Positions 1 through 64,000 of a DNA stretch of 64,000 nt are shown here, piece after piece; within the stretch, counting starts at the first letter, position 1, and every line of letters starts with the position of its first letter. This stretch comes from a virus: positions 1-64,000 of the IMG/VR virus record IMGVR_UViG_3300049927_000163. One strand, written 5' to 3'. The position numbers and the translations under genes are program-made. Under the pieces are notes generated by a model that was not told the DNA's origin, searched no databases, and was given only the letters and a program-made list of their open reading frames with translations.

Positions 1-127
1 TACTGACAAGAACTTGCCCGCTTGTGCCTAAACCTGACACGTTTTGCAATGCACTTGTGCTAGTAGTTCCGCCAGTTAAAACAGAATATGCCGTAAAGCT
101 TGCATCACCAGTACCACCTTGTGGAAC
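1..127 (+). repeat. Exact 127-bp direct repeat, copy 1
   Basis: Base-by-base identical to 38504..38630; first mismatch at position 128/38631. Confidence 0.95.
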
Positions 128-169
128 AGTAACAGGATTACTTGTGTTCGTTGCATTATTTGTTGCCAT
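1..169 (-). CDS. Tail fibre/receptor-binding protein, 5' part (truncated by window edge)
   Basis: Translates as MATNNATNTSNPVTVPQGGTGDASFTAYSVLTGG..., matching the N-terminus of 38046..38672. Confidence 0.85.
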   Translation of the reverse strand, partial: MATNNATNTSNPVTVPQGGTGDASFTAYSVLTGGTTSTSALQNVSGLGTSGQVLVS

Positions 170-175
170 AAAGCC

Positions 176-631
176 TTAAACCACTGTTATGTTTCTTTCT
201 TCTTCCGCATGACATTTCGGGCAAAGTGTTATCAGATTATCAAGATCATAAGCTTTTGAACTGTCAATCCTTAATGGTATAATGTGATGAATATGCAACT
301 TTTTATTGTATGCCAGACATTTCTTGCATTTATATCCATCACGTTCCAAAACTTTTAGTCTACATTTTTTGGCTTTTGTGCTCTTGTAGTTTTTTCTTAC
401 CTCTAGAGCTCTTAAATCACCTTTACCATCTATATAATTATGAGGTTTATGACCCTTAAGAAATCCATTATCAGGTCGGTGACCTTTTTTATATCTACCG
501 GTATTTTCTTTTCCTGTAGCAGGTTGAAATCTCAGATTATGGCATTTCTTACATCTATGTCTACGCCAATTTTCAATTTTATGAAATTCTGTTATTTCTT
601 TTTCTATATCACAATCAATACATTTCCTCAT
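176..631 (-). CDS. HNH endonuclease (McrA/HNH-like) with N-terminal Zn-finger and KKGHxPxN-type repeats; putative free-standing homing endonuclease
   Basis: VLERDGYKCKKC...LHIHHIIP...DLDNLITLCPKCH motif; absent at the syntenic site in B. Confidence 0.85.
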   Translation of the reverse strand: MRKCIDCDIEKEITEFHKIENWRRHRCKKCHNLRFQPATGKENTGRYKKGHRPDNGFLKGHKPHNYIDGKGDLRALEVRKNYKSTKAKKCRLKVLERDGYKCKKCLAYNKKLHIHHIIPLRIDSSKAYDLDNLITLCPKCHAEEERNITVV

Positions 632-686
632 GATAACCTCATTTTGTTATCATGATTTTACTTAACAGTAATATTACCTTCCACAA

Positions 687-1982
687 CTAAACTACGGTCA
701 CATTTCCAATCGATCCATACACCTGCCAGACTGAAGATGAACCACCAGTTACGCATACTAATTGCAAGGAATCTCTTATGGCAGTAGATGCAAGTGATCC
801 ACCTGTTCCGGCTGTTGTAGAGCTAGTGCCGAAGAAGATTTGTTGCGAAGCATTCTGAGCTATCTTCCAGCCTAGAGCAATGTTAATACCAGTCACATTG
901 AATAAGTCACCAGCGGTAGATGATGCAGGTAAAGTAAGAGTTAGCAATGTGCCCTTATTACAGATATATCCATGACTTGCAACAACAGATTGATCCGCAG
1001 TAATCACCGACCAAGTTAGGCCACCTGCTGCTGGAGCAGCACTTGTCCAATTCGTTCCGTCACTTGTCATGACATTGCCGGATGTTGAAGGCACTGCATA
1101 GGTTTCTGTTGAAGCAACCCAATTCGTTCCATCGGACACGATAATTTTACGTGTTGTCGCGCTCGCATTGGGGAACGTTGGGGTCGAAGCAACCCAATTC
1201 GTTCCGTCCGCCACTAAGACCTTTGATGTGCCTGTGGCGACTGAGGGGTATGTTGCGGTCGAAAAACTTGGCGCTGCTGAGGCATTGGATTGTAATACGT
1301 TACCTGTTGTGCCTGGCCCTGCTAGAATAGAAGGCACTCCAGTATTGCTAGTAACAAGCATACCGTTATTTGCAGTTGCTAGGCCACCTACTACGCTTGT
1401 TGCAGAGGAGTATAGTATCTGACTGACAGTAGTAGTAGCCGGATATGTTGCAGTTGTAGCTACCCAGTTAGTTCCGTCAGCACGAAGGATTGTTCCAGTA
1501 CCTGTTGCTATTGCTGGATAGGTTGCTGTTGAATAAGCTGGATCTGCTGAAGCACCACCTGACTGGAGCACTTGTCCTGCTGAACCGGCTGCTGTTGCAA
1601 CTATGGCACTTGTAGCTTGACCAATGACTACGCCATGGTTAGTGAGGGTAGTTGCAGAAGGAGGTCCAGAGACGTTGATTGTAGCAGTTCCTCCAAGAGA
1701 TACTGGAGAACCTGACACTGATACGTTAGTGCCGTTAGAAAGCGTAATTTGGCCAGATCCTGGAAGGGCTCCAGCTGGGATTGCTCCAAAAGAGGGATCT
1801 CCACCTGTGTTTCCATTTAGAACTTGATTAGTTAAACCTGCTGTAAGAGAAGTAATGCCATTACCTGTTGAACCAATAAGAACAGCATGATTAGTAACGG
1901 GCAATCCGGAAAAAGTGGAAATACCGTTAAAACGCATTATGCCGGCAGTAGTAAGATTTAAGCTATTGGCTGGTATTCCCAT
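687..1982 (-). CDS. Tail fibre protein (DGTNW repeats, C-terminal trimer knob)
   Basis: G/T/S/A-rich; repeated GQVLQS..P.(Y/F)STATYP and DGTNW motifs; C-terminal GYICNKGTLLTLTLP. Confidence 0.75.
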   Translation of the reverse strand: MGIPANSLNLTTAGIMRFNGISTFSGLPVTNHAVLIGSTGNGITSLTAGLTNQVLNGNTGGDPSFGAIPAGALPGSGQITLSNGTNVSVSGSPVSLGGTATINVSGPPSATTLTNHGVVIGQATSAIVATAAGSAGQVLQSGGASADPAYSTATYPAIATGTGTILRADGTNWVATTATYPATTTVSQILYSSATSVVGGLATANNGMLVTSNTGVPSILAGPGTTGNVLQSNASAAPSFSTATYPSVATGTSKVLVADGTNWVASTPTFPNASATTRKIIVSDGTNWVASTETYAVPSTSGNVMTSDGTNWTSAAPAAGGLTWSVITADQSVVASHGYICNKGTLLTLTLPASSTAGDLFNVTGINIALGWKIAQNASQQIFFGTSSTTAGTGGSLASTAIRDSLQLVCVTGGSSSVWQVYGSIGNVTVV

Positions 1983-1997
1983 ATTTACGTAAGTCCT

Positions 1998-2486
1998 TTA
2001 CATTAAGAGCCATGTAGCATCTGCTTCGAGGGCCCACCAAGTTGATGAAGCTTCTCGGTAAACTAATATTAAATTATCTCCAAGGGCTGTACTTGTGGCT
2101 GTGCCACCAACCGAAGAAGATTCAGCACCGATCGCAATAAACTGTGTCGCATCTGCTTGAACTATTACAGAACCTGCTGTATCACAGATAATGCTCACTG
2201 TCTGGCCTTGGGTTGCACCACCTGGCAAAGTCACAGTTAAAGCCGCAGTACAAAAGTACCCTTCATTGACTGTTGCTGAAAAATCGGCTGCTTCATCGGT
2301 CCAGTTCATGATTCCGGATGTAGCTACTATGGTAACAGTATTTCCAGAACCAGAAGTACTAACTGCACCAGAACCAAAAATATTCAAGGTGCTTAATGAT
2401 GAAACCGCAGTACCTGAATTCGTGACAAAGTTGATTGGTACGTTTACCGGCACATTTCCTGTTACTGCTATTGAATAGCCTGACAT
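1998..2486 (-). CDS. Short tail fibre-associated protein
   Basis: C-terminal GYFCTAALTVTLP domain paralogous to the end of 687..1982; ortholog at 39990..40478. Confidence 0.6.
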   Translation of the reverse strand: MSGYSIAVTGNVPVNVPINFVTNSGTAVSSLSTLNIFGSGAVSTSGSGNTVTIVATSGIMNWTDEAADFSATVNEGYFCTAALTVTLPGGATQGQTVSIICDTAGSVIVQADATQFIAIGAESSSVGGTATSTALGDNLILVYREASSTWWALEADATWLLM

Positions 2487-2489
2487 GAA

Positions 2490-2837
2490 TCAACTCGCGT
2501 AGAAGGTTGATAAGTACACTGATCCCGTAGATGCAACGCCTCTAGCATAAAACTGCGTCTTTGCTACCGTCGCAAGGATAGCATTGGACACAGCGTTAGC
2601 TGTTTCATCCAAGGCAAAACCTGCTCCAGGCAAAAGAACAACATGGTCATCTACTCCATTCCAAGAAATAAATACGTTTACGCCAGTGTTGTTGACGAAG
2701 AGGAGTACTCTTGATGGATTGGTAATTGGCGATGCCACAAGACTTGCATTTAGAAAAGGCATGTAGGAGCCTGTGAATGAAGCACTATTTATGCTTCTCA
2801 TTGGCTCTGGTAGTAATCGATCGCTGTAATCAGGCAT
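2490..2837 (-). CDS. Small virion structural protein (beta-sandwich-like)
   Basis: Lies in the tail operon; ortholog at 40482..40829. Confidence 0.5.
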   Translation of the reverse strand: MPDYSDRLLPEPMRSINSASFTGSYMPFLNASLVASPITNPSRVLLFVNNTGVNVFISWNGVDDHVVLLPGAGFALDETANAVSNAILATVAKTQFYARGVASTGSVYLSTFYAS

Positions 2838-2849
2838 ATAATTTCCCTT

Positions 2850-2871
2850 AAAAAAGGGGGATTTCTCCCCC
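2850..2871 (-). terminator. Intrinsic terminator (GGGGGA-GAAA-TCCCCC-T6) after the long tail fibre gene
   Basis: Perfect hairpin with GNRA loop and U-tract; identical copy at 40842..40863. Confidence 0.75.
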
Positions 2872-2876
2872 TATTA

Positions 2877-5066
2877 TTAATTTTGTCTTACGATGAAATA
2901 AGCATATGTAGATACATCGCCCGTTTGCGTCGAACCAGGCGTGCCCACAATCAGTGATGTGACAGTAAAGCTTGTCGCATTGATGATTGTGTATGATAAC
3001 TCACCAAGTGTTGTAGATGCCGCTACACCAATTCTCTGTAGGAATATCCTATCAGCAGTTGCAATGTTTGTATTAGCGATTGTCTGAGTACCAGCAGTTA
3101 GAACACCTGTACCGATAAAGTCAGTTACTGCACCGCCATTCAATTGGAGCTGAGTAGCTACGTTACCTAGGATTAGGTTACCGTTTACAGTTGCACCACC
3201 TGAACCTGTGTTCAAGACAAGGGCTGTTGCGCCTGTTATGTTACCAATTGTGATTGTTCTAGCCGCAGCACCTGTACCAATGTTAATTGCTTGAGCAACA
3301 GCATTGTTACCAACGTTAATCGCAGCTGCTGAGCTATTAAGGCTTAGAGCACCAACTGCATCAACTGTTACAGCCGCACCACCTGATACTGCAATAGCAC
3401 CTGATAGAGCATTACCAATTGTTACTGTTCCTGTGGATGTACCTGAGTTAATCGCTGTGTTAGAGTTTTGGCTAGCGTTGATACTTGCTACGCCTAAGAT
3501 ATTCACTGTTGTTGCGCCATCAGCGTTACCAACTGTCATCGTCTTAGTACCAGTACCAGTCAGAACGTTCAGGGCCATTGTACCAGCAGCTCTATTGCCA
3601 GTAGCAATTGCTGTGGTATGTGTACCTGAAGTTACAGCACCTGTAGCGATGTTAGTAAGCACTTGGCCTAGGGTTACACCACCTGAGTTAACATTGACTG
3701 TTTTTACACTGTTTGCGTTGGTTGTAGCACCGCCTGTACCTAAGTTCAAAGTATCAGTTACAGCAGCTACAACAATTGTTCCACCGGAAACTGTAGTTGT
3801 ACGCGAAGCAGCAGGAGCAATATTGCAAAGATCTGCAGTAGTTACACGAGTATTATTACCGATTGCAAGGACACCCGCACCCGCAGTACCAATACCTGAC
3901 ATGATGTTTACTGTTGTATTACCAACAGACGCACCGTTTGAAATACTGACCGTTTGAGTAGAAGTGTTTATGCCATTGCCAATTAGGATGGTATTTCCAT
4001 CGATACCATTACCGATATTAATAGCTTTTGTACCATTGCCAGTAGCTGCGTTCAGAGTGATAGTTCCAGAAGCGGCATTGCCTGATAGAATGTTGACAGT
4101 TGAATCACCAGCAGAGGCACCAGCTGCAATATTGACTACTTGCGCACCAGTATTGACAGCGTTACCAATGTTGATAGTCTGACCAGAAGCTGAAGTACTA
4201 CGACCTAGAGTGATTGTTCCAGTTCCGACAGCGCCACCTAGAGTAATGGTACCAGAGGTCATCGCATTACCGATTGTCACTGAACCTGTAGTTTGTGTGT
4301 TGCCTATTACGATGGTGTTGGCTCCAGAGCCTCCAACTGTGATTACACGGGCAGTTGTACCGATTGCCAGGTTAACTGCGGCTGCATCATTATCGGAACC
4401 AAGGCCTAAAGTTGTGCCAGCAGTTTTGATATTGGCTGATGCATTGAATGTCGCAAGACCTGAAAAAGTTGTAGCTCCTGCAATTGAAAGCGCGTCATCT
4501 AAAACAACTGCGCCTGTCACATCTAAAGTGCCAGGAAGATCAAGACTATTTGACCAGATTGGATCAGCAGCAGATTGTCCGATTAAAACCTGGTTAGTTG
4601 AACCTACAGCAGTTGGAGTCACTACACCAGTTCCAGAACCAAGCATGATACCATGGTCTGTGATAGTTGTAAGACCGGTTCCCCCTTCAGAAACATCAAG
4701 TGCGGTGGAGAAAACAAGAGTTGTAGCAGTAAGAGTAGTGAATGTACCAGCACCTGGAGTAGTCGTTCCAATATCGCCCGGAGCGGCCATAATTGAAGGC
4801 AGGTTTGATGGTACTAGAGCAAGATTAGTAGCAACTTGTGCAGCGGCTTCGCCATTGGTAGCAATTTCGATCAATCCAGGAACAGTAGTAGAGGCTAAAA
4901 CTCCCCCAGAGAGCGCCACTTGGCTAAGACCATAAGGTGTTACAGCTATTTCTCTATAGTTAGCTGGATTTGGTGTAACTGTTTCTGCGGCAGTTGCAAA
5001 ACGGGTAATTCCAACGGTTTGTTCACTCGCTGGAACTGCACCAAGATAGGAAAGTGGTGAAGACAT
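2877..5066 (-). CDS. Long tail fibre/tailspike (beta-helix-like INIG/VTIG repeats)
   Basis: 729 aa, G/T/N/A-rich periodic repeats; N-terminal ASEQTVGITRFAT / ASTTVPGLIEIAT fibre repeats. Confidence 0.75.
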   Translation of the reverse strand: MSSPLSYLGAVPASEQTVGITRFATAAETVTPNPANYREIAVTPYGLSQVALSGGVLASTTVPGLIEIATNGEAAAQVATNLALVPSNLPSIMAAPGDIGTTTPGAGTFTTLTATTLVFSTALDVSEGGTGLTTITDHGIMLGSGTGVVTPTAVGSTNQVLIGQSAADPIWSNSLDLPGTLDVTGAVVLDDALSIAGATTFSGLATFNASANIKTAGTTLGLGSDNDAAAVNLAIGTTARVITVGGSGANTIVIGNTQTTGSVTIGNAMTSGTITLGGAVGTGTITLGRSTSASGQTINIGNAVNTGAQVVNIAAGASAGDSTVNILSGNAASGTITLNAATGNGTKAINIGNGIDGNTILIGNGINTSTQTVSISNGASVGNTTVNIMSGIGTAGAGVLAIGNNTRVTTADLCNIAPAASRTTTVSGGTIVVAAVTDTLNLGTGGATTNANSVKTVNVNSGGVTLGQVLTNIATGAVTSGTHTTAIATGNRAAGTMALNVLTGTGTKTMTVGNADGATTVNILGVASINASQNSNTAINSGTSTGTVTIGNALSGAIAVSGGAAVTVDAVGALSLNSSAAAINVGNNAVAQAINIGTGAAARTITIGNITGATALVLNTGSGGATVNGNLILGNVATQLQLNGGAVTDFIGTGVLTAGTQTIANTNIATADRIFLQRIGVAASTTLGELSYTIINATSFTVTSLIVGTPGSTQTGDVSTYAYFIVRQN

Positions 5067-5173
5067 TATTTTAAATCCTCGTTTAAGGTAATTTTAAAAC
5101 TTGAGTGTAGGATTAACAATCTTTATGTTATAACAACTATTTCTTTGGCTAAAGTCCCTGTATCTGGAGTTTT

Positions 5174-5419
5174 ATGCAATGTGCTGAATGTAAAAATGAT
5201 ATGAATGATAAAAAAGATAAAAATCTTAGATTTTGCAGTAATATTTGCAAAAATCGGGCTATCAGTCGTTTAAAAAGAGGCGATCATAGACGTGTTTATA
5301 TGATCTGTAGAAACTGTGGAGAAAGATATATAGTGAAAATGTCACAGAAGAATAAGACTAAATATTGCTCTAGAAAGTGTCAGGGAGTGATTTTAGGTAA
5401 AGGAAATAAAAAATGTTGA
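5174..5419 (+). CDS. Small Zn-finger protein (CxxC ... FCS..C repeats)
   Basis: Paired CxxC/CSxxC motifs; ortholog at 43161..43400 shares RGDH. Confidence 0.6.
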   Translation: MQCAECKNDMNDKKDKNLRFCSNICKNRAISRLKRGDHRRVYMICRNCGERYIVKMSQKNKTKYCSRKCQGVILGKGNKKC

Positions 5420-5475
5420 GATAAAATAATTATATAAGCTATAAAATTTCAGTTTCCTAATATAGAGGCATAAAA

Positions 5476-6159
5476 TTGGGCACATTCATAGATTTAACTG
5501 GTAAAATTTTCGGAAAATTAACTGTTTTAGAGAGATGTGGATATACAGGAAAAAACCATATAACTTGGCAATGCCAATGTGAATGTGGAAATAAAAAAAT
5601 TATATGTGGTACAGAACTAAGATCTGGAGACACTAAAAGTTGTGGTTGCTTGCTTTATAAAAAAACTTCAATAGAAGAAAAAGATAATCATACTATAAAA
5701 GTTCTTAAAGAAAATGTTAAAAAAAACGAAAAAACTGGATGTTTTGAATGGAATATGGGATTAAATCATAATGGATATGGATCAGTAAATTATCGAGGTA
5801 AGACAAAACTTGCACATAGAGTAAATTGGATACTAAATAAAGGAGAAATTCCAAAAGGAATGCATGTTTTGCATAAATGTGATAATCCTCGTTGCATATG
5901 TCTAGACCATCTCTTTTTGGGAAGTCATGCCGATAATATGCATGATATGGCTAAAAAACAAAGACATGGTAAAAATAATCATAAAGGTCAAAATCACTAC
6001 AGAACAAAATTTACTGATGAACAGATCTATGATATTAGGAAAAAGTATAAAGAAGGTATAAAACCATATGAAATAGCTAAACTTTATAATAGTAGTTATT
6101 ATTCTATATATTTCGTTGTAACTAGACGTTCATGGAAACACCTAGATGACAAAAAATAA
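5476..6159 (+). CDS. HNH homing endonuclease (HNH_3 type, N-terminal DLTGKxFGKLTV/CxC domain, C-terminal HTH)
   Basis: AHRVNW...VLHKCDNPRC...HLFLGSHADNMHDM motif; AT-rich; absent in B. Confidence 0.85.
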   Translation: MGTFIDLTGKIFGKLTVLERCGYTGKNHITWQCQCECGNKKIICGTELRSGDTKSCGCLLYKKTSIEEKDNHTIKVLKENVKKNEKTGCFEWNMGLNHNGYGSVNYRGKTKLAHRVNWILNKGEIPKGMHVLHKCDNPRCICLDHLFLGSHADNMHDMAKKQRHGKNNHKGQNHYRTKFTDEQIYDIRKKYKEGIKPYEIAKLYNSSYYSIYFVVTRRSWKHLDDKK

Positions 6160-6388
6160 AAAAATTAATCAAATTACAGAAAATGAACTCAATCTCATAA
6201 TTATATATGATAGACATTCACGCTATTCCCAAACATGGCTCATGAAAGAATTTCAAGTATCTAGAAAAACTCTAAAACATATAATTTCTCTTCAACAGAC
6301 TACTGGTAAGCCTAATCCTAAATTATATGAAGAATTTTCCTCTCTAGAAGCATGGCAGCAATATGTTCTATCTTTTTGTGAAGGATAA
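6146..6388 (+). CDS. Small HTH-like protein
   Basis: YSQTWLMKEFQVSRKTLKHII resembles the HTH at the end of HNH endonucleases. Confidence 0.45.
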   Translation: MTKNKKINQITENELNLIIIYDRHSRYSQTWLMKEFQVSRKTLKHIISLQQTTGKPNPKLYEEFSSLEAWQQYVLSFCEG

Positions 6389-6641
6389 TATTTATTGACT
6401 TAAACGCTTTCTTAGATAAGAATGATATAATAACGTGTAGGTTGCAATGGACTTGTATCAACTGCCTGTTATCTTAATCGGTATATATCTTATAAACTAT
6501 ATAACAAATTATAAGAATGAAGTTGATATCTTGAAAAAGAAACAAGCAGATTTGCGAAAAGAGTATGAATTATATCTTGAAAAGAAATTTTATCACGAAT
6601 ATATGAAGAGGAAGTGATGTTAATTGTTATAGGTTTTACCA

Positions 6642-8156
6642 TTATCGTTTTTGTGATTTTGTCTCTTGAATGAAATCTTCAGCATTCAAATCTTTGATTT
6701 CATCATATAATTCAGGAGATTCATCTCTTGATAATTCCTTAAACTCCTCAAATAGTTTATTTGCAATTGGAAGTTGATTATTATTCAAAGCTCTGACAGT
6801 TTTTGCACCCAAATTTTGCATTCTTGGATCGGTAAGATATTTTGTTGCTATCTGTCTTGCCACTAACGGAGTTGTTGCAGCATAAAGCCAGGTATAATCT
6901 CCTGACCAAAGACCATAAAGAGCACTCATACCTTTTACATATAGCATCATATCAGCATGAGGAGGCGGACGTAATTGATTTCCAGTATTTAAAACATTTG
7001 AATATAGCTCATTTGCTAATCGGAAATCTTGTCCTAACTCAGGAGAAATTGCTTCTATAGCTTTTTTAGTCAATTCTTGTAGTTTACCAATTCTCTTTGG
7101 ATCACTGACTTCTTGATAAGCATGCTGATAAAACTTGATAAAATCGTCGCCTGTGCCTTTGCTATTTAATAAATCTTTAAAAACTGGATCTAATTGTTTC
7201 CTAAGACTTGGAGCCAGATCTTCGTATTCTGATACATATTTTTCAAAAAGATCAGGAATGATATTTTTATCTATCTGTTTTATAGCTTCTGGACTTTGTC
7301 TTAAATCATTATAAATATTTCCTACTGATTTCTTACTTGATTTAATTTTATCTTGTGTTCCTTGTCCTTTATAAGACCAACGAGCAAGGAATCTTCTAAA
7401 TTGACTATCTTGATGCAATGCAGGAGCAATTTCAGCATCACTTAAACCCATTCGTTTTGCAAAATCTATAATTTCTTGTTGTCTAGGATTTCTAATACTA
7501 CCTACTAACGCTTTAGAAAGATCTGGTGAAGCAAAGGCTGCTATTTCAGCAATAGTTTGCCCTGTTTCACTTCGTCCCAGTTTCTTTGCAGTTTCACCAG
7601 CTAAGGCAGCTATTCCTGTTCTTGCAAGATTTGATCCTATACCGCCTGGACCTGCTAAAACAGTAGGAGCTAACTTTGTTCCTCTTTTTATAGTTCCTTC
7701 AACAAAACCTTCATTTGCTGGATATCTTTTTTCTAAATCTTCATTTAAATTTTGTCTTTCTTCTTCAGTTTGAGGCTTAAAAGCTTTCTCTTTTTTCATC
7801 TCTTGGAATTCTTTAGGTGTAGTATCTACACCAAGAACTTGCCCAAATTGATTACCAGATTCACCGAAAGGATCTTCATTTATCAAAGATCCAATACTTT
7901 CTCCTAGACCAACGATACCCTGAATTGAACCCTGTTTTGCAGCATTAAAATATGATTGATACCAAGGAACATCTTCTTTGATGGGTTCTGCCATTGCAGC
8001 ATCAGCAAACTCTAGCTCTTCAGGTGTTGCTGCAAACTTAGACTTGCTTGCAGAAGTAGATTGCCTTGATTGTAGAGCCTGCCTTGGCTCTACTGTAGGC
8101 ATGCTCATTTTAGCAAATTCTAGTTCTTCTGGAGTTGCTGCAAATTGGCTTGTCAT
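6642..8156 (-). CDS. Putative DNA ejection/internal virion protein 3
   Basis: Last of three helical proteins after the GNAT-like gene; syntenic with 43933..46275; N-terminal duplicated FAATPEELEFA motif. Confidence 0.55.
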   Translation of the reverse strand: MTSQFAATPEELEFAKMSMPTVEPRQALQSRQSTSASKSKFAATPEELEFADAAMAEPIKEDVPWYQSYFNAAKQGSIQGIVGLGESIGSLINEDPFGESGNQFGQVLGVDTTPKEFQEMKKEKAFKPQTEEERQNLNEDLEKRYPANEGFVEGTIKRGTKLAPTVLAGPGGIGSNLARTGIAALAGETAKKLGRSETGQTIAEIAAFASPDLSKALVGSIRNPRQQEIIDFAKRMGLSDAEIAPALHQDSQFRRFLARWSYKGQGTQDKIKSSKKSVGNIYNDLRQSPEAIKQIDKNIIPDLFEKYVSEYEDLAPSLRKQLDPVFKDLLNSKGTGDDFIKFYQHAYQEVSDPKRIGKLQELTKKAIEAISPELGQDFRLANELYSNVLNTGNQLRPPPHADMMLYVKGMSALYGLWSGDYTWLYAATTPLVARQIATKYLTDPRMQNLGAKTVRALNNNQLPIANKLFEEFKELSRDESPELYDEIKDLNAEDFIQETKSQKR

Positions 8157-9415
8157 TTGATATATTCCTGCACTTTATCATTCGGAAGTATGGTATAGCC
8201 TAACTGTTTTGCTCTTTCAATGGCTTTTTCTGGAGAACCGGTTTTCTTTAAAAATACCTGGAACATGTTTCTAGTGAGTGGAGTTCCTGTGGGAGCTTTT
8301 TTATTAGCCAATTTATAAAGTTCTTTTGTCCCTTTTTCCTTTTCATAGATAGTTCTAGTACGATAAGCCATCCGTTCTTGAATATCTTTTTGGATAGGTT
8401 CCATAGCTTTGAAAGTGCGGGCTTCAATATCTCCGCCTTCATAACCTTGTTTTTTCATATCTTCTTCAGCAAGTTGGTTATAAATTTCAGTTTCAGCTTT
8501 ATCCAGCGCGAGTTCTGCTTCAAGAGCTTCTTGTATAGTCATATTCGCCTCAAGCGTTTGACCTTTTGAAGCGAATGCTCCTGCCATAACTTTTTCAAGC
8601 CACATATTTTGAGCTTTTGCAGACACACGTGTTAAATTTGAGAATAGATTTTCCTTGATAGCTAAATTTAAAGCAGCACCACTTGGCGATCTAAAACCTG
8701 GAACATTAAATAAATCTGCAAGATAGTCTCCGCTAAACATACTTAGATCTTCGCTTTCTAGGGCAGTTCTAGCCAAATCTAAGGCATTTTGCTTTCTAGG
8801 AATAGATTGTCTAAGACCACTGACAGTTTTTCTGAAATCAGCTGATTTTTTTTCATTATAGTCTCTCTCAGACTCAAAAGCTCTACGCTTGTACTCTTCT
8901 CCTTTAACTTTTTGTTCTGCTTGTTTTTGCAAGATATTTGCAACAGGCGGATTTAAACCAGCTAACTCTTGAATAAATTGTTGCTTACGAATATTAGGAT
9001 CTTTCTGAGGCGGGTCTTGAGCAGGCATGTTACTGGAGAATTTAGACCGCACTCCCTGTTGAGACTGTCCTTGCATACCAGGTTGCGTTTGAGGCTGTCC
9101 TTGGCCTTGCATTTCATTGCCAAGGTTGGTTAAAGGCTGCGATCCAGTGTCAACTGCTTCTACATTGTCAATATCGTTATATTTGTCAACAAGTCCACTT
9201 GTACGTCTTTGCTTGTCAAATTTTAATATGGCATTAAAGTCACCTGATCGCGCAAGTATGCTTGATTTCTCAATATCAGGAGTATTGGGATCAGCAAAGC
9301 GCTGCATATCACTTTGTTGTTGCTGTTGAGCTTTAAGTTGAGCGTAACCTTGAGCTGCACCTAAAAATTGATTACCTATTCCCTCAGCTATCTCTGCTGG
9401 TGTTCGATATACCAT
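8153..9415 (-). CDS. Putative DNA ejection/internal virion protein 2
   Basis: Q-rich helical protein at the P22 gp20-like position; start re-set to MVYRTPAE. Confidence 0.55.
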   Translation of the reverse strand: MVYRTPAEIAEGIGNQFLGAAQGYAQLKAQQQQQSDMQRFADPNTPDIEKSSILARSGDFNAILKFDKQRRTSGLVDKYNDIDNVEAVDTGSQPLTNLGNEMQGQGQPQTQPGMQGQSQQGVRSKFSSNMPAQDPPQKDPNIRKQQFIQELAGLNPPVANILQKQAEQKVKGEEYKRRAFESERDYNEKKSADFRKTVSGLRQSIPRKQNALDLARTALESEDLSMFSGDYLADLFNVPGFRSPSGAALNLAIKENLFSNLTRVSAKAQNMWLEKVMAGAFASKGQTLEANMTIQEALEAELALDKAETEIYNQLAEEDMKKQGYEGGDIEARTFKAMEPIQKDIQERMAYRTRTIYEKEKGTKELYKLANKKAPTGTPLTRNMFQVFLKKTGSPEKAIERAKQLGYTILPNDKVQEYIK

Positions 9416-9422
9416 AATACCC

Positions 9423-10181
9423 CTAAGATTGTAAACCCTGATTGACTGCATTACCTGTTTGAACGCCTATAGGAACACCTGCTGGTCCACCAGTTACACC
9501 ACCAACTACACCACCTGCTACAGGAAGTGCTATATTTGCAAATCTCTGGTAAGCGTTTGGACGAGGTGGAATTTGTCCTGCATTTTGAGATATAGTAGAT
9601 GCATTATTTCCAGCATTCGAAAGGTTTTGGTTAGCTCCTGATTGAGCATTGTATAAGTCACCAATAGTGTTATATTGCATTTGCTGTTGACGAGCGCGTT
9701 CTTCTTGAACTAGAGGAGCAAATTGAGCATTCAGGCCAAGATGTAGATTTGCACCTGCGGCAGCTAAGGCTTGGTTCAAGGCTGAAGAGGTTTTGCTTCC
9801 ACGGCCAAATTGATTCATGACATCAGGAAGTGTCTGCTGTTGGAAGTTAGCACGAGCATATTCAGCTACTGGATCAAAAACCTGTTTAGCTTGGTCATAG
9901 CCTTGCGTTCCTTGATAGGCCTTACCACCTACACCAAATTCACTTCGGAGTTGCTGGGATAGAGGATCTGTACCAGCTGCAAAGTCTTGAGTTCTCTGAA
10001 GTGCTTCTTTACGAAATGGAGCACCTTTCAAGTATTCTTTGGCGGCTTGTTTTTTTACCTTAAGATCTGCTTCTCTAGATGTATCTTTGTCGCCTTTAAG
10101 CTTTTTTATTAATTTTCCTGCTGCATTATAACCAAGACCAAATGTTGCAACCTTTCCTACTTTTTTACCTGCTTTTCCCAT
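9423..10181 (-). CDS. Putative pilot/ejection protein 1
   Basis: Q/A/G-rich with SSALNQALA and a C-terminal Gly-rich hydrophobic segment; homologous to 47320..48090. Confidence 0.6.
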   Translation of the reverse strand: MGKAGKKVGKVATFGLGYNAAGKLIKKLKGDKDTSREADLKVKKQAAKEYLKGAPFRKEALQRTQDFAAGTDPLSQQLRSEFGVGGKAYQGTQGYDQAKQVFDPVAEYARANFQQQTLPDVMNQFGRGSKTSSALNQALAAAGANLHLGLNAQFAPLVQEERARQQQMQYNTIGDLYNAQSGANQNLSNAGNNASTISQNAGQIPPRPNAYQRFANIALPVAGGVVGGVTGGPAGVPIGVQTGNAVNQGLQS

Positions 10182-10630
10182 TATTCCTCCTTGTATTCCA
10201 TGGCCACATCTTTACAGCGCTTGAAGCCGAGACGTTCATAGAATTTAGCGTTTGTAGTCATCCAGATAGTCGTTTTGACTTTCATTCTGTTAGCAATTAA
10301 TTTCACAAATTCCACAGCTTTCTTCATCGCTTCACCTTTTTTCCAGTAAATCTTATCGATAGAGAAGGTGTTTACAAACATGCTGTGATCAAGTGGGTTT
10401 AAATCCATCCAGAGGTAGCCAACTATTTCCTTATCTGGGTTAATCAAGGCGTATATTAAGCTAAAAGGATTCTCTTCGTCTACGCATTCTTGTGCATATT
10501 TGTAAAAGTCATCTACAGAGAATGCGCGGCCTTTTACTTGCTCAACAAGATGCCTGGGAATAAGTTCTGGGAGGAGCAGCTTCATGAAGGTGAGGTCTTC
10601 AAGTGTGTAGACTTTCTCTTCAGTCATCAT
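10181..10630 (-). CDS. GNAT-fold virion assembly protein
   Basis: IVGYLWM...FSIDKIYWKKGEA...KFYERLGF acetyltransferase-like motifs, at the typical podovirus position before ejection genes. Confidence 0.65.
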   Translation of the reverse strand: MMTEEKVYTLEDLTFMKLLLPELIPRHLVEQVKGRAFSVDDFYKYAQECVDEENPFSLIYALINPDKEIVGYLWMDLNPLDHSMFVNTFSIDKIYWKKGEAMKKAVEFVKLIANRMKVKTTIWMTTNAKFYERLGFKRCKDVAMEYKEE

Positions 10631-11067
10631 AGCTGAGTACCTACAATACGTATGTTGAAACCTGCTGTTATGCCAGCTCTATTATGTTTTATTTGGAAGT
10701 TTGTAGTAGTCGACGTGATAGTTAAGATATTGCCTGCCCAAGCACCAGTTCCAGCTTGGCTAGAGAGTAGGTTTACAACGCCTACAGCAGCATCAGATGA
10801 CTTGGTAAGTGCCCATACAGCTGTAGGTAGCGTTGACTCGATTCCTGAGACTAGAACCATAAAAGCACCGAATCTAGCAACATTAGGAATATCTGCAGCG
10901 GTATCTGATATTGGGATAGAGAATGCTGTAAAGTCTCTAGCATTTATATTAATGGCTATATCTTCATAAAGCCTTGTCAGATACTGTACAAAGGTCATTA
11001 TCTCTTGAGGCGATGGAACAATCGTGTCAGGAGATAAATAAGGTAGCTGAACATTGTTAAAACTCAT
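10627..11067 (-). CDS. Putative tail needle/plug protein
   Basis: Directly downstream of the nozzle gene; N-terminal helix YLTRLYEDIAININ similar to 48526..49074. Confidence 0.4.
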   Translation of the reverse strand: MSFNNVQLPYLSPDTIVPSPQEIMTFVQYLTRLYEDIAININARDFTAFSIPISDTAADIPNVARFGAFMVLVSGIESTLPTAVWALTKSSDAAVGVVNLLSSQAGTGAWAGNILTITSTTTNFQIKHNRAGITAGFNIRIVGTQL

Positions 11068-13388
11068 AAAAACATACCTGGAGTTAATCTACCCGCAGGT
11101 TCTGCCCATAATACCATACCAGCAATTACAAATTGTCCTCGCTGATTTATAAATGATGATGAGTCTATTTGTAAGCGTAAAAATTGCCCTGTAAGATTGA
11201 CATACATCCTTTTCCAAGCATAATCCTGATAGATGCTACCAGTTGCTGGCGAATCAAGAGTCATAGACTGAATGAGAGCAGGATTATTACTGTTATTTAT
11301 ATACCAACTTAATTGTAATACAATCTGTTCACCATTATCATTGTCAACAGTATAGGAGTTCCTGCCTACTTGATAATAAAAGTCTACATAACCAAATGTT
11401 GCTTTTTGACCCTGTTGGATAAAAGGGTTCCATCGCTTACTAACCATAGTGCTATCAATTAACTGACCACTAGATGGATCTGTAGTATCTATGACTTTAT
11501 CCATTTCAGCTTTGGCATCGTTAAGGTAATAGACGATACCATTTGTATCTCCACCTAGCATCCAGGGAACCAGATCTTGGTCTATAAGAGAGTTCCAAGT
11601 GAAAGTACATGCTTCCCATGTTGTAAATGCAGCTGCCAAATCATTCCATGTTACATCTGTATATGTCTTTGCAGATCCTATACAAGAGAGGGAAATATCA
11701 TAGGTAGACCAGGTCTCTTCTAGCCAGTTAAAGACTATGACTTTGTCACAATTTGTATTTGTAGTAGCTCTTTCATCTGAAGGATAGATCATCCAGCTTT
11801 GCTGGGTTTGATCGAACCTCTTTCCTTGACAAATTGCAAAACTATTTTCATCAATATCTGTATAGAGATCTATGGCATCTGGAACGTCATAACGATCTTT
11901 ATTAACTCCATCACATTTACATAGGCCTTTTGCACCCATTGACGTAGTGTATGTGTCATATTCAATAGATCCATATGGAGCATTTGTAGATTTAGTAGAG
12001 TTAATCTTGAAAAATCTGAATGGTGAAGAGACATTTCCTGTAGATCTAAATAAGAAACATGAATCTTCGAATTCAATGACTAAGGCATCTCTTAAGTATG
12101 AAGCTGACATAATCCAGTCACCAGTACTTGCAGAGATAAATGAACCGTTACCTGGGACATCTGCTGCAAAATTAGTAGGATTATGAGGGGCACTAGAGCG
12201 TATCATCTGACCATCAGGAAAGGAATTTCCTACAGTTGTAGGCCTAATGAGAAGGAGTGATTCATTATAGACTTTCACATCTAGAGTAGTCTTGATATCA
12301 TTTACAAACGCTTCCACATGAGCAAGAGTGATTCCAAGAGGAGGACGAGCTAGATTTGTGCCATCATACGTTGTAACTTGATCTACATTGTTTGTCATAT
12401 AAAGATGCGAAGTATCAGATTCTGAAGCTCGCCAGTTGACATAGTTAAATAGGTTTTTGAAGTCACCAGTGAAATAATCACCTTGAAGGCTAGAAGATAC
12501 TGTAAAAGTAGCTACTTCAGGAGCCACTAGATTTATGGTTATCACTCCTGTTGCATAGTTTACAGAAGCTGAAGCGATATTTGTTCCATCAGGTAAAGGA
12601 TTGCCACTATGAGTAAATCCGCCTGTACCATCATCTTCAATGGTAAAAGTGTTAAGAAGTGTTTCTTTCTTAACTATTACAGAATATGGAGCTAAATTTG
12701 TAAATCCAGTAGTGAGTGTAAATGGTCCAGTAAATGGAGGAGGTGGCGAAGTGAGAGTTGTAGTGTAATTTATCTGAGATATTGAGCTAACTGGATCAAA
12801 AAGCTGAGTTATGGTGTTGAATACTGCAAATCTTCTAGTGTCTGCTATCACTAGTCTATGAGCGTTTGTCTGTTCATTGATGAATTCAGTTATCATCATG
12901 ATAGGACGTTTTTGTGGAGTAGTTAGAGCATTTGGAGTATATGTATATTGTGCTACTATAGGATTTAAAGCTGGTATTGTAGCTGTTGTATTAAGATTCC
13001 AAACACCAGTAGAATAATCAATTGCTGAACCAGCTGCGGCAAGAGATCCAGATAAATTTCCTGTTGCTGTTGCAGTAGCAGTTTTTAAACCAGTCGATGT
13101 CAAAGCAGTAAAAGTAATAGTTCCTTCTATAGGAAAATTTGAAAGAATACCACTGTAGGTTGATCCACCATTTCCAGTAGCTACTATCTCATTGTCCTGA
13201 TATCTAATAGATCCAGTAAGGCCATAGACAGAAATACCGTTACGCTTTTGTACTTGACCACGGAACACATAGGAATTTACTAATGGATTCCATGCATCAT
13301 CCGGTTGCATCCAAGGCTGGGTGTATTGAAACTGTCCAGTCTGGAAGTTAGTGATAGCAAAGGGCTGATATCCTGAAGGAGCGCTCAT
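11064..13388 (-). CDS. Tail nozzle/tubular protein B (P22 gp10/T7 gp12-like)
   Basis: 774 aa, beta-rich; position in the operon; homologous to 49074..51083 (QPW..P.DA, WNP, GYVDFY). Confidence 0.65.
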   Translation of the reverse strand: MSAPSGYQPFAITNFQTGQFQYTQPWMQPDDAWNPLVNSYVFRGQVQKRNGISVYGLTGSIRYQDNEIVATGNGGSTYSGILSNFPIEGTITFTALTSTGLKTATATATGNLSGSLAAAGSAIDYSTGVWNLNTTATIPALNPIVAQYTYTPNALTTPQKRPIMMITEFINEQTNAHRLVIADTRRFAVFNTITQLFDPVSSISQINYTTTLTSPPPPFTGPFTLTTGFTNLAPYSVIVKKETLLNTFTIEDDGTGGFTHSGNPLPDGTNIASASVNYATGVITINLVAPEVATFTVSSSLQGDYFTGDFKNLFNYVNWRASESDTSHLYMTNNVDQVTTYDGTNLARPPLGITLAHVEAFVNDIKTTLDVKVYNESLLLIRPTTVGNSFPDGQMIRSSAPHNPTNFAADVPGNGSFISASTGDWIMSASYLRDALVIEFEDSCFLFRSTGNVSSPFRFFKINSTKSTNAPYGSIEYDTYTTSMGAKGLCKCDGVNKDRYDVPDAIDLYTDIDENSFAICQGKRFDQTQQSWMIYPSDERATTNTNCDKVIVFNWLEETWSTYDISLSCIGSAKTYTDVTWNDLAAAFTTWEACTFTWNSLIDQDLVPWMLGGDTNGIVYYLNDAKAEMDKVIDTTDPSSGQLIDSTMVSKRWNPFIQQGQKATFGYVDFYYQVGRNSYTVDNDNGEQIVLQLSWYINNSNNPALIQSMTLDSPATGSIYQDYAWKRMYVNLTGQFLRLQIDSSSFINQRGQFVIAGMVLWAEPAGRLTPGMFL

Positions 13389-14071
13389 TAATTACCTATT
13401 GCAAAATAGTAAAATCCACCTGTCCATAAACCAGAATCACTTCTTGGAGTAAACCTATTTGCACTCACATCGGGTGTGCCAACATCACCTATATATATTG
13501 AATGTGAATTTGTACTATTTCGTATACCAGTTATTTGTACATTTATTGTTTGAGTTGCAAAAGGAGTTGGATAAGTAAAGTTTTTTCCGTCAACATCACC
13601 ACTTGTAGGAATTACTCTTCCCCATTTATATTCAAGACCATTTGGAAAAATAATATTGCCATAGTCAGTTGTAACACCATTACCATTACCCATAACATCT
13701 GGTCCAACATTAAATATACTTGCTTGTACTACACCGTTGCCTCCAGGAGTTCCAGCTTTCCAAATTGGTAGGCCACCACTTACACTAGCACTTGTAATCT
13801 GAGTTTCTGCAGATGAACTTGTGTAAAATAGTTCTGTTCGTCCAGCAACTGTCTTAATATAAACAGAACCTTGGCCAGCAGAAAGAACTGGTGTTGCAAT
13901 GACTTGAGGGAACCTTACCTGTTTATGATATCCACTTGTAGGCACTGAAGGACTTAAAGGAACATGATCCACTCCGAATATAATATTCATTTGCTGTGAA
14001 TTAACAAGAATTTCAGGGATATCATTTGATATCATATGTGGTAGATCTGGAACATTTGGATTATAAGTCAT
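13388..14071 (-). CDS. Tail fibre-like protein with gp53-like C-terminus
   Basis: FPNGLEYKWG...FTYPTPF...GGFYYFAIGN C-terminal motif. Confidence 0.6.
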   Translation of the reverse strand: MTYNPNVPDLPHMISNDIPEILVNSQQMNIIFGVDHVPLSPSVPTSGYHKQVRFPQVIATPVLSAGQGSVYIKTVAGRTELFYTSSSAETQITSASVSGGLPIWKAGTPGGNGVVQASIFNVGPDVMGNGNGVTTDYGNIIFPNGLEYKWGRVIPTSGDVDGKNFTYPTPFATQTINVQITGIRNSTNSHSIYIGDVGTPDVSANRFTPRSDSGLWTGGFYYFAIGN

Positions 14072-14073
14072 AT

Positions 14074-14991
14074 TTAAAACCTTGGGATTGCCCTGGAACT
14101 ATCCAGTTGTTGTACATATCTACCAAGAGCTACTCTTTCAAATTCTTGGTATAGGTCATAGTTTTCTGCACGGGAATTACTGTCACCTCTATCAGCAAAT
14201 ATCTGTAGGGCCGCACCATATGCTATTAATTGGCCCCATTCCTGTAAGGATGGCGTCTCCTCAGTACCTGTAAGTTCAGATGGATTTATGAACCCTTGAA
14301 GACGAATCTTATAAACTGCATCTGGTATTGGACGTAGGGTAAAGTTAAATTCATCTCTATAGGGATCAGTGTAAAAGAGGATACCTCTAGGAATATTTGC
14401 TAGCATCGAACAGTATTTGATTACTATTGCTGCATTCAAAGCAGGAGGATTAGGAAATGAAATATTATATATTCCAGTTCCATAGTTTATAGCTCCAATC
14501 ACAGATACAAAATTATTTGTATTTGGATCTTGGTCACCAAATCCACCCTGTCCATCATCAACAAAAGTCTGAGTGTCACCATCAGTGATATAAACAGTTT
14601 CTTGGGCTATAGGTTGAGCCTGAGTTACTCCTGAGAAACCTACTGTAGTTCCATCGCCTGAGGCTACTGGATCTTGGTTATACTGCTGAGGCCAATGCTT
14701 CCAGAAGATGTCTGGATCTTGCTCATATGTGACTGGAAACCCATCAGCCCAAGCACATGGCTGATTAGTGAGAAATCTGCCTTGAAACTTGTACACATCC
14801 TGAAAAGGGATAGTGTAAAAGTCATAAAACTTGAGCTGGATCTGTTCCTTAAGCTCAAAGGGCATGATATACTTGTAATAATTATTAATATAATCCGTGA
14901 TCTGAAGATCGGTTAATTGATCTTGAGAGGGGGTTCCGGTAATGTTACGTACCTTAAGGATTATGTTAGTAAGGGTCCAGCCACTAGACAT
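14074..14991 (-). CDS. Head-tail adaptor / tail tubular protein A
   Basis: WTL..I..KVRNITG...YINNYY N-terminus and P.PD..Y...LQEWG..IAYGAA; ortholog at 51755..52627. Confidence 0.7.
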   Translation of the reverse strand: MSSGWTLTNIILKVRNITGTPSQDQLTDLQITDYINNYYKYIMPFELKEQIQLKFYDFYTIPFQDVYKFQGRFLTNQPCAWADGFPVTYEQDPDIFWKHWPQQYNQDPVASGDGTTVGFSGVTQAQPIAQETVYITDGDTQTFVDDGQGGFGDQDPNTNNFVSVIGAINYGTGIYNISFPNPPALNAAIVIKYCSMLANIPRGILFYTDPYRDEFNFTLRPIPDAVYKIRLQGFINPSELTGTEETPSLQEWGQLIAYGAALQIFADRGDSNSRAENYDLYQEFERVALGRYVQQLDSSRAIPRF

Positions 14992-15434
14992 TATCTACCT
15001 CTTATTGACTTACACTGATAGAGCGATTTGTATGAAGTGGGCATGCTCTTTGTCATACCAGATCTTTCATCAAACTTATCTTCATAGCCAAAAGTATGAC
15101 ATGAATTTGGGTCATGAGGATTAGTACCTTCAAGGTGATTGATCACTTCAATAGGAAGATCATATTCCTTGTCATGCATTAGCTTGTAAGACTTTAAGGG
15201 ATGCGTCTTTGAAGCATAGAAAAAGTCAAGAGGACGACCTGGATCTCTGTTATTTACAAACTTAATACGCTCATACTGAGGTCTATTGCTTGCAACTACG
15301 GCCACAACTTCTTTGTTAAAATGAATCTGATCTTCAGGTTCATCCATGACAGCTGTTGCTGTTGGAGCAAAAGATTGCATTGTAACAACAGGATCTTTTG
15401 TTTCTTTAGGAATTATTCTTTTTGGTCTTGCCAT
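14991..15434 (-). CDS. Conserved head-operon protein
   Basis: Y.LMH..Y.LP..V..H.E motif shared with 52636..52974. Confidence 0.6.
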   Translation of the reverse strand: MARPKRIIPKETKDPVVTMQSFAPTATAVMDEPEDQIHFNKEVVAVVASNRPQYERIKFVNNRDPGRPLDFFYASKTHPLKSYKLMHDKEYDLPIEVINHLEGTNPHDPNSCHTFGYEDKFDERSGMTKSMPTSYKSLYQCKSIRGR

Positions 15435-15446
15435 TTGTATACTCCA

Positions 15447-15806
15447 TTAAAGTATGTTTTCGAAAGGATCATAAGGCTCATGCCCTGCAATTATCAGAGC
15501 CTGCCCACCACTAATATATGTACTGAATACCGTGCTATTTATCGATACCGTGATGTTGTCCACGTCAGGGACGCTTAGGATCATTCCAATGAGTAAGTTC
15601 ATTTGGGACATGCCTTTGATTTGATGGAAACTTAGAGAAGTAATTCCAACATCAGCGGAAGTTGTAAACCCATGATTTATTATTGTTACCTTGGCCTCTG
15701 CGGCTTTGGTGATAAAAGAGATTGTCTTAACCGTATTAGGGAACTCAAAAGGAGATGGTGGTACTACCGATGGAGGATATGAGACCTTTTGGTTTTTGAC
15801 AGTCAT
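15447..15806 (-). CDS. Virion protein with E1-FCCH-like domain
   Basis: ITKAAEAKVT..HGFT...GMSQMN...STVFSTYISGG; paralogous to a segment of 15857..16567. Confidence 0.55.
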   Translation of the reverse strand: MTVKNQKVSYPPSVVPPSPFEFPNTVKTISFITKAAEAKVTIINHGFTTSADVGITSLSFHQIKGMSQMNLLIGMILSVPDVDNITVSINSTVFSTYISGGQALIIAGHEPYDPFENIL

Positions 15807-15856
15807 TTGTAGCCTGTTGCAAAGTAGGGGATTTTAACCCCCCACAATGACGTTAA

Positions 15857-16567
15857 TTAACCGTTTGCTGAAGTATCTAGCAATGCATAGTAGTTCCATA
15901 CATCTGCAGTAGTAGTCATCAAATCTGTGCCCAAAGTAAGGCCAATAACACCATGGTTGTATAATGGTGTCATTTGGACTTGTGAGCCAAATTGTGTTGT
16001 TACAGGCGCACCAGTAATCACGTTGGCAATACCACCTGATACATACGTACTAAAAGCAGTAGAGTTGATATTGACAGTAAATGATGTTGTGCTAGTTACA
16101 GTTGTAATCTGACCACGTAGGGTATTGATCTGCTGCATACCAGCTACTTGACTAAATGTAACCCAAGTTACACCAATATCAGCTGAAGTAAAGCTATGAG
16201 TAGCAGTGATGCTAGCTTCAGCAGCTTTAGAGATTGCAGTGATGACAAGGTTAGTACTATGGTTCACATTGTAAGGAGCCTGATTAGGAATCCAAAGATC
16301 CTGATCAGCTGTTATAAATGGTGTAAATGCATTGGCTGTATGCCATGCAAATTCAATTGCTGGCTGACTAGCAGTATAGTCTGTAGAAAGACCAGTACCA
16401 TTTGCATATGTAGGAAACCATTCTGCTTTAACGATTTCATCGTTAACAGGGTTTATTGCATTGGTCTGGTTAACCATATAGAAGTAACTAGGGATAAATC
16501 CCAAAGTTAGATTCTGAGCTGCACCACCTAAAACAGTGGTAAAAGTTCCAGTTTTGATAATAGACAT
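15857..16567 (-). CDS. Capsid decoration-like protein with E1-FCCH-like insertion
   Basis: Immediately after the MCP; homologous to 53019..53615. Confidence 0.55.
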   Translation of the reverse strand: MSIIKTGTFTTVLGGAAQNLTLGFIPSYFYMVNQTNAINPVNDEIVKAEWFPTYANGTGLSTDYTASQPAIEFAWHTANAFTPFITADQDLWIPNQAPYNVNHSTNLVITAISKAAEASITATHSFTSADIGVTWVTFSQVAGMQQINTLRGQITTVTSTTSFTVNINSTAFSTYVSGGIANVITGAPVTTQFGSQVQMTPLYNHGVIGLTLGTDLMTTTADVWNYYALLDTSANG

Positions 16568-16569
16568 AG

Positions 16570-17529
16570 TTATGCTCCCAATCTTAAGGTGCTTGTGACT
16601 CTGGCGATCCAGTTGTCATTGATGATTCGTCCACCCCAAGGAATCTTGAAGCCAACTGATGATCTTTGATCAAGTGCATCAGTAGTACCTGCAGATCCTA
16701 GAGGCTTAACAATAAGTTGAGCTTGCATAGCACCTAGTTTCACTACACCATAAGCCTCACGGCCTACAACAAAGCTAGAGTAGACTGGTATTGCTGCACC
16801 ATTGTTGAAACCGTTGGTCGATGTCATCCATCGAATATTTCGGGTTTGGCCCCATTCTGGAAGCAGACTTGTGCTTTGATTCGCATAGTTTGCAACTGAA
16901 TTGAAGCTTGATACTGCCTCTAGATCCATCTCCATATCTGTAGACATAAAGCCCCAGAATGATTGACGGCCAGGAGCTGTTCCAAAACGGTTTTCACCTT
17001 GTACGAGCGGAGTTAGAAACTCAGCGTTACCTTGGCGAAGTGCTCTTTGAACAAGCTGTAGATCACGGTCTGTAATCTCTGTAGGAGTGTTACCGTTGAT
17101 ACCATTAGAGCACGCGATTGTTGATGCTGTTGAAACCATCATGTCGCGGATTAAAGTATCTAGGGTAAGACCTAGTTGTAATGAAAGAACTTTGGTAAGT
17201 TCATTCAAAACGCGGTCCTGCACTGTGTACTGAACTACATCAGATACGATCATATAGGCGCCATACCATGCGATCTTAGCGCTAAAGTCGATAACTGACT
17301 GTGATTGTCCAGGAGGAGATACCGCTTCTGTTAGAGGCGTTGTAGCCGCTGACTGTGTGCCATATCGTCTAAAGATCAATGAGTCACCTGAGTTCATTGG
17401 GATAACGCGCTGTTGTGCGCACTTATCATAAATGAGGGCAGGCGTAGCAAGTTTTAGCAGGAGTCTATCGTAATAGACACGTACTTCTGGTGGTACTGTA
17501 TTTGTGGTTACAGCATTTGGTGATGACAT
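16570..17529 (-). CDS. Major capsid protein, N4-gp56 family
   Basis: YYDRLLL...P.NSGDSLIFRRY...PLTEAVSP...YG...EWG..RW...G.EAYG...DALDQRSSVGFK motifs. Confidence 0.92.
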   Translation of the reverse strand: MSSPNAVTTNTVPPEVRVYYDRLLLKLATPALIYDKCAQQRVIPMNSGDSLIFRRYGTQSAATTPLTEAVSPPGQSQSVIDFSAKIAWYGAYMIVSDVVQYTVQDRVLNELTKVLSLQLGLTLDTLIRDMMVSTASTIACSNGINGNTPTEITDRDLQLVQRALRQGNAEFLTPLVQGENRFGTAPGRQSFWGFMSTDMEMDLEAVSSFNSVANYANQSTSLLPEWGQTRNIRWMTSTNGFNNGAAIPVYSSFVVGREAYGVVKLGAMQAQLIVKPLGSAGTTDALDQRSSVGFKIPWGGRIINDNWIARVTSTLRLGA

Positions 17530-17543
17530 AAGTTACTCTTTAC

Positions 17544-18302
17544 TTACATCCCGCTCTGGATTCTTTGATACTCGGCTTCAAATTCTTCATCTGACATCGT
17601 CGCGTAGTCTTTTACTGCATGGAATGATCCCTGTCCCCCAGTCATTGAAAGTGAACCAGGTTTACGGGAATTCTCTACAATCCTAGTGGCTGACTTAGAG
17701 ACAGTAGGAGGAGCTACAGGAGCGGGCATCTGATTTTGTCTGCCTTGTTTTGCAAGTGACCCAATATCATAGGCATATTGCCAAGGATCTTGAGCCGCAT
17801 GGAATCCAGCTGCGAGATTAGGTTTTTCTCTAATTAGGGGCGCGGCGTACTCATCCAGCACCTCTTTATAATCAGGATACTTAACTGCCATTCGGAGTTC
17901 TGCAATCTCACTTTCCATAGCCTTTTGCCTTTTAAGCATTTCACCTTCTTGATGCTGGTAAACTCCTACTGGAAGAGCGTCCTCACGGTCGAGATCTTCA
18001 ATTGGGTTTTTGTTTACCTGCGGTTCAGGAATGTTTTGCTTATGTAAAGTTGCTTTCCAGATCTCAAAATTTTGTTTAAGTTCTTCCTTTTCTCGTCGTT
18101 CTCGAGCAAGCTCTTCCCTGATTGCCACGATGTTCCTATCGATCGGTAATTCAGCAGGGGAGATGGGTTCCTGTTCTTGAACCTTAGGATTTACTGCCTC
18201 TACGCGATCTAAGTCATCTTGGTATGCCAAGTAAGAATTATGCCCTTTTACTTTTGGACTCACGGCGGCTGAGTCTGGTACGCCCGCTTCTTCTGTAATC
18301 AT
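17544..18302 (-). CDS. Scaffolding protein
   Basis: Acidic coiled-coil upstream of the MCP; KYPDY...AY...KPGSLS...MSDEEF C-terminus. Confidence 0.75.
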   Translation of the reverse strand: MITEEAGVPDSAAVSPKVKGHNSYLAYQDDLDRVEAVNPKVQEQEPISPAELPIDRNIVAIREELARERREKEELKQNFEIWKATLHKQNIPEPQVNKNPIEDLDREDALPVGVYQHQEGEMLKRQKAMESEIAELRMAVKYPDYKEVLDEYAAPLIREKPNLAAGFHAAQDPWQYAYDIGSLAKQGRQNQMPAPVAPPTVSKSATRIVENSRKPGSLSMTGGQGSFHAVKDYATMSDEEFEAEYQRIQSGM

Positions 18303-18339
18303 TTATTTTCCTGTAGGTCGGCGACACCTGTATACGCCC
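18257..18339 (-). promoter_or_regulatory. Two GGGCGT-N4-stem-(GYCGCCG loop) RNA elements flanking the scaffold start codon
   Basis: Hairpins GACTCA-GCCGCCG-TGAGTC (18257..18275) and AGGT-GTCGCCG-ACCT (18315..18329), each preceded by GGGCGT; covarying copies in B. Confidence 0.7.
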
Positions 18340-18352
18340 TTTTTAGGAGAGG

Positions 18353-18715
18353 CTATGTATAGCCTAAGTTAGTTCTTTTACCTTGTTCCGCTACGCTTAC
18401 TATGAGGTCTTTTGGATCATCTGATAGGAAACGAGGGTCAATCGGCATGTCTGGTGGACTTGATAGCTCCTGGACCAGATCACATATTCCAAGTTTGTTA
18501 TTCACATACCATACAAGTACACCTATCATGAATGGTGGCCTTTGATGGTAAGCTTTAACAGTCTGGTTAATCTTATTAGGGGTAAGACGATCTACAGTGG
18601 CGTAATAAACGACATAGAATGGCTCTTTGATGTGAGACATTTTGTGGACGAAATCGTACACATAGTTCATACATCCTTCTGCCATACTTTCTCGGACATC
18701 ACCCATTTGTAGCAT
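18353..18715 (-). CDS. Conserved hypothetical head-operon protein
   Basis: EP(F/Y).V...KAY..RP...G..V..VNN..G motif shared with 55297..55656. Confidence 0.7.
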   Translation of the reverse strand: MLQMGDVRESMAEGCMNYVYDFVHKMSHIKEPFYVVYYATVDRLTPNKINQTVKAYHQRPPFMIGVLVWYVNNKLGICDLVQELSSPPDMPIDPRFLSDDPKDLIVSVAEQGKRTNLGYT

Positions 18716-18718
18716 AGT

Positions 18719-18931
18719 CTAGTACCCGTTTTGATCAGTTTTATCGTTGTACATCATATAAGGTGCAATTTTAGCCTTATCAGACTTGCAGCCAGCTGAG
18801 CCATACTTGCCGTATGCAATGCCTGTCATTTCGCCTATAAAGGCCTCTAGACCTGGAGCTGAGTACATATCTGAAGGGCCTGAACCCTTAGGAGCCTCTT
18901 TAGGAGATGAAGTTTCGTTCATATATTTCAT
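18719..18931 (-). CDS. Hypothetical protein
   Basis: ORF coupled to its neighbours; syntenic with 55667..55915. Confidence 0.5.
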   Translation of the reverse strand: MKYMNETSSPKEAPKGSGPSDMYSAPGLEAFIGEMTGIAYGKYGSAGCKSDKAKIAPYMMYNDKTDQNGY

Positions 18932-18932
18932 A

Positions 18933-19010
18933 TTATTTACCTTTTGGTTTTTGACTTGGCTGGCCTGGCTTAGGAGCGCCTGGTTTTGCTGGTCCTGGTT
19001 TGGGCATCAT
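18933..19010 (-). CDS. 25-aa Pro/Lys-rich peptide (MMPKPGPAKPGAPKPGQPSQKPKGK)
   Basis: TAAGG SD-like sequence upstream; stop lies immediately before the next start. Confidence 0.4.
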   Translation of the reverse strand: MMPKPGPAKPGAPKPGQPSQKPKGK

Positions 19011-19351
19011 AACCTTACCTATAGTTTGGGGTTAATATATTATAGTATATAGCCAAACTGTAAGGATGAATACAAATTTATGCAAGAAAGGAGTTGCACT
19101 TAATTTGGAATTGCTAGAAGATCATTCTTATGTGATTGCAATATAAGGTGAAATAATGGCTAAGACTGAAATACAAATACATGGTTCTATGTATAAGTTA
19201 TTTGACTTATTGAATGGCAACGGCTGGAGCGTGGATCTTACCATTAGACAAGATGAATATGATGAATTCCTTGACTCTAGAGTTACAGATGATATGAATG
19301 AATCTAGTGATGAGGATTTAGCTGAAGATTAAATAGAGTTCTCTGAAAAAG

Positions 19352-19597
19352 ATGCTTTTTGTGGCCAATGTGATAAGAGATGCAAAATTGAAAAGTGCGA
19401 GTGTGATAATGAAAAAGAAAAGTAAAGATCAAAAGTCTGAAAAAGAGGACTTTATGACCAAGAAAGATCTAAAAGATTCTAAGCATCAAGGCATGCTGAA
19501 TACTATGGATGAAGTCTGTGAAAAGCTAAATCAGGCTGGATATGGGCCTTTTGCTTGGGAAATTGTTATTAAACGAAATGTTAAATATGATATTTAA
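19352..19597 (+). CDS. Hypothetical protein (accessory island)
   Basis: ORF in the + strand island; true start probably downstream. Confidence 0.4.
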   Translation: MLFVANVIRDAKLKSASVIMKKKSKDQKSEKEDFMTKKDLKDSKHQGMLNTMDEVCEKLNQAGYGPFAWEIVIKRNVKYDI

Positions 19598-19618
19598 ATA
19601 AAGGTACTGTAAATAATT

Positions 19619-20365
19619 ATGAATGAAGATGTAAAAATACATTCAACAATTGAATATTCACAATTTAAACTCTCTCCTAAAAATAGGAAAGTATGTGAAA
19701 AACATGTTAAAGATTTATCTGAAACAATAAGAAAAAGCAATCAATTAGATGTAAATCCAATAATCGTAAATTTTGATAATGAAATTGTCTCTGGACAACA
19801 TAGGTGGTTGGTAGCACAAAAATTAAAAGTACCAATTTTTTATATTAGAAAAGATGTACCTGTAGAATATTTTTTGACAGCAAATCTAAATCAAAGACGA
19901 TGTGAGCAAGTGGATGCAATCAAATTTTATTCAAATGTAATGAAATTTCCTGATTATATTAAATTAAATAATATTTTAACAACTTCAAAAGCTTCTCCTG
20001 GAGTTATTTGTAGTTTACTTGGAATTACATCATCATGTGGATATAGCGATATGATTAAAAGTGGAAAATTTAAATTTAAATATGATGAAGAAAGATGTAA
20101 TTTTATGTTATCAAAATATATAGAAACTAGAAATTTACTCGATACACTTCCATTTATGGTAAGAAGTGCTTATCGGGGTATAAATTTTTGTAGAGGATTT
20201 AATCTTTTATTTGAAGAAAAAATTGATTGGAAGATTTTTGAAACTAGACTTCGTATAAATTACAAAATGTTAGATATAGTTTTACATACCGGACCTCTTT
20301 GGCTTAAAAGATTTAAAGAAATGTATAATAAAAGAGCTATTGTAAATAGATTGATAGAGGAGTAG
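19619..20365 (+). CDS. ParB/Srx-like N-terminal domain protein
   Basis: NRKVCEKHVKDL...PIIVN...IVSGQHRWLVAQKL motif; very AT-rich. Confidence 0.75.
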   Translation: MNEDVKIHSTIEYSQFKLSPKNRKVCEKHVKDLSETIRKSNQLDVNPIIVNFDNEIVSGQHRWLVAQKLKVPIFYIRKDVPVEYFLTANLNQRRCEQVDAIKFYSNVMKFPDYIKLNNILTTSKASPGVICSLLGITSSCGYSDMIKSGKFKFKYDEERCNFMLSKYIETRNLLDTLPFMVRSAYRGINFCRGFNLLFEEKIDWKIFETRLRINYKMLDIVLHTGPLWLKRFKEMYNKRAIVNRLIEE

Positions 20366-20679
20366 ACGAATGATTTTATTAGATCATTGCACAAGTTGTT
20401 ATCCTACACTGAATCAAGTTCCATGGTGGTGTGGCTTTGCAATATTCTTTATCACACTCTTTACACTGATAGGTCTATTTACTGTTTTATTTTATATAAG
20501 CAAGAAAATATGTGGAAAATAATGCATGCATTTAGAAAAAAACAATTCATCGGTACAGGTATCACACATCGCCTATGCACATGGCCACCTGATGATTTCA
20601 ATGGCACTTTGAGGAAGATAAAGGAAGCCAATCAATACATGAAGACTTTGGATAAGAAAACTTTGGATGAACTGAAACT

Positions 20680-20997
20680 ATGAAATGCCATAACTGCTCT
20701 AAAGACTTAGACTTTATTCCTGCAAGCGAGGCTGATATATTCTGTTCGGGCATTTGCAGGCGCAAGGCTCAAATAAATGGATGGCGGATTGGTGAATATA
20801 GAGCTCCTAAAGTAAACCCTGAAATTACGGCTTCTATGAAGAAATGGGATGAAGTGTATCAGAGGTATATCAACGGAACAGCTACTAGACATGAAATGAT
20901 ACTTGCTATGCAATGGTGTTTGAAGGTCGATAGATATGAAGAAGAGCGTAAGACATTTGCCTATATGAAAAAACGTGAAGGATTTTTTGAGGAATAA
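20680..20997 (+). CDS. Hypothetical Zn-finger protein
   Basis: CHNC...FCSGIC. Confidence 0.45.
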   Translation: MKCHNCSKDLDFIPASEADIFCSGICRRKAQINGWRIGEYRAPKVNPEITASMKKWDEVYQRYINGTATRHEMILAMQWCLKVDRYEEERKTFAYMKKREGFFEE

Positions 20998-21199
20998 CAT
21001 GTTAATAACCATATGTTTTGTAATAGTTATATTAATAAATATATATTATATTATAAGCATTAAATATAATTTCTTTAGGGTATATAAGGATATTCGTGAT
21101 TTTGCAGAAGTTAACGTGAAAATGGTTGCTTGTATGGTTGAACTACATGAAAGAATTCAAAAACTAGAGGATAAAAATGGAATATCCAAAGATAAATAG
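20975..21199 (+). CDS. Small membrane-anchored coiled-coil protein
   Basis: N-terminal hydrophobic helix, C-terminal ELHERIQKLE. Confidence 0.45.
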   Translation: MKDFLRNNMLITICFVIVILINIYYIISIKYNFFRVYKDIRDFAEVNVKMVACMVELHERIQKLEDKNGISKDK

Positions 21200-21848
21200 C
21201 CTATATAAAAGAGAAGATGTCACACTAGATCCTGTAACTGGAAAGAATTTATTTAGCAAATCAAAGAAGCATAAGTTAGTCATTGGTGACTATGCCCTTG
21301 AGGAATTTGGTCTTATTAACTCGTGGCAGGTTTTTGAGAAAATCGATGGGACCAATATCCGCATTACTTTTAAAAAAGAAGGAATTCTTGAAGATGTTAG
21401 GTTTGATGGACGCACCAATAATGCACAAATACCTACCCATTTGATTAAATACCTACAAGACAAGTTCACTATTGAGAAGTTGTCAAAATATTTTGAGGAA
21501 GATGGCACATATATTCTATTTGGCGAGGGATTTGGCCCAAAAATACAAGATGGTGGCAATTATCGTTTTGATGTCTCATTCATCCTTTTTGATGTGTTTA
21601 TTTCTCCCTGGTGGCTAAATTATGAAAGTCGTCTTCAAATAGCAGATTATCTAAGCATTGAACATGTACCTTTTCTTGGAGAAATGAATGAAAGTGAGAT
21701 ATTGCATTACATCAGATCGAAGCCAAAAAGCACTATTTCAGTCAATAAAGATTATGTCATGGAAGGGGTAGTTTGTAGATCAGAACCTTTGCTTTGTCTG
21801 AGGAATGGGGATCCATTGAAGTTTAAACTTAAATGTGTGGATTTATGA
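21177..21848 (+). CDS. ATP-dependent RNA ligase (Rnl2-like nucleotidyltransferase domain)
   Basis: Motifs EKIDGTN (I), LFGEGFG (III), FILFDV (IIIa), EGVVCR (IV), KFKLK (V). Confidence 0.85.
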   Translation: MEYPKINSLYKREDVTLDPVTGKNLFSKSKKHKLVIGDYALEEFGLINSWQVFEKIDGTNIRITFKKEGILEDVRFDGRTNNAQIPTHLIKYLQDKFTIEKLSKYFEEDGTYILFGEGFGPKIQDGGNYRFDVSFILFDVFISPWWLNYESRLQIADYLSIEHVPFLGEMNESEILHYIRSKPKSTISVNKDYVMEGVVCRSEPLLCLRNGDPLKFKLKCVDL

Positions 21849-22014
21849 AACGTATTTTTACAGTTCGAAGGTACCAAATTGGGTTTTTTGGATCTTTAAT
21901 AGTACATGATGTTAAGCTTAAATTATCTAAGAGACTTTATAAAAAAGTAATTCGTAATGTTGGACGAGTAAAAATAAGATGTAATAAGAATTATTCTTAC
22001 CCAAGATGTATTCT

Positions 22015-22087
22015 GGCCACATAGCTCATGCGGTAGAGCACTCGTCTGTTAAATGAGCGGTCGTTGGTTCGAATCCAACTGTGGCCT
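22015..22087 (+). tRNA. tRNA-Asn(GTT), no encoded CCA
   Basis: GGCCACA/TGTGGCC acceptor, GCTC..GAGC D arm, CTCGT-CTGTTAA-ATGAG anticodon arm, GTTGG-TTCGAAT-CCAAC T arm. Confidence 0.9.
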
Positions 22088-22154
22088 AAACTTTTGACAC
22101 AGGTAGACAAAATTTTTGGATAGATTTTGTGACAGATATTCAGAAGGTAAAGTA

Positions 22155-22379
22155 ATGAAATGGATTAATGTAAAAGAGCGACTTCCTAACAAAGAAGAAT
22201 GCCTATGTTGGGTGATGAATACCAATCGTGGGGGTTATGGTTTTCTTGCATTTTACTATCATGATGGACAGTATTTCCAATTACAAGGTGGAAGTAGTGA
22301 AAAGAGTCCTGCGCTTCTAGTTACTCATTGGTATCCTTTACCATTGCCAATATGGGGATTTAAAGATGAAATGGATTGA
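22155..22379 (+). CDS. DUF551 (Eaa-like) protein 1
   Basis: MKWINVKERLP...VTHWYPLP. Confidence 0.8.
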   Translation: MKWINVKERLPNKEECLCWVMNTNRGGYGFLAFYYHDGQYFQLQGGSSEKSPALLVTHWYPLPLPIWGFKDEMD

Positions 22380-22632
22380 TAGATTAGAACAATTACCAGA
22401 ACTGAATCAAAAATGCTTATTTTATGATCCAACTCTTGGTGATATAGGTAGTGGCATTTATGTATCTTCTACCTGTGTTGATGAAATTCCTAGAACATGT
22501 GGATGTACTGGTATTGATTTCTACGAATGGACATATTGGATGCCTTTGCCAGAGTCTCCTTTAGAAGAATATGAAACAAAATGGGGTAGGAAATATCGTG
22601 AAGTAAAGGATAATTCTAATGAAATGGATTAA
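22366..22632 (+). CDS. DUF551 protein 2
   Basis: MKWIDRLEQLP...TYWMPLPESP. Confidence 0.8.
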   Translation: MKWIDRLEQLPELNQKCLFYDPTLGDIGSGIYVSSTCVDEIPRTCGCTGIDFYEWTYWMPLPESPLEEYETKWGRKYREVKDNSNEMD

Positions 22633-22852
22633 TGTTAAAGATAAGTTGCCTACAACAGGTCCTTGTGGAAGCGAAGAAGTTTTAGTTTATCGATCTAGTG
22701 TATTAGATAAATTTCATGTATGTATATATTTCGGTAAAGATCCTTGGTTTAAATGTGGTCATCATTGGAATCTAAAACATGGCCACAATAAAGCTGCTGA
22801 AGATGTTACTCACTGGATGCCTTTACCGGAGCCTCCTAATGAAATGGATTAA
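22619..22852 (+). CDS. DUF551 protein 3
   Basis: MKWINVKDKLP...VTHWMPLPEPP. Confidence 0.8.
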   Translation: MKWINVKDKLPTTGPCGSEEVLVYRSSVLDKFHVCIYFGKDPWFKCGHHWNLKHGHNKAAEDVTHWMPLPEPPNEMD

Positions 22853-23078
22853 ATATAATGAACGGAAACCCGAGAAATCCGGAAGATATCTAATTATTTT
22901 TAAGTGTGAATCAGGTTTTCACAACTGTTTAGCAGTTAATTATGCTCACCCATGCTGTGATATAAATATTGCATATTTTTCCTTACCAGATTATTGGGAA
23001 TTTGCTACATTCAGGCCTATAGCTATAGAATATACTATAATCCATTGGATGCCATTACCTGAGGTGCCAAATGAGTAA
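22839..23078 (+). CDS. DUF551 protein 4
   Basis: MKWIKYNERKP...IHWMPLPEVP. Confidence 0.8.
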   Translation: MKWIKYNERKPEKSGRYLIIFKCESGFHNCLAVNYAHPCCDINIAYFSLPDYWEFATFRPIAIEYTIIHWMPLPEVPNE

Positions 23079-23155
23079 CAGAGGCAAGAAATCAAGTAAA
23101 CGAACCAATCCCAAGATAAAAAGTGCCGCTCGGGCATTGTATCATCAGTATCTAT

Positions 23156-23253
23156 GGCACATACGACGAATGGCGAGTCAGCGGAAGACAATACGTGAGG
23201 TTAACGTGGGTACTGCCCTATACCTGGACTAGGTTCGAATCCTAGATGTGCCA
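23156..23253 (+). ncRNA. tRNA-like RNA (98 nt) with non-canonical anticodon/variable region
   Basis: Perfect GGCACAT/ATGTGCC-A acceptor, CTAGG-TTCGAAT-CCTAG T arm, GAC-GAATGGCGA-GTC D-like arm; enlarged middle section. Confidence 0.6.
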
Positions 23254-23344
23254 ATTATACCATCTACTAAGGTTCCTATGGAATTTAGAGTAATATTTAA
23301 TATATTCGCATTCTTTTGTGTTTCATTCTCTATAGGAATGCTAT

Positions 23345-25459
23345 TTACACTCCTGTTTCTGAAGTCATAGGCTGTTGCTCTGCCATCTGCATCTCATGCT
23401 GGCCTCGATCAATGTCATGGTTCATTCTGTGTTGGTCAAGTTCAGTTTTAGCCAAACTATTAAGCATATTTAGCTTTTCCATGAGTTGGGAATGATCAAT
23501 ACCTTGGAGCTCTTTTACAGCTTTTACAATATTCAAGAGTTCAGCGGTCTTCTCTTCTTCTGCGCGGGATATTCTCTCTGCATTTAATGCTTGGTCAAGG
23601 TGAATTTTGTTAAGCCTTTCAGCTGCAAGGGCTTGGTCACTTTGCGCCTTTGCCTCTATGCCATCTGTTGCAACACGGAGCTGCTCCATCTCAAGAGCTT
23701 CTTGCTTCTGTTGGAACTGTTGCTGTTGCTCGGCTTGAGCATCAAGGATTTCATTGAGCTCAACTTTTCCGTGGAGGTTTGAATTCTTGACAAGTAGACT
23801 ATCTGGGATGTTGACACCAAGTTGTTTGAGGGCGAGAAGCTGCATAAATTGAGATTGCCTCTGTGTATCTGTCAAGATACCTTCCTCAACGACGATATCA
23901 TAGTTATAGAAGTTCTGAGAGAAGAATTCAGGTGGACATTGTTTCTTTGTGATCTTCTGGATTTTTTCAGAGGACCAGTTCGCTTGAATCATTTTAAGGA
24001 CTTTCTGGCCTATGAGTTGCTGGGTCTCTGCTAAGCCATCAAAGAGACGTCGTAATGACACCAGACCGGCGTTAACACGCATTTTAGCTAGTATTGCTGC
24101 GGTCTCTAGATTTGGATTCTCTGGCATACCAAGCATTTCAGGGTTTATGCCTAGAATATTCGGAATATCTTTTTCGAAAGCATCCATAAGAGCAAAGTGG
24201 CCAGGAGGGATATCGGCGGGAGCAAGTTTCTCAACATCTGTCATCTGTGCGGTGGGTTTCATAAATATTACTGGACCTTGTCCAGATTTGAATAGGGAAG
24301 CGGAGTTTTCTACGGAACCTGATTTAGCTTTCCAGCCAGGGTAGGCTTGAGAGTCGAGAATATCCACCATCTTAGAACGTCTTTTATTGAGCTCTAGTTG
24401 GGGGTCACGGATTAAACGTATGAGACTCTGCATTTTCCATTGGAATAGGTCATAGGAAGGCTCATAGATAGCAAATATTGGCGTTTGAGCGTAGTCATTG
24501 ATGCCATAGGGGTCTACACCATAATAAAGTAGCTGATTTTCAACGATAATACCAAGGTTGACTTGTTGTACCGGCTTCTTGATTAGCTGCATGTTGGGCA
24601 TCATAGCCTGGATGTAGGACAATCTCTCACGAGTGCCTTTCCATTCAGAGGTTTCTCCTGTAGCCATATCGACGAGCACGTCTTTTGTCACCCAAGATTT
24701 GGTCCAGTATTCCGTGTATGACATTAATTTATTGAAAGCTCCCTGGCGAACGTATGGCATATAGGTGAATTTATTATCACGAGTTCCGTAACTTAATCTT
24801 TTAATTACATCTTCTTGCTCGGGAAGAAGTGAGATGACATCAGTTCTAGAGATATACTTGCGTCTAGCAAAGAAATTACAATCTGATAAGTCTTTCTTGT
24901 AAAAGAATGGGTCCCAAATGGTGTCGTTCCAGTGGTCCAGGTTGAAAGCTACTTCGCCATTTACTGGATCGTTACGGTAGTCCATATAGGGAGATATCCA
25001 GGATACTCCTGTCACCATCGCATCCTTGAAGCCAGTGGATAGTGTCTCATAGAAGTTTCCACGATTGTTGGCGTACTGGATGCAGTCTGTGGCAATATCA
25101 GCTATAGCATTCTGGTCATCTTGGACGGGGGATATGATTGTAGCGAGTCTATTTTGCCTTTGGATACCCTCGATAAGGTTTATCATCCTCATACACATAT
25201 TGTACGTGAGGGCTAGGCGTTGTTGATCTGCTAGATATTTTACTTGATTCAGGTCCCACTGATTGCCTAGATAGAATGATTGATCACGGTAGGCTTCGGC
25301 ATAGTATGGATTAATCATTTGATAGGCACGGTCATAGCGTTCCCCGAACATATTGACAATGTCGTAGCCTTCATCAAGACGGGGTTGTACTGTTTTTCGC
25401 TTGTAATCTGAGAGGAAGTCTTCGGCATTGCTAACTAGGGACGCTTCGGGGAGGCTCAT
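23345..25459 (-). CDS. Portal protein (P22-like)
   Basis: FYLGNQW...N...MINLIEG.QRQNR...DPQLELNKRRSK...Q-rich C-terminal barrel helix. Confidence 0.9.
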   Translation of the reverse strand: MSLPEASLVSNAEDFLSDYKRKTVQPRLDEGYDIVNMFGERYDRAYQMINPYYAEAYRDQSFYLGNQWDLNQVKYLADQQRLALTYNMCMRMINLIEGIQRQNRLATIISPVQDDQNAIADIATDCIQYANNRGNFYETLSTGFKDAMVTGVSWISPYMDYRNDPVNGEVAFNLDHWNDTIWDPFFYKKDLSDCNFFARRKYISRTDVISLLPEQEDVIKRLSYGTRDNKFTYMPYVRQGAFNKLMSYTEYWTKSWVTKDVLVDMATGETSEWKGTRERLSYIQAMMPNMQLIKKPVQQVNLGIIVENQLLYYGVDPYGINDYAQTPIFAIYEPSYDLFQWKMQSLIRLIRDPQLELNKRRSKMVDILDSQAYPGWKAKSGSVENSASLFKSGQGPVIFMKPTAQMTDVEKLAPADIPPGHFALMDAFEKDIPNILGINPEMLGMPENPNLETAAILAKMRVNAGLVSLRRLFDGLAETQQLIGQKVLKMIQANWSSEKIQKITKKQCPPEFFSQNFYNYDIVVEEGILTDTQRQSQFMQLLALKQLGVNIPDSLLVKNSNLHGKVELNEILDAQAEQQQQFQQKQEALEMEQLRVATDGIEAKAQSDQALAAERLNKIHLDQALNAERISRAEEEKTAELLNIVKAVKELQGIDHSQLMEKLNMLNSLAKTELDQHRMNHDIDRGQHEMQMAEQQPMTSETGV

Positions 25460-25488
25460 GAGGTACCTTTTAGTAAGAGATACCTCAT
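25457..25488 (-). promoter_or_regulatory. Hairpin covering the portal SD and start codon
   Basis: mRNA ATGAGGTATCT...AGGTACCTCAT(G) inverted repeat. Confidence 0.5.
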
Positions 25489-25523
25489 TGTATGTGTAGG
25501 TCTATTATACGTAAAGTTTTAGG

Positions 25524-25799
25524 TTAATTACCTTTACAAACTGGACAATTATCAAGGATTTCTTGAACTTCTAGGATTGCTTTATGGTTTGACATAAGAT
25601 CAGATTTTAGTTCTGCTAAATATTTACCAAGTCCATAGCAACCTAAGTATTCAACAAGACCATTTAAAGTATATCTTCTATATAATTTATTACACTTAGG
25701 CTCTTTGTGTTCTTCCATGAGTCTTTTTGCCTTATCTCTACGCCAATGATCATAGCGCTCGAGTCTTTGATAGTGAGCTTTTGTAGGACAATCTGTCAT
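25524..25799 (-). CDS. Hypothetical protein
   Basis: ORF in operon direction. Confidence 0.45.
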   Translation of the reverse strand: MTDCPTKAHYQRLERYDHWRRDKAKRLMEEHKEPKCNKLYRRYTLNGLVEYLGCYGLGKYLAELKSDLMSNHKAILEVQEILDNCPVCKGN

Positions 25800-26101
25800 T
25801 TCTTTTTCTTTTCCATAGATTCAGCCTTTTCACACGCTTTATCACGGATTTTATCTTGCCTCAAGAGTTTATCCATTTTTTTGTCTATTTCTTGCTTGGT
25901 TTTCTTGATGATTTTATCCATTTTACTGTCCTTTAGGTGTAAAGTATTTACTTATAGGAATAGATTCCTCAATGATATATTCTTGAGGATGACGATCATC
26001 TATAGTATCGTCTAGATTTGCCAGCCAGAAGAGGAAGGCAATAAATATAATTGTACCAACTATTGGTCCTAAAATATAAAGCATTTCTCTGTTGGATTCT
26101 T

Positions 26102-26323
26102 TCATAAGACACTCGAGGGTATTGTGAGACTAGGGTCTACTTTTGGGTCATTGGTTTGCTCTTCGTCAACAATATCTTGAGCTTTGCCTTGAGAGCCTAC
26201 CATATTGAGTGACATGGTACAGCCTGAACAATAAGTCAAAATTATAACCATGACTAGGATTAAAGCTAAGCCGTCACGGATATCCTTAAATAATTCTTTA
26301 TTCATCGCAACCTCTTGGTTCAA
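26102..26323 (-). CDS. Small lipoprotein conserved in A and B
   Basis: Hydrophobic stretch then CSGC lipobox-like motif; GCT.S.N.....G.A.D.VDE.Q.N.P shared with 62175..62339. Confidence 0.6.
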   Translation of the reverse strand: MNQEVAMNKELFKDIRDGLALILVMVIILTYCSGCTMSLNMVGSQGKAQDIVDEEQTNDPKVDPSLTIPSSVL

Positions 26324-26453
26324 GATATGACTGGTCTATTGGTCCGTCAAATCTTAAGACTGGACCTGGTCGGGATTTATGACAAGGGCAAGAGCAGGAA
26401 GTTATACCTAAAAGGAGGTATAACCCTAGATAAGTTGCTATAAGTTTATACAT
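26298..26453 (-). CDS. Small putative lipoprotein
   Basis: MYKLIATYLGLYLLLGITSC signal peptide and lipobox-like motif. Confidence 0.45.
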   Translation of the reverse strand: MYKLIATYLGLYLLLGITSCSCPCHKSRPGPVLRFDGPIDQSYLEPRGCDE

Positions 26454-26736
26454 TTTCTTCCTTTGTGGATTGTGTGGAATCAGCATCGTAGGATTCATGC
26501 ATGGCTCTACGAGAATTGTTAGGTGTTTCTACATTTACTGTGACCTTAAGATTATACACCTCATTGGCGTCTCTAGGAGGATTCTCCAGTTCTTTTGCAA
26601 AGAGATATAGGCTAGCATTAGATCTGTTAAAAGCAGGCTTCTTAGACACCTTACGGCCCCAACAACAGTTGCATGAGTCTTCTATGTCTATATTTGTGTT
26701 AGGGTTTGCTGTAATTGGTGGGATTGGTGCGGACAT
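26446..26736 (-). CDS. Hypothetical protein with SCNCCW motif
   Basis: ORF overlapping its neighbours in the operon. Confidence 0.5.
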   Translation of the reverse strand: MSAPIPPITANPNTNIDIEDSCNCCWGRKVSKKPAFNRSNASLYLFAKELENPPRDANEVYNLKVTVNVETPNNSRRAMHESYDADSTQSTKEENV

Positions 26737-26905
26737 GATTTGCCTCCAAGAGCTGTTCTAGTTCTTTGGTTAGAGCGGATGTATCAGACAGAACGGAGGG
26801 ATAGATTCCTCTCACAGTTATGCCAGTAGGTTTATGTTTGATTTCTTTGATGTATCTGCCTTGAGATTCTCTAAAAGTAACTATCTGTAGGTCGTCTGCT
26901 CTCAT
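26699..26905 (-). CDS. Release-factor (RF-1 domain)-like mini protein lacking GGQ
   Basis: DDLQIVTFR...IKHKPTGITV resembles DL.I.T.R...V.ITH.PTGI.V. Confidence 0.4.
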   Translation of the reverse strand: MRADDLQIVTFRESQGRYIKEIKHKPTGITVRGIYPSVLSDTSALTKELEQLLEANHVRTNPTNYSKP

Positions 26906-27396
26906 TTATACCTCGACATTAGGAGTAAATATAATCCAGCACCAATTCCTATTGATAGAATTAGGATTGTTGAAATTAGTACTATGTATCCGGATATGTC
27001 CATTATTTCAAATCCTCGAAAAAGCTTAGGAAGACCTTAGAGAGAACTATTGCTAGGAATGTCTCGAGGACATGGATTAAACTCATACTGTCAACACGTT
27101 GTTATCAGGCCTATGGTCATTCTTGCCGAGATCATGATGTTTGTCATGATGTTTGGTTATAATCATGTAATTGGGTTTATAGATTAAGAATATATATGTA
27201 AATATAAAAAATAATTCCAGAGAGATTAAGAATATACATGAAAATAAAAGAAATAATTTCATAAGTCCTTCATACGCTTATGAATTGCTAGGTCATGTTC
27301 TAAAAGCTTGCGCTCTATCTTCTCAAGGCGTTTGTCAATGAAGTAAGCCAGGGTCGTGAAGCCAATGGCATTGAGGAGTAGCATGAATGTTAACAT

Positions 27397-27588
27397 TTAT
27401 TCACCTTTAAAATATTCTTGTACTATGTCCTCGTGGCCTTCAATCAAACCTAAACATTGATGCGCTATAGCATCAAGGATTTCATCTGAATTCTTATCAA
27501 GCTTCCTACCCTGCTGGATGATAGAAAGCATCTGGCCACTAACAATTGCTAGAGACTGAAGCAGTTCTTGGGCGTTGAATCTAGTCAT
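27397..27588 (-). CDS. Hypothetical protein
   Basis: ORF downstream of TerL. Confidence 0.45.
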   Translation of the reverse strand: MTRFNAQELLQSLAIVSGQMLSIIQQGRKLDKNSDEILDAIAHQCLGLIEGHEDIVQEYFKGE

Positions 27589-27642
27589 AGAAAACCAAAT
27601 AGTGTTTTTCCTAGAGTATAAGAATGATGAGATATTTTGTAT

Positions 27643-29142
27643 CTACAATCCGTATGGGTTATGACGCTGTACCATTCTCTCTACCCAATCATCTGTAACA
27701 CCAGAATCTCCAAGGAGATGTATGCCACAAGTAAGGGTACGTAATGCATCTGCGCAATGACTTGCATCATTATGCAGAGGTTTAGAGCCCCAACAACCTA
27801 ATTTAGCATTCCATGAGCGCTTATAGTTATCAAGATGTGCAACACCTTTACCACACTTAGATTCATCAAACCAAAATCTAGGGAAAAGATAACGTGTAGC
27901 ATCTATGCCTTCATCAACTGGAATATCTGAAACCAGAGTGAAGGTAAAGCCATTCTTTCGAGCAGTCTCAATACGCGTTAAGCCCGAGCCATACTCATGC
28001 GCGGCGGCATCATGAGGAACAAGGTGAGTGCCATAGATATAACGTTTTTCTTTTAAAAGCTTGAGGTAGTAGACTAAGGATTCATTGTTTCCTTCGATGT
28101 ATTCCAAAAAATGAATTTCTTTTCCTTCTATCTGGAACAGCCAAATTGCAGTACTGTCCCCGTAGCCTAAATCAAAACAGGTATGTACCGGAGCGTCTTC
28201 GGAGTAGTAAATTTCACTGATTCTACCCTGCTGGCGAGCATAACTTAGCTGCTGTGCATAGTAGGCACCAGTGATGGCAGTTTCAAAGGATTCAGCTGGC
28301 GTAGAAGGGTATTCACGCTTCATATCCTCTTGCTGCGTGGCCTGCTTTTTGACATACCATTGCTTTTGAGGAAGAGATAGCTTGATATCTTGACGCTCTA
28401 AAGATTCAAAGTAATCATTCTGTTCTTTTGTAATTACAACATGTTCATTCAGGAAGTAATCCTTACATTTATACCAAGGAAAGAAGTGAAAAAGATAATC
28501 CAGCTTAGTAAGCTTGGTCTTTTTGTCCTTGAGAGCTTGGGCCTCTTGACACATGTCATAAAAGTAACCGTCACGCCCTTCGGCTGTAGACTCTATAAAC
28601 ACAAACTGGCCAGCAGCAAGCGTGTTAAGTGAGCCAGTCACTATCTCCCTAGCTCTAGTAGTATCAACGGCTGAAATCTTGCCAAATTCGGAAATGTGGA
28701 GATATTGGAGCGTCGAGCCTCTCATAGAGGTGCCAACACGAAGCGAACTGCCATTGTTAAAAACAAGCTCGCGGGCACTATCAACCGTTGCTGAACGATA
28801 AGCCTTGAGCTGAAGGTCTAAAGAATCATAGGCAAACTTGATACGCTTGAACATGTAGGCCGCATCATCCATAGTATGGGCGATGATACCGGCAGATAAG
28901 TTGTCATTGAATAGGCAGCGGTCTAGGAAAAGTATACATACATATGTAGATATACCAAGCTGTCTAGCCTTGAGGATGATGTTGCAATGCCAGGTGTTGT
29001 TATAAAGTTCTTCTTGGGCCCAATTACACTTGAACTTAACCTTCTCACCCTCTTTGCCAATAATCCAATATAGATTATTCAGCCTCCACCAAGGGTCATC
29101 TAGATTCTTCCTGGCTTGCTCAATCTCTTGCTTAGTCGGCAT
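27643..29142 (-). CDS. terL: Terminase large subunit (A)
   Basis: ILKARQLGIST Walker A, LHISEFG Walker B, ESTAEG motif III, CFDLGYGDST nuclease motif, SHCADALR. Confidence 0.92.
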   Translation of the reverse strand: MPTKQEIEQARKNLDDPWWRLNNLYWIIGKEGEKVKFKCNWAQEELYNNTWHCNIILKARQLGISTYVCILFLDRCLFNDNLSAGIIAHTMDDAAYMFKRIKFAYDSLDLQLKAYRSATVDSARELVFNNGSSLRVGTSMRGSTLQYLHISEFGKISAVDTTRAREIVTGSLNTLAAGQFVFIESTAEGRDGYFYDMCQEAQALKDKKTKLTKLDYLFHFFPWYKCKDYFLNEHVVITKEQNDYFESLERQDIKLSLPQKQWYVKKQATQQEDMKREYPSTPAESFETAITGAYYAQQLSYARQQGRISEIYYSEDAPVHTCFDLGYGDSTAIWLFQIEGKEIHFLEYIEGNNESLVYYLKLLKEKRYIYGTHLVPHDAAAHEYGSGLTRIETARKNGFTFTLVSDIPVDEGIDATRYLFPRFWFDESKCGKGVAHLDNYKRSWNAKLGCWGSKPLHNDASHCADALRTLTCGIHLLGDSGVTDDWVERMVQRHNPYGL

Positions 29143-29677
29143 CGTTCTCTTTGTAAGTAGTTAGCTCTTTTGATTTGTTCGAAGTTGAATCCAGCAAAAA
29201 GCTTATTGGATTTGCTGCGTCCCCTGATACCTCTGTTCGCTCTTTCCAGCCATGACAATTTTGTAATACGAACTTAGTTAGATTTGCGTTAATTTCATTA
29301 AACAAACCCTTCTCAACTAGTTTACCTTGTTGCAATTCATGAGCTTTTTTTAAAGCTAAGGCAAAGTCTGCAGATTTATTAGCAAATTCATCAAGTCGTT
29401 GAGGCTCATATCCTTGCTGTAAAGCAAAGTTTTTTAACCAAATATTTCTTGGTACTTCAAACCACTTGATTAACAGTTCAGCTTCTTGTTCAAGACGTTC
29501 AAGAGTGTATATTTCAGGGATGGTGAGTTTATCTCTCGGAGGACCTGGATTGCCCTTAGAATATTGGTTTCCTAACATATGGAATTGGACGGCAGCTTTT
29601 TTCTTCAATTTCTTGCCAGAACTAACTCTCTTAGCAATATCAGATGCTTCTTTTCTTTTGGCATCTAAATCTGTCAT
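29132..29677 (-). CDS. terS: Terminase small subunit (gp3-like DNA packaging protein)
   Basis: GNQYSKGNPG, FALALKKA...GL...FVLQNCHGWKERTE; immediately upstream of TerL. Confidence 0.75.
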   Translation of the reverse strand: MTDLDAKRKEASDIAKRVSSGKKLKKKAAVQFHMLGNQYSKGNPGPPRDKLTIPEIYTLERLEQEAELLIKWFEVPRNIWLKNFALQQGYEPQRLDEFANKSADFALALKKAHELQQGKLVEKGLFNEINANLTKFVLQNCHGWKERTEVSGDAANPISFLLDSTSNKSKELTTYKENDAD

Positions 29678-29871
29678 AAGTTCCTCTCCGTTAATCAATC
29701 CCACGGTATCCCGTCCATCTATTTCCTTGCAAAGGATTCTTTTCTCTTGCTAGAATATCATTCTTATGTAATACTAGTCCCTATAGCAACACAGTCTCCC
29801 TTAACTCGCCTAGAGCGAATAGGTTGTAGCGTGTAGCTAGATTAACAAAAACAGTAAAATCTAGAGGTTAT

Positions 29872-30123
29872 ATGATAGGACTTAAATTTAAATTAATATT
29901 GCCAGAAAAAAGTAATCTTGGCTTCACATACATACAGATTGTTGGCAGGGTGCTTGTGACGCATGATGATTACAAGCATTGTGAGAATCATACAAGTCGC
30001 ACCTACAATTACGTTTTAGATTGCATAACAGACATTGGGTTTATGCAGATTACGGAGGAAGAATTTTCCGATGAGCTTAGCTATAGTATATATGAATTAG
30101 ATGCAAATTCAAAGATAAGTTAA
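29872..30123 (+). CDS. Hypothetical protein
   Basis: ORF with AGAGG SD-like sequence. Confidence 0.4.
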   Translation: MIGLKFKLILPEKSNLGFTYIQIVGRVLVTHDDYKHCENHTSRTYNYVLDCITDIGFMQITEEEFSDELSYSIYELDANSKIS

Positions 30124-30218
30124 CATGAAAGTCACAAATAATGATTGAAGCTTTAAAATTAGATATTTCACTAAGTTAAATTAGATGTTATCAATATTTT
30201 AGCTAACTCTTCGGGCAA

Positions 30219-30464
30219 TCATTCCCTGGTTGCCCTGATTATTTTATACACAGTTTTCCTATCAACCATTTCCCTCGAAATGAATCCTTTTTCCACTAAA
30301 TATTTCAAAGATAGTCCCACATTTTCTCTAGACATTTTGATATCTCTGGCAATTTGTTCATGAGAGACAACGATAAACTTATATTTTTTACCCAATAGGA
30401 CTAGATACTCTAGAACTATTTTTTGTTTTACCGATAAACCCATAATTTCCCTGTTTTCATACAA
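30219..30464 (-). CDS. Winged-helix HTH protein
   Basis: SHEQIARDIKMSRENVGLSLKYLVEKGFI. Confidence 0.7.
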   Translation of the reverse strand: MYENREIMGLSVKQKIVLEYLVLLGKKYKFIVVSHEQIARDIKMSRENVGLSLKYLVEKGFISREMVDRKTVYKIIRATRE

Positions 30465-30574
30465 TCGTAAATTTGGCCTATTCCAGGCTATTAGCTGAAT
30501 TCATTTTCTTCTTGGTGTCTTTTGTCATTAGAAGATTTATCGATGAATCCTGATCCTTTTAGAGGCCTAGATAT

Positions 30575-30940
30575 TTATTTTGTCTGATTATGATCTTGAG
30601 GAAAATAGAATCTACCTTTGCCTTGAAGCATTTCTTTCATATGAGGATGAAAATTAAGGAAGTCTTCTATTGTTTTATGAAATATATTTAACAAACCAAA
30701 AGGGATATTCATAGAAAATCTTTTATCAAAATCTAAATCAATAGTATCAATTATTTCTATTCTATCTCGCCCGTCATCATAAATTATTTTTATGCAATTA
30801 AAACCCAAGATAAATTTATGATCAATAGCGTCCGAATCTTTGAAAAGTTCTCTTACAATAACCTGTAAAGATATTTTTACCATTGCACTGCAGTCATTAC
30901 TGTTAAACGTTATCTCGTTAATATCTATATTAATATTCAT
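30575..30940 (-). CDS. Hypothetical protein
   Basis: AT-rich ORF in operon direction. Confidence 0.45.
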   Translation of the reverse strand: MNINIDINEITFNSNDCSAMVKISLQVIVRELFKDSDAIDHKFILGFNCIKIIYDDGRDRIEIIDTIDLDFDKRFSMNIPFGLLNIFHKTIEDFLNFHPHMKEMLQGKGRFYFPQDHNQTK

Positions 30941-30968
30941 TTAAATCCATGCTTAAATTTATTTATAC

Positions 30969-31217
30969 TCATTTCTTTTCAAGAAATTGTACATGACGTT
31001 TTTGTTCAGAAAGCGCCCATTCAAGTTCGTCTATTTTTTTTAAATTTTCATAGTTTACCTGCAGGGAAATCTCCCAATGATATTTAAAATATTTTTCCCA
31101 AGAACCTTCATGTCTTTCATGCAACTCCTGCATTATATCACTTGAATATTCTTCCTCAATTTCATTCATTATTTTTCCTTTAACTATATCTGTACTTTGC
31201 TTTGTATTCTTTCGCAA
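30969..31217 (-). CDS. Hypothetical protein
   Basis: ORF downstream of the rep gene; start uncertain. Confidence 0.4.
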   Translation of the reverse strand: MRKNTKQSTDIVKGKIMNEIEEEYSSDIMQELHERHEGSWEKYFKYHWEISLQVNYENLKKIDELEWALSEQKRHVQFLEKK

Positions 31218-31854
31218 TTTTAGTTAAAAAAGCTGCGACATTTTCAGGTTTTCCGTATTTTCTCCAGTAATCTTTTGTATCTTTGATTGCGGACTGTAAT
31301 TCAGCTTCGGAAAATTGATTTGCAATAATTTGCTTATCTTTGTCAGAAAGTATCGGTATTTGAAGGCAATGTGGTATAGATTTATTGACGTAAGTCCAGG
31401 AACGCTGCCGATTTTCAAAAACTTTGAAATTAGAATCATCCATAGTGAGTAACGTTCCTTTACTTGTTCTAGATATTCTAGATAGTGTCGGAAACTGTGT
31501 CGGACTATCTCTAGAAATATCTACTTTTCTAAAAATATTCCTATCCTTTGTGTCTAATTTTAAAAGATTATCTGATATAAAGTAAAGTAATGATTGATAT
31601 GCTTTTTTAATTGTGCTCATCCAACCATAAGATAAGAATTTCTTGACCGCCTCAATAACTGTATCGCGACAACATCCAACCATACGAGCAATTGTGCTTT
31701 GACTGGGCCTGGTTACATAGCAATGCTTATTAAACCAGCATAGGAGTTGCCAGATTTGCTTTTGATGATAACTAAGCATTTCGAAAGATATCAGGAAGTT
31801 TTGTTGCTCTTCTGTAGGTTTGAATTCTGTTTGTGTTTGAGCTTTTTGTGACAT
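31180..31854 (-). CDS. HTH replication initiator-like protein
   Basis: PSQSTIARMVGCCRDTVIEAVKKF HTH, low-complexity linker, C-terminal NVAAFL; GGAGG SD before ATG at 31854. Confidence 0.7.
   Translation of the reverse strand: MSQKAQTQTEFKPTEEQQNFLISFEMLSYHQKQIWQLLCWFNKHCYVTRPSQSTIARMVGCCRDTVIEAVKKFLSYGWMSTIKKAYQSLLYFISDNLLKLDTKDRNIFRKVDISRDSPTQFPTLSRISRTSKGTLLTMDDSNFKVFENRQRSWTYVNKSIPHCLQIPILSDKDKQIIANQFSEAELQSAIKDTKDYWRKYGKPENVAAFLTKIAKEYKAKYRYS
31467..31540. repeat. Iteron-like direct/inverted repeat cluster inside the rep gene (candidate ori)
   Basis: TTCTAGATA x2, GTGTCGGA x2, flanking inverted TAGATATT..CTAGA..TAGT. Confidence 0.5.
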
Positions 31855-32071
31855 TTTATTCTTCCTCCGAAGATTGTGTTGGTTTAAAACACTCGGAGAA
31901 AGTACCATTAGAATTATCCTTACAAGATATTCTTTAGGTTTCCTTTCTTCTCTTCCGAGCGAACGAGGGTTGTGTTTCCTAAATGACAATAGGGCCGTGT
32001 AAACAGCGGCCCTTTGTTATTTACGTCCTTTTTATATACGCCTCACAGCCAATTTCCGCCTACTTATTTCC

Positions 32072-32099
32072 AAAAAAAAAGCCCCGCACACTGCGAGGC
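32072..32099 (-). terminator. Intrinsic terminator after the ERF gene
   Basis: GCCTCGCA-GTG-TGCGGGGC followed by T9 on the minus strand. Confidence 0.75.
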
Positions 32100-32130
32100 C
32101 CCGACCAACATCCTTCACAAAATCTATCCA

Positions 32131-32823
32131 TTAAGCTACGGATGCAGGTCTATCTTTCCACTCTTTCATACTCGAGCTAAATTGTGCTACTTTTTCATCT
32201 GTTGACAGCGCACTTGCTATGAGTTCCGCTCTTGTCTTTTTCGGATACTTTTCCACTAAGTATTCTAGAAACTTTGTCACATCATCCTCGCCTACTAGAT
32301 TTCCAGTGGCACAGACGGCCTTTTGCAGCCTCACTGTTGAATGATCTATAGCTATAGGCTGTGTAGACCCTGATAGGCTCATATTCATTGGTTCTACTGG
32401 CCTTTGCATGTGTCTTGATTCCTCTTTCTGGGTAGCCTTCCTTTCGGATTCACCATCATCATCAAAAGTTGATAGGCCTATCAGGGAGCTAAGAGAATAT
32501 CTCCTAAAATAGGTCGTAGATCCTCCTATCGACTGTGAGTCACCTTTTCCTGCAGGCAAAAGCACCCTTCCTTTTATCCATTGCCCCGATTTGTGCAGCA
32601 ATCTCGTGACTAGATAGTTCTTTTCGTTTTCTACCTCGTATGTCATGACAACGCTTAACCCATTATCCTTCAAAGGCTTTTTGCATGCTTGCATAACTGT
32701 ATGTAAATCAGCGTATTTGCTCTTAAAATATGGATTTGCGCTATTTTCAACAGCACCTTCAATTTCTCCCTGCGCTATGGATAACGCTGTAGCTAATTGG
32801 TCTAGTTGTTCTGATTGCATCAT
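32131..32823 (-). CDS. erf: ERF-family single-strand annealing recombinase
   Basis: NPYFKSKYADL...QSIGGSTTYFRRYSL..L.G....DDDG. Confidence 0.92.
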   Translation of the reverse strand: MMQSEQLDQLATALSIAQGEIEGAVENSANPYFKSKYADLHTVMQACKKPLKDNGLSVVMTYEVENEKNYLVTRLLHKSGQWIKGRVLLPAGKGDSQSIGGSTTYFRRYSLSSLIGLSTFDDDGESERKATQKEESRHMQRPVEPMNMSLSGSTQPIAIDHSTVRLQKAVCATGNLVGEDDVTKFLEYLVEKYPKKTRAELIASALSTDEKVAQFSSSMKEWKDRPASVA

Positions 32824-33071
32824 GCCCTCATCATGTTATGGATTTCTTCTAGTGCTTTTTCTCTTTGTGCCAGATTCTCTTTTGTCTCTTCTTGGATTTC
32901 TTGGCATCTACCTGACCAATATTCCGAATGGTCCTTCCAAAATGCTATGTCACTCTCTGAATCCTTGAGCTCTAGCTTCAAACGCTCGTTCTCTTTTTTA
33001 AGATTGTTTAGGTAAGCGAGAAATTGTACTGGATCAAAAAACTTGTAATCTTTTAGATTGTCATCATTCAT
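32820..33071 (-). CDS. Coiled-coil hypothetical protein
   Basis: ORF coupled to erf. Confidence 0.5.
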   Translation of the reverse strand: MNDDNLKDYKFFDPVQFLAYLNNLKKENERLKLELKDSESDIAFWKDHSEYWSGRCQEIQEETKENLAQREKALEEIHNMMRA

Positions 33072-33111
33072 AGGTAACCTCTATGTGTTTGTGTTAAATA
33101 ATAAGAGCCGG

Positions 33112-33146
33112 CCCTCTAGGTTCTGATCCTTCCTAGAGGGTTTTTT
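33112..33146 (+). terminator. Hairpin with U-tract on the + strand
   Basis: CCCTCTAGG-N11-CCTAGAGGG-TTTTTT. Confidence 0.5.
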
Positions 33147-33180
33147 CTTTCTGTATACACTATTGCATAATTCTTATCTT

Positions 33181-33810
33181 CTAGTCAATATCAAAGTTAT
33201 TTGCTTTATCTTCCCAATATTTATTTGCCTCGTCAATGCATTCCTGGAGCACTTTTTGGCTAAAAGTAAATTCATAAACTTTCGGTGCAACTGCTTCATA
33301 AGTCATAATATTCATACCAGTAAAACCGTCCATGATAGGCTGTCCATCATTATTTACTAGATTTACTTTCTTATGACGCAGGTTAATCCAGCGCATCTTG
33401 GTTCCAATTTCTATTTTGTTAGCTGATACGAGATACCAGTAAAAGTGTGCCTGCATATTCCAAATCTTCTCGTTCGCTTTCGCGGAGGTCTTATAATCTA
33501 TGAGTATTGGTCCATCTGCAGAATCTATGATCGCGTCCATCTGGCCAGTTATCATGAGATTGTCATCAAAGAGCCTGGCTTCCATGACGAGATATTTTGG
33601 ATCTGCTTTTTCATACCATTGAAGGAATGAGTTAAAGTAGGCACGCTCTCTATCACATTTGTGCTCATAGGGCTGTTTTAGGATGTATTTCTGAATTGAC
33701 TCATGGACATTTGTTCCTATTTGAGCCTTGGCTGCTAGAACATCGTGGTCTATAGATCCAAAGTTCTGAAGTCTTGCTAAAATATCACTGACTCGTACGT
33801 AGTTTTTCAT
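33181..33810 (-). CDS. PD-(D/E)XK exonuclease (RecB/Cas4-like), probable partner of ERF
   Basis: GTNVH, E.RL...GQMDAI, LIDYKTS, Q...Y motifs. Confidence 0.85.
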   Translation of the reverse strand: MKNYVRVSDILARLQNFGSIDHDVLAAKAQIGTNVHESIQKYILKQPYEHKCDRERAYFNSFLQWYEKADPKYLVMEARLFDDNLMITGQMDAIIDSADGPILIDYKTSAKANEKIWNMQAHFYWYLVSANKIEIGTKMRWINLRHKKVNLVNNDGQPIMDGFTGMNIMTYEAVAPKVYEFTFSQKVLQECIDEANKYWEDKANNFDID

Positions 33811-33882
33811 GTAACCTCCTGTTATTTCTCCTTGCATATTATTACAAGACTATGATTTAATACAAGCACAAAGGAGGTAATC

Positions 33883-34062
33883 GTGAAATTAGAAGCCTAT
33901 TTAGAGAAGCATAAAATGAGTCCTTTTGACTTTGCAGCACTCATACAGTGTAGTGTGGACACTGTTTTTAGATGGAAGAGAGGCGTTACGCCTTCAAAAG
34001 TATATCAGAGACAGATTGAAGAGAAAACTAAAGGTCAAATAAAACAAAGGGATTGGGTGTGA
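33883..34062 (+). CDS. Cro/YdaS-like HTH regulator (59 aa; not in the ORF track)
   Basis: MKLEAYLEKHKMSPFDFAALIQCSVDTVFRWKRGVTPS...IEEKTKGQI; AAGGAGG SD; GTG start. Confidence 0.8.
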   Translation: MKLEAYLEKHKMSPFDFAALIQCSVDTVFRWKRGVTPSKVYQRQIEEKTKGQIKQRDWV

Positions 34063-34514
34063 AAAAGAGTGATATTGAGGTACTGGGTGAAAATGATTAC
34101 TTAACCGTTCAGGAAGCGGCTGTTTTCATGGGTGTTTGTACACAGTGTGTTTACAAGGCTATTTACAGGAAGAAGCTTGAGTTCAAAAAGATCAAGGTGC
34201 TTCTAGACAATGGCTTTATGAAATGGAGGACGTATACAACTAAATGCTGGATAGCAAATTATAAAGCAATCATGCATGACAAGGACACTATGCGATGGAA
34301 TGGGAGGCCAATGTTTATACCCAAAGAAGGCAAGCTTAGTACTCATCAGGCTTATGAATATCTTGGGATGACTAAAAATATGCTGGCGCATTACACGAGA
34401 ACTGGTCAGCTAAAATATACGAGGAAAGGGTACTACTATGTCTATGATGTAGAAGACCTGGATGCTTTACGTGAATCTATTGAAGAAAAAGCTAAGCTAC
34501 TAAAGACTGGGTAA
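34059..34514 (+). CDS. Tandem excisionase-like (HTH_17/MerR) DNA-binding protein
   Basis: LTVQEAAVFMGV...VYKAI and LSTHQAYEYLGM...G.L...YYVYD.EDLD. Confidence 0.7.
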   Translation: MKKSDIEVLGENDYLTVQEAAVFMGVCTQCVYKAIYRKKLEFKKIKVLLDNGFMKWRTYTTKCWIANYKAIMHDKDTMRWNGRPMFIPKEGKLSTHQAYEYLGMTKNMLAHYTRTGQLKYTRKGYYYVYDVEDLDALRESIEEKAKLLKTG

Positions 34515-34529
34515 AACCAAGGAGGTTTT

Positions 34530-34772
34530 ATGTCTATGACACAAAGAGAGATTTATAACGAAGGTCGTAACGACTGGGTTCTAAATCAGAATTTTCAAAC
34601 CGAGATGGAATATGGTCACACTCAAGCTGATGCTATGGTTCGTCCTTCTCAATCTGTGGTTTATGCTGACAGTGCTATACCTAGGATTCCGTCATGTCTT
34701 GAGGATGTGTGGCAATTTCCTGAAGCGGACCCAATGATTAGGATGCCAAATAAAATAAATAAAAGAGATTGA
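34530..34772 (+). CDS. Hypothetical protein
   Basis: AAGGAGG SD and ORF. Confidence 0.6.
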   Translation: MSMTQREIYNEGRNDWVLNQNFQTEMEYGHTQADAMVRPSQSVVYADSAIPRIPSCLEDVWQFPEADPMIRMPNKINKRD

Positions 34773-34793
34773 TCTAAAATATTTTCAGCAAGT

Positions 34794-35210
34794 ATGAGTG
34801 TCTTTACAAAAGAGACACTCATGTACCTGTTTGAGATACACCAGAAGCCTATTCCTCAAAAGCAAACGCAATGGGGAAGGGGTAAGGGTTACGACCCTAG
34901 CAAAAAAGATAAAGAGACGTTAATTTGGCAGATACGAGCCTATGCTCCAATTAAGCCTATAGAAGGGCCAGTATTGGTCGATATTATGTTTTACATGCCA
35001 ATACCCAAGACCTCGAAGATACAAGCTAGAAACATGGCTAACGGGGCAATTTTGCCAATTAAGAGACCTGATGTTGACAATCTAGCATATCTGATAACGA
35101 ATGCCATGAAGGGCATCTTCTATGAGGATGACTCACAAATTGTAGATCTATTGCTACACAAGCGATACGGGGAACAGACAAAAACAGTTGTAAAGGTAAT
35201 TGAATTGTGA
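34794..35210 (+). CDS. rusA: RusA-family Holliday junction resolvase (A)
   Basis: KRPDVDNL...MKGIFYEDDSQIV. Confidence 0.9.
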   Translation: MSVFTKETLMYLFEIHQKPIPQKQTQWGRGKGYDPSKKDKETLIWQIRAYAPIKPIEGPVLVDIMFYMPIPKTSKIQARNMANGAILPIKRPDVDNLAYLITNAMKGIFYEDDSQIVDLLLHKRYGEQTKTVVKVIEL

Positions 35211-35401
35211 AAATTGTATTTGAACAGGATGAAGGGACAGAGTTTTTTGAGATACAGCTTACCGAAAGGGAGATTAAAGATCTTTTGTCCTATAAGGGTT
35301 TTGAAGAGAAATTATTGATTAAAAAGAGACCTACCAGCATTTACGTAAGGAGAATATCAAATGCCACTATCGAAGGGGAAGAGCAAGGAAATTATTTCTA
35401 A
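35207..35401 (+). CDS. Hypothetical protein
   Basis: GTGA overlap with rusA. Confidence 0.45.
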   Translation: MKIVFEQDEGTEFFEIQLTEREIKDLLSYKGFEEKLLIKKRPTSIYVRRISNATIEGEEQGNYF

Positions 35402-35513
35402 AAATATTAAGACAGAAATTGCTCACGGAAAACCACAAAAACAAGCAGTTGCAATTTCTTTAGAAAAAGCAAGAGAATCTGGGGCAAAAATACCTAAGAA
35501 AAAGGCTAAATAA
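35361..35513 (+). CDS. Small basic phage protein (MPLSKGKSKEIISKNI...KPQKQAVAI family)
   Basis: Recognisable widespread phage mini-protein motif; AAGGAG SD. Confidence 0.7.
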   Translation: MPLSKGKSKEIISKNIKTEIAHGKPQKQAVAISLEKARESGAKIPKKKAK

Positions 35514-35704
35514 TGAAAATTGATGAAGATATTGATAAAGTCTTAGATGCAGTGATTGATATTGCAAGCCAGGGGGTACCTATACAGGCAATTATTCGCT
35601 CATTGATAAAGAATCAAGCCAATACCCAGGTTAGCCTTAATGAAATTAGAAAAGAGTTTGAACAATTTAAAGCACTAATTAACGAGGAAGACGATGACGA
35701 ATGA
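35513..35704 (+). CDS. Hypothetical protein
   Basis: TAATG coupling to the upstream gene. Confidence 0.5.
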   Translation: MKIDEDIDKVLDAVIDIASQGVPIQAIIRSLIKNQANTQVSLNEIRKEFEQFKALINEEDDDE

Positions 35705-35906
35705 TTGGAAAATTGCTAGTGAAGTATTGCCAGAGATTGGCAAAAAAGTAGATGTGAAGATACTTAGCTATGCTATGGGCACAAGGACTGGAGAGTCCAA
35801 CTTCCTATTGGATGAATCGGGGATGACAACTAGTACTGTAATTGCTTGGAAAAATACGGATGTGAAAGATGAAAATATTGAACTACAAAGAGCTGAACAA
35901 GGGTAA
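35694..35906 (+). CDS. Hypothetical protein (DUF551-like W..ASE.LP...VIAW)
   Basis: Weak motif similarity. Confidence 0.4.
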   Translation: MTNDWKIASEVLPEIGKKVDVKILSYAMGTRTGESNFLLDESGMTTSTVIAWKNTDVKDENIELQRAEQG

Positions 35907-36186
35907 TATCACAGCAAGTTTTGATGTTGTGATTGAGGAATGGGGTATCACTATCAAGAGATGTGGACTTTTTTTATCAAAAGATAAGCGTTTCATAGGG
36001 TTTCCCTCGTATAAGTATGATGATGCTGAAGGCAAAGTAAAATATGCACCCTATGTTTTCATGGAAAAGACTCGAAAGGAGCGCTTTGATAAGAGTGTTA
36101 TTGCTTTGCTAGATGCTGGTACTTTTGAAAGGGCGGATGCTCCAAAGATTGAAGAAAGAAAGTTTGATGAGGAGTGTCCATTTTGA
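35869..36186 (+). CDS. SpoVG-like ssDNA-binding protein with acidic PF tail
   Basis: ASFDVVI...I....LF....RFIGFPS..Y; ends FDEECPF like an SSB C-terminal tail. Confidence 0.65.
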   Translation: MKILNYKELNKGNITASFDVVIEEWGITIKRCGLFLSKDKRFIGFPSYKYDDAEGKVKYAPYVFMEKTRKERFDKSVIALLDAGTFERADAPKIEERKFDEECPF

Positions 36187-36380
36187 ACCATAAAGAACGC
36201 GAAGAGCTTGGTATCAAGCTTAAACAGGCTAGAATTTCAAAAAGACTTACTCCTGCCCAAGTCTCTAGTAGAATTGGGCATCATTTTAGCTTGATAGAGA
36301 GATTAGAGCGTGGAGAAGTTACTTTGATCAATGAAGCAATGCTCCAAGACCTATTCAAGAATCTTGATATTGAACTTTAA
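36174..36380 (+). CDS. XRE-family HTH regulator
   Basis: LKQARISKRLT..QVS..IG.....IERLERGE. Confidence 0.75.
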   Translation: MSILNHKEREELGIKLKQARISKRLTPAQVSSRIGHHFSLIERLERGEVTLINEAMLQDLFKNLDIEL

Positions 36381-36781
36381 GATAATGCATCCAGGAGGTC
36401 TTTTTGGATCTCCTTTTCACCCGTACTAAATGCCACAATTTCTTTTTCTTGAAGTGGTGGCAATGGTGGGAAGATTTCATCTGCTCTTAGGAGTCTAGGG
36501 ATGTAGCGTCTGGATTGCTGTACAACCATCATAGAACGGGCGAGGCTCAACGAACAATACCCAGTGGCTACTATGGCACAGGTCAAGGCTGAAAGCTCCA
36601 AGGATGGGCAGTATATCTTGCCATCAAATACTAGGAATGAGAGTTCATAGACCTTACGGGCAAGTTGTCCACTAGCTCCAGCAAAGGCTAGAGAACCTAG
36701 GAGTTTCGCTGATTTCAAGGCTATTGGTGGTAGGCTTGTAGGTATATAGCTCTTAAGGCTTTCGAAGCATTTCATGGGCAC
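36377..36781 (-). CDS. Membrane protein with two hydrophobic segments (Inc/holin-like?)
   Basis: Last gene of the tail operon; two hydrophobic helices. Confidence 0.4.
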   Translation of the reverse strand: MPMKCFESLKSYIPTSLPPIALKSAKLLGSLAFAGASGQLARKVYELSFLVFDGKIYCPSLELSALTCAIVATGYCSLSLARSMMVVQQSRRYIPRLLRADEIFPPLPPLQEKEIVAFSTGEKEIQKDLLDALS

Positions 36782-37423
36782 CTATAGGGTTAAAATTTCA
36801 TACCACACATTAATAATAACAGTATTGTTATTGGCAGCATTGCCGGAAATTTCTGTTGCAAAAGGTTCGTAGGCAACAATTTTCAGATTTTCCACTGCGG
36901 CAGTTGCATTATTTGAGAGAACAAAACTAGTTGCTTGTTGCGCTTCCAATCGGCTTTGAGAAGCTACTATGCTTGTATTTGATAAAATAGTACCAATTGC
37001 TTGTCCAGCAGCGCTATTGTATCTAAGTTCAATCCATTGAGATGCGCCTGCAACAAAGACGTTACTTCCTCCATATTTCATTTCTGCGCTTACAGTAACT
37101 GGAAGAACAATTTTCCCCGAACCTGGAGCGGCAATTATTTGTATTGGCGTACCATGAAGAGCTTTTACTTGAGCAGAAGTTAAAGTAACTGTTGCTAAAG
37201 ATAATATACTCACTCCTCCCGGTCCCGTTTGCCATGTAGGTAACGCAGAAGGGCCATTACTAGTTAGAGCCTGAGTACTAGAGCCTAATCCCGATACATT
37301 TTGTAAAGGCGCGGTGCTAGTAGTTCCTGCACATAGTATAGAGTAGGCTGTGAAGGAAGAATTGTTTGTACCACCTGTTGTAGTGTCAATCGGATTGCTG
37401 AAGTTATCACAATTGTTTGTCAT
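36782..37423 (-). CDS. Receptor-binding/tail fibre paralog 3
   Basis: Shares FTAYS.L..GT.ST..LQNVSGLG and LTSAQVK.LH..PI..IAAPG.GK with its neighbours. Confidence 0.65.
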   Translation of the reverse strand: MTNNCDNFSNPIDTTTGGTNNSSFTAYSILCAGTTSTAPLQNVSGLGSSTQALTSNGPSALPTWQTGPGGVSILSLATVTLTSAQVKALHGTPIQIIAAPGSGKIVLPVTVSAEMKYGGSNVFVAGASQWIELRYNSAAGQAIGTILSNTSIVASQSRLEAQQATSFVLSNNATAAVENLKIVAYEPFATEISGNAANNNTVIINVWYEILTL

Positions 37424-38040
37424 TATGTGCTCACTACTGAATATAAAACATAAGCTGAAAATAAGTTGTTATTGGCAACATTTCCTGTAATAGCTGTTCC
37501 TTTATTTCCTATAACTAAAGGTAAGTTATCAAATTGTGATAAATTTCCAACGGTTGACCCTGATGGCTCGCAATATATTTGGCTAGAAGAAGAATTCATG
37601 GCGGATTGTGTCATCAATTGAACCACTGATAATCCTGCATTATTATTCCATTCTAAAACTACACCTAAGCTGCCACCTGAAAAGACATTAGTTCCTCCAT
37701 ATGTCATTTTTGCAGTTACAGCAAGAACAAATAAAACAGTTCCTGCACCCTGCGCCGGAACAATTGTGATAGGAGTGGTGGTTAATGCCTTTATCTGAGC
37801 ATTGGTTAAGTTCAGTGTAGCTAGAAAAGTATTTGAGCTAATCGTCTGATAACTTGGCAAAACCCCCGCACCATTTGATATAAGTACTTGACCAGAAGTT
37901 CCGGTACCAACCTCTTGAATATTACCAGTATTTGTAGTTCCAGCGGCAAGTGTAGTATAGGCTGTAAATGAACCTACCCCGAGTCCGCCCTGTGGAACTG
38001 TTATAGGATTTGAGCTATTGATTGCATTATTTGTCGCCAT
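37423..38040 (-). CDS. Receptor-binding/tail fibre paralog 2
   Basis: MATNNAIN.SNPITVPQGG; YGGTNVF; GNVANNN. Confidence 0.65.
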   Translation of the reverse strand: MATNNAINSSNPITVPQGGLGVGSFTAYTTLAAGTTNTGNIQEVGTGTSGQVLISNGAGVLPSYQTISSNTFLATLNLTNAQIKALTTTPITIVPAQGAGTVLFVLAVTAKMTYGGTNVFSGGSLGVVLEWNNNAGLSVVQLMTQSAMNSSSSQIYCEPSGSTVGNLSQFDNLPLVIGNKGTAITGNVANNNLFSAYVLYSVVST

Positions 38041-38045
38041 TTTAC

Positions 38046-38672
38046 CTAGAGTGTTACTATGTAATAGGATGCTTGTATCGTAAAAGTGTTATTGTTTGCG
38101 GCGTTACCAGATATTTCTGTTGCACTAGTGTTTCGAACGTTTACATTTATATTGTCAAACAAGGTTGCTGCACCTAAAGGATTTGAATCCGGACCAAGAT
38201 AAGCATATTTATTCGCATTGCTCGTAATCATAGCATTAACGATTAACCCACCATAAGTAATAGTCGAACCACGGAATATATCAATGGTTTGCGAAGCGCC
38301 TGCCACAAAGACATTAGTCCCACCATAATTAAATTTTGCAGCAACATTCAAAATAGATATCACCTTTCCAGCACCTGGAGCGGCAATCAATTCTATAGGT
38401 GTAGCATGTAATAATTTAACCTGAGCAGAAGTTAAAGTTAATTGAGCTGTCTGTATAGTCAATACAGAAGCTGTTTGCCAAGTTGGTAATGAAGAAGTAC
38501 CAGTACTGACAAGAACTTGCCCGCTTGTGCCTAAACCTGACACGTTTTGCAATGCACTTGTGCTAGTAGTTCCGCCAGTTAAAACAGAATATGCCGTAAA
38601 GCTTGCATCACCAGTACCACCTTGTGGAACTGTGACAGGATTACTCATGTTTGTTGCATTATTTGTCGCCAT
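38046..38672 (-). CDS. Receptor-binding/tail fibre paralog 1 (spans the A/B junction repeat)
   Basis: MATNNATN.SNPVTVPQGG; contains the 127-bp repeat. Confidence 0.65.
   Translation of the reverse strand: MATNNATNMSNPVTVPQGGTGDASFTAYSVLTGGTTSTSALQNVSGLGTSGQVLVSTGTSSLPTWQTASVLTIQTAQLTLTSAQVKLLHATPIELIAAPGAGKVISILNVAAKFNYGGTNVFVAGASQTIDIFRGSTITYGGLIVNAMITSNANKYAYLGPDSNPLGAATLFDNINVNVRNTSATEISGNAANNNTFTIQASYYIVTL
38504..38630 (+). repeat. Exact 127-bp direct repeat, copy 2 (A/B junction)
   Basis: Identical to 1..127. Confidence 0.95.
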
Positions 38673-38678
38673 AAAGCC

Positions 38679-39977
38679 TTAAACCACTGTTATGTTTCCG
38701 ACGCTACCATAAACCTGCCAGACTGAAGATGAACCACCAGTTACGCATACTAGTTGCAAGGAATCTCTTATGGCAGTAGATGCAAGAGATCCACCTGTTC
38801 CAGCAGTTGTAGAGCTAGTACCGAAGAAGATTTGTTGTGATGCATTTTGGGAAATCTTCCACCCGAGGGCAATGTTAATACCAGTCACGTTGAATAAGTC
38901 ACCAGCTGTAGAAGAAGCAGGCAAAGTGAGCGTTAGCAATGTGCCCTTATTACAGATATATCCATGACTTGCAACAACTGATTGATCTGCAGTAATCACT
39001 GACCAAGTTAGGCCACCTGCTGCTGGAGCAGAGCTTACCCAGTTCGTTCCGTCACTCGTCATGACATTGCCAGATGTTGAAGGCACTGCATAAGTTTCTG
39101 TTGAAGCCACCCAATTCGTTCCATCGGCCACGATAATTTTACGTATGGTTGCGCTCGCATTGGGGAACGTTGGCGTCGAAGCCACCCAATTCGTACCGTC
39201 CGCCACTAAGACCTTAGATGTGCCTGTAGCGACTGAGGGGTATGTTGCGGTCGAAAAACTTGGCGCTGCTGAGGCATTGGATTGTAGTACGTTACCTGTT
39301 GTACCAGGACCTGCAAGGATAGCTGGTATACCTGTGTTACCTGTTGTAAGTAGACCGTTATTTCCTGTAGCGAGGCCTGAAATTACACTTGTTGCAGAAG
39401 AGTATAGTATCTGATTGACAGTAGTAGTTGCAGGATAGGTTGCAGTTGTTGCCACCCAGTTTGTTCCATCTGCTCGAAGGATTGTTCCGGTACCTGTAGC
39501 GACTGAGGGGTATGTTGCGGTCGAATAGGTAGGATCGGCAGAAGCACCACCGGATTGTAAGACTTGGCCTGTGCTACCTGCTGCCGTTGCAACTACTGCA
39601 CTTGTAGCTTGACCAATGACTACGCCATGGTTCGTTAATGTAGTAGCTGAAGGAGGTCCAGAAACGTTGATTGTAGCAGTTCCTCCAAGAGATACTGGAG
39701 AACCTGACACTGATACATTAGTGCCATTAGAAAGCGTAATTTGGCCAGATCCTGGAAGGGCGCCAGCTGGTATTGCACCAAAAGATGGATCTCCTCCGGT
39801 ATTGCCATTAAGGACTTGATTTGTTAGTCCTGCTGTAAGAGAAGTAATAGCATTAGTTGTTGATCCTACAAGAACTGCATGATTTGTTACAGGAAGACCT
39901 GAGAATGTAGAAACTCCATCAAATCTCATAATCCCAGGAGTTGTCAAATTTAAACTATTTGCCGGTGTGCCTACCAT
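38679..39977 (-). CDS. Tail fibre protein (B copy of 687..1982)
   Basis: Near-identical protein to 687..1982. Confidence 0.8.
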   Translation of the reverse strand: MVGTPANSLNLTTPGIMRFDGVSTFSGLPVTNHAVLVGSTTNAITSLTAGLTNQVLNGNTGGDPSFGAIPAGALPGSGQITLSNGTNVSVSGSPVSLGGTATINVSGPPSATTLTNHGVVIGQATSAVVATAAGSTGQVLQSGGASADPTYSTATYPSVATGTGTILRADGTNWVATTATYPATTTVNQILYSSATSVISGLATGNNGLLTTGNTGIPAILAGPGTTGNVLQSNASAAPSFSTATYPSVATGTSKVLVADGTNWVASTPTFPNASATIRKIIVADGTNWVASTETYAVPSTSGNVMTSDGTNWVSSAPAAGGLTWSVITADQSVVASHGYICNKGTLLTLTLPASSTAGDLFNVTGINIALGWKISQNASQQIFFGTSSTTAGTGGSLASTAIRDSLQLVCVTGGSSSVWQVYGSVGNITVV

Positions 39978-39989
39978 ATATTCCCCATA

Positions 39990-40478
39990 TTATGCCATTA
40001 TCCATGTTGCATCGGCTTCAAGTGCCCACCATGTAGAAGAAGCTTCTCGGTATACTAAAATTAGATTGTCTCCTAGAGCAGTGCTTGTAGCTGTTCCGCC
40101 TAGTGATGATGATTCTGCGCCTACTGCGATGAACTGTGAAGCGTCTGCTTGAACGATTATTGCACCCGTGGTAGCACATATTATGCTTACTGTTTGTCCC
40201 TGTGTGGCGCCTCCTGGAAGACTTACTGTTAAAGCCCCAGTACAAAAGTAACCTTCGTTGACTATTGCTCCAAAATCAACTGCTTCATCAAACCAATTCA
40301 TGACTCCAGATGTAGCAGTAATGGTAACGGTGTTACCCGAACCGGAAGTACTTACGGCACCTGAACCAAATACATTAATATTATTAGATGCCGATGTCGC
40401 AGTGCCCGAATTCGTGACAAAATTAATTGGAACGTTGCTTGGTACATTTCCACTTACAGCAATTGAATAACCTGACAT
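39990..40478 (-). CDS. Short tail fibre-associated protein (B)
   Basis: Ortholog of 1998..2486, same length. Confidence 0.65.
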   Translation of the reverse strand: MSGYSIAVSGNVPSNVPINFVTNSGTATSASNNINVFGSGAVSTSGSGNTVTITATSGVMNWFDEAVDFGAIVNEGYFCTGALTVSLPGGATQGQTVSIICATTGAIIVQADASQFIAVGAESSSLGGTATSTALGDNLILVYREASSTWWALEADATWIMA

Positions 40479-40481
40479 AGC

Positions 40482-40829
40482 TTAACTCGCATAGAAGGTT
40501 GACAGATTCACATACCCAGTGGATGCGGTACCTTTGGCATAAAATTGTGTATTTGCCGAGGTAGCCAGACTAGTAGACGAATAAGCGTTTGCTGATTCAT
40601 CTAATGCGTAGCCTGCACCCGCAGCTAAATCAACATGTCCCTTTACGCCATCCCATGAAATAGTCACAATTACGCCACTATTGTTTACTATTAGTAATGA
40701 CCTTGATGGATTTGTAATTGGAGATGCTACGAGATTCTCGTCAAGAAAAGGCTGAAAAGTGCCATCAAAGGACGCACTATTAATTCTTCGTATTGGTTCG
40801 GGCAGTAATTTCTGATGTAAATCAGGCAT
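40482..40829 (-). CDS. Small virion structural protein (B)
   Basis: Ortholog of 2490..2837, same length. Confidence 0.55.
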   Translation of the reverse strand: MPDLHQKLLPEPIRRINSASFDGTFQPFLDENLVASPITNPSRSLLIVNNSGVIVTISWDGVKGHVDLAAGAGYALDESANAYSSTSLATSANTQFYAKGTASTGYVNLSTFYAS

Positions 40830-40841
40830 ATAATTTCCCTT

Positions 40842-40863
40842 AAAAAAGGGGGATTTCTCCCCC
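40842..40863 (-). terminator. Intrinsic terminator, identical to 2850..2871
   Basis: GGGGGA-GAAA-TCCCCC-T6. Confidence 0.75.
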
Positions 40864-40868
40864 TATTA

Positions 40869-43055
40869 TTAATTTTGTCTTACAATGAAATAAGCATATG
40901 TTGACACATCGCCTGTCTGTGTTGATCCAGGTGTACCGACAATTAGAGATGTAACAGTAAAGCTAGTAGCATTGATGATTGTGTATGATAACTCACCAAG
41001 TGTTGTAGATGCCGCTACACCAATTCTCTGTAGGAATATCCTATCAGCAGTTGCAATGTTTGTATTAGCGATTGTCTGAGTACCAGCAGTTAGAACACCT
41101 GTTCCAATAAAGTCAGTTACTGCACCGCCATTCAATTGGAGCTGAGTAGCTACATTACCGAGGATCAAGTTACCATTTACTGTGCAACCTCCTGAACCTG
41201 TATTAATTACGGTTGCGGAAGCCCCTGTAATATTGCCGAGGGTCAAGGTTCGCGCTGCGGCCCCTGTACCGATATTTATGGCTTGAGCCACAGCATTGTT
41301 ACCTACGTTGATTGCACCACCTGAACTATTTAAGCTTAATGCACCAACAGCATCTACAGTCACAGCTGCACCTCCAGAAAGTGCAATTGCACCAGAAAGT
41401 GCGTTACCTATGGTCACTGTTCCAGTAGAAGTACCAGAGTTAATCGCTGTGTTAGAGTTTTGGCTAGCATTGATGTTAACAACGCCCAAGAAGTTCATTG
41501 TTGTTGAACCATCCGCATTTCCCGCGTTCAAGGTCTTAGTACCAGTTCCCGTCAATAGGTTAACTGCCATAGTACCAGCAGCTCTGTTGCCAGTAGCAAT
41601 CGCTGTGGTATGTGTACCTGAGGTTACAGCACCTGTAGCGATGTTAGTAAGTACTTGGCCTAGGGTGACACCACCTGAGTTGACATTGACTGTTTTTACG
41701 CTGTTTGCGTTAGTTGTAGCACCGCCAGTACCAAGATTCAAAGTATCAGTTACCGCAGCTACAACAATTGTTCCACCTGAAACAGTGGTTGTTCTTGAAG
41801 CAGCAGGAGCAATGTTGCAGAAATCTGCTGTAGTCACACGAGTATTGTTACCGATTGCAAGGACACCAGCACCAGCAGTACCAATTCCTGACATGATGTT
41901 TACAGTAGTATTTGCAGCAGAAGCACCGTTTGCTATGTTAATCGTTTGAGATGAAGTATTTATCCCATTTCCAATCGCTAGGGTATTACCATCAACCCCA
42001 TTTCCTAGATTTATGGCCTTCGTCCCATTTCCTGTGGCTAGATTTAGGGTGATAGTCCCTGAAGCGGCATTGCCTGAAAGAATGTTTACGGTTGAGTCTC
42101 CAGCAGAGGCGCCAGCTGCAATATTGATTACTTGTGCACCTGTATTGACCGCGTTACCAATGTTGATTGTCTGGCCAGAAGCTGAAGTGCTACGACCAAG
42201 AGTGATAGTGCCTGTTCCTACAGATCCACCTAGAGTAATGGTACCTGTGGTCATTGCGTTACCGATTGTGACTGAACCAGCGGTTTGTGTATTTCCGAGC
42301 ACGATAGTATTAGCTCCAGAGCCTCCAACTGTGATTACACGGGCTGTTGTTCCTATACCTAGGTTAACTGCGCCTGCATCGTTATCAGAACCAAGGCCAA
42401 GTGTTGTACCAGCAGTCTTAACATTGATAGAGCCATTAAATGTTGCAAGGCCTGTTTGAGTTTGGGTACCAACTACTATGAGGTTATCGTCTAGCGTAGT
42501 GACACCTGTTACATCAAGAGTACCAGGAAGATCAACGTTTGATGTCCATGCTGGTGCTGTTGCGCCTGCGTTTACTTGAAGAACTTGACGTGCAGTACCA
42601 AGAGCAAGTTTAGAAAGTGTTGTTGAACCAGAAGCGTATAACGTATCGCCAGTTGTATAAGATGTTTGACCTGTTCCACCGTCTGCCGCAGTAATTGCAG
42701 AAGAAAAAGATATTGTTCCTGAAGCAGTTAGATCTGTAAATGTTGCAGCGGCTGGGGTTGTTCCACCAATTATTCCAGGTGCAGCCATGATAGATGCAAT
42801 ATTAGAAGGCACTAAAGCAAGATTAGTAGCAGCTTTCGCAGCAGCTTCACCATTTGTAGCAATTTCTAAGATACCAGCTTGGCTAGTTGATGCAGCAGGT
42901 GCACCGAAAGTAATTAAACCAGCTACACCCTGTGGTGATACGGCTAGATCGTCTCTAGTTCCTGCAATTGTTTCGGATACAGTTGCGAATTCTACACTAC
43001 CAAATCTGGATGTAGATGCTTTTGGTACGCCTAAATAGGCTAATGGACTTGACAT
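40869..43055 (-). CDS. Long tail fibre/tailspike (B)
   Basis: Ortholog of 2877..5066; start re-set to MSSPLAYLG (GGAG SD). Confidence 0.8.
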   Translation of the reverse strand: MSSPLAYLGVPKASTSRFGSVEFATVSETIAGTRDDLAVSPQGVAGLITFGAPAASTSQAGILEIATNGEAAAKAATNLALVPSNIASIMAAPGIIGGTTPAAATFTDLTASGTISFSSAITAADGGTGQTSYTTGDTLYASGSTTLSKLALGTARQVLQVNAGATAPAWTSNVDLPGTLDVTGVTTLDDNLIVVGTQTQTGLATFNGSINVKTAGTTLGLGSDNDAGAVNLGIGTTARVITVGGSGANTIVLGNTQTAGSVTIGNAMTTGTITLGGSVGTGTITLGRSTSASGQTINIGNAVNTGAQVINIAAGASAGDSTVNILSGNAASGTITLNLATGNGTKAINLGNGVDGNTLAIGNGINTSSQTINIANGASAANTTVNIMSGIGTAGAGVLAIGNNTRVTTADFCNIAPAASRTTTVSGGTIVVAAVTDTLNLGTGGATTNANSVKTVNVNSGGVTLGQVLTNIATGAVTSGTHTTAIATGNRAAGTMAVNLLTGTGTKTLNAGNADGSTTMNFLGVVNINASQNSNTAINSGTSTGTVTIGNALSGAIALSGGAAVTVDAVGALSLNSSGGAINVGNNAVAQAINIGTGAAARTLTLGNITGASATVINTGSGGCTVNGNLILGNVATQLQLNGGAVTDFIGTGVLTAGTQTIANTNIATADRIFLQRIGVAASTTLGELSYTIINATSFTVTSLIVGTPGSTQTGDVSTYAYFIVRQN

Positions 43056-43097
43056 AAGTTGGCTCTCCGTTATACATTTTCTCGATGGCAATCGAGT
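43056..43097 (-). promoter_or_regulatory. Leader element ACTCGAT-TGCC-ATCGAG...GGAGAGCCAA
   Basis: 17-nt hairpin identical to 55266..55282, at the same offset (26) from the ATG. Confidence 0.7.
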
Positions 43098-43160
43098 CTT
43101 TATTTTAATTCCCCTATACTGGTTGAAAATTAATTTACGAAATGATATTGTCTAAGCTAA

Positions 43161-43400
43161 ATGGACTGTTGCATGAAATGTATAGAATGTGGTAAGATTG
43201 GTCCCGACACTAATTGGAAATACTGTTCTAGGGCGTGTAAGTGTAAAGGGATAGCTAAATTACCAAGAGGCGACCACAAACAAACTTACATGATTTGTCT
43301 TGAATGTGGTGGTAAATATTGCGTGGTGAATTCACGTGTGAAAAAGACAAAGTTTTGTTCTAAAAGCTGTCTTATGAAAAACACTAGGAAGAAAAAATAA
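43161..43400 (+). CDS. Small Zn-finger protein (B ortholog of 5174..5419)
   Basis: CxxC, YCS..C, RGDH, MIC..CG..Y. Confidence 0.6.
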   Translation: MDCCMKCIECGKIGPDTNWKYCSRACKCKGIAKLPRGDHKQTYMICLECGGKYCVVNSRVKKTKFCSKSCLMKNTRKKK

Positions 43401-43651
43401 TGGAAAAGATTGATATATTATTATGGGTCGTCGCCGGTGGATTAGGTGCGCAATTCAGCTTGTTAATTTTTATGTGGGGATCACTCAATAGACAAATAGA
43501 ATTCGTAAATTCGTCCTTATCATTGAGAATAGAAAAATTAGATGAAAAAATGACGGATATTGACCGTAGACTTTGTAGGCTTGAAGGTGCTTTTTCCGCT
43601 AAAGATTGTTGCAAATTAAATGATAATTCACAGATGAGGAAGGCTGAATAA
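43400..43651 (+). CDS. Membrane-anchored coiled-coil protein (XhlA/DUF1640-like)
   Basis: N-terminal TM segment, IEKLDEKMTDIDRRLCRLEG. Confidence 0.6.
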   Translation: MEKIDILLWVVAGGLGAQFSLLIFMWGSLNRQIEFVNSSLSLRIEKLDEKMTDIDRRLCRLEGAFSAKDCCKLNDNSQMRKAE

Positions 43652-43866
43652 TGGATTGGAATCAAACATTTACTATTTTAATATCTCTTTTTGGTCTAAT
43701 TTTATGGGTGTTAAGAGAAATGAAATCAGATAAAGCAAGTGTATCTGCAAGTATAGAAAAACTTTCAGAAGAGATAAAAAAAGAATCACGGGATTTTCAC
43801 GGAAGACTTTCTACCTTAGAAGAAAAATATATACAAATGATGCAAAGATTTATGGAGAGGAAATAA
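43651..43866 (+). CDS. Membrane-anchored coiled-coil protein (XhlA-like)
   Basis: MDWNQ TM segment, ESRDFHGRLSTLEE. Confidence 0.6.
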   Translation: MDWNQTFTILISLFGLILWVLREMKSDKASVSASIEKLSEEIKKESRDFHGRLSTLEEKYIQMMQRFMERK

Positions 43867-43932
43867 TATGTATACTATTTCAATGTTTATCTGTATATAT
43901 ATAATACTTAGGGATTTAGCGAAGAATTTACG

Positions 43933-46275
43933 TTAATTTTCATCTATCATCTCATTTATAGAATTTGCATTTTTTATAGCTGTTGCCGGATCCAGAGGGC
44001 TTCTGAAAGAACGAAGTATTCTTCTCATCTTTTCTGAAGTAAAAATTGAAGCACCAAACTGTTTTAAAGCTAATCCTGAAACTGCCATGCCAGTTCCAAG
44101 AAGTAAAGATAATTGCGGCCCCAGAACTGCACCTAAAGCTAATTTTGATGGTGTTGATAAAGTATTATAGAACTTATTAAAAATACCCGGTTCCTTAATT
44201 TTTGATGCGGCAAGACTCTTAATGATTCCATCTGACCATTGTTCAATATTTCTTATAAACTGTACTCCATCTACTCCCATAATTTCACTCATTACAGTTT
44301 CGTAACCGGGATCACTTAAAATATCTTTTGCTTTACTCCAATCTATACTGCCATCTTTTGAAACAATAGAATTGAACATATCTTCAACAACTTGTTTTTC
44401 AAGGACTTTGAATAATTTCTTTCCTTGATCTGTCCTTCCAAATGTTTTCTTTGCAATCGAATATCCTTCGGGAGTTCTCATTGCTTTAAGAGTGAAATCT
44501 GGTCGTTCCCCTTTCGTAATTGAAGCGGACACATCCCCAAGCATATTTTGTTCTAAAAGTCTCGTTTGACCTTTAGATGTCAGATTATCGCCTAAATCTA
44601 TGAATTTCTGAGCAGCATTTTTCGCTTTATCAGAAAGGTGAGGAGAAAGATTTTTGAGTGTTTCGGTGGCTTGTTTATGATTCATTCGCCCAATTTGTTC
44701 TACAAGCTGTCTATCAACATCTTGGACATGCGCGCTTTGTTTGCCAAAAACATTTATTAAATTTTCAAGATTAGAAGGATTTAAGAAATCTGCACCTAAA
44801 TTTTCTGGAACTTCTGATTGTCGCAGTTTGCTGATAACATCTTTTCCAAATTTTTTTGCCGTGGCTTTATAAGATTCCTCTGCTTTTTCATAGGCTTGAA
44901 GCACTGCGGGTCTCGAATTTTTAAGAGATGACTTAAATTCTTCCTTAACAGTTCTTTGAAGAGGTCTAAGCCAGTCTTTTACAGAAGGAGAAAGGGTTTC
45001 ATAATTAATGGCATCATTAAGTCTTATAGATAAATCCATAAGTTTATCGGATTTTAATTTATGATTTCCTGATATCATAGAATTATATATAGCTTCAATA
45101 GCTTGTTTATTTCCAGATTGAATTGCGTTTTGTATAGTTTCTATTGTAGGTGAAATTCCAGTTAAATCTTGTATTACATCTTTGACCAAACTTGCAGTTT
45201 GACCATATCCAGTGGGACTAGTTTTTAAACTAGTCAATTTATCGAAAAGTTGTCTAGCCATATTTATAGAATTAACTGGATTAACTTCAATTTTTTCAGC
45301 AGCGGTTCGAACCCCCTTATAAAGAGGCTCAAAAACCTTTCTTTCAGCCATATACTGTGCGGTTGCAGCTTCTTGCACATCTTTCCATGCTTGCTGTGGT
45401 AATTTATCTACTTTTGCCACATCGTCTAGAATAACTGCTCTGTTACCTTTTGCAATTAAATTTTCAGTTTCTCTTGAGGAAAAGTTACCAAAATCAGAGA
45501 GAGCTTCTTTTGAAATTGCAGAGATTCTATTCTTTGAATCTTTTAATATATCATCACTCAGACTTAATGCTTGTTGTTCTAGGGTTTTTGGAACTTGTGA
45601 AGCTTTTCTTTCAATTTCTAAAGCAGTATTTGGTTTTAAAAATCCAGTCAATAGACCGGCGATTAAATCACCCCAATTCTGTGCACCTTCACTAGCACCT
45701 ATCATCTTTAACGTTTCTTTGGCTCCTAAGCCTGCTCCTTCAGCAAGGACTGCTTGAGCGCCAAGAGCTGGATTTAGAGCAAATAAAGGAGCCGTACGAG
45801 TTGCTCTTCGAACTAGTTCTTGTTGAAGTCCGCCTTCTGGAATTTCATTCTGAATAGCGCCAATACTTCCAAGCATCGTAGCGCCGCCCGGAGATACGTA
45901 CTCATCGGACAACTCTTGTAACTCTTGCATGGTAGGCATCTGGCCTTGTTGAATCCTTCCAAGAACATCATGCTGTTGGCCAAATTTCTGTTCTTGTTGA
46001 GCACCTAATACACCTTCAGCTTCTGGAACTCTTTCGTTTATGGGATTTTTAGGTAATCCCATTTGTTCAGCTTGGCTATGTAAGAATGCTTGCATACCTT
46101 TTTCAATAGGATACAATGGTAGACCGAGACCAGCCGTTGCAAGATCAAGTCCGCCTTGTTCTAATCCCCTAACGGTTTGTCTTGCATTAGATACGTCTTT
46201 AGCGGGTTCAAGAACTTTAAATTTCTTCTGTTCTTCTTCTTGCTTTTTTGCTTGTTCTAATATTCTGAAAGCCAT
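43933..46275 (-). CDS. Putative DNA ejection/internal virion protein 3 (B)
   Basis: Large helical protein syntenic with 6642..8156. Confidence 0.55.
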   Translation of the reverse strand: MAFRILEQAKKQEEEQKKFKVLEPAKDVSNARQTVRGLEQGGLDLATAGLGLPLYPIEKGMQAFLHSQAEQMGLPKNPINERVPEAEGVLGAQQEQKFGQQHDVLGRIQQGQMPTMQELQELSDEYVSPGGATMLGSIGAIQNEIPEGGLQQELVRRATRTAPLFALNPALGAQAVLAEGAGLGAKETLKMIGASEGAQNWGDLIAGLLTGFLKPNTALEIERKASQVPKTLEQQALSLSDDILKDSKNRISAISKEALSDFGNFSSRETENLIAKGNRAVILDDVAKVDKLPQQAWKDVQEAATAQYMAERKVFEPLYKGVRTAAEKIEVNPVNSINMARQLFDKLTSLKTSPTGYGQTASLVKDVIQDLTGISPTIETIQNAIQSGNKQAIEAIYNSMISGNHKLKSDKLMDLSIRLNDAINYETLSPSVKDWLRPLQRTVKEEFKSSLKNSRPAVLQAYEKAEESYKATAKKFGKDVISKLRQSEVPENLGADFLNPSNLENLINVFGKQSAHVQDVDRQLVEQIGRMNHKQATETLKNLSPHLSDKAKNAAQKFIDLGDNLTSKGQTRLLEQNMLGDVSASITKGERPDFTLKAMRTPEGYSIAKKTFGRTDQGKKLFKVLEKQVVEDMFNSIVSKDGSIDWSKAKDILSDPGYETVMSEIMGVDGVQFIRNIEQWSDGIIKSLAASKIKEPGIFNKFYNTLSTPSKLALGAVLGPQLSLLLGTGMAVSGLALKQFGASIFTSEKMRRILRSFRSPLDPATAIKNANSINEMIDEN

Positions 46276-46276
46276 T

Positions 46277-47320
46277 TTATTCTTTTATCCATTTTGTGCC
46301 GTTAGAACGATATTTTTGTCCCTTATCATCTTCAATAAGCATGCCTTCATTATTCTTGGGAGGTGGCATTTTGTCGACTGAAGAACCCTGCTCTAAAGGT
46401 TTTTCTTGTGAGCTTTGCATTTTATTTCTGTTTTTATATAAAGCATCAATTTCTTCGTTCAACGGCTGGACTGCTTCATCAACTAATTGTTGAAAATTTG
46501 GCGGTAAGTCCAAACCAGCTTTGGCGTAAGAATCAGCCATACTTGAGGAGATATCCCCATAAGCATTTTGTATTTGAGCAATTCTTTTAAAATATTGTGA
46601 AGCTTCCATATTTGCTTCAGTTGTCTTAGAAGGTGACATTGCAATACTTTCAAGCCATTTTAATTTAGCATCAGAGAGTCTAAGACCTTTCATGTTAGTA
46701 AAATTTGTAATTACTTCTTTTGCTTTAGTAGCAAGTATTTGGTCAGATTTACTATAAAATAAAGAAGCCGCTGGAGTAGATTTAAGAGTCCTAGCAACAG
46801 CATTACTGGAACGTTCAGGATCCAAAATTGCGGCATCCAGATCATCCCAAGTTTCTAACATTTCTTTTGCAACACGTCCGCTTTCTTTCGTTTTTGTAAG
46901 ATATTCAACATTTGTTTTTGCCATTTGTTTATTAAAAGGAGTATTCGCGGCGGATCCAACTTTTGGTTGCCCCGCTTGGATGCTTTTAACAGATTCTAAA
47001 ACATCTTTAACAGGAGCTCCTTGTTGGAGAGCTTGAGTCATAAATTGATTAACTCGATTCTGATCCCATTGTTCACCTTCTTTAGGTTGCATTTCAGAAA
47101 GAGTTTTACCTAAAGTTTGAGAACCGAGCTTTTGCTGTTCCATCGCTCTTTGTTCATCGGCAAGTTTTCTTTCTTGTGCGCGCTGTTCCAAAGCTACTTG
47201 AGAAGCTTCTTGCTGTTTTTTTTGGCCGCGTTGCATCAAAGCTTGTCCAAGAGTACCAATACCTTGCTGTATCCCTTTCATTCCCCAAGGATCTTCAGGA
47301 GCATTAAAAGTAATAGCCAT
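46277..47320 (-). CDS. Putative DNA ejection/internal virion protein 2 (B)
   Basis: Q-rich helical protein; T.EANM motif shared with 8153..9415. Confidence 0.55.
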   Translation of the reverse strand: MAITFNAPEDPWGMKGIQQGIGTLGQALMQRGQKKQQEASQVALEQRAQERKLADEQRAMEQQKLGSQTLGKTLSEMQPKEGEQWDQNRVNQFMTQALQQGAPVKDVLESVKSIQAGQPKVGSAANTPFNKQMAKTNVEYLTKTKESGRVAKEMLETWDDLDAAILDPERSSNAVARTLKSTPAASLFYSKSDQILATKAKEVITNFTNMKGLRLSDAKLKWLESIAMSPSKTTEANMEASQYFKRIAQIQNAYGDISSSMADSYAKAGLDLPPNFQQLVDEAVQPLNEEIDALYKNRNKMQSSQEKPLEQGSSVDKMPPPKNNEGMLIEDDKGQKYRSNGTKWIKE

Positions 47321-48090
47321 TATCTTGCCTCCAACGCATTAATTTTAGCATCGAGTTGTTTAACACAATTCACTAGAATAGAGACAAGCCCGTAAAGATC
47401 AACTCCTCTAATGCCATCAACACTAGCTTGTATTTCTTTTGGCATCTCTTCGGCAATTAATCCTACGCGATCATGTTGAGCCCCTGGAACTGGAATTATG
47501 TAGTCATACTGCTTCACATCCATATTTCGCACTGTCTCAAGACCTTTGTCATAGTCGCGGATGTTTTCTTTAACTGTACTCGAGGAAGCCATAATTCCGG
47601 CAGCACCTAATGTGCCTGCTACTTGACCAGTCGTTCCAATTATATCCCCAAGAAGACCCTTTTGTGGCCCTTGTACAATAGGTTCAAATTGACGTTGCCC
47701 AAGAAGAGACATCATTTGTTGTAAGGCACCCATTTGTTGGTTACCCTTCATCTGATCGTAATTAATTCTTTGACCGGCAAGAGTATTAGATAAATCCCCA
47801 GCACTCGAGACTAAAGCCTGATTTAAAGCTGAAGATGATCCAGCATTAGCATCGCCAAATCGTTGTTGAATAGCAGGTAGCATCTGTTGTTCGTAAGTTC
47901 TCATTGCTGGGTCTATAATCCCCTTCTGGAATTGTTCTTCGTTGCCGCCTTCTAACAATTGCCCTGTTGCATTTTGTGCATTTTGGCCTTGGCCACTAAG
48001 CAGTTGCTGGAGAAATTGCTGTTGCTGTTTTGTCATTAGGTTCGCTTTGCCCACTTGCTTGGCGTCCGATCCCATCATTGTCTCGCCCAT
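47320..48090 (-). CDS. Pilot/ejection protein 1 with C-terminal peptidase S74 intramolecular chaperone
   Basis: SS..KENI...Y.Y...GLIAEE...VDLYGL..ILV..VKQL...I..LE. Confidence 0.75.
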   Translation of the reverse strand: MGETMMGSDAKQVGKANLMTKQQQQFLQQLLSGQGQNAQNATGQLLEGGNEEQFQKGIIDPAMRTYEQQMLPAIQQRFGDANAGSSSALNQALVSSAGDLSNTLAGQRINYDQMKGNQQMGALQQMMSLLGQRQFEPIVQGPQKGLLGDIIGTTGQVAGTLGAAGIMASSSTVKENIRDYDKGLETVRNMDVKQYDYIIPVPGAQHDRVGLIAEEMPKEIQASVDGIRGVDLYGLVSILVNCVKQLDAKINALEAR

Positions 48091-48529
48091 CTTGAAACTC
48101 CATCAATACTTGTTTAGATTTCTTGAATCCATATTTTTCTGAATGTTTTGGACACCGTGTTATCCAAAAGACTGTTTTAAGTTGTGCGCCATCTTTAATT
48201 TCTCGGCACTTATTCACGAGAAGTTGCACCGCTTTCCCGCTTCCCCAGTACTCCTTGTCCATCGAGAAAGAATTTATCACTAAAGATTCTGATAATTCAT
48301 CTATGAACATCCAGCAAAAACCTTTAGTAATCTTTTTTTCATCTACTAGCACATATAGCAAATTTAAAGGATTTAATACCACCATTCCGTCCACATTGCT
48401 CATACACGCAAGCTTTTGAAATTGAATAAATTTATCTACAGAAAATCGTCTATCTTTAATCTGCTCAATATATTCTTCTGGAATGTGTATGGGATCAAAA
48501 ATTCTTACCCAAGAAAGATTTTCTATCAT
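47996..48529 (-). CDS. GNAT-fold virion assembly protein (B)
   Basis: Ortholog of 10181..10630 (FSVD.F, GF.WM, FS.DK.YW..G.A, GFK). Confidence 0.65.
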   Translation of the reverse strand: MIENLSWVRIFDPIHIPEEYIEQIKDRRFSVDKFIQFQKLACMSNVDGMVVLNPLNLLYVLVDEKKITKGFCWMFIDELSESLVINSFSMDKEYWGSGKAVQLLVNKCREIKDGAQLKTVFWITRCPKHSEKYGFKKSKQVLMEFQDGRDNDGIGRQASGQSEPNDKTATAISPATA

Positions 48530-49074
48530 GTCTGATTCTCAAGCTCCTGACCAATATATTCCATATAACCTACAAATCCACCACCAGTAAAAGACACCAT
48601 TTGGATTGGATTCAAGCCAGAACCACACTCAAGGACTTTCCCTTTTATGGTGTTTGGCTGGCAATTCCAGACTAGATATGTATACCCCGCTGTAAAGACA
48701 TTATCGCTGCTATTAGACTGCATAACGCCAACCCAAGGCGTACCCTGGCTGTTAGCGGATTGATAAGGCATCTCAATAACAACATCGGCTGAAACAGAGA
48801 GAAACGACCAAGCAATATCCATCCAAACTTGAGTCATAATTCCTGATCGACGAGTCCAGCCATATTGTTTGGTGTATGTGACACTCGAATCGCTTACATT
48901 ATAAAGTTTTGGTGTCCAAGGTTTAATCCATCCATTTACATTCTGAGCAACTTGCTGGTATGTATCTGTCATTTTATCTATGAGGTCGCCCATATATTCT
49001 TTGAACTTTGCGGGGTTCTCATCTACAAAAGTCTCAGGTCGGTACGGGTATATTATATCAGTTGGAAGAGTCAT
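48526..49074 (-). CDS. Putative tail needle/plug protein (B)
   Basis: Syntenic with 10627..11067; different C-terminal domain. Confidence 0.45.
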   Translation of the reverse strand: MTLPTDIIYPYRPETFVDENPAKFKEYMGDLIDKMTDTYQQVAQNVNGWIKPWTPKLYNVSDSSVTYTKQYGWTRRSGIMTQVWMDIAWSFLSVSADVVIEMPYQSANSQGTPWVGVMQSNSSDNVFTAGYTYLVWNCQPNTIKGKVLECGSGLNPIQMVSFTGGGFVGYMEYIGQELENQT

Positions 49075-51083
49075 TAACCACCTATCATTCGATTGCCAGA
49101 AGGTTTAAACCAGGGCATAATCGCGTTAATTCTTAAATTATCATCTATACCACTATTGGTAATTCTAATGTAATGCTCATAGCCTTTTCCGCCAGCATAG
49201 GCTCTCTTCCAAGTTTTATTATTATTGTATGCTCTAAGGGAAATTTGTCCACCACCTTCATAAAAGCTAAAGGAAGAGGCATTTATACCATCGAGTGAGA
49301 AAGTATCATCATCAATCACAGTTATTGTGTACGGTCCTCCGGTAAGTTCTTGCATACTATCTAAATTATAAATATATACTTGATCTCCCGTAGACAGTCC
49401 GTGCTGAGCTACATTGATATCAACATCCTCAACAGTATCAGGTATAATATTAATTATATCTCCTAAATAACCAAGATTAGGGAGACAATTCATAGTCTGA
49501 ATTGCATATGGAGTGACAATATCATCGCAGAAAAATTCAACTGTGAAAAATGTATCTTGATCTGAGTCTACATAGAAATCAACATAGCCCATTTGACACT
49601 GGAGTCCTTGATCTTTATATGGGTTCCAGCTTGCGCTCATTATTGTAAGATCTATAGGATTTCCTAGATCATCGCCACCCTCTTCGAGGAAAAGAACGCG
49701 TCCAATTTGATCACCACCAATAAATTTTTCATCACCCGACTGGAAGAATCCTGAACCCCACGTTGCCTCGGCAGCTTGGGAAAAGGAGATATCTAAGTCA
49801 TTAGCCGCTATAAAATCCTGGAAGGCATAATCACGACTTGTTTCGGCATATCCAAGAGTACTCATATTTATATAAGAGTCACTATCCTCATCAAAAACAT
49901 AGGCTGTATAGATAGAGTAACCGTTATCTTCGTCTGTTCGAACTAAAGCAAAATTTGAAGTCTGCGGGTTTTCTAAGATATCAAAGTTAACACTTGAAGA
50001 AGGATATAAAGTTAAAGAGTGGAGTAAATTGAAATTTCTAGCTGAATACATTTGTCCGAAAGCTTCATCATTGATAGCGTCTGACATAAAGTTTGCTATT
50101 CTTTCGTCTACTCTCACCACTTCATTGCGATCGCAAGCAACAATACCGCGCTTGCCAAAAGATACAACATATCTATCATATTCAATATCCGCGTAAGGGG
50201 CTTCACATGCACGAAAACTATTAATACGAACCCATCTAAAGGGCAGAGCAGGATCGGATGTAGGTTCAATTACCCATACAGAATTTGTAAATTTCACCAC
50301 AATACAATCAGAAAGAAGTGTGGCAGAAATCATTTGTTCCGATGTTGGGGCATCTACAAAACCACCATTACCAGGGGTAATCTCGTTCCAGTTTTCACCT
50401 GAATCGGCTGGATTGCCAGCTCTTGACCATCGCAAACGTTGTGAGAAATTTGTACCCGAACCAATTGGAGGAGTTCCAACGGGAGCTACAGTTGATTCTA
50501 CTGTATTTAAAACAAGAAGGCGTTGACGAAAAGCAAAAATAAACTGCGCTGCGACTATATAATTTCTAGTGGCAGATACTGAAGGGGGCTGACTATCGGG
50601 AAGAAATTCATTCGTTGTTGTTCCAGTAGTAAATGATCTCATTGGAGAAATAGGAACACTAGTATCTCCATTGAAGTTTGTAAAATAGAAGGTACTCGTT
50701 GGAAATGAGCCAGTACGACCAAATGAGGCTGAATTTATAAACGAAGAAACTGATCCATTGAATATATCTACTGTATCTAGCGGATCAAAAGTTTGAGTTC
50801 CTTGATTAAAAATAGCCGCTCTTTTAGTGTCGAAAATAAGTAACTGACTTGCATTGTTAGTATCTACAAATGTTTTTATTCCCATGATTGGTAGTGTTCC
50901 GACAACATCTGGATCATAGATCATGGTTCCGAATTTAACCATGCCGGAACGTTTTATAATAACACCTTTATAGAGATAAGCGTTCACTATTTCAGTGAAA
51001 GCATCCTGGGGCAAAATCCATGGCTGAATTACCGTATCAAGACCAGTCGTAAATGCTGATATCAAATATGGTGTATATGTCAC
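49074..51083 (-). CDS. Tail nozzle/tubular protein B (B) with E1-FCCH-like insertion
   Basis: Ortholog of 11064..13388; GTG start; HGLSTGDQVYI...MQELTG..YTITVIDDDTFSL insertion. Confidence 0.65.
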   Translation of the reverse strand: MTYTPYLISAFTTGLDTVIQPWILPQDAFTEIVNAYLYKGVIIKRSGMVKFGTMIYDPDVVGTLPIMGIKTFVDTNNASQLLIFDTKRAAIFNQGTQTFDPLDTVDIFNGSVSSFINSASFGRTGSFPTSTFYFTNFNGDTSVPISPMRSFTTGTTTNEFLPDSQPPSVSATRNYIVAAQFIFAFRQRLLVLNTVESTVAPVGTPPIGSGTNFSQRLRWSRAGNPADSGENWNEITPGNGGFVDAPTSEQMISATLLSDCIVVKFTNSVWVIEPTSDPALPFRWVRINSFRACEAPYADIEYDRYVVSFGKRGIVACDRNEVVRVDERIANFMSDAINDEAFGQMYSARNFNLLHSLTLYPSSSVNFDILENPQTSNFALVRTDEDNGYSIYTAYVFDEDSDSYINMSTLGYAETSRDYAFQDFIAANDLDISFSQAAEATWGSGFFQSGDEKFIGGDQIGRVLFLEEGGDDLGNPIDLTIMSASWNPYKDQGLQCQMGYVDFYVDSDQDTFFTVEFFCDDIVTPYAIQTMNCLPNLGYLGDIINIIPDTVEDVDINVAQHGLSTGDQVYIYNLDSMQELTGGPYTITVIDDDTFSLDGINASSFSFYEGGGQISLRAYNNNKTWKRAYAGGKGYEHYIRITNSGIDDNLRINAIMPWFKPSGNRMIGG

Positions 51084-51739
51084 TAAACCCGTCCCCCAAA
51101 AACAGCAAAGCAAAATCCAACGTCATCAACAACAAAATCATTACTAGAAAAACTATATCTTTGCATCTGCACACTAAAATCAGCCGCAGTTTGACCGAAA
51201 AGTAAACTTACATATGCTGAGGTTCCACCTGTATTTCTTGGTGTAAGTAGAATAGAATAGTTATCTGCCGAAGTCATAGGATCTGTGAAAGTTACTGTAT
51301 AGTTACCAGAACCAGAACCATTTCTTACAGCGCTTGCTATACCATAAGAACCGGCTTGTAAAACTCCATTAGAAGCTACTCGGCCCTGTGCGGAACAAAA
51401 TGCTTGCTGAGTATTTACAACTTGAAATGCGCCTGTTTGTAATCGTATATCTGAACCGTATAGAGGCTGCGTCCAGTATCCAACTCCTCCACCATTAGTC
51501 AACCTAGTGACATTAGAATTATCATCTTTAAAGAAAAGTTCAGTAAATCCAGATCCGTTAAGTTTAGTAAAAATTAATCCGGATCCTGCGATACCTCCCG
51601 GATCTCCTAATCTAAATGCTAGTTGCCATTTTCTACTAGGAACAGCACCTCCCTCTATAGCCTGCCAGTTAGCTTGGAATAGAGCAGGGGAAAGCCTAAT
51701 CTTAGTTGCATTCGTAGGTTGTGTAGGATCCCAAGACAT
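51083..51739 (-). CDS. Tail fibre-like protein (B)
   Basis: Syntenic with 13388..14071; shares the N-terminal P.P and TELF; different C-terminus (GNYTVTFT.PM....Y). Confidence 0.55.
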   Translation of the reverse strand: MSWDPTQPTNATKIRLSPALFQANWQAIEGGAVPSRKWQLAFRLGDPGGIAGSGLIFTKLNGSGFTELFFKDDNSNVTRLTNGGGVGYWTQPLYGSDIRLQTGAFQVVNTQQAFCSAQGRVASNGVLQAGSYGIASAVRNGSGSGNYTVTFTDPMTSADNYSILLTPRNTGGTSAYVSLLFGQTAADFSVQMQRYSFSSNDFVVDDVGFCFAVFGGRV

Positions 51740-51754
51740 TTTTACCTCAAAACT

Positions 51755-52627
51755 TTAAAACATTGGTCGTGTACGTTCATTCATAAGATTTTGAAGCGTA
51801 CGAGTAATTATGTATCCAATTTGTTCTTTATATAGAACAGTAAGCTCTGCATAACGATCCATCTCGCCATAATCCATTACAAGGTCTCTAGCGGCCCCGT
51901 AAGCAATAGCTTCACCCCATTCCTGTAGGGTAGGTGTATCGCTACCATTAACAAGCGGCGTAGGGATTATATAGGCCTTTACCATGACTCGATAAACAGT
52001 GTCAGGAACAGGATAGAATCGAAACTGTGAATTGTAGTAGAGAACCGCAATCGGTTGGCCCAAAGGGATAACTTCAAAGCTCTCCCAAATATTTACACTT
52101 GCAGGAGGTGCAGTAAAGAATGATACGCTTATGGCTCCAGTAGTATAATTAACACTTCCAGTGCCACCCATATCACCGACAAGGACACCGCTACCATTAT
52201 CCGTAAATGTCTCAACATTATCGGTTATGATAACACTGCCTGGAGAGATGAAAGGAAACTGAACGACGTTAGAGAAATTCTGTGTACTTCCGTCCCCTGT
52301 CCAGGGTATCAAGCGTTGGATCTGCTCAGGATTCTCATTAAAATAGACCACGGGATCTTGATAATAGAGCAATGGTTTTAAATCTATATATACAGGTGGC
52401 TCTATATTTGTGTAAGTTGTATCAGGGAAATTATAAAACTGTTCATTAGCAACAGTTTGAAAATTATAATAAGTATGTTCTTTTTCAAGTTTTAATTCCG
52501 CCGGTAAAGTGAATTGATAATAATTATTAATATATGTATCAATAGTGGAATCAGCGAGCTGGTTAGAGCTTAATCTACCCGTGACCTGACGAACTTTTTT
52601 GCGTATATCTGCTAAATTCCAGCCCAT
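51755..52627 (-). CDS. Head-tail adaptor / tail tubular protein A (B)
   Basis: Ortholog of 14074..14991. Confidence 0.7.
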   Translation of the reverse strand: MGWNLADIRKKVRQVTGRLSSNQLADSTIDTYINNYYQFTLPAELKLEKEHTYYNFQTVANEQFYNFPDTTYTNIEPPVYIDLKPLLYYQDPVVYFNENPEQIQRLIPWTGDGSTQNFSNVVQFPFISPGSVIITDNVETFTDNGSGVLVGDMGGTGSVNYTTGAISVSFFTAPPASVNIWESFEVIPLGQPIAVLYYNSQFRFYPVPDTVYRVMVKAYIIPTPLVNGSDTPTLQEWGEAIAYGAARDLVMDYGEMDRYAELTVLYKEQIGYIITRTLQNLMNERTRPMF

Positions 52628-52635
52628 ATTTCACC

Positions 52636-52974
52636 TTAAGCAAAAACTTGACGACATTGAAATCGCGGTTTAGTTGAAACTTGTTTTTTAATCATTCGTC
52701 CTTGGCCATCCGGTTGCCACGACCAAACAGGAGTATTTCTTGATTCAATGTGCTGACAAACCTTTCGTGGTAGTTTATACTTGCCACCATGCATAAGTGT
52801 GTATTTCTTGAAGTTCTTGGTATTTCCATAGCAAAATGTATTCATCAAACCAGGTTCTTCAGTGTTGTAAAATTCAACATCGATTTCTTCATCTAGCCAT
52901 TTCTTTTCCTTTTCACTCATTTCCTTAACAGGAGTCTGAGCTATACCATTATCAAATGCGTTTCTATCTGTCAT
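52636..52974 (-). CDS. Conserved head-operon protein (B)
   Basis: Ortholog of 14991..15434. Confidence 0.6.
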   Translation of the reverse strand: MTDRNAFDNGIAQTPVKEMSEKEKKWLDEEIDVEFYNTEEPGLMNTFCYGNTKNFKKYTLMHGGKYKLPRKVCQHIESRNTPVWSWQPDGQGRMIKKQVSTKPRFQCRQVFA

Positions 52975-52985
52975 ATATCCCTCGT

Positions 52986-53012
52986 AAAATTAGGGGGACT
53001 TAAGCGTCCCCC
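52986..53012 (-). terminator. Hairpin terminator after the decoration gene
   Basis: GGGGGAC-GCTTAA-GTCCCCC-TAATTTT. Confidence 0.6.
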
Positions 53013-53018
53013 ATTAAG

Positions 53019-53615
53019 TTAACAAACTGAATTGTCGCCTTTAACGTTAGCGACCATTACATCGCCATCTGTACCGACAACACCTGTACCAATTAAGATA
53101 CCTTGGATACCAAAGTTCTCAGTTGGAATTGGGTTACCTGCTGAATCTTCAACACGGCTTGCAACACCACCAGACACATAGGCGCTATAGCCTACTGTAC
53201 TTTCTACAAGTGTGATTGCAGTTGCTGTAACAGATGCTACAGTGTATGTACCGTTCAACGATGCAGTTCCTGCACCATCATCAGCTAATTCTGCTACTTT
53301 AATTGTGTCACCTGCAACGATGCCAACTAGAGCAATATTACTTGCTGTAATGACACCAGGGTTTGCGTTAGTGAAACCGCTGATAGTAGCTCCATAGATT
53401 GATGATGTTGATAAAGGTGTAAAACCGTTTGATGTGGTTACTGCACCAGTATCTACTGTCTGATAGTAGCCGTTAGGCATTGCTGAGTTCCAATAGTAGG
53501 ACTTTCCATCCGTAAGATTGGTCGTTTGAATCTCAGAAATTGCAAAGCCAATGCTTTGATGCCTAGCTACTGCTGGGGTTGGATTTGTCCAACCGAATGT
53601 TTTTGCTTGTGTCAT
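53019..53615 (-). CDS. Capsid decoration-like protein with E1-FCCH-like domain (B)
   Basis: ISGFTNANPGVIT...LNGTYTV...YSAYVSGG; follows the MCP. Confidence 0.55.
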   Translation of the reverse strand: MTQAKTFGWTNPTPAVARHQSIGFAISEIQTTNLTDGKSYYWNSAMPNGYYQTVDTGAVTTSNGFTPLSTSSIYGATISGFTNANPGVITASNIALVGIVAGDTIKVAELADDGAGTASLNGTYTVASVTATAITLVESTVGYSAYVSGGVASRVEDSAGNPIPTENFGIQGILIGTGVVGTDGDVMVANVKGDNSVC

Positions 53616-53627
53616 TTTATGTTCTCC

Positions 53628-54569
53628 TTAAGAATGGGTTGCTTCAAGATTCAACATAAATGAGTCATTTAAAATTCTTGAAACGAATGGATGTTGCCAA
53701 CCTACCGTTCCACGTTGATGCAATGGGTCAGCTGAACCAGCGGAACCAAGTGGCTCAATATAGAATTCACCACTCTCTACACCAAGGTGTACGACGGCAT
53801 ATGCTTCTTTACCGATGATAAAGTTGTTGTACACTGGTATAGCAGCGCTAGAAACACTCCCTACACTAGTGTAAAGCCATCTTACGTTACCTGTACTTCC
53901 CCATTCTGCGTCCAGAACAGTCTGTTGGCTAGGATATTGTGCAGTATGAACAAAGTTCTCTACCTGCTCAAGATCATCCAAAAGTGCTGTATCAATATAG
54001 CCCCAAAAACTAGGACGAATTGGCGCAGTTCCGAACATATCCATACCGGTGATGACTTCTGAAATCATCTCCGCGTTATTTCCCAGAAGAGTTTTAACAG
54101 CAATATTGATATCAAGTTCATTAATCTCTGTTGGTGTGTTTCCGTTACCACCATTAGCACATTGAAGTACTGAAGATGTACTCGCAAGTACGTCTCTTGT
54201 AACTTCATCCATGGTCTGACCAAGGTTTTGTGCAAGTAGACGTGCAGATTCATTAAGCACTCTATCTTGTACTGTGAACTCGACTTGGTTTGTTAATGTA
54301 ACAAAGTTACCGTAGAAGTCTACACGAGCTTTTAGGTCTTGTGTACTTAAAGCAGTTCCTGGAGGTGTTATACCATCTGTTAATGGAATTGGAACGGTAG
54401 CTAATCTGTTATATCGTCTAAATACAATAGTGTCTCCCATCTTACGTGGTAACTGTCGACGCTGCGCAAACTTTGTATGAATAAGCTTAGGATAAGCTGT
54501 CATCAATAGCAGACGGTCGTAGTAATCACGCACAGCTGGAGGGAGAACGCTGACGTTTGTAATTGTCAT
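53628..54569 (-). CDS. Major capsid protein, N4-gp56 family (B)
   Basis: YYDRLLL...GDTIVFRRY...PLTDGITP...EWGSTGNVRW...GKEAY...DPLHQRGTVGW. Confidence 0.92.
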   Translation of the reverse strand: MTITNVSVLPPAVRDYYDRLLLMTAYPKLIHTKFAQRRQLPRKMGDTIVFRRYNRLATVPIPLTDGITPPGTALSTQDLKARVDFYGNFVTLTNQVEFTVQDRVLNESARLLAQNLGQTMDEVTRDVLASTSSVLQCANGGNGNTPTEINELDINIAVKTLLGNNAEMISEVITGMDMFGTAPIRPSFWGYIDTALLDDLEQVENFVHTAQYPSQQTVLDAEWGSTGNVRWLYTSVGSVSSAAIPVYNNFIIGKEAYAVVHLGVESGEFYIEPLGSAGSADPLHQRGTVGWQHPFVSRILNDSFMLNLEATHS

Positions 54570-54589
54570 ATTTCCTCTTTATGTGGTTA

Positions 54590-55240
54590 TTAACCCATAT
54601 TCCTTGCAGCAAACTTCATGAAATCCGAATCGTTCATAGTCTTATATGCCTCTCCAGTAATACCAGACGTGGCACCTCCAATGGAGGAGAGATTCCCTGG
54701 TCTTTGCAAGTTTTGAGTAGCTTGCTGAGCCTGTGGAGATCGATTTTGTTGTCTTTGTTCTTGGAGATAAGTGTCTGAACGTTTTGCAAGATGATACGCC
54801 GCCTTATAAGGGTTGGGCGCACTCATGATCATTTCTTTAAGATCTGGGTCGGTTTTTAAAACATCCGGTAAATATTTTCTGACCACATCATTATAATCTG
54901 GGTATGCTTGAGCCATCTTCAGTTCTTCTACAGCGAGTTTTTGTTCGTGAGAAAATTGATTTATGAATTTCTTAGCTTCTCCGACAGTGAGCACGTCATT
55001 GTCAGATAAACCATTAAATTCATCAGGTGGTGCGGCTTTAGCGTTGTTAGCTTTCAGCAACTCCATGTGGTCTTGCATTAACTTCAGATTTTCTTGAAGT
55101 TGTTGGCGCTCGCGCCTTTCTGCTTGTAAAGCGGCTACTGGAACTAATTGTTCTTGTTGCTGCTCATGCATTGGCTGCTGAGTGTTAAGATCAGTCTGAA
55201 CGGCGGCTTCAGATGTAACGCCCGTCTGCATTGGTTCCAT
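54590..55240 (-). CDS. Scaffolding protein (B)
   Basis: VP..ALQAER.ERQ, YPDY..V, AY.LAK, RPG.LS, M.DSDF; start re-set to MEPMQTGV. Confidence 0.75.
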   Translation of the reverse strand: MEPMQTGVTSEAAVQTDLNTQQPMHEQQQEQLVPVAALQAERRERQQLQENLKLMQDHMELLKANNAKAAPPDEFNGLSDNDVLTVGEAKKFINQFSHEQKLAVEELKMAQAYPDYNDVVRKYLPDVLKTDPDLKEMIMSAPNPYKAAYHLAKRSDTYLQEQRQQNRSPQAQQATQNLQRPGNLSSIGGATSGITGEAYKTMNDSDFMKFAARNMG

Positions 55241-55296
55241 TTTGGCTCTCCTAATACGCCCTTTACTCGATGGCAATCGAGTGCGATGGCGGCTCG
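55195..55296 (-). promoter_or_regulatory. Structured scaffold leader: three hairpins plus two GGGCGT boxes
   Basis: TCTGAA-GCCGCCG-TTCAGA (55195..55213), ACTCGAT-TGCC-ATCGAGT (55265..55282), CGA-GCCGCCA-TCG (55284..55296). Confidence 0.7.
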
Positions 55297-55656
55297 TTAA
55301 TTATAAACATAAGCATCAGGGATCGATGTCTCGTAAACTTGACACCCTTCCTGTTCTACTCCTAACAATTCAAATCCGAATGGTTTGTCTGGCATATTGA
55401 CTTCCCAACGAATTGTTCCTTTTTGGTTGTTTACCTCTCCTACGATCATACCCACTTGTCGTTGCGGTCTCATCCCGTAGGCTTTAATGACTTTGGCTAA
55501 TGCGGGTAATCCGTTATGTTTGCGCTTCGAGGGACTAGCAAATAAAACAATCCAGTAAGGCTCGGTGCGGTCTTTATTCGCATTCAGCATTTTCTCGATT
55601 ATTTTTTCATCATCCTCAACAATCGCTTTTGATGTTTCCCCTACTTCTTGAGTCAT
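55297..55656 (-). CDS. Conserved hypothetical head-operon protein (B)
   Basis: Ortholog of 18353..18715. Confidence 0.7.
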   Translation of the reverse strand: MTQEVGETSKAIVEDDEKIIEKMLNANKDRTEPYWIVLFASPSKRKHNGLPALAKVIKAYGMRPQRQVGMIVGEVNNQKGTIRWEVNMPDKPFGFELLGVEQEGCQVYETSIPDAYVYN

Positions 55657-55666
55657 TTTTTACTCC

Positions 55667-55915
55667 CTAGAAATCGTATTCAAATGCTTCTTTAGGAGTG
55701 CCTCTATAATCATAAGGAAGTGCATTTACGCGCTTTCCATCATAATCAGGGCAAGGATCTACATAATAAGGCTTGGAAGCATGCCCCATAATGCCATCAC
55801 CCATAGAACCGGCCTTCTCAACGTTAAGATAACGTTCATTCATAGCCTTAGATGGGTAACGCGCATCAAGTTTTTCCTGCTCCGGAACCTTATTCATTTT
55901 TGGTTTACCTGGCAT
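55667..55915 (-). CDS. Hypothetical protein
   Basis: Overlaps the portal stop codon. Confidence 0.55.
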   Translation of the reverse strand: MPGKPKMNKVPEQEKLDARYPSKAMNERYLNVEKAGSMGDGIMGHASKPYYVDPCPDYDGKRVNALPYDYRGTPKEAFEYDF

Positions 55916-57929
55916 TGTTCACCTGTTTTGGTTGTGTTTGTTTATCGGCTTGTGCCGAGATTGCAACGTCTTCCGCTTTCATTTGTTGTTCTTGAGCACG
56001 GTTGACGCCTTCCAATGCCATAAAGACATCGAGAAGCTTTAAAACTCTATCATCGTCCATTGCGTCTAACTGTTTGATTGCCTGCATTCGTTTCAAATCG
56101 GCGTCAGATCGGTTATCAAGTGACTTCGATACTCTTTCGTCTTCTAGGCCGAGATTTGCAATAGCTCTTGTAAATCGTTCTTTTGCTGAAGCAATATTCG
56201 AAATAGATTGAGACTGGAATAGCTCGGATTGAACGCGGACCTTCTCCATCTCGACTTGAGTAACTTGCTGTTGCGCTTGCTGCTGCTGTTTGTTGAATTC
56301 TTCCATTGCCTGCATGTATTCAGTCTTACCTTGGAGAGGTGCAACTTTTGCAAGTAATCCAGGTGGAACTGGCTCGCCGATCTCTTTAAGAGCAAGAAGC
56401 TGGTTAAAGAACATCTGTTGTTGACTATTAGTGAGCACGCCTTCTTGAACGGCTATATCGTAGCGTAGGGCATCTAATTTAAAGATCTTTTCGTCAGGCT
56501 CTTCATTAATGATGCGCTTGATCTTTTGTTTAGACCAGGATTGCTGCATTTTCAGAATTTTCTTAGAGATACATTCTTGAGCAAAACGCATGTTATCAAA
56601 GATATCTTGCAGACCTACAAGCGCAGCTCCTTGACGAAGCATCACTTTAAGTCCAGAATCTTGCTCGGAATCCGCTTGGCCTAATAGTTCTTCCGAAATA
56701 TTCGCCACTTTCATAATATGTCCCTCAAACATGTTCTTCAATTCGAAGAAACTGGGGGGTATTTGAGCAGGCTGTATCTTTACTATTGCATCTGGTGCCA
56801 AACCTTTTTTCTTAAATATCGCTCTACCTTGAGATGTCTGATAGAGAGATCTTGGGTTGATAACGGCATCTTCTTCAGCAATCCAGCCAGAGTTAATTTG
56901 GCTCTGAACGAGGTCAAGCATCTGCGAGCTCATCTGATTAGTGATGCGCTGCGGATCTATCATAGTCCTAACGAGAGATTGAACCTTTAAAACGTAATCG
57001 TAGCTTTCAGGTTCGAAAACTCCGAAGAAAGGCACGAATGGGTATTCATTTAGACCATATGGATTTTTCTCAGACTTGATATATTCACTATTTACGATGA
57101 TGTGCTGGTAGACAAAGGGTTCTATTCGTTCGATAACCTCCATATTTGGATCAGCAAATAGGAAGTAGTCGGATTCTTCCCCTAGATATTCCATTGTCTC
57201 GCCAGTTAAAGCATTATATAGGAATTTCTTGGGTTCCCATCCTTGTTCCCAGAATTCATCATATGCCATCATCTTGCCACCGTTAGGCAACTGCTGATAA
57301 GGTAACCATGTGAATTTATCGTCTCTTTCCCATCCAACGTGGTAGAGCATATCTAAGTCTTTTTCCATGCCTGGAAGCAGTGATTTAACCATTGGAAGTG
57401 GTAGATACTTACGTCTTAAGATATTAGAACAATCCGACATGTCTTTTTTGGTAAAATATGGATCACAGATGAAGCCATTATACGGCTCTCGTGAACATTT
57501 TATTTGACCATCAAGTGGATCTGTTCTATAATCTTTCCATAAACTGAATAGGTTCCAACCTGTGATAAGGGCGCCCTTAAAACAGTCGGAAATCTGTTCG
57601 TACATATCTCCGTGCTGGAATGTATATAATAATAGTTTTGTCAGTTGGTCTGCTGCCCGTTGATCACTGGCTTCAATTGGTACGCACACTGACGAATGAC
57701 GATGTTTTTTCTGATATCCGGTTACCATGTTGATATTTGGTCGGATGAAATTATTTACATAGGTACTTCTACCATCTTGGAATATTGCTCTCTTTTCTTC
57801 TTCGTTCCACTGATCCCCGAGATACATTCTCAGATCACGATCGGCATAAGGAAAAAGAGGATTCCAAGCGTAATAATTCTTATAGTAGGCTTGATAGTAA
57901 TTGTTGACGATCTCTTGCCCGATCAGCAT
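55905..57929 (-). CDS. Portal protein (P22-like) (B)
   Basis: YLGDQW...N.IRP.INMV.GYQ...DPYF.KKD.SDC...DPQR..N...; homologous to 23345..25459. Confidence 0.9.
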   Translation of the reverse strand: MLIGQEIVNNYYQAYYKNYYAWNPLFPYADRDLRMYLGDQWNEEEKRAIFQDGRSTYVNNFIRPNINMVTGYQKKHRHSSVCVPIEASDQRAADQLTKLLLYTFQHGDMYEQISDCFKGALITGWNLFSLWKDYRTDPLDGQIKCSREPYNGFICDPYFTKKDMSDCSNILRRKYLPLPMVKSLLPGMEKDLDMLYHVGWERDDKFTWLPYQQLPNGGKMMAYDEFWEQGWEPKKFLYNALTGETMEYLGEESDYFLFADPNMEVIERIEPFVYQHIIVNSEYIKSEKNPYGLNEYPFVPFFGVFEPESYDYVLKVQSLVRTMIDPQRITNQMSSQMLDLVQSQINSGWIAEEDAVINPRSLYQTSQGRAIFKKKGLAPDAIVKIQPAQIPPSFFELKNMFEGHIMKVANISEELLGQADSEQDSGLKVMLRQGAALVGLQDIFDNMRFAQECISKKILKMQQSWSKQKIKRIINEEPDEKIFKLDALRYDIAVQEGVLTNSQQQMFFNQLLALKEIGEPVPPGLLAKVAPLQGKTEYMQAMEEFNKQQQQAQQQVTQVEMEKVRVQSELFQSQSISNIASAKERFTRAIANLGLEDERVSKSLDNRSDADLKRMQAIKQLDAMDDDRVLKLLDVFMALEGVNRAQEQQMKAEDVAISAQADKQTQPKQVNNAR

Positions 57930-58027
57930 TTAACACCATTTCAAAAAGTGAGTTCATATACTTTCACTTACTTGAAAGAGGCGGGAGGGGTGAGTAAGCA
58001 CCCCTAATGCTGATCAGGCTTTCCCGC
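57917..58027 (-). promoter_or_regulatory. Structured portal leader RNA sequestering the start codon
   Basis: 14-bp helix 58006..58019 / 57917..57930; GCGGGA/TCCCGC, GGGGTG/CACCCC and TTTCAA..AAGTGA/TCACTT..TTGAAA stems. Confidence 0.6.
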
Positions 58028-58037
58028 GAAAATTTTG

Positions 58038-58202
58038 CTAAATTAAACGTCTTAGTGAGTTCCCTGCGTCTTCATCTGTATAAAGTACATGATTGAGAAC
58101 ATCTTCTAATTGTTTTGCTATAATTTTATCCTTATCATTAAAGGGGATTATTTGCACTGTCTTTTTAGATGTATTGCCTATTGTTACCTTTATATCCGCC
58201 AT
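58038..58202 (-). CDS. Mini protein resembling a portal N-terminal segment
   Basis: TVQIIPFNDKDKIIAKQLEDVL vs portal SSVCVPIEASDQRAADQLTKLL. Confidence 0.4.
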   Translation of the reverse strand: MADIKVTIGNTSKKTVQIIPFNDKDKIIAKQLEDVLNHVLYTDEDAGNSLRRLI

Positions 58203-59454
58203 GAAATCCCTTACCATATGCTCGCTCCATTGCATTCGCATCCGCTTCCGTCATTCCACCCTGCATTCGATCGAAGAAGTGGGTATATAGTGCGTATCTC
58301 TGTGCATCGCAAGAATGGTCGTTCTGTTTGATGGGCTGGTCAATTCCACGCTTGCTTGCCCTTTCATCCCAAAGATATGTGCTGTATTCCTTAATGGAAT
58401 TCACACATGTTTTACATATCTTATATGTTCCGTTTGAAAGTAACTGTCCTTGAAAACGAATCCCTGGAATCACATCATTCTTTGCATCTAGTACATCCAC
58501 TACCCCGACTTTTCTCATCTCAACTTTGAAAGATAAAGCAGATGGGTCTATATAAATTGCCTTTACTGGATAACCAGATATAAAATCAATTAAATCTTTG
58601 GCGTAATCACTATCGCTTTTTTGTCTATTTTTTGCTTTTGAATCGTAATAGTATTCTTTCTCTAGCCAGATGTTTGGATATAGTCCAGAATTATACCCAA
58701 TGAGAGAGAAAACACAAGGGTTGCTAGTACCATAGTCAATACCGCAAATATAATAAGTAGCCGGTCCAGGAGGCTGCAGGATCGTGTGCAAGTCTTCCGT
58801 AAAAAAGTCATAAATAGCTCCTTCTGCTAATACCCATTTACCCTCGATATAGCGCTGATACCAGAGGCCAGAATATTCTTTTTTTAGGTTATTTTTGTAG
58901 TCTTCCCCAAGAGAGGGGTTATCTTCGATAGAGAACTTGAAGACCGCGATATCTCTTTCAGCCGCCTTGTCGATAAATTCGACCTTGAGCCAATGAAAAG
59001 GGGAATCTGGATTGGTCGAACCAAATAGTTTTGCTCCAGGTAACGATAACCTAGAAAAGAGCATTTTCGTAAAGTTCTCAGGTATGATCGTAACTTCGTC
59101 GAGAAGTGCGCCCACATATTCTGACCCACGGATCTTAGCTTCCGCTCTTTCGTCGTTTGCTCCAACAACATCTATTGTCCTTCCCCATAGTTTGATCTCA
59201 CCTTTACCAGAGAGATACTGTAAATCATCGCCAATCAGGTCATAGAGAGGTCGAACGATATTACGCTTAATAGTAGGCTCTGTTCTTCCACATACGATTA
59301 GAGGACCTTTAGGGCCATTCTGAATGAAATCTATCCAACGCCAGAAACAGGCATAGGATTTACCAGATCTAACAGGACCTTCCCAAATGTTAAGTCTCGC
59401 TGTGCTCTCCACTAGACTTCGCTTCTGTATCGGACTTAATATCTGCTTTAACAT
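58165..59454 (-). CDS. terL: Terminase large subunit, PBSX-like family (B)
   Basis: WEGPVRSGKS Walker A, LLDEVT, STNPDSP, GIDYGTSNP, NDHSCDAQRYA. Confidence 0.92.
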   Translation of the reverse strand: MLKQILSPIQKRSLVESTARLNIWEGPVRSGKSYACFWRWIDFIQNGPKGPLIVCGRTEPTIKRNIVRPLYDLIGDDLQYLSGKGEIKLWGRTIDVVGANDERAEAKIRGSEYVGALLDEVTIIPENFTKMLFSRLSLPGAKLFGSTNPDSPFHWLKVEFIDKAAERDIAVFKFSIEDNPSLGEDYKNNLKKEYSGLWYQRYIEGKWVLAEGAIYDFFTEDLHTILQPPGPATYYICGIDYGTSNPCVFSLIGYNSGLYPNIWLEKEYYYDSKAKNRQKSDSDYAKDLIDFISGYPVKAIYIDPSALSFKVEMRKVGVVDVLDAKNDVIPGIRFQGQLLSNGTYKICKTCVNSIKEYSTYLWDERASKRGIDQPIKQNDHSCDAQRYALYTHFFDRMQGGMTEADANAMERAYGKGFHGGYKGNNRQYI

Positions 59455-59809
59455 AATCGAGTAACTCTTTCCAGCCTTTTTTGGCCTGTGTTTCTGTGTC
59501 TTTACCGTCTAAGAAGTCAGTATGATGACCAAATTTATCAAGAACCCACATAAGGCAGTGATTGTCACCTTCAGCGATTCCTTTCGAAAAAGTCTTTTGA
59601 AGACAGTCTTCTACTAAGGATTTTCTAAGTTCATCAAGCCAATCTTGCATACCCCAAAGCGCTATCCTTTTCTTTATGGTCTCACAGCCAATCTCAATTC
59701 TATAAGTAATACTTAGATACTTTTTTGCTGCAAGAATAAAACCTCTTGTTTTAGTAAGAGCTTCTATTAATTGTTCGCATTTCAACTCAGGTCCACTATC
59801 TTTTATCAT
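59390..59809 (-). CDS. Putative terminase small subunit (HTH)
   Basis: IEALTKTRGFILAAKKYL HTH-like start; directly upstream of TerL. Confidence 0.55.
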   Translation of the reverse strand: MIKDSGPELKCEQLIEALTKTRGFILAAKKYLSITYRIEIGCETIKKRIALWGMQDWLDELRKSLVEDCLQKTFSKGIAEGDNHCLMWVLDKFGHHTDFLDGKDTETQAKKGWKELLDYVKADIKSDTEAKSSGEHSET

Positions 59810-60176
59810 AATCTTTCACGTAATCTCTTGTCTTATCATAATATTTCTCTTCATACTCGTTTCTATGATATCGACATAGGTTTTCAGCCTTTATTGGGCT
59901 AGTAACAGATAAGCCTTCGTCAATCCTACAATACTGGCAACGAACCTTATCTTTCCTATCTATCTCAGTTACAATGTTTTTAATCAACTCATCAATTATT
60001 TCATACTTATCTTCTAATGGTATTGAAGTAGCACAAAATTCTCGCCATAATTGCTTAGACTGACCTGATAGCCATTCTTTTTGATATTTTTCTACGCCGT
60101 CTTTTTCTGTGCATTGAGCATATCTTTTATGCAAAAATTCATACAAAAGATCAAAAATGACGTTTTCCATTCTCAT
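59796..60176 (-). CDS. Hypothetical Zn-binding protein
   Basis: CQYC...LCRYH. Confidence 0.5.
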   Translation of the reverse strand: MRMENVIFDLLYEFLHKRYAQCTEKDGVEKYQKEWLSGQSKQLWREFCATSIPLEDKYEIIDELIKNIVTEIDRKDKVRCQYCRIDEGLSVTSPIKAENLCRYHRNEYEEKYYDKTRDYVKDYDKR

Positions 60177-60445
60177 AACTGCGTACCCTCATGCATTGGC
60201 ACAGCGTTGTCTGGCTTAAGTGGTTGATTGGCTATCTTTTGTTTTTCTGCTGCTTGCCTTTCAACTCCGGTGAAGGATATTTTATGGTAGTTTTGCTCTT
60301 GAGGTTGGTGCTTTCTGAAGCTTTTATCCCTTTTTTCTGGGCCAAATTGTTCAGGCATTGGCTTGCCATATTCCATAGGTGTGTTATCGCCATAGCTCAT
60401 TTTCCTTCTCCTTTTGATTTTATGTATTTCAACCATTTTCTCCAA
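60173..60445 (-). CDS. Hypothetical protein
   Basis: ORF in operon; probable start MSYGDN. Confidence 0.45.
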   Translation of the reverse strand: MEKMVEIHKIKRRRKMSYGDNTPMEYGKPMPEQFGPEKRDKSFRKHQPQEQNYHKISFTGVERQAAEKQKIANQPLKPDNAVPMHEGTQL

Positions 60446-60624
60446 TCTCCCAAAGTGGGACCCTCTTCAGAATTTCCTAATTTAGTGTCAATTGATTCAT
60501 AAATAAACAATAAATTATTTCTTTCATCTTCGTATCCTTTTATATACCTATCTATTGTATCTAACCTATCTTTAATTTCTTTTATTACTGAATATGGATC
60601 TTGAGCTAAAAATATACCAGACAT
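60397..60624 (-). CDS. Hypothetical protein
   Basis: TAATG-coupled to the ParB-like gene. Confidence 0.45.
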   Translation of the reverse strand: MSGIFLAQDPYSVIKEIKDRLDTIDRYIKGYEDERNNLLFIYESIDTKLGNSEEGPTLGDWRKWLKYIKSKGEGK

Positions 60625-61163
60625 TATTTCTTTACCTTTGTTTTATATTTTCCAGGAAACTTAATAACATTTACGGCTTCGAGAAACAATCCAACATCCT
60701 CTACTTCTTCAAACTCAAAAATAACTTTAGGTATCTTGTCTTTTGGTAAAGGATCTTCGAAATCATCTGGATTAAATCCCCATTCACACAAAAGATTAGT
60801 ATCCCATTCATTGGCGAGTTTATCCCAATCCCAATCACCTGTATTTCTGTTCAGACGTATATTGAGTTCGTCTATCATTCGTTCATTAAAATCTCTATCC
60901 CCATCTATTACCCAGCATTCTATTTGTGTCCAGCCAAGTTCTTGACAAACCTTAACCCGTTGATGACCACCAATGATTATTCCGCCTTTAGTGATAATAG
61001 GCTTGTCTATAAGGCCAAACCTTATAATACTACGCCTAAGCTCTTTCTCCTCTTCCTTGCTCAAGTAACGAGGGTTCTTATGGTGAGAATTAAGATCGTC
61101 GATATCTCTAAGTTCAAGATGCCAAGTCGTTAAACTGACGTTTTCGTCTTGCATTTTTACCAC
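60624..61163 (-). CDS. ParB-like nuclease domain protein
   Basis: KNPR...LRRSI.RFGL..PII...IIGGHQRV...LNRNTGDWD. Confidence 0.85.
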   Translation of the reverse strand: MVKMQDENVSLTTWHLELRDIDDLNSHHKNPRYLSKEEEKELRRSIIRFGLIDKPIITKGGIIIGGHQRVKVCQELGWTQIECWVIDGDRDFNERMIDELNIRLNRNTGDWDWDKLANEWDTNLLCEWGFNPDDFEDPLPKDKIPKVIFEFEEVEDVGLFLEAVNVIKFPGKYKTKVKK

Positions 61164-61365
61164 CAGATTTATGTTTCTTTTCTTCTTTACTAACTAGATT
61201 CTTAAGCTTTTTCAAAAGCGCCTTATGTTTCTCTAGCCATTTTTCGAATTTCACACCTAATTGGAGCGTCATATTATAACAAAAAATATCATTAACACAT
61301 TCCATTTTCCTCAAAAGAGTTCGTGCATCTTCAATAATAGTAGGCTGGTCATGCATAAGGCTCAT
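61114..61365 (-). CDS. Hypothetical protein
   Basis: ORF in operon. Confidence 0.4.
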   Translation of the reverse strand: MSLMHDQPTIIEDARTLLRKMECVNDIFCYNMTLQLGVKFEKWLEKHKALLKKLKNLVSKEEKKHKSGGKNARRKRQFNDLAS

Positions 61366-61367
61366 TT

Positions 61368-61544
61368 TTACTTACCTTTCTTTTTGCCGGCTTGGGCCAT
61401 CTTTTCCATCTTCTCTTTGCCATACTTTTTCATTCCGATAGCAGCGGCCACAGCTTTAGGATCTTCTACATCACCCTTAGCCGCTATTGATTTCTCTAGT
61501 TTTTCGAATCTCTTGCCAGATCCAAGTTTTGGTTGTTTAGGCAT
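61368..61544 (-). CDS. Small basic phage protein (LGSGKRF.KL...DP.A.AA.IG.KKYG family; not in the ORF track)
   Basis: 58-aa ORF MPKQPKLGSGKRFEKLEKSIAAKGDVEDPKAVAAAIGMKKYGK... Confidence 0.7.
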   Translation of the reverse strand: MPKQPKLGSGKRFEKLEKSIAAKGDVEDPKAVAAAIGMKKYGKEKMEKMAQAGKKKGK

Positions 61545-61746
61545 CTTTCTTCCTTTTGTCTGTCATTCCTGTTTTTCCTGAACCCTTTGGCTTACCTGCT
61601 GATTTAATACCATCATAAGCTTTTACTGCCACTGCTGCTGCTTTCTTTCCAGCCGCTGGATTTGTAGGGCGAATATTATCTTCTCGTAGATTCTTTACTT
61701 TTTCGAATCCCTTTGCTATTTCTTTAGCCATTTGTAACCTCTTCAA
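61537..61746 (-). CDS. Small basic protein
   Basis: K/A-rich ORF coupled to its neighbours. Confidence 0.5.
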   Translation of the reverse strand: MKRLQMAKEIAKGFEKVKNLREDNIRPTNPAAGKKAAAVAVKAYDGIKSAGKPKGSGKTGMTDKRKKDA

Positions 61747-61939
61747 TTGGTTGTACTAACTTCTCGTGATAACTCACACACTTAATATTTTCTTTAGGAA
61801 AAAAGAATCCTGTCTTCTCTTCAGGGACATGGAAAGTCTTTCCAGACTCAATACTTTCTAAACACCTAAGAAGCGCTTCTTGATTTACATCTAGAGCAAT
61901 TCTTTCTTTATCATTATTTAAAACAATAACTTCGTACAT
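61724..61939 (-). CDS. Hypothetical protein
   Basis: TAATG coupling. Confidence 0.5.
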   Translation of the reverse strand: MYEVIVLNNDKERIALDVNQEALLRCLESIESGKTFHVPEEKTGFFFPKENIKCVSYHEKLVQPIEEVTNG

Positions 61940-62178
61940 TATTCTGCCTCATCTATTTCATATTGTTCAATTATAATTTCACACTTTTTTATAAAGTCTT
62001 TTAAATCCTTCAAATTAAACATACCCTCCTCCATCACACCAATTATAATGGTCTTCTGAATGTCTAAGATATGCTTTATATCCATGCATATATCCGCCTG
62101 TGGTAGCTGTTCGACCAAGAGAACGGCCGCATAGTTTGACATGAATATAGCTGTATTAATCGGATCGTAAACATTCAC
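61939..62178 (-). CDS. Hypothetical protein
   Basis: ORF in operon. Confidence 0.45.
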   Translation of the reverse strand: MNVYDPINTAIFMSNYAAVLLVEQLPQADICMDIKHILDIQKTIIIGVMEEGMFNLKDLKDFIKKCEIIIEQYEIDEAE

Positions 62179-62339
62179 ACAGCGCTCACAGGTACGGAAA
62201 TTTCAGGCGATATATTAGGCTCATTACTCTGTGTTTCATCTACCATATCAGCGGCTTCACCATGGGTATCTATCAGATTAAAGCTGAGTGTACACCCTGT
62301 TACCAAGAAGCATAAAATTATAATATTTGCTATTCTCAT
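62175..62339 (-). CDS. Small lipoprotein (B ortholog of 26102..26323; not in the ORF track)
   Basis: MRIANIIILCFLVTGCTLSFNLIDTHGEAADMVDETQSNEP; VTGC lipobox. Confidence 0.65.
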   Translation of the reverse strand: MRIANIIILCFLVTGCTLSFNLIDTHGEAADMVDETQSNEPNISPEISVPVSAV

Positions 62340-62418
62340 CTAAACCCCATGCCTAAGATCATTATACAAAGTATCGCTACAGTCAGTCTCTTCCACCACG
62401 CAATAGTCGCAATGACAT

Positions 62419-62721
62419 TTATCCTCGGCGGAAGCCGAATATCCGCATGAAACTGTCCCAAATACCAAAAGAATCGCTAACGATTGCATCATTTTTATCA
62501 TCCGTATTTGTAATATATTTTTGATAATCTCTACTCTCTTCTGATTGTAGCCATAGTTCATGCACTTGCATTGGGAAGGAAGTGTCGTGGAATATTTTCT
62601 TAATAGCAAACTCAGGGTGTCTAAGATTGAATACCCTTATCGACTGTGAAATAGGTAATGTATACCAGTCATCGCCTAAGGCCCAATGCATCTTAGCATC
62701 GTATTCATCTTTAAACTGCAT
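62419..62721 (-). CDS. Hypothetical protein
   Basis: ORF coupled to rusA. Confidence 0.45.
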   Translation of the reverse strand: MQFKDEYDAKMHWALGDDWYTLPISQSIRVFNLRHPEFAIKKIFHDTSFPMQVHELWLQSEESRDYQKYITNTDDKNDAIVSDSFGIWDSFMRIFGFRRG

Positions 62722-63454
62722 GCTTGCCCTCGTCTATTTCTTTTATAAGCTCTTGGCACAGCAATGATTCTTCTCGCACACATCCAAGTTTCTCTATTTT
62801 CTTTAAGATTGAAGTATATTTTAGAGAAAAATCACTCAGTCTGTGTGACACTTCTTTGAACCATGCATGCTTACTTTCATCACACAAATCGAAAATAACT
62901 CCATGTTTAAGACTAGATAAAGCTGAAGTGTTCGCCAAAAGGTCGTATAGCTCATCTGGAGAAAACATAGTAATAATCTTCTTTTCTTTCTCTGAAAGTT
63001 TAGGTACTTCTTTCACTTTAATTTCTATCTCCACTCTTGGATCATCGCTATAAAATTTATCTATCTCACCGCGTACAACTAAACAATCGTCTGCCCAAAT
63101 TACGTTATTTAAACAATCACAGTAAAACTTAGCTAGATTATCAAAATCAGGTTTGTTCGTGGCGAGTGTTAAGCCCCATAATTTAGCATTTCGTTCCCCT
63201 ATACTGTCGCTTTTATTTATTGGCAAGTAGAAAACAAAAGAAACAGTGAAAGCTTTACCTAAACAGACCTTACAAGCCTCTGTCGATATTCTTTTGTCAT
63301 CGGAATTTATTTGATCAGCTAGTGTAAATGTGAGTTGTTCTTTGACTTTATTCTTCTCTTTTTCTTGGGGATCATACGTGACTACGAATGAGCCACGTTT
63401 AGAATATCTAGCTCGGGCTTTCGGGATCGGATTGCCCTTTAAAATGATTTTCAT
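62711..63454 (-). CDS. rusA: RusA-family resolvase with C-terminal extension (B)
   Basis: G.PIPKARAR...YDP, KPDFDNLAKFY.D.LN.VIW.DD. Confidence 0.85.
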   Translation of the reverse strand: MKIILKGNPIPKARARYSKRGSFVVTYDPQEKEKNKVKEQLTFTLADQINSDDKRISTEACKVCLGKAFTVSFVFYLPINKSDSIGERNAKLWGLTLATNKPDFDNLAKFYCDCLNNVIWADDCLVVRGEIDKFYSDDPRVEIEIKVKEVPKLSEKEKKIITMFSPDELYDLLANTSALSSLKHGVIFDLCDESKHAWFKEVSHRLSDFSLKYTSILKKIEKLGCVREESLLCQELIKEIDEGKHAV

Positions 63455-63673
63455 AAAATTCCCAATGTTCGCCCAAGACGCGAAACAATTCTTCTCTTGG
63501 TACGTTGTTTTGTACACATGCCGAAATCATTAAATTTTCTGCAAGTAAAAAAACTTCCGAAGCACTTGGTTTATAAATATGAAGAACCTTATCTAAATCT
63601 TTCCTGATAGCGTCTAATCTTGGCTTTACATCTTCGTTAAAATGTTTCTATTTATCATACATAATCTCTCTCC

Positions 63674-63874
63674 TTAGGGTACAATTGGGTCTTCCCATTG
63701 ATGATCTATACATTCCTCTTCCTTTTCTTGTTCTAACACTCTTTCATACCAACCGGGTACTATAATACGATTAAATATTATTTTAGGTACATCCTCTCTT
63801 CTTCTATTGCTCTTTGAAATATTCTCTTCATCTTTGGCAGGTATATATGTAGGGGTTGTTCGTTCTTTACCCAT
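63674..63874 (-). CDS. Hypothetical protein
   Basis: ORF with GGAG SD. Confidence 0.4.
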   Translation of the reverse strand: MGKERTTPTYIPAKDEENISKSNRRREDVPKIIFNRIIVPGWYERVLEQEKEEECIDHQWEDPIVP

Positions 63875-64000
63875 AGCTGATCTCCGTGATAGTTATTCCA
63901 AGCCTCTTTATACTCGGATGGTTTATATGCATATGAGCTAGTCCCAAATGCCCACATATGGAAGCCTATGTCTTCAATCCAGGTGGTTTTACTTATGCTC

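Follow-up and report, generated by a model that had tools for sequence, protein, structure and literature searches.

The window analysed here comprises bases 1-64000 of the 73,512-bp IMG/VR record IMGVR_UViG_3300049927_000163, which extends past the window end and is listed in IMG/VR as linear and 100% complete. Its organisation can be read from a shared tail-fibre segment, termed S (36747-38630, minus strand), with a length of 1,884 nt. S is present as a single copy in the record, is common to the two arms on either side of it, and has its borders defined by exact matches at the head and at the tail of the record. The head match, R1 (1-127, no strand assigned), duplicates the final 127 nt of S and represents the k-mer vertex where the contig begins. 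An exact repeat 1-127 = 38504-38630 had been reported in the preliminary description and is indeed found; the sequences diverge at base 128, and the repeat is embedded in a 195-nt stretch with 97% identity. The same description had raised the question of whether the contig also ends in this 127-mer, which is not the case. Instead, the last 119 nt are an exact copy of 36747-36865, located within a stretch of 92% identity, so that the other record end matches the start of S over 119 nt as compared to 127 nt at the head. The layout is thus R1, A arm, S, B arm, start of S.

The A-specific arm (A', 128-36746, no strand assigned) has 36,619 nt and forms, together with S, a circle of 38,503 bp (phage A). 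The B-specific arm (B', 38631-64000 and on to record position 73393, no strand assigned) has 34,763 nt and, together with S, gives a circle of 36,647 bp (phage B). An earlier size estimate for A of about 38.5 kb is therefore accurate, and the earlier assumption of a join at a 127-mer can be refined: the shared piece is the 1,884-nt S, and the 127-mer is its last k-mer. The largest k of SPAdes is 127. At the head, the repeat has this assembler-k-like length and divergence is immediate, as is typical for a chimera, while the match at the tail, with its 119 nt, falls short of a clean k=127 vertex.

In phage A, the junction is directly adjoined by an HNH endonuclease gene (176-631, minus strand; PHROGs HNH families, 5.5e-18; Pfam HNH, 4.1e-10), for which the protein comparison of A and B revealed no counterpart in B. 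It is followed by a tail-fibre-like module of four genes (687-1982, 1998-2486, 2490-2837, 2877-5066), which lack a family match and are assigned by their likeness to the B module at 38679-43091. Further minus-strand genes are those for a GNAT acetyltransferase (10181-10630; Pfam Acetyltransf_1, 3.3e-5), a 774-aa protein named from its nozzle position only (11064-13388), an adaptor (14074-14991), which resembles the B gene 51755-52627 with its match to Pfam SU10_adaptor, the MCP (16570-17529; phrog_1357, 9.2e-39), a protein at the scaffold position (17544-18302), which also resembles its B counterpart (54590-55276), and the portal (23345-25459; Pfam P22_portal, 5.3e-82; phrog_156). TerL (27643-29142) and the small terminase (29132-29704), both on the minus strand, are assigned from phrog_2472, phrog_26724 and phrog_2, and the small terminase also matches Pfam GP3_package, the P22 gp3 packaging family. 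A cassette on the plus strand (21842-23148) carries a tRNA-Asn (22015-22087) and small phrog_924 paralogues. According to PHROGs, A codes in addition for Erf (32131-32823, minus), an exonuclease (33181-33837, minus), RusA (34794-35210, plus) and a ParB-like protein.

All B genes assigned within the window are on the minus strand. They start with a tail-fibre-like module assigned by its likeness to that of A (38679-39977, 39990-40478, 40482-40829, 40869-43091), the last gene of which shows a weak PDB sequence match to 'Gp12 short tail fibers' (E 3.5e-4). A Peptidase_S74 fibre-chaperone domain (Pfam) occurs in 47320-48090 and is followed by a GNAT-like gene (47996-48529; E 8e-32 to the A GNAT), by the nozzle-position gene (49074-51113), by the gene 51083-51739, and by the adaptor gene (51755-52627; Pfam SU10_adaptor, 1.3e-7). 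The MCP gene (53628-54569; phrog_1357, 2.5e-44; Pfam Phage_capsid_4), a gene at the scaffold position (54590-55276), the portal gene (55905-57929; Pfam P22_portal, 2.5e-71) and the TerL gene (58165-59454; phrog_2, 2.2e-48; Pfam Terminase_6N) complete the virion genes. From the early region, PHROGs identified ParB-like (60624-61163) and RusA-like (62711-63517) genes and, past the window at record positions 67098-72167, genes for DnaC-like, O-like, RecT and RecE proteins.

The virion genes are therefore present twice in the same order and on the same strand, as had been claimed from a first inspection, with TerL, portal and MCP resting on PHROGs and Pfam. Protein identity between A and B is 45% for the MCP, 35% for the portal, 35% for the adaptor, 28% for the scaffold, 34% for the GNAT proteins and 28% over 351 aa for the nozzle-position proteins. 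The two TerL proteins show no mutual BLASTP match, yet both match phrog_2. A claimed duplication of three ejection genes does not stand as named: these genes are positional only, with one weak match between 9423-10181 and 47320-48090 (39% over 49 aa). Duplication goes beyond the virion genes, as recombination and replication genes likewise occur in two sets (Erf, exonuclease, RusA and ParB-like in A; ParB, RusA, DnaC-like, O-like, RecT and RecE in B). Both portals are of the P22 type, with 276.6 bits (A) and 241.4 bits (B) against Pfam P22_portal at a gathering cut-off of 26.1.

A higher degree of similarity is found for two cassettes. The fibre modules 687-5066 and 38679-43091 share 69-93% identity at the protein level and, across 3,783 nt, 82% at the DNA level, and the tRNA-Asn cassette of A is 97-100% identical to record positions 64499-65775 of B, where it is found in inverted orientation. 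Outside the fibre region, this cassette of about 1.3 kb is the only DNA similarity detected between A and B, so that about 85% of the length of the two genomes cannot be aligned. The identical fibre cassette of 1.9 kb, its neighbours with 82% identity and the near-identical tRNA-Asn cassette point to a recent exchange of modules. The biology seen here is ordinary phage mosaicism, in which divergent podophages carry an identical fibre cassette and a near-identical tRNA-Asn cassette, and A and B probably have a common host.

The same comparison bears on the possibility that the record is a concatemer of one and the same genome, an artefact which CheckV flags by k-mer frequency and which that study reports for IMG/VR records (PMC8116208). 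The mean 21-mer frequency of the record is 1.009, not well above 1, and the core proteins of A and B are only 23-45% identical or unmatched. With k-mer frequency, DNA and protein comparison all speaking against it, this explanation is refuted for practical purposes.

S contains three tandem paralogues of about 205-213 aa (36782-37423, 37423-38040, 38046-38672; minus strand). Their products are probably small tail-fibre or receptor-binding proteins. Neither they nor the fibre genes have a PHROGs or Pfam match, even at E 0.05. Atlas neighbours of the S proteins are viral hypothetical proteins and unnamed viral clusters, and fibre-type families occur among them solely as leads scoring below 0.9. 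Further copies of S were sought in collections that may omit records of this genome and of very close ones. In metagenome_contigs, a 30-nt word taken from central S had 0 exact matches. The protein encoded at the S junction led to a single weak locus in viral_contigs, with 50% identity across 50 aa, and to 0 confirmed cases among 283 pattern matches in metagenome_contigs.

Sequencing depth was taken from Logan contigs (k=31) as per-contig k-mer means for a single public run, X1, which contains 0.96 of the junction words and is not necessarily the source sample. In X1, A-only contigs covering 28001-36776 show 0 differences and have depths of 37.9 (contig of 8,009 nt) and 45.5. For contigs specific to B, the depths are 9.36 (17,066 nt, 0 differences), 9.5 and 8.99, and those over 39732-40849 and 42315-48000 lie at 9.4-9.5, again with 0 differences. 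S is covered by a single contig of 1,952 nt with a depth of 52.7, which is roughly the depth of A plus that of B. The comparison of coverage proposed in the preliminary description thus reveals unequal values, about 38-45 for A and about 9.4 for B, a gap of approximately four-fold with the shared segment close to the sum. Equal depth, as predicted for a single genome with two modules, is not observed in this run. A mixture of free A and an A-B co-integrate would yield the same three depths as two free genomes. No contig was found with unique sequence on both flanks of S among these k=31 contigs, which break at the S borders.

In each of two further runs, X2 and X3, the share of junction words is 0.06, which is too little to demonstrate that the sequence occurs independently there. 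X2 has short contigs, mostly 90-95% alike and nearly all on A, with next to nothing on 40007-48000. Of the six short pieces from X3, five map to S or next to it, at a likeness of 92-99.6%.

The depth of S also bears on whether this segment belongs to both phages. It is conceivable that a chimera arose through the 127-mer alone, with S belonging solely to A and a diverged version from B residing on another contig, so that the B part of the record would be short by about 1.6 kb. The tail match of just 119 nt is below k=127 and lies inside the stretch of 92% identity, and B may diverge again after 36865, which is what such a scenario would predict. On the other hand, S is deeper than the A arms (37.9-45.5), and the excess is close to the depth of B. 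The depth summed over contigs in the central bin of S is that of the one contig, so that there is no separate B version of S at a likeness of at least 90%. In addition, the A arm stops at 36776 in the k=31 contigs while the S contig begins exactly at 36747, a branch point which coincides with the position where the B tail turns identical. We thus consider it unlikely that S is restricted to A.

Both halves of the record have relatives that exist on their own. With TerL of B as bait, 73 loci were found in IMG/VR; of these, 70 reach a TerL identity of 50% or more, and the longest of their records has 38,672 bp. Five B-type relatives were examined, with sizes of 34,865-38,672 bp; all five have a CheckV completeness of 100% and a single portal match, and direct terminal repeats are present in three. 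TerL of A was tried as sizing bait and rejected, as it led to only 2 loci (42-49% identity) on fragments without an A-type portal; the portal was used instead. With this bait, no relative having at least 57% identity to the A portal was found above 40.0 kb. Two A-type relatives, G011 (38,360 bp) and G012 (39,962 bp), the latter of which carries terminal repeats, have a CheckV completeness of 100% and one portal each. In both, an S-type gene is followed by a homologue of the HNH gene 176-631 and then by a homologue of the fibre gene 687-1982, which is the adjacency that A forms when it closes on itself. The terminal repeat of G012 is exactly 127 nt long. With 38,503 bp and 36,647 bp, A and B match these complete one-portal relatives of 34.9-40.0 kb, and gene order is colinear.

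These relatives have to be weighed against a genuine single molecule, in which phage B would, in all or part of its copies, be a co-integrate with A, formed by recombination across S. In this replicating circle of roughly 75,150 bp (S-A'-S-B'), the capsid, portal and terminase genes, and indeed the complete sets of virion and replication genes, would be present twice. It could be the sole form of B or a minority beside free A. Such a molecule is equally compatible with the geometry of the graph, the depths suit free A plus a co-integrate at about 9x, and an identical segment of 1.9 kb suits homologous recombination, for which Erf (A) and RecT/RecE (B) are recombinases. However, relatives of both halves are complete alone at 35-40 kb with one portal each, and none exceeds 38.7 kb at 50% or more TerL identity or 40.0 kb at 57% or more portal identity. 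According to the X1 depths, at most about a quarter of the A copies could be linked to B. Furthermore, a genome of 75 kb would presumably exceed capsids whose close MCP relatives, with 79-85% identity, package 35-40 kb. A co-integrate of about 75 kb is a needless assumption, and we consider its existence very improbable.

The reading preferred in the preliminary description, that two co-occurring phages were concatenated, gains support from the unequal depth and from the stand-alone relatives of 35-40 kb for each half. We are confident that the record is an assembly chimera of two related podophages with P22-type portals from one soil sample, which were joined via the identical S. As biology, a 'double-capsid genome' is not real. 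Phage A would be a circular or permuted genome of 38,503 bp and phage B a genome of 36,647 bp; we infer that headful packaging by both phages would let them assemble as circles. Assuming an assembler of the de Bruijn type with a k of 127, S would be one edge with two exits, the head of A and the head of B. The contig path would then start with the last 127-mer of S, lead round A, pass once through S, continue through B and halt where B re-enters the start of S. The end of B would represent a dead end 8 nt before the shared vertex, presumably caused by thin coverage of B, and this would account for the order of the walk (A, S, B). If kept as it is, the record would inflate statistics on genome size, gene content and clustering, and it should be split so that A (38,503 bp) and B (36,647 bp) stand as separate genomes.

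Chimeric contigs resulting from shared modules of mosaic phages are described in the Phables study (PMC10104058). As in the 'phage bubble' components described there, an identical unitig is common to two related genomes and cannot be phased, while depth separates the genomes. The Phables cases are variants with more than 95% ANI, whereas A and B are unalignable over most of their length, and it is for this reason that the contig resembles a single genome carrying two gene sets. The CheckV study (PMC8116208) states that terminal repeats of assembler k length indicate circular templates and that concatenated genomes are present in IMG/VR. Like the concatemers reported there, our case is an IMG/VR record of about twice the expected length which originates from metagenome assembly of circular templates. 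Those concatemers consist of the same genome at 2.0x to 6.8x, while two different genomes are joined here, and with a k-mer frequency close to 1 the usual concatemer flag would miss the record. With P22_portal in both halves, SU10_adaptor in B and a small terminase of the P22 gp3 family in A, the two phages resemble podophages with P22 portals and SU10 adaptors. The nearest cultured phages are distant, with best portal matches of 22-25% identity to podophages of about 61-65 kb that infect Pseudomonas, Burkholderia, Erwinia, Serratia or Klebsiella. Unlike these, the close relatives of A and B are uncultured records of 35-40 kb, and A and B are ordinary new members of this uncultured podophage group.

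The full record, a single IMG/VR virus record of 73,512 bp with zero N bases, is classed as linear and as 100% complete by CheckV; the window covers its bases 1-64000. Its first 127 nt (1-127, R1) are identical to the last 127 nt of a 1,884-nt segment, S, at 36747-38630. Between them lies the arm specific to phage genome A (128-36746, 36,619 nt), and S is followed by the arm specific to phage genome B (38631-73393, 34,763 nt) and the first 119 nt of S. Direct comparison agrees with the preliminary description that 1-127 and 38504-38630 are exact copies; the first mismatch occurs at base 128, and 97% identity persists to base 195. The same 127-mer, which was to be sought at the contig end, is absent there: the last 119 nt (73394-73512) are an exact copy of 36747-36865, within a 195-nt stretch of 92% identity. 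Closure sizes were computed as 38,503 bp for A and 36,647 bp for B via S. The longest exact inverted repeat has 116 nt, which is below k. A 134-nt exact direct repeat (2977-3110 and 40969-41102) is found between the fibre genes of A and B; being longer than k=127, it constitutes a second shared vertex in the assembly graph. It is short enough to be resolved by reads, and depth places 39732-40849 in B, so that this vertex was correctly resolved.

Gene calling yielded 128 proteins, and PHROGs and Pfam scans together with BLASTP of A versus B bear out the claim that nearly every structural gene occurs twice in the same order and strand: there are two colinear virion modules, both on the minus strand. 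The large terminase subunits (A 27643-29142, B 58165-59454) have no mutual BLASTP hit, and both match phrog_2. Protein identity is 35% for the portal (A 23345-25459, B 55905-57929; Pfam P22_portal in both), 28% at the scaffold position (A 17544-18302, B 54590-55276), 45% for the major capsid protein (MCP; A 16570-17529, B 53628-54569), 35% for the adaptor (A 14074-14991, B 51755-52627; the B copy matches SU10_adaptor), 28% at the nozzle position (A 11064-13388, B 49074-51113), 34% for GNAT (A 10181-10630, B 47996-48529) and 69-93% for four fibre-region genes (A 687-5066, B 38679-43091). For the proposed ejection genes, it is position alone that gives them this label. Pfam E1_FCCH (ubiquitin-activating enzyme FCCH domain) was matched above the gathering cut-off by a 236 aa protein adjoining the MCP in A (15857-16567) and by the C-terminal part of the B nozzle-position protein; these matches probably represent a small beta-domain serving as virion decoration.

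Among the non-virion genes, PHROGs identified Erf, exonuclease, RusA, ParB-like and RNA ligase proteins in A, and ParB-like, RusA, phosphoesterase, DnaC-like, O-like, RecT and RecE proteins in B. The duplication thus extends past the virion genes, and each half is a full phage genome. In A, a plus-strand block of about 4.5 kb (18786-23232) separates the portal gene from the head genes; it contains a ParB-like gene (19619-20365) and, beside tRNA and phrog_924 genes, an RNA ligase gene (21177-21848). The A-type relative G012 has about 460 nt at this site and keeps the ParB-like homologue among its early genes; in G011, also A-type, a homologue of 20387-20683 lies near the block position. A second cassette common to A and B (97-100% identity) is inverted relative to the virion genes and occupies 21842-23148 in A (plus-strand genes) and 64499-65775 of the record in B (2499-3775 of L004, minus-strand genes). 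It contains a tRNA-Asn(GTT) (A 22015-22087, B 64545-64617) along with genes for two to three small phrog_924 paralogues, and pieces of the cassette are rearranged between A and B.

S itself carries three paralogous genes in tandem (36782-38672), whose products have 205-213 aa. The third (38046-38672) crosses the junction; the residues it begins with are of B type at 38631-38672 and of A type at 128-169. The paralogues have in common the N-terminus MATNNA..PQGG.G..SFTAY and a YGG(T/S)NVF motif; profile scans matched no Pfam or PHROG family, and the closest Atlas clusters are unnamed viral proteins. HNH endonuclease genes flank the fibre module of A on both sides (176-631, 5174-5419, 5476-6159). 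B is without the two larger ones; only for the small ORF 5174-5419 does it have a homologue (43161-43400, 45% identity). Identity between A and B is highest (100%) in S, immediately adjoining the 176-631 insertion, and one may speculate about homing-type co-conversion between co-infecting phages.

The public soil run with the most junction words, X1, accounts for a 0.96 share of the words sampled from 33601-43600 and may be the source sample of the record. Its Logan contigs were compared over 28001-48000; depths are per-contig k-mer means from this one run, and S is not phased by the contigs. The A arm has depths of 45.5 and 37.9, the B arm 9.5, 8.99 and 9.36; the contigs at 37.9 (8,009 nt) and 9.36 (17,066 nt) match without a single difference. 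S is represented by one 1,952-nt contig (36747-38698) with a depth of 52.7, about the sum of the A and B depths. Its six differences from the window (38631, 38634, 38646, 38647, 38652 and 38667) are at the positions where the A and B heads differ, so the contig continues into the A head in X1. With the A-arm contig reaching to 36776 and the S contig beginning at 36747, there is a k=31 branch point exactly where the B tail turns identical; B-tail letters occur in another contig, which has its loose end at 36692. Since the summed depth in the middle bin of S comes from a single contig, no separate B version of S is seen in X1, and searches of metagenome and viral contigs found no second contig with S. 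A version of the chimera in which only A possesses S, and B is incomplete, is very unlikely.

The largest k of SPAdes is 127, and JGI assemblies use this value. In the most likely course of assembly, S would be a single edge of the graph, with one exit into the A head and another into the B head. The B tail ends 8 nt before the first 127-mer common with A, and since B has low depth, the small number of B-specific 127-mers that connect it to S may be absent. B would thereby become a long dead end, leaving A as the sole entry into S. A walk starting at the last 127-mer of S, round A, across S and through the unused exit into B would give exactly this record, and such a dead-end edge could account for a tail repeat of 119 nt rather than 127 nt.

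Stand-alone relatives exist for both halves. The B TerL retrieved 73 IMG/VR loci, 70 with at least 50% identity, and the longest record among these has 38,672 bp; larger sizes (40,946 and 49,634 bp) occur in two records, both at 41% identity. All five B-type records examined (34,865-38,672 bp) are 100% complete by CheckV with one portal match each, and three have direct terminal repeats. The A portal retrieved 12 loci, nine at 57-68% identity; G012 (39,962 bp, with terminal repeats) and G011 (38,360 bp) are both 100% complete by CheckV and have one portal each. By tblastn with all 128 proteins, four whole relatives have single, colinear gene sets, with the B order in G001 and G002 and the A order in G011 and G012. 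In the latter two, an S-type gene is followed by the homologue of the HNH gene 176-631 and then by that of the fibre gene 687-1982, an adjacency which arises in this record only when A is closed. Cultured phages are only distant relatives: podophages with genomes of about 61-65 kb have 22-25% identity in the portal.

A co-integrate, S-A'-S-B' on a single molecule of 75,150 bp with A' and B' as the specific arms, would also hold all four junctions (S to A head, S to B head, A to S and B to S), and free A plus a co-integrate at B depth also fits the three depths. We consider it hardly credible, given complete stand-alone relatives of 35-40 kb for both halves and no longer close relative; moreover, MCPs 79-85% identical to those of A and B occur in 35-40 kb genomes, so that 75 kb should not be packageable. 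The double-module genome that had been offered as an alternative is judged not to be a real feature. Geometry, the unequal depth with S at the sum, and the stand-alone relatives support the originally preferred reading of two co-occurring, concatenated phages, and the record should be split in two.

The terminal repeats of G012 (exactly 127 nt) and G001 (123 nt) are of lengths which the CheckV article, in its treatment of such repeats, reads as assembler k-mers from circular templates (PMC8116208). The same article, where it deals with IMG/VR contigs far above the expected length, attributes them to repetition of one genome. The present record differs in that two different genomes are joined (mean 21-mer frequency 1.009 over the whole record). 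The Phables article describes, in the part concerned with mosaic phages, unitigs that such phages share and chimeric contigs that result from repeats (PMC10104058).

Follow-up and report, generated by a model that had tools for sequence, protein, structure and literature searches.

How does a phage obtain large and balanced amounts of scaffold and capsid protein when low-copy proteins, the portal among them, are encoded on the same transcript? To our knowledge, the post-transcriptional setting of the ratios of phage head proteins is mostly unexplained. The question is raised by two loci in the stretch of viral DNA analysed here (the window: positions 1 to 64,000 of IMG/VR record IMGVR_UViG_3300049927_000163, 64,000 nucleotides), where an earlier note had pointed to a small RNA motif, a short flank followed by a hairpin, repeated around the start codons of two putative scaffold genes.

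All of the genes around these two loci, sites A and B, are on the minus strand. At each site the motif-bearing ORF is directly upstream of a major head protein (phrog_1357, E 9e-39 and 2.5e-44), and it is because of this position that we call the two ORFs scaffold genes; the ORF at 17544-18302 has itself no family match. The scaffold ORFs of A and B are 28% identical and the head proteins that follow them 45%. In the databases close relatives of these head proteins carry the name “N4-gp56 family major capsid protein”, in agreement with the assignment first given to them. The entire record is a virus contig of 73.5 kb with two full morphogenesis modules whose heads are 28-45% identical, and a tail-fibre-like gene is 93% identical between its two halves. 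Since there are two full head modules, and the complete relatives (n=5) are genomes of 35-40 kb with terminal repeats, we consider A and B to be two diverged phages and not the products of a duplication. No close cultured relatives were found by DNA, and by protein none exceeds 31.5% identity among the matches covering most of the query; a metagenome scan with P0124 recovered only contigs that were already known. As to the host, just two binned MAG contigs were found and these were judged to be unreliable. No promoter or terminator match was found on the minus strand between the genes. The 16 nt ahead of the upstream hairpin of the B family were considered as a phage promoter and rejected: the window has a single copy of this word and, when up to 2 mismatches are allowed, 50 matches versus 49 expected, and the word corresponds to the conserved C-terminus (Ala-Tyr-Val-x-x-stop) of the upstream ORF.

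The coordinates of the modules at the two sites are collected in the table.

Table. Coordinates in the window of the modules at sites A and B and of the signals and genes next to them
Feature	Position	Strand	Remarks
Major head protein, A side	16570-17529		phrog_1357 match
Module A upstream, flank GGGCG	18339-18335	-	would pair with loop core 18323-18320 (pairing inferred from covariation in relatives)
Module A upstream, hairpin	18329-18315	-	stem AGGU 18329-18326 / ACCU 18318-18315, loop GUCGCCG 18325-18319
SD AGGA, gene A	18312-18309	-	2 nt past 3' arm of upstream hairpin A
ATG of scaffold gene A	18302-18300	-	ORF 17544-18302, 252 aa
Module A in-ORF, flank GGGCG	18285-18281	-	encodes Gly-Val
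Module A in-ORF, hairpin	18275-18257	-	stem GACUCA 18275-18270 / UGAGUC 18262-18257, loop GCCGCCG 18269-18263 = Ala-Ala-Val
Module B upstream, hairpin	55296-55284	-	stem CGA/UCG, loop GCCGCCA; homologous hairpin in B-family loci
Site B inserted hairpin	55281-55266	-	CUCGAU-UGCC-AUCGAG, between upstream hairpin B and its flank (pseudoknot loop 3)
Module B upstream, flank GGGCG	55261-55257	-	3'-side topology, 4 nt ahead of SD
SD AGGAG, gene B	55252-55248	-	3' of flank 55261-55257
ATG of scaffold gene B	55240-55238	-	ORF 54590-55240, 216 aa
Module B in-ORF, flank GGGCG	55223-55219	-	script match to composite
Module B in-ORF, hairpin	55213-55195	-	stem UCUGAA 55213-55208 / UUCAGA 55200-55195, loop GCCGCCG 55207-55201

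The strings that the earlier note quoted for A and B are all exact on the minus strand, and its description of one motif around both start codons is correct for the three units with a 5' flank; it must be amended for the upstream hairpin of B, which pairs with a GGGCG on its 3' side. This hairpin begins directly after the stop codon (55299-55297) of an upstream ORF of 119 aa, and insertions comparable to the extra hairpin that separates it from its flank occur in the relatives L071, L073, L099, L115, L122 and L145. The in-ORF module of both of the window's phages begins 18 nt into the scaffold ORF, and that of A spans codons 6-15. Neither of the motif's words is enriched in the window when it is taken alone (GGGCGT, 8 seen versus 7.7 expected; GYCGCCR, 10 versus 7.4). 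The composite of GGGCGT, four nucleotides, stem, 7-nt loop and complementary stem was matched by script only 3 times, twice at A and once at the in-ORF site of B, and so the signal resides in the composite and its placement. A covariance-model search, one of the checks proposed together with the motif, led to the same places. With a model built from the relatives the in-ORF unit of A scores 40.7 bits (E 5e-9), that of B 37.5 bits (E 4e-8) and the upstream unit of A 16.9 bits (E 9e-3), and the next-best match in the 64 kb has 12.1 bits (E 0.15). The in-ORF model found no further strong site in the window or in the whole record, which has one per head module, and in four of the five complete relatives there is one strong site per genome. 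The minimum free energy folds of regions A and B are no stabler than those of shuffled sequences (z 0.27 and 0.21).

Loci related to those of the window were obtained by capsid-based searches of viral contigs, which gave 63 for the A family (57-83% identity) and 80 for the B family (67-96%). The element that they have in common is a module of ~20-35 nt, composed of a hairpin of 3-8 bp with a 7-nt loop (G-Y-CGCC-R) whose positions 3-6 would pair with a single-stranded flank of 4-5 nt. The flank may precede the stem, at a distance of 3-11 nt, or follow it, at 2-11 nt or, where hairpins are inserted, further away. The 4-nt spacer, which from the copies in the window had seemed to be conserved, is not: across the family it varies from 3 to 11 nt. 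A-family loci have, after the stop codon, a GGGCG and, 3-8 nt on, hairpin 1; then come the SD, the ATG, 10-25 codons and a second GGGCG, with hairpin 2 following after 5-11 nt. Relative to the ATG, the loop of hairpin 1 begins at -20 to -24 and that of hairpin 2 at +33 to +78, and the 3' arm of hairpin 1 is in contact with the SD. In the B family hairpin 1, which often includes the stop codon, is followed by 2-4 nt, GGGCG, ~0-8 nt, SD, ATG, GGGCG and hairpin 2, and in several members, site B among them, hairpin 1 and its GGGCG are separated by a complete additional hairpin. Flanks and hairpins are present 1:1 in 98 of 113 distinct zones; with g for the flank and H for the hairpin, the patterns are gHgH (24) and gH (17) in A zones and HggH (50) and gH (7) in B zones. 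The in-ORF module lies 18-80 nt into the ORF, its start varying from +18 to about +60, and its loop is always in one codon phase (Ala-Ala or Val-Ala; GCC-GCC-G in the A family). Thus a structure stands at or next to the ribosome-binding site, as in operators of the translational type, and in both clades the modules bracket an unstructured window from SD to AUG.

Such positional conservation at scaffold starts had been proposed as a check of the motif, and it is pronounced. A hairpin with the loop G.CGCC. is found at the 5' end of the scaffold gene in 131 of the 135 A- and B-family loci that have a scaffold frame, and two or more are found in 86 of the 135. In three of the four loci without a hairpin (L070, L114 and L143) the scaffold frame is short or cut (135, 127 and 189 codons), and two of these frames begin at the edge of the locus; the fourth, L004, a close relative of A, is genuinely without the motif. 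On the sense strand there are 220 G.CGCC. hairpins with a stem of at least 3 bp in 48 kb of scaffold-start zones versus 10 in the 770 kb outside, and the antisense strand has no enrichment, with 4 in the zones and 32 outside.

The stems of these hairpins vary and nevertheless keep their pairing while the loop is retained, exactly as had been suspected from the copies in the window. When 105 distinct in-ORF units were aligned, the four inner stem pairs were formed in 100, 105, 105 and 105 of them, by 4-6 pair types each, and the covariation score of the stem was 0.485 versus 0.114 after shuffling (0/500 shuffles as high), with slid controls at 0.18 or less. Changes in the stem carry through to the amino acids (Pro-Ala-Ala-Val, Pro-Ala-Ala-Gly, Ser-Ala-Ala-Glu), since the partner of a third codon position is a second one. 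On this comparative evidence, the covariation of the in-ORF stem is the mark of selection on nucleic-acid structure. A sample of 137 units was also picked without any condition on the stem, and 115 of them have at least 4 bp; in the whole sample stem pairs 1-4 comprise 473 Watson-Crick, 39 G-U, 10 A-C and 26 other combinations. The excess of G-U over A-C, together with the invariable location on the coding strand, indicates that the element acts as RNA. The sequences in all these counts share ancestry, and hence the counts are not numbers of independent events. Of the loop, positions 1, 2 and 7 are conserved, as is the central C-G, while the remainder of the module varies.

The second helix is the one between loop and flank. 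In the A and B families the GGCG flank and the CGCC loop are invariant (105 of 105 in-ORF units); these clades are therefore uninformative on the pairing, and all of its covariation comes from more distant clades, for which distant capsid representatives (pairwise identities 30-50%) were chosen and their loci collected. Across these clades the pairing words are GGCG:CGCC, GACG:CGUC, GUCG:CGAC, AGCG:CGCU, GAUG:CAUC and AACG:CGUU. The flank GGUCG goes with the loop GUCGACG in L148 and L150, and in L153 a GUCG/CGAC unit is in tandem with a canonical GGGCG/GUCGCCG unit on one mRNA. The upstream hairpins of L148, L150 and L151 have the loop G-Y-CGUC-A, with GGACG 7-11 nt later, and in L148 this 3' flank overlaps the SD (AAGGACG); a GACG flank likewise accompanies a CGUC loop in L170, L183 and L186. 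Both flank positions are real: the proof of the 5' type is L153, and that of the 3' type is given by L148 and L151.

These examples are borne out by two counts. Among 199 distinct units, whose selection ignored the variable pair, the flank GxCG and the loop CGyC combine as G:C in 156, A:U in 16, U:A in 6 and U:G in 4, and 17 are incompatible, several of which are background hairpins remote from any gene start; exceptions to the knot are L274, where a GUCG flank occurs twice with CGCC loops, and L322, with a GCCG flank. For the second count the sole criteria were a 7-nt loop YU....A and at least 4 bp of stem, which gave 73 hairpins. Pair counts from their alignment A6 (knot 59.9% and 45.8% paired in two registers, stem 92.8%) mix two flank registers, and a register-free count was used instead: a fully paired 4-nt flank is found 6-11 nt upstream in 50 of the 73, versus 22.6 +/- 2.7 (maximum 32) in 1000 shuffles of the loop cores among rows. 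At one position of the knot the compensating pairs are G:C, A:U, U:A and U:G; a second position admits A:U, and a third U:A; judged from these alignments, three of the four knot pairs covary. The loop-flank pseudoknot, which the earlier note had deduced from complementarity, is supported at the level of sequence by compensatory changes in the more distant clades, and the arrangement, in which loop bases would pair outside the hairpin, is that of an H-type pseudoknot. With a 3' flank the connecting loops are of 2 nt, 1 nt and 2-11 nt, which is the classical arrangement; with a 5' flank a single loop nucleotide (position 7) is left opposite a 4-bp helix, and one nucleotide crossing such a helix is tight by the rules for classical coaxial H-type knots. 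The flank was also considered as a word complementary to 16S rRNA, ACGGGCG being what we take to be the complement of the 1400 region; this candidate was dropped, as the flank word varies together with the loop.

The most elaborate forms are in a clade of 78 loci around L186, in which the modules are located in the 5' UTR of the capsid gene and follow one another in tandem, up to 3 by strict count and 4 by eye in L252 and L253. Their pairing words were counted, and counted again in a downstream control window of equal size (figures in brackets): GGCG:CGCC 26 (2), GACG:CGUC 26 (0), AGCG:CGCU 20 (0), GAUG:CAUC 9 (0) and AACG:CGUU 5 (0). Some knot helices are of 5 bp (GGAUG:CAUCC in 7 units, GAACG:CGUUC in 4), and flanks followed by A pair with a U at loop position 2 (ACGA:UCGU 7, GCGA:UCGC 6). 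Adjacent units of an array differ in their pairing word (AGCG, GACG, GGCG, GAUG), and an A/U-rich stretch lies between the array and the SD. The array of L248 comes after a sigma-70-like promoter match (1415-1444, 10/12; 0.8 expected by chance), and that of L249 ends ~55 nt ahead of the SD.

Has such an element been described before? At the gathering threshold Rfam 15 recognises only a tRNA in the whole window; with E up to 10 it gives no match in region A and, in region B, only Ocean-VII on the opposite strand (9.7 bits versus a gathering score of 53.5); in ten related loci, with E up to 1, there is only an unrelated Phe_leader of 29.9 bits inside a capsid gene. In full-text searches of the literature no RNA element associated with scaffold genes came to light. 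A catalogue drawn from the same data source and devoted to the same kind of object is that of Fremin and co-workers (2023; PMC10690425), which according to its main text comprises 8495 “DNAVirus_X” candidate structured RNAs from IMG/VR intergenic regions. The word “scaffold” has 0 occurrences in that main text, which has no scaffold-associated motif, and six upstream-module strings are absent from 6 of its supplement files, a search that covered files other than the large alignments; the upstream intergenic module could already be one of its anonymous candidates. Phages outside these clades gave negative results: at the scaffold-like gene starts of Pseudoalteromonas vB_Pun_Y3, Stenotrophomonas StenR_269, Paenibacillus API480 and Bacillus Pascal there is no canonical module, inspection of P22 (NC_002371, 3800-4040) by eye revealed none at the start of gene 8, and model R1, run over 9 kb of P22 with filters off, had no match near that start (3893), its best score elsewhere being 11.9 bits.

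Several known systems offer points of comparison. The leader of T4 gene 32 has a pseudoknot for which PMC535899, PMC3014915 and PMC10690425 describe autogenous translational control. It shares with the modules its small size, its H-type fold and its place in a phage 5' leader, and the A/U-rich stretch of the capsid-UTR clade is a further likeness; the modules, however, serve head scaffold or capsid genes and not that of a ssDNA-binding protein, are much smaller, are repeated (2 to about 5 copies), come in two permuted topologies and have one copy in the ORF. No Rfam model of the gene 32 knot exists, according to PMC10690425. The operators of E. coli rpsO (S15) and rplT (L20), according to PMC3985624 and PMC1888825, are pseudoknots at or near the ribosome-binding site through which the protein represses its own translation, with two binding sites on the L20 mRNA. 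They belong to host ribosomal-protein genes and their knots, which mimic rRNA sites, span the ribosome-binding site, whereas the modules flank it and have no sequence or Rfam similarity to them. Among riboswitches, mini-ykkC (guanidine-II) has two hairpins with identical conserved loops (ACGR tetraloops) in one leader and preQ1-I is a tiny H-type pseudoknot abutting the SD. The modules differ from guanidine-II in their 7-nt G-Y-CGCC-R loops, and from both in having no A-rich tail and, in regions A and B, no such Rfam match with E up to 10. By analogy of function the modules most resemble the T4 gene 32 and ribosomal-protein operators, and they belong to none of these families. Pseudoknot control elements being a known kind, it is as a family that the modules appear to be undescribed, which is what the earlier note had thought possible.

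The closest precedent by gene is P22, whose scaffolding gene is autoregulated and post-transcriptionally modulated, as stated by the titles of Wyckoff & Casjens 1985 and Casjens & Adams 1985 (cited in PMC5529062 and PMC2115188). Its gene order (terminase, portal, scaffold, coat) and the class of gene concerned are the same as here. We know of no RNA operator defined in P22, and of no work that has tied its scaffold autoregulation to an RNA element. As P22 gene 8 is without such an element, the link between the modules and P22 autoregulation would be one of analogy only.

What, then, might the modules do? The comparisons establish what structure the modules have, on which strand and where they lie, and how they are distributed; we infer that they act in cis and post-transcriptionally, as a pseudoknot family in the translation-initiation region of head-gene mRNAs. 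Their most likely role, and we propose it tentatively, at a little short of even confidence, is that of a translational operator. A head protein (free scaffold or capsid) or a host factor would stabilise the SD-adjacent pseudoknot, and the stabilised knot would limit the access of the 30S subunit and so match scaffold and capsid synthesis to assembly. We favour this proposal because the upstream knot abuts or overlaps the SD and the two knots bracket the ribosome-binding site, because three loop positions (1, 2 and 7) and the C-G at the centre have been conserved amid so much change, and because the titles cited for P22 indicate that scaffold synthesis is there autoregulated after transcription. 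Some observations sit poorly with an operator at the ribosome-binding site, namely the distance of ~55 nt between array and SD in L249 and the varying start of the in-ORF module, outside any fixed ribosome footprint. Others weigh against our explanation more generally: the absence of the module from L004, the unremarkable folding energies, the invariant flank-loop helix of A and B, the 17 incompatible units of 199 with the exceptions L274 and L322, and the tight geometry of the 5'-flank form. As a putative RNA-binding factor, the conserved 120-aa ORF that precedes the scaffold gene was considered; Pfam and PHROG give it no family, and its AlphaFold model (pLDDT 79.6) has no Foldseek match in the PDB at E 0.001 or better, the best VIA-align Z being 4.7.

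The main rival to an operator is a structure that protects the mRNA, an alternative that we rate as rather unlikely. The knots would either block decay that depends on the 5' end (RNase E scanning or a RNase J-type exonuclease) or mark a processed 5' end, and the scaffold-capsid segment of the late transcript would in this way last longer than the portal segment ahead of it and yield much more protein. The placement of the capsid-UTR arrays is suggestive in this respect, at the very start of the leader after the promoter match of L248 and well short of the SD in L249, as is that of the first module of the window, directly after the upstream stop codon in a minus-strand intergenic region without promoter or terminator match. 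The freedom of the helix sequence to vary suggests, moreover, that shape outweighs base-specific recognition of the helix, and the different words of neighbouring array units are those expected of independently folding blocks. But the in-ORF module, which every ribosome must unwind, is an odd site for a nuclease block, and the constant spacing of -20 to -24 from the start codon points to the ribosome-binding site and not to a 5' end.

It is a good deal less probable that the knots work without any protein, as insulators or enhancers of translation that tie up the sequence on either side and so keep the SD and start codon single-stranded, whatever their surroundings, and scaffold translation constitutively high. 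The bracketing of an unstructured SD-AUG window in both clades is what such a device would produce, and scaffold is needed in high copy number in P22-like assembly; insulation, however, does not require the conserved loop positions and the nearly fixed C-G core, which have been kept across capsid proteins of only 30-45% identity, and many members have a single module (gH in 24 of the 113 zones). A ligand- or condition-sensing RNA beside the SD, either riboswitch-like or an ion- or temperature-sensitive pseudoknot, we think very improbable: for all its conserved unpaired loop positions and its likeness to the preQ1-I type of small H-type pseudoknot adjoining the SD, the module is tiny, offers few unpaired and conserved nucleotides from which to form a pocket, lacks a match in Rfam, occurs in arrays and inside ORFs, and serves a head scaffold gene with no obvious metabolite link. 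Scarcely credible, and largely refuted by the strand asymmetry, is a DNA-level signal (protein-binding inverted repeat, cruciform or ssDNA hairpin), peptide conservation or chance, since, although GGCG...CGCC is also an inverted repeat in duplex DNA and the in-ORF loop keeps one codon phase, the sense strand has the G-U excess and the antisense strand no enrichment, the knot helix admits a U-G wobble (GUCG:CGGC), the same module is found in non-coding leaders, compensatory changes alter the peptide (in L148, for example, Gly to Val with Ala to Asp) and the window's two in-ORF units have the covariance-model E-values given above.

The phages that carry the modules are a large, uncultured group and belong to several clades of soil and freshwater podophages. 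What they share is a compact RNA module with unusually clear comparative support, in the form of covariation in both helices, and with unusual features: permuted topologies, copies inside coding sequence, and arrays whose pairing words are mutually orthogonal. It probably sets the amount of head protein that is made, and it provides a mutable target for assembly-coupled translational control or mRNA protection, a candidate for a new Rfam family and, possibly, a small regulatory part for synthetic biology. More speculatively, and here we remain doubtful, the modules may be the RNA operator of an assembly-sensing feedback or the bacterial-virus counterpart of the nuclease-resistant pseudoknots that protect late mRNAs. 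In the former case unassembled scaffold or capsid protein would bind the bracketing knots and turn off its own translation. If this were true, the autoregulation of scaffold that was described in 1985 for P22 would gain its first defined RNA target, and the modules would constitute a portable and re-codable mini-pseudoknot whose pairing word can be freely changed, as the natural arrays demonstrate.

The 73.5 kb record contains two complete, diverged head modules, one in each half of the window (1-37400, phage A, and 37400-64000, phage B); their scaffolds are 28% identical and their capsid proteins 45%. A tail-fibre-like gene, by comparison, is 93% identical between the halves (e.g. 687-1982 vs 38679-39977), and the complete relatives (n=5) measure 35-40 kb each, with terminal repeats. 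The record is thus probably two joined phage genomes, and their joining is possibly an assembly chimera formed via the common tail-fibre region. In phage A, the run of minus-strand head genes is broken between the portal gene (23345-25459) and the scaffold region by a plus-strand island, of which phage B has no counterpart.

Ahead of the scaffold gene there is always a conserved reading frame encoding about 120 aa, of which 111 distinct sequences were taken from the A and B loci. Its stop codon lies within or adjoins the first pseudoknot. Neither Pfam nor PHROG assigned the protein to a family; an AlphaFold model (pLDDT 79.6) predicts one helix and a four-stranded sheet, for which the PDB folds provided no convincing match (best Z 4.7). 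Downstream of the capsid genes, several structural proteins match the Pfam domain E1_FCCH, with E values of 3e-9, 2e-8 and a weak 2e-3. Such a name is unexpected among virion proteins of a phage; the likely source of the match is a small beta-barrel domain of decoration or fibre type.

Features of the head regions of phages A and B (window coordinates)
Feature	Position	Strand	Remark
E1_FCCH-matching structural protein	15857-16567	-	PF16190
E1_FCCH-matching structural protein	49074-51113	-	PF16190
E1_FCCH-matching structural protein	53019-53615	-	PF16190
Conserved ORF, about 120 aa, phage A	18353-18715	-	before scaffold gene
Conserved ORF, about 120 aa, phage B	55297-55656	-	before scaffold gene
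Plus-strand island, phage A	19352-22087	+	
RNA ligase domain protein	21177-21848	+	PF09414; in phage A island
tRNA-Asn (GTT) gene	22015-22087	+	in phage A island

In many relatives the capsid-protein match is either in pieces or 1100-1400 nt long, rather than ~940 (head-gene loci L041, L045, L046, L054, L055, L060, L067, L118, L119, L125, L143, L145, L297, L306, L317 and L319). Such over-long or split matches suggest that the capsid gene carries inserted sequence, be it an intron, an intein or a homing endonuclease. In Stenotrophomonas phage StenR_269, an "intron homing endonuclease" is annotated immediately 5' of the capsid gene.

Within the clade of loci L248-L325, arrays of the pseudoknot module occupy the capsid-gene 5' UTR, at about 1400-1600 of the locus. 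Neighbouring modules of one array tend to differ in the flank 4-mer that pairs with the loop core, and these words tend to recur in the order AGCG, GACG, GGCG and then GAUG/GACG/AACG. Some spacers (L249, L260, L262, L263) contain an extra inserted hairpin, and the start codon is preceded by a further conserved segment that in most rows ends in AGGAGTGTGTGTATG.

A 7-bp hairpin with the 7-nt loop TCGCTGA was also observed in Paenibacillus phage API480 (L227), some 60 nt 5' of the gene located at 1532, with AGGCG 12 nt 3' of it and immediately before the SD. Its layout is identical to that of the module whose flank lies 3' of the hairpin, although in API480 the core of the loop sits one position out of register, and its pairing would require a G-U pair. 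The arrangement may represent a diverged analogue of this 3'-flank module in a cultured phage.
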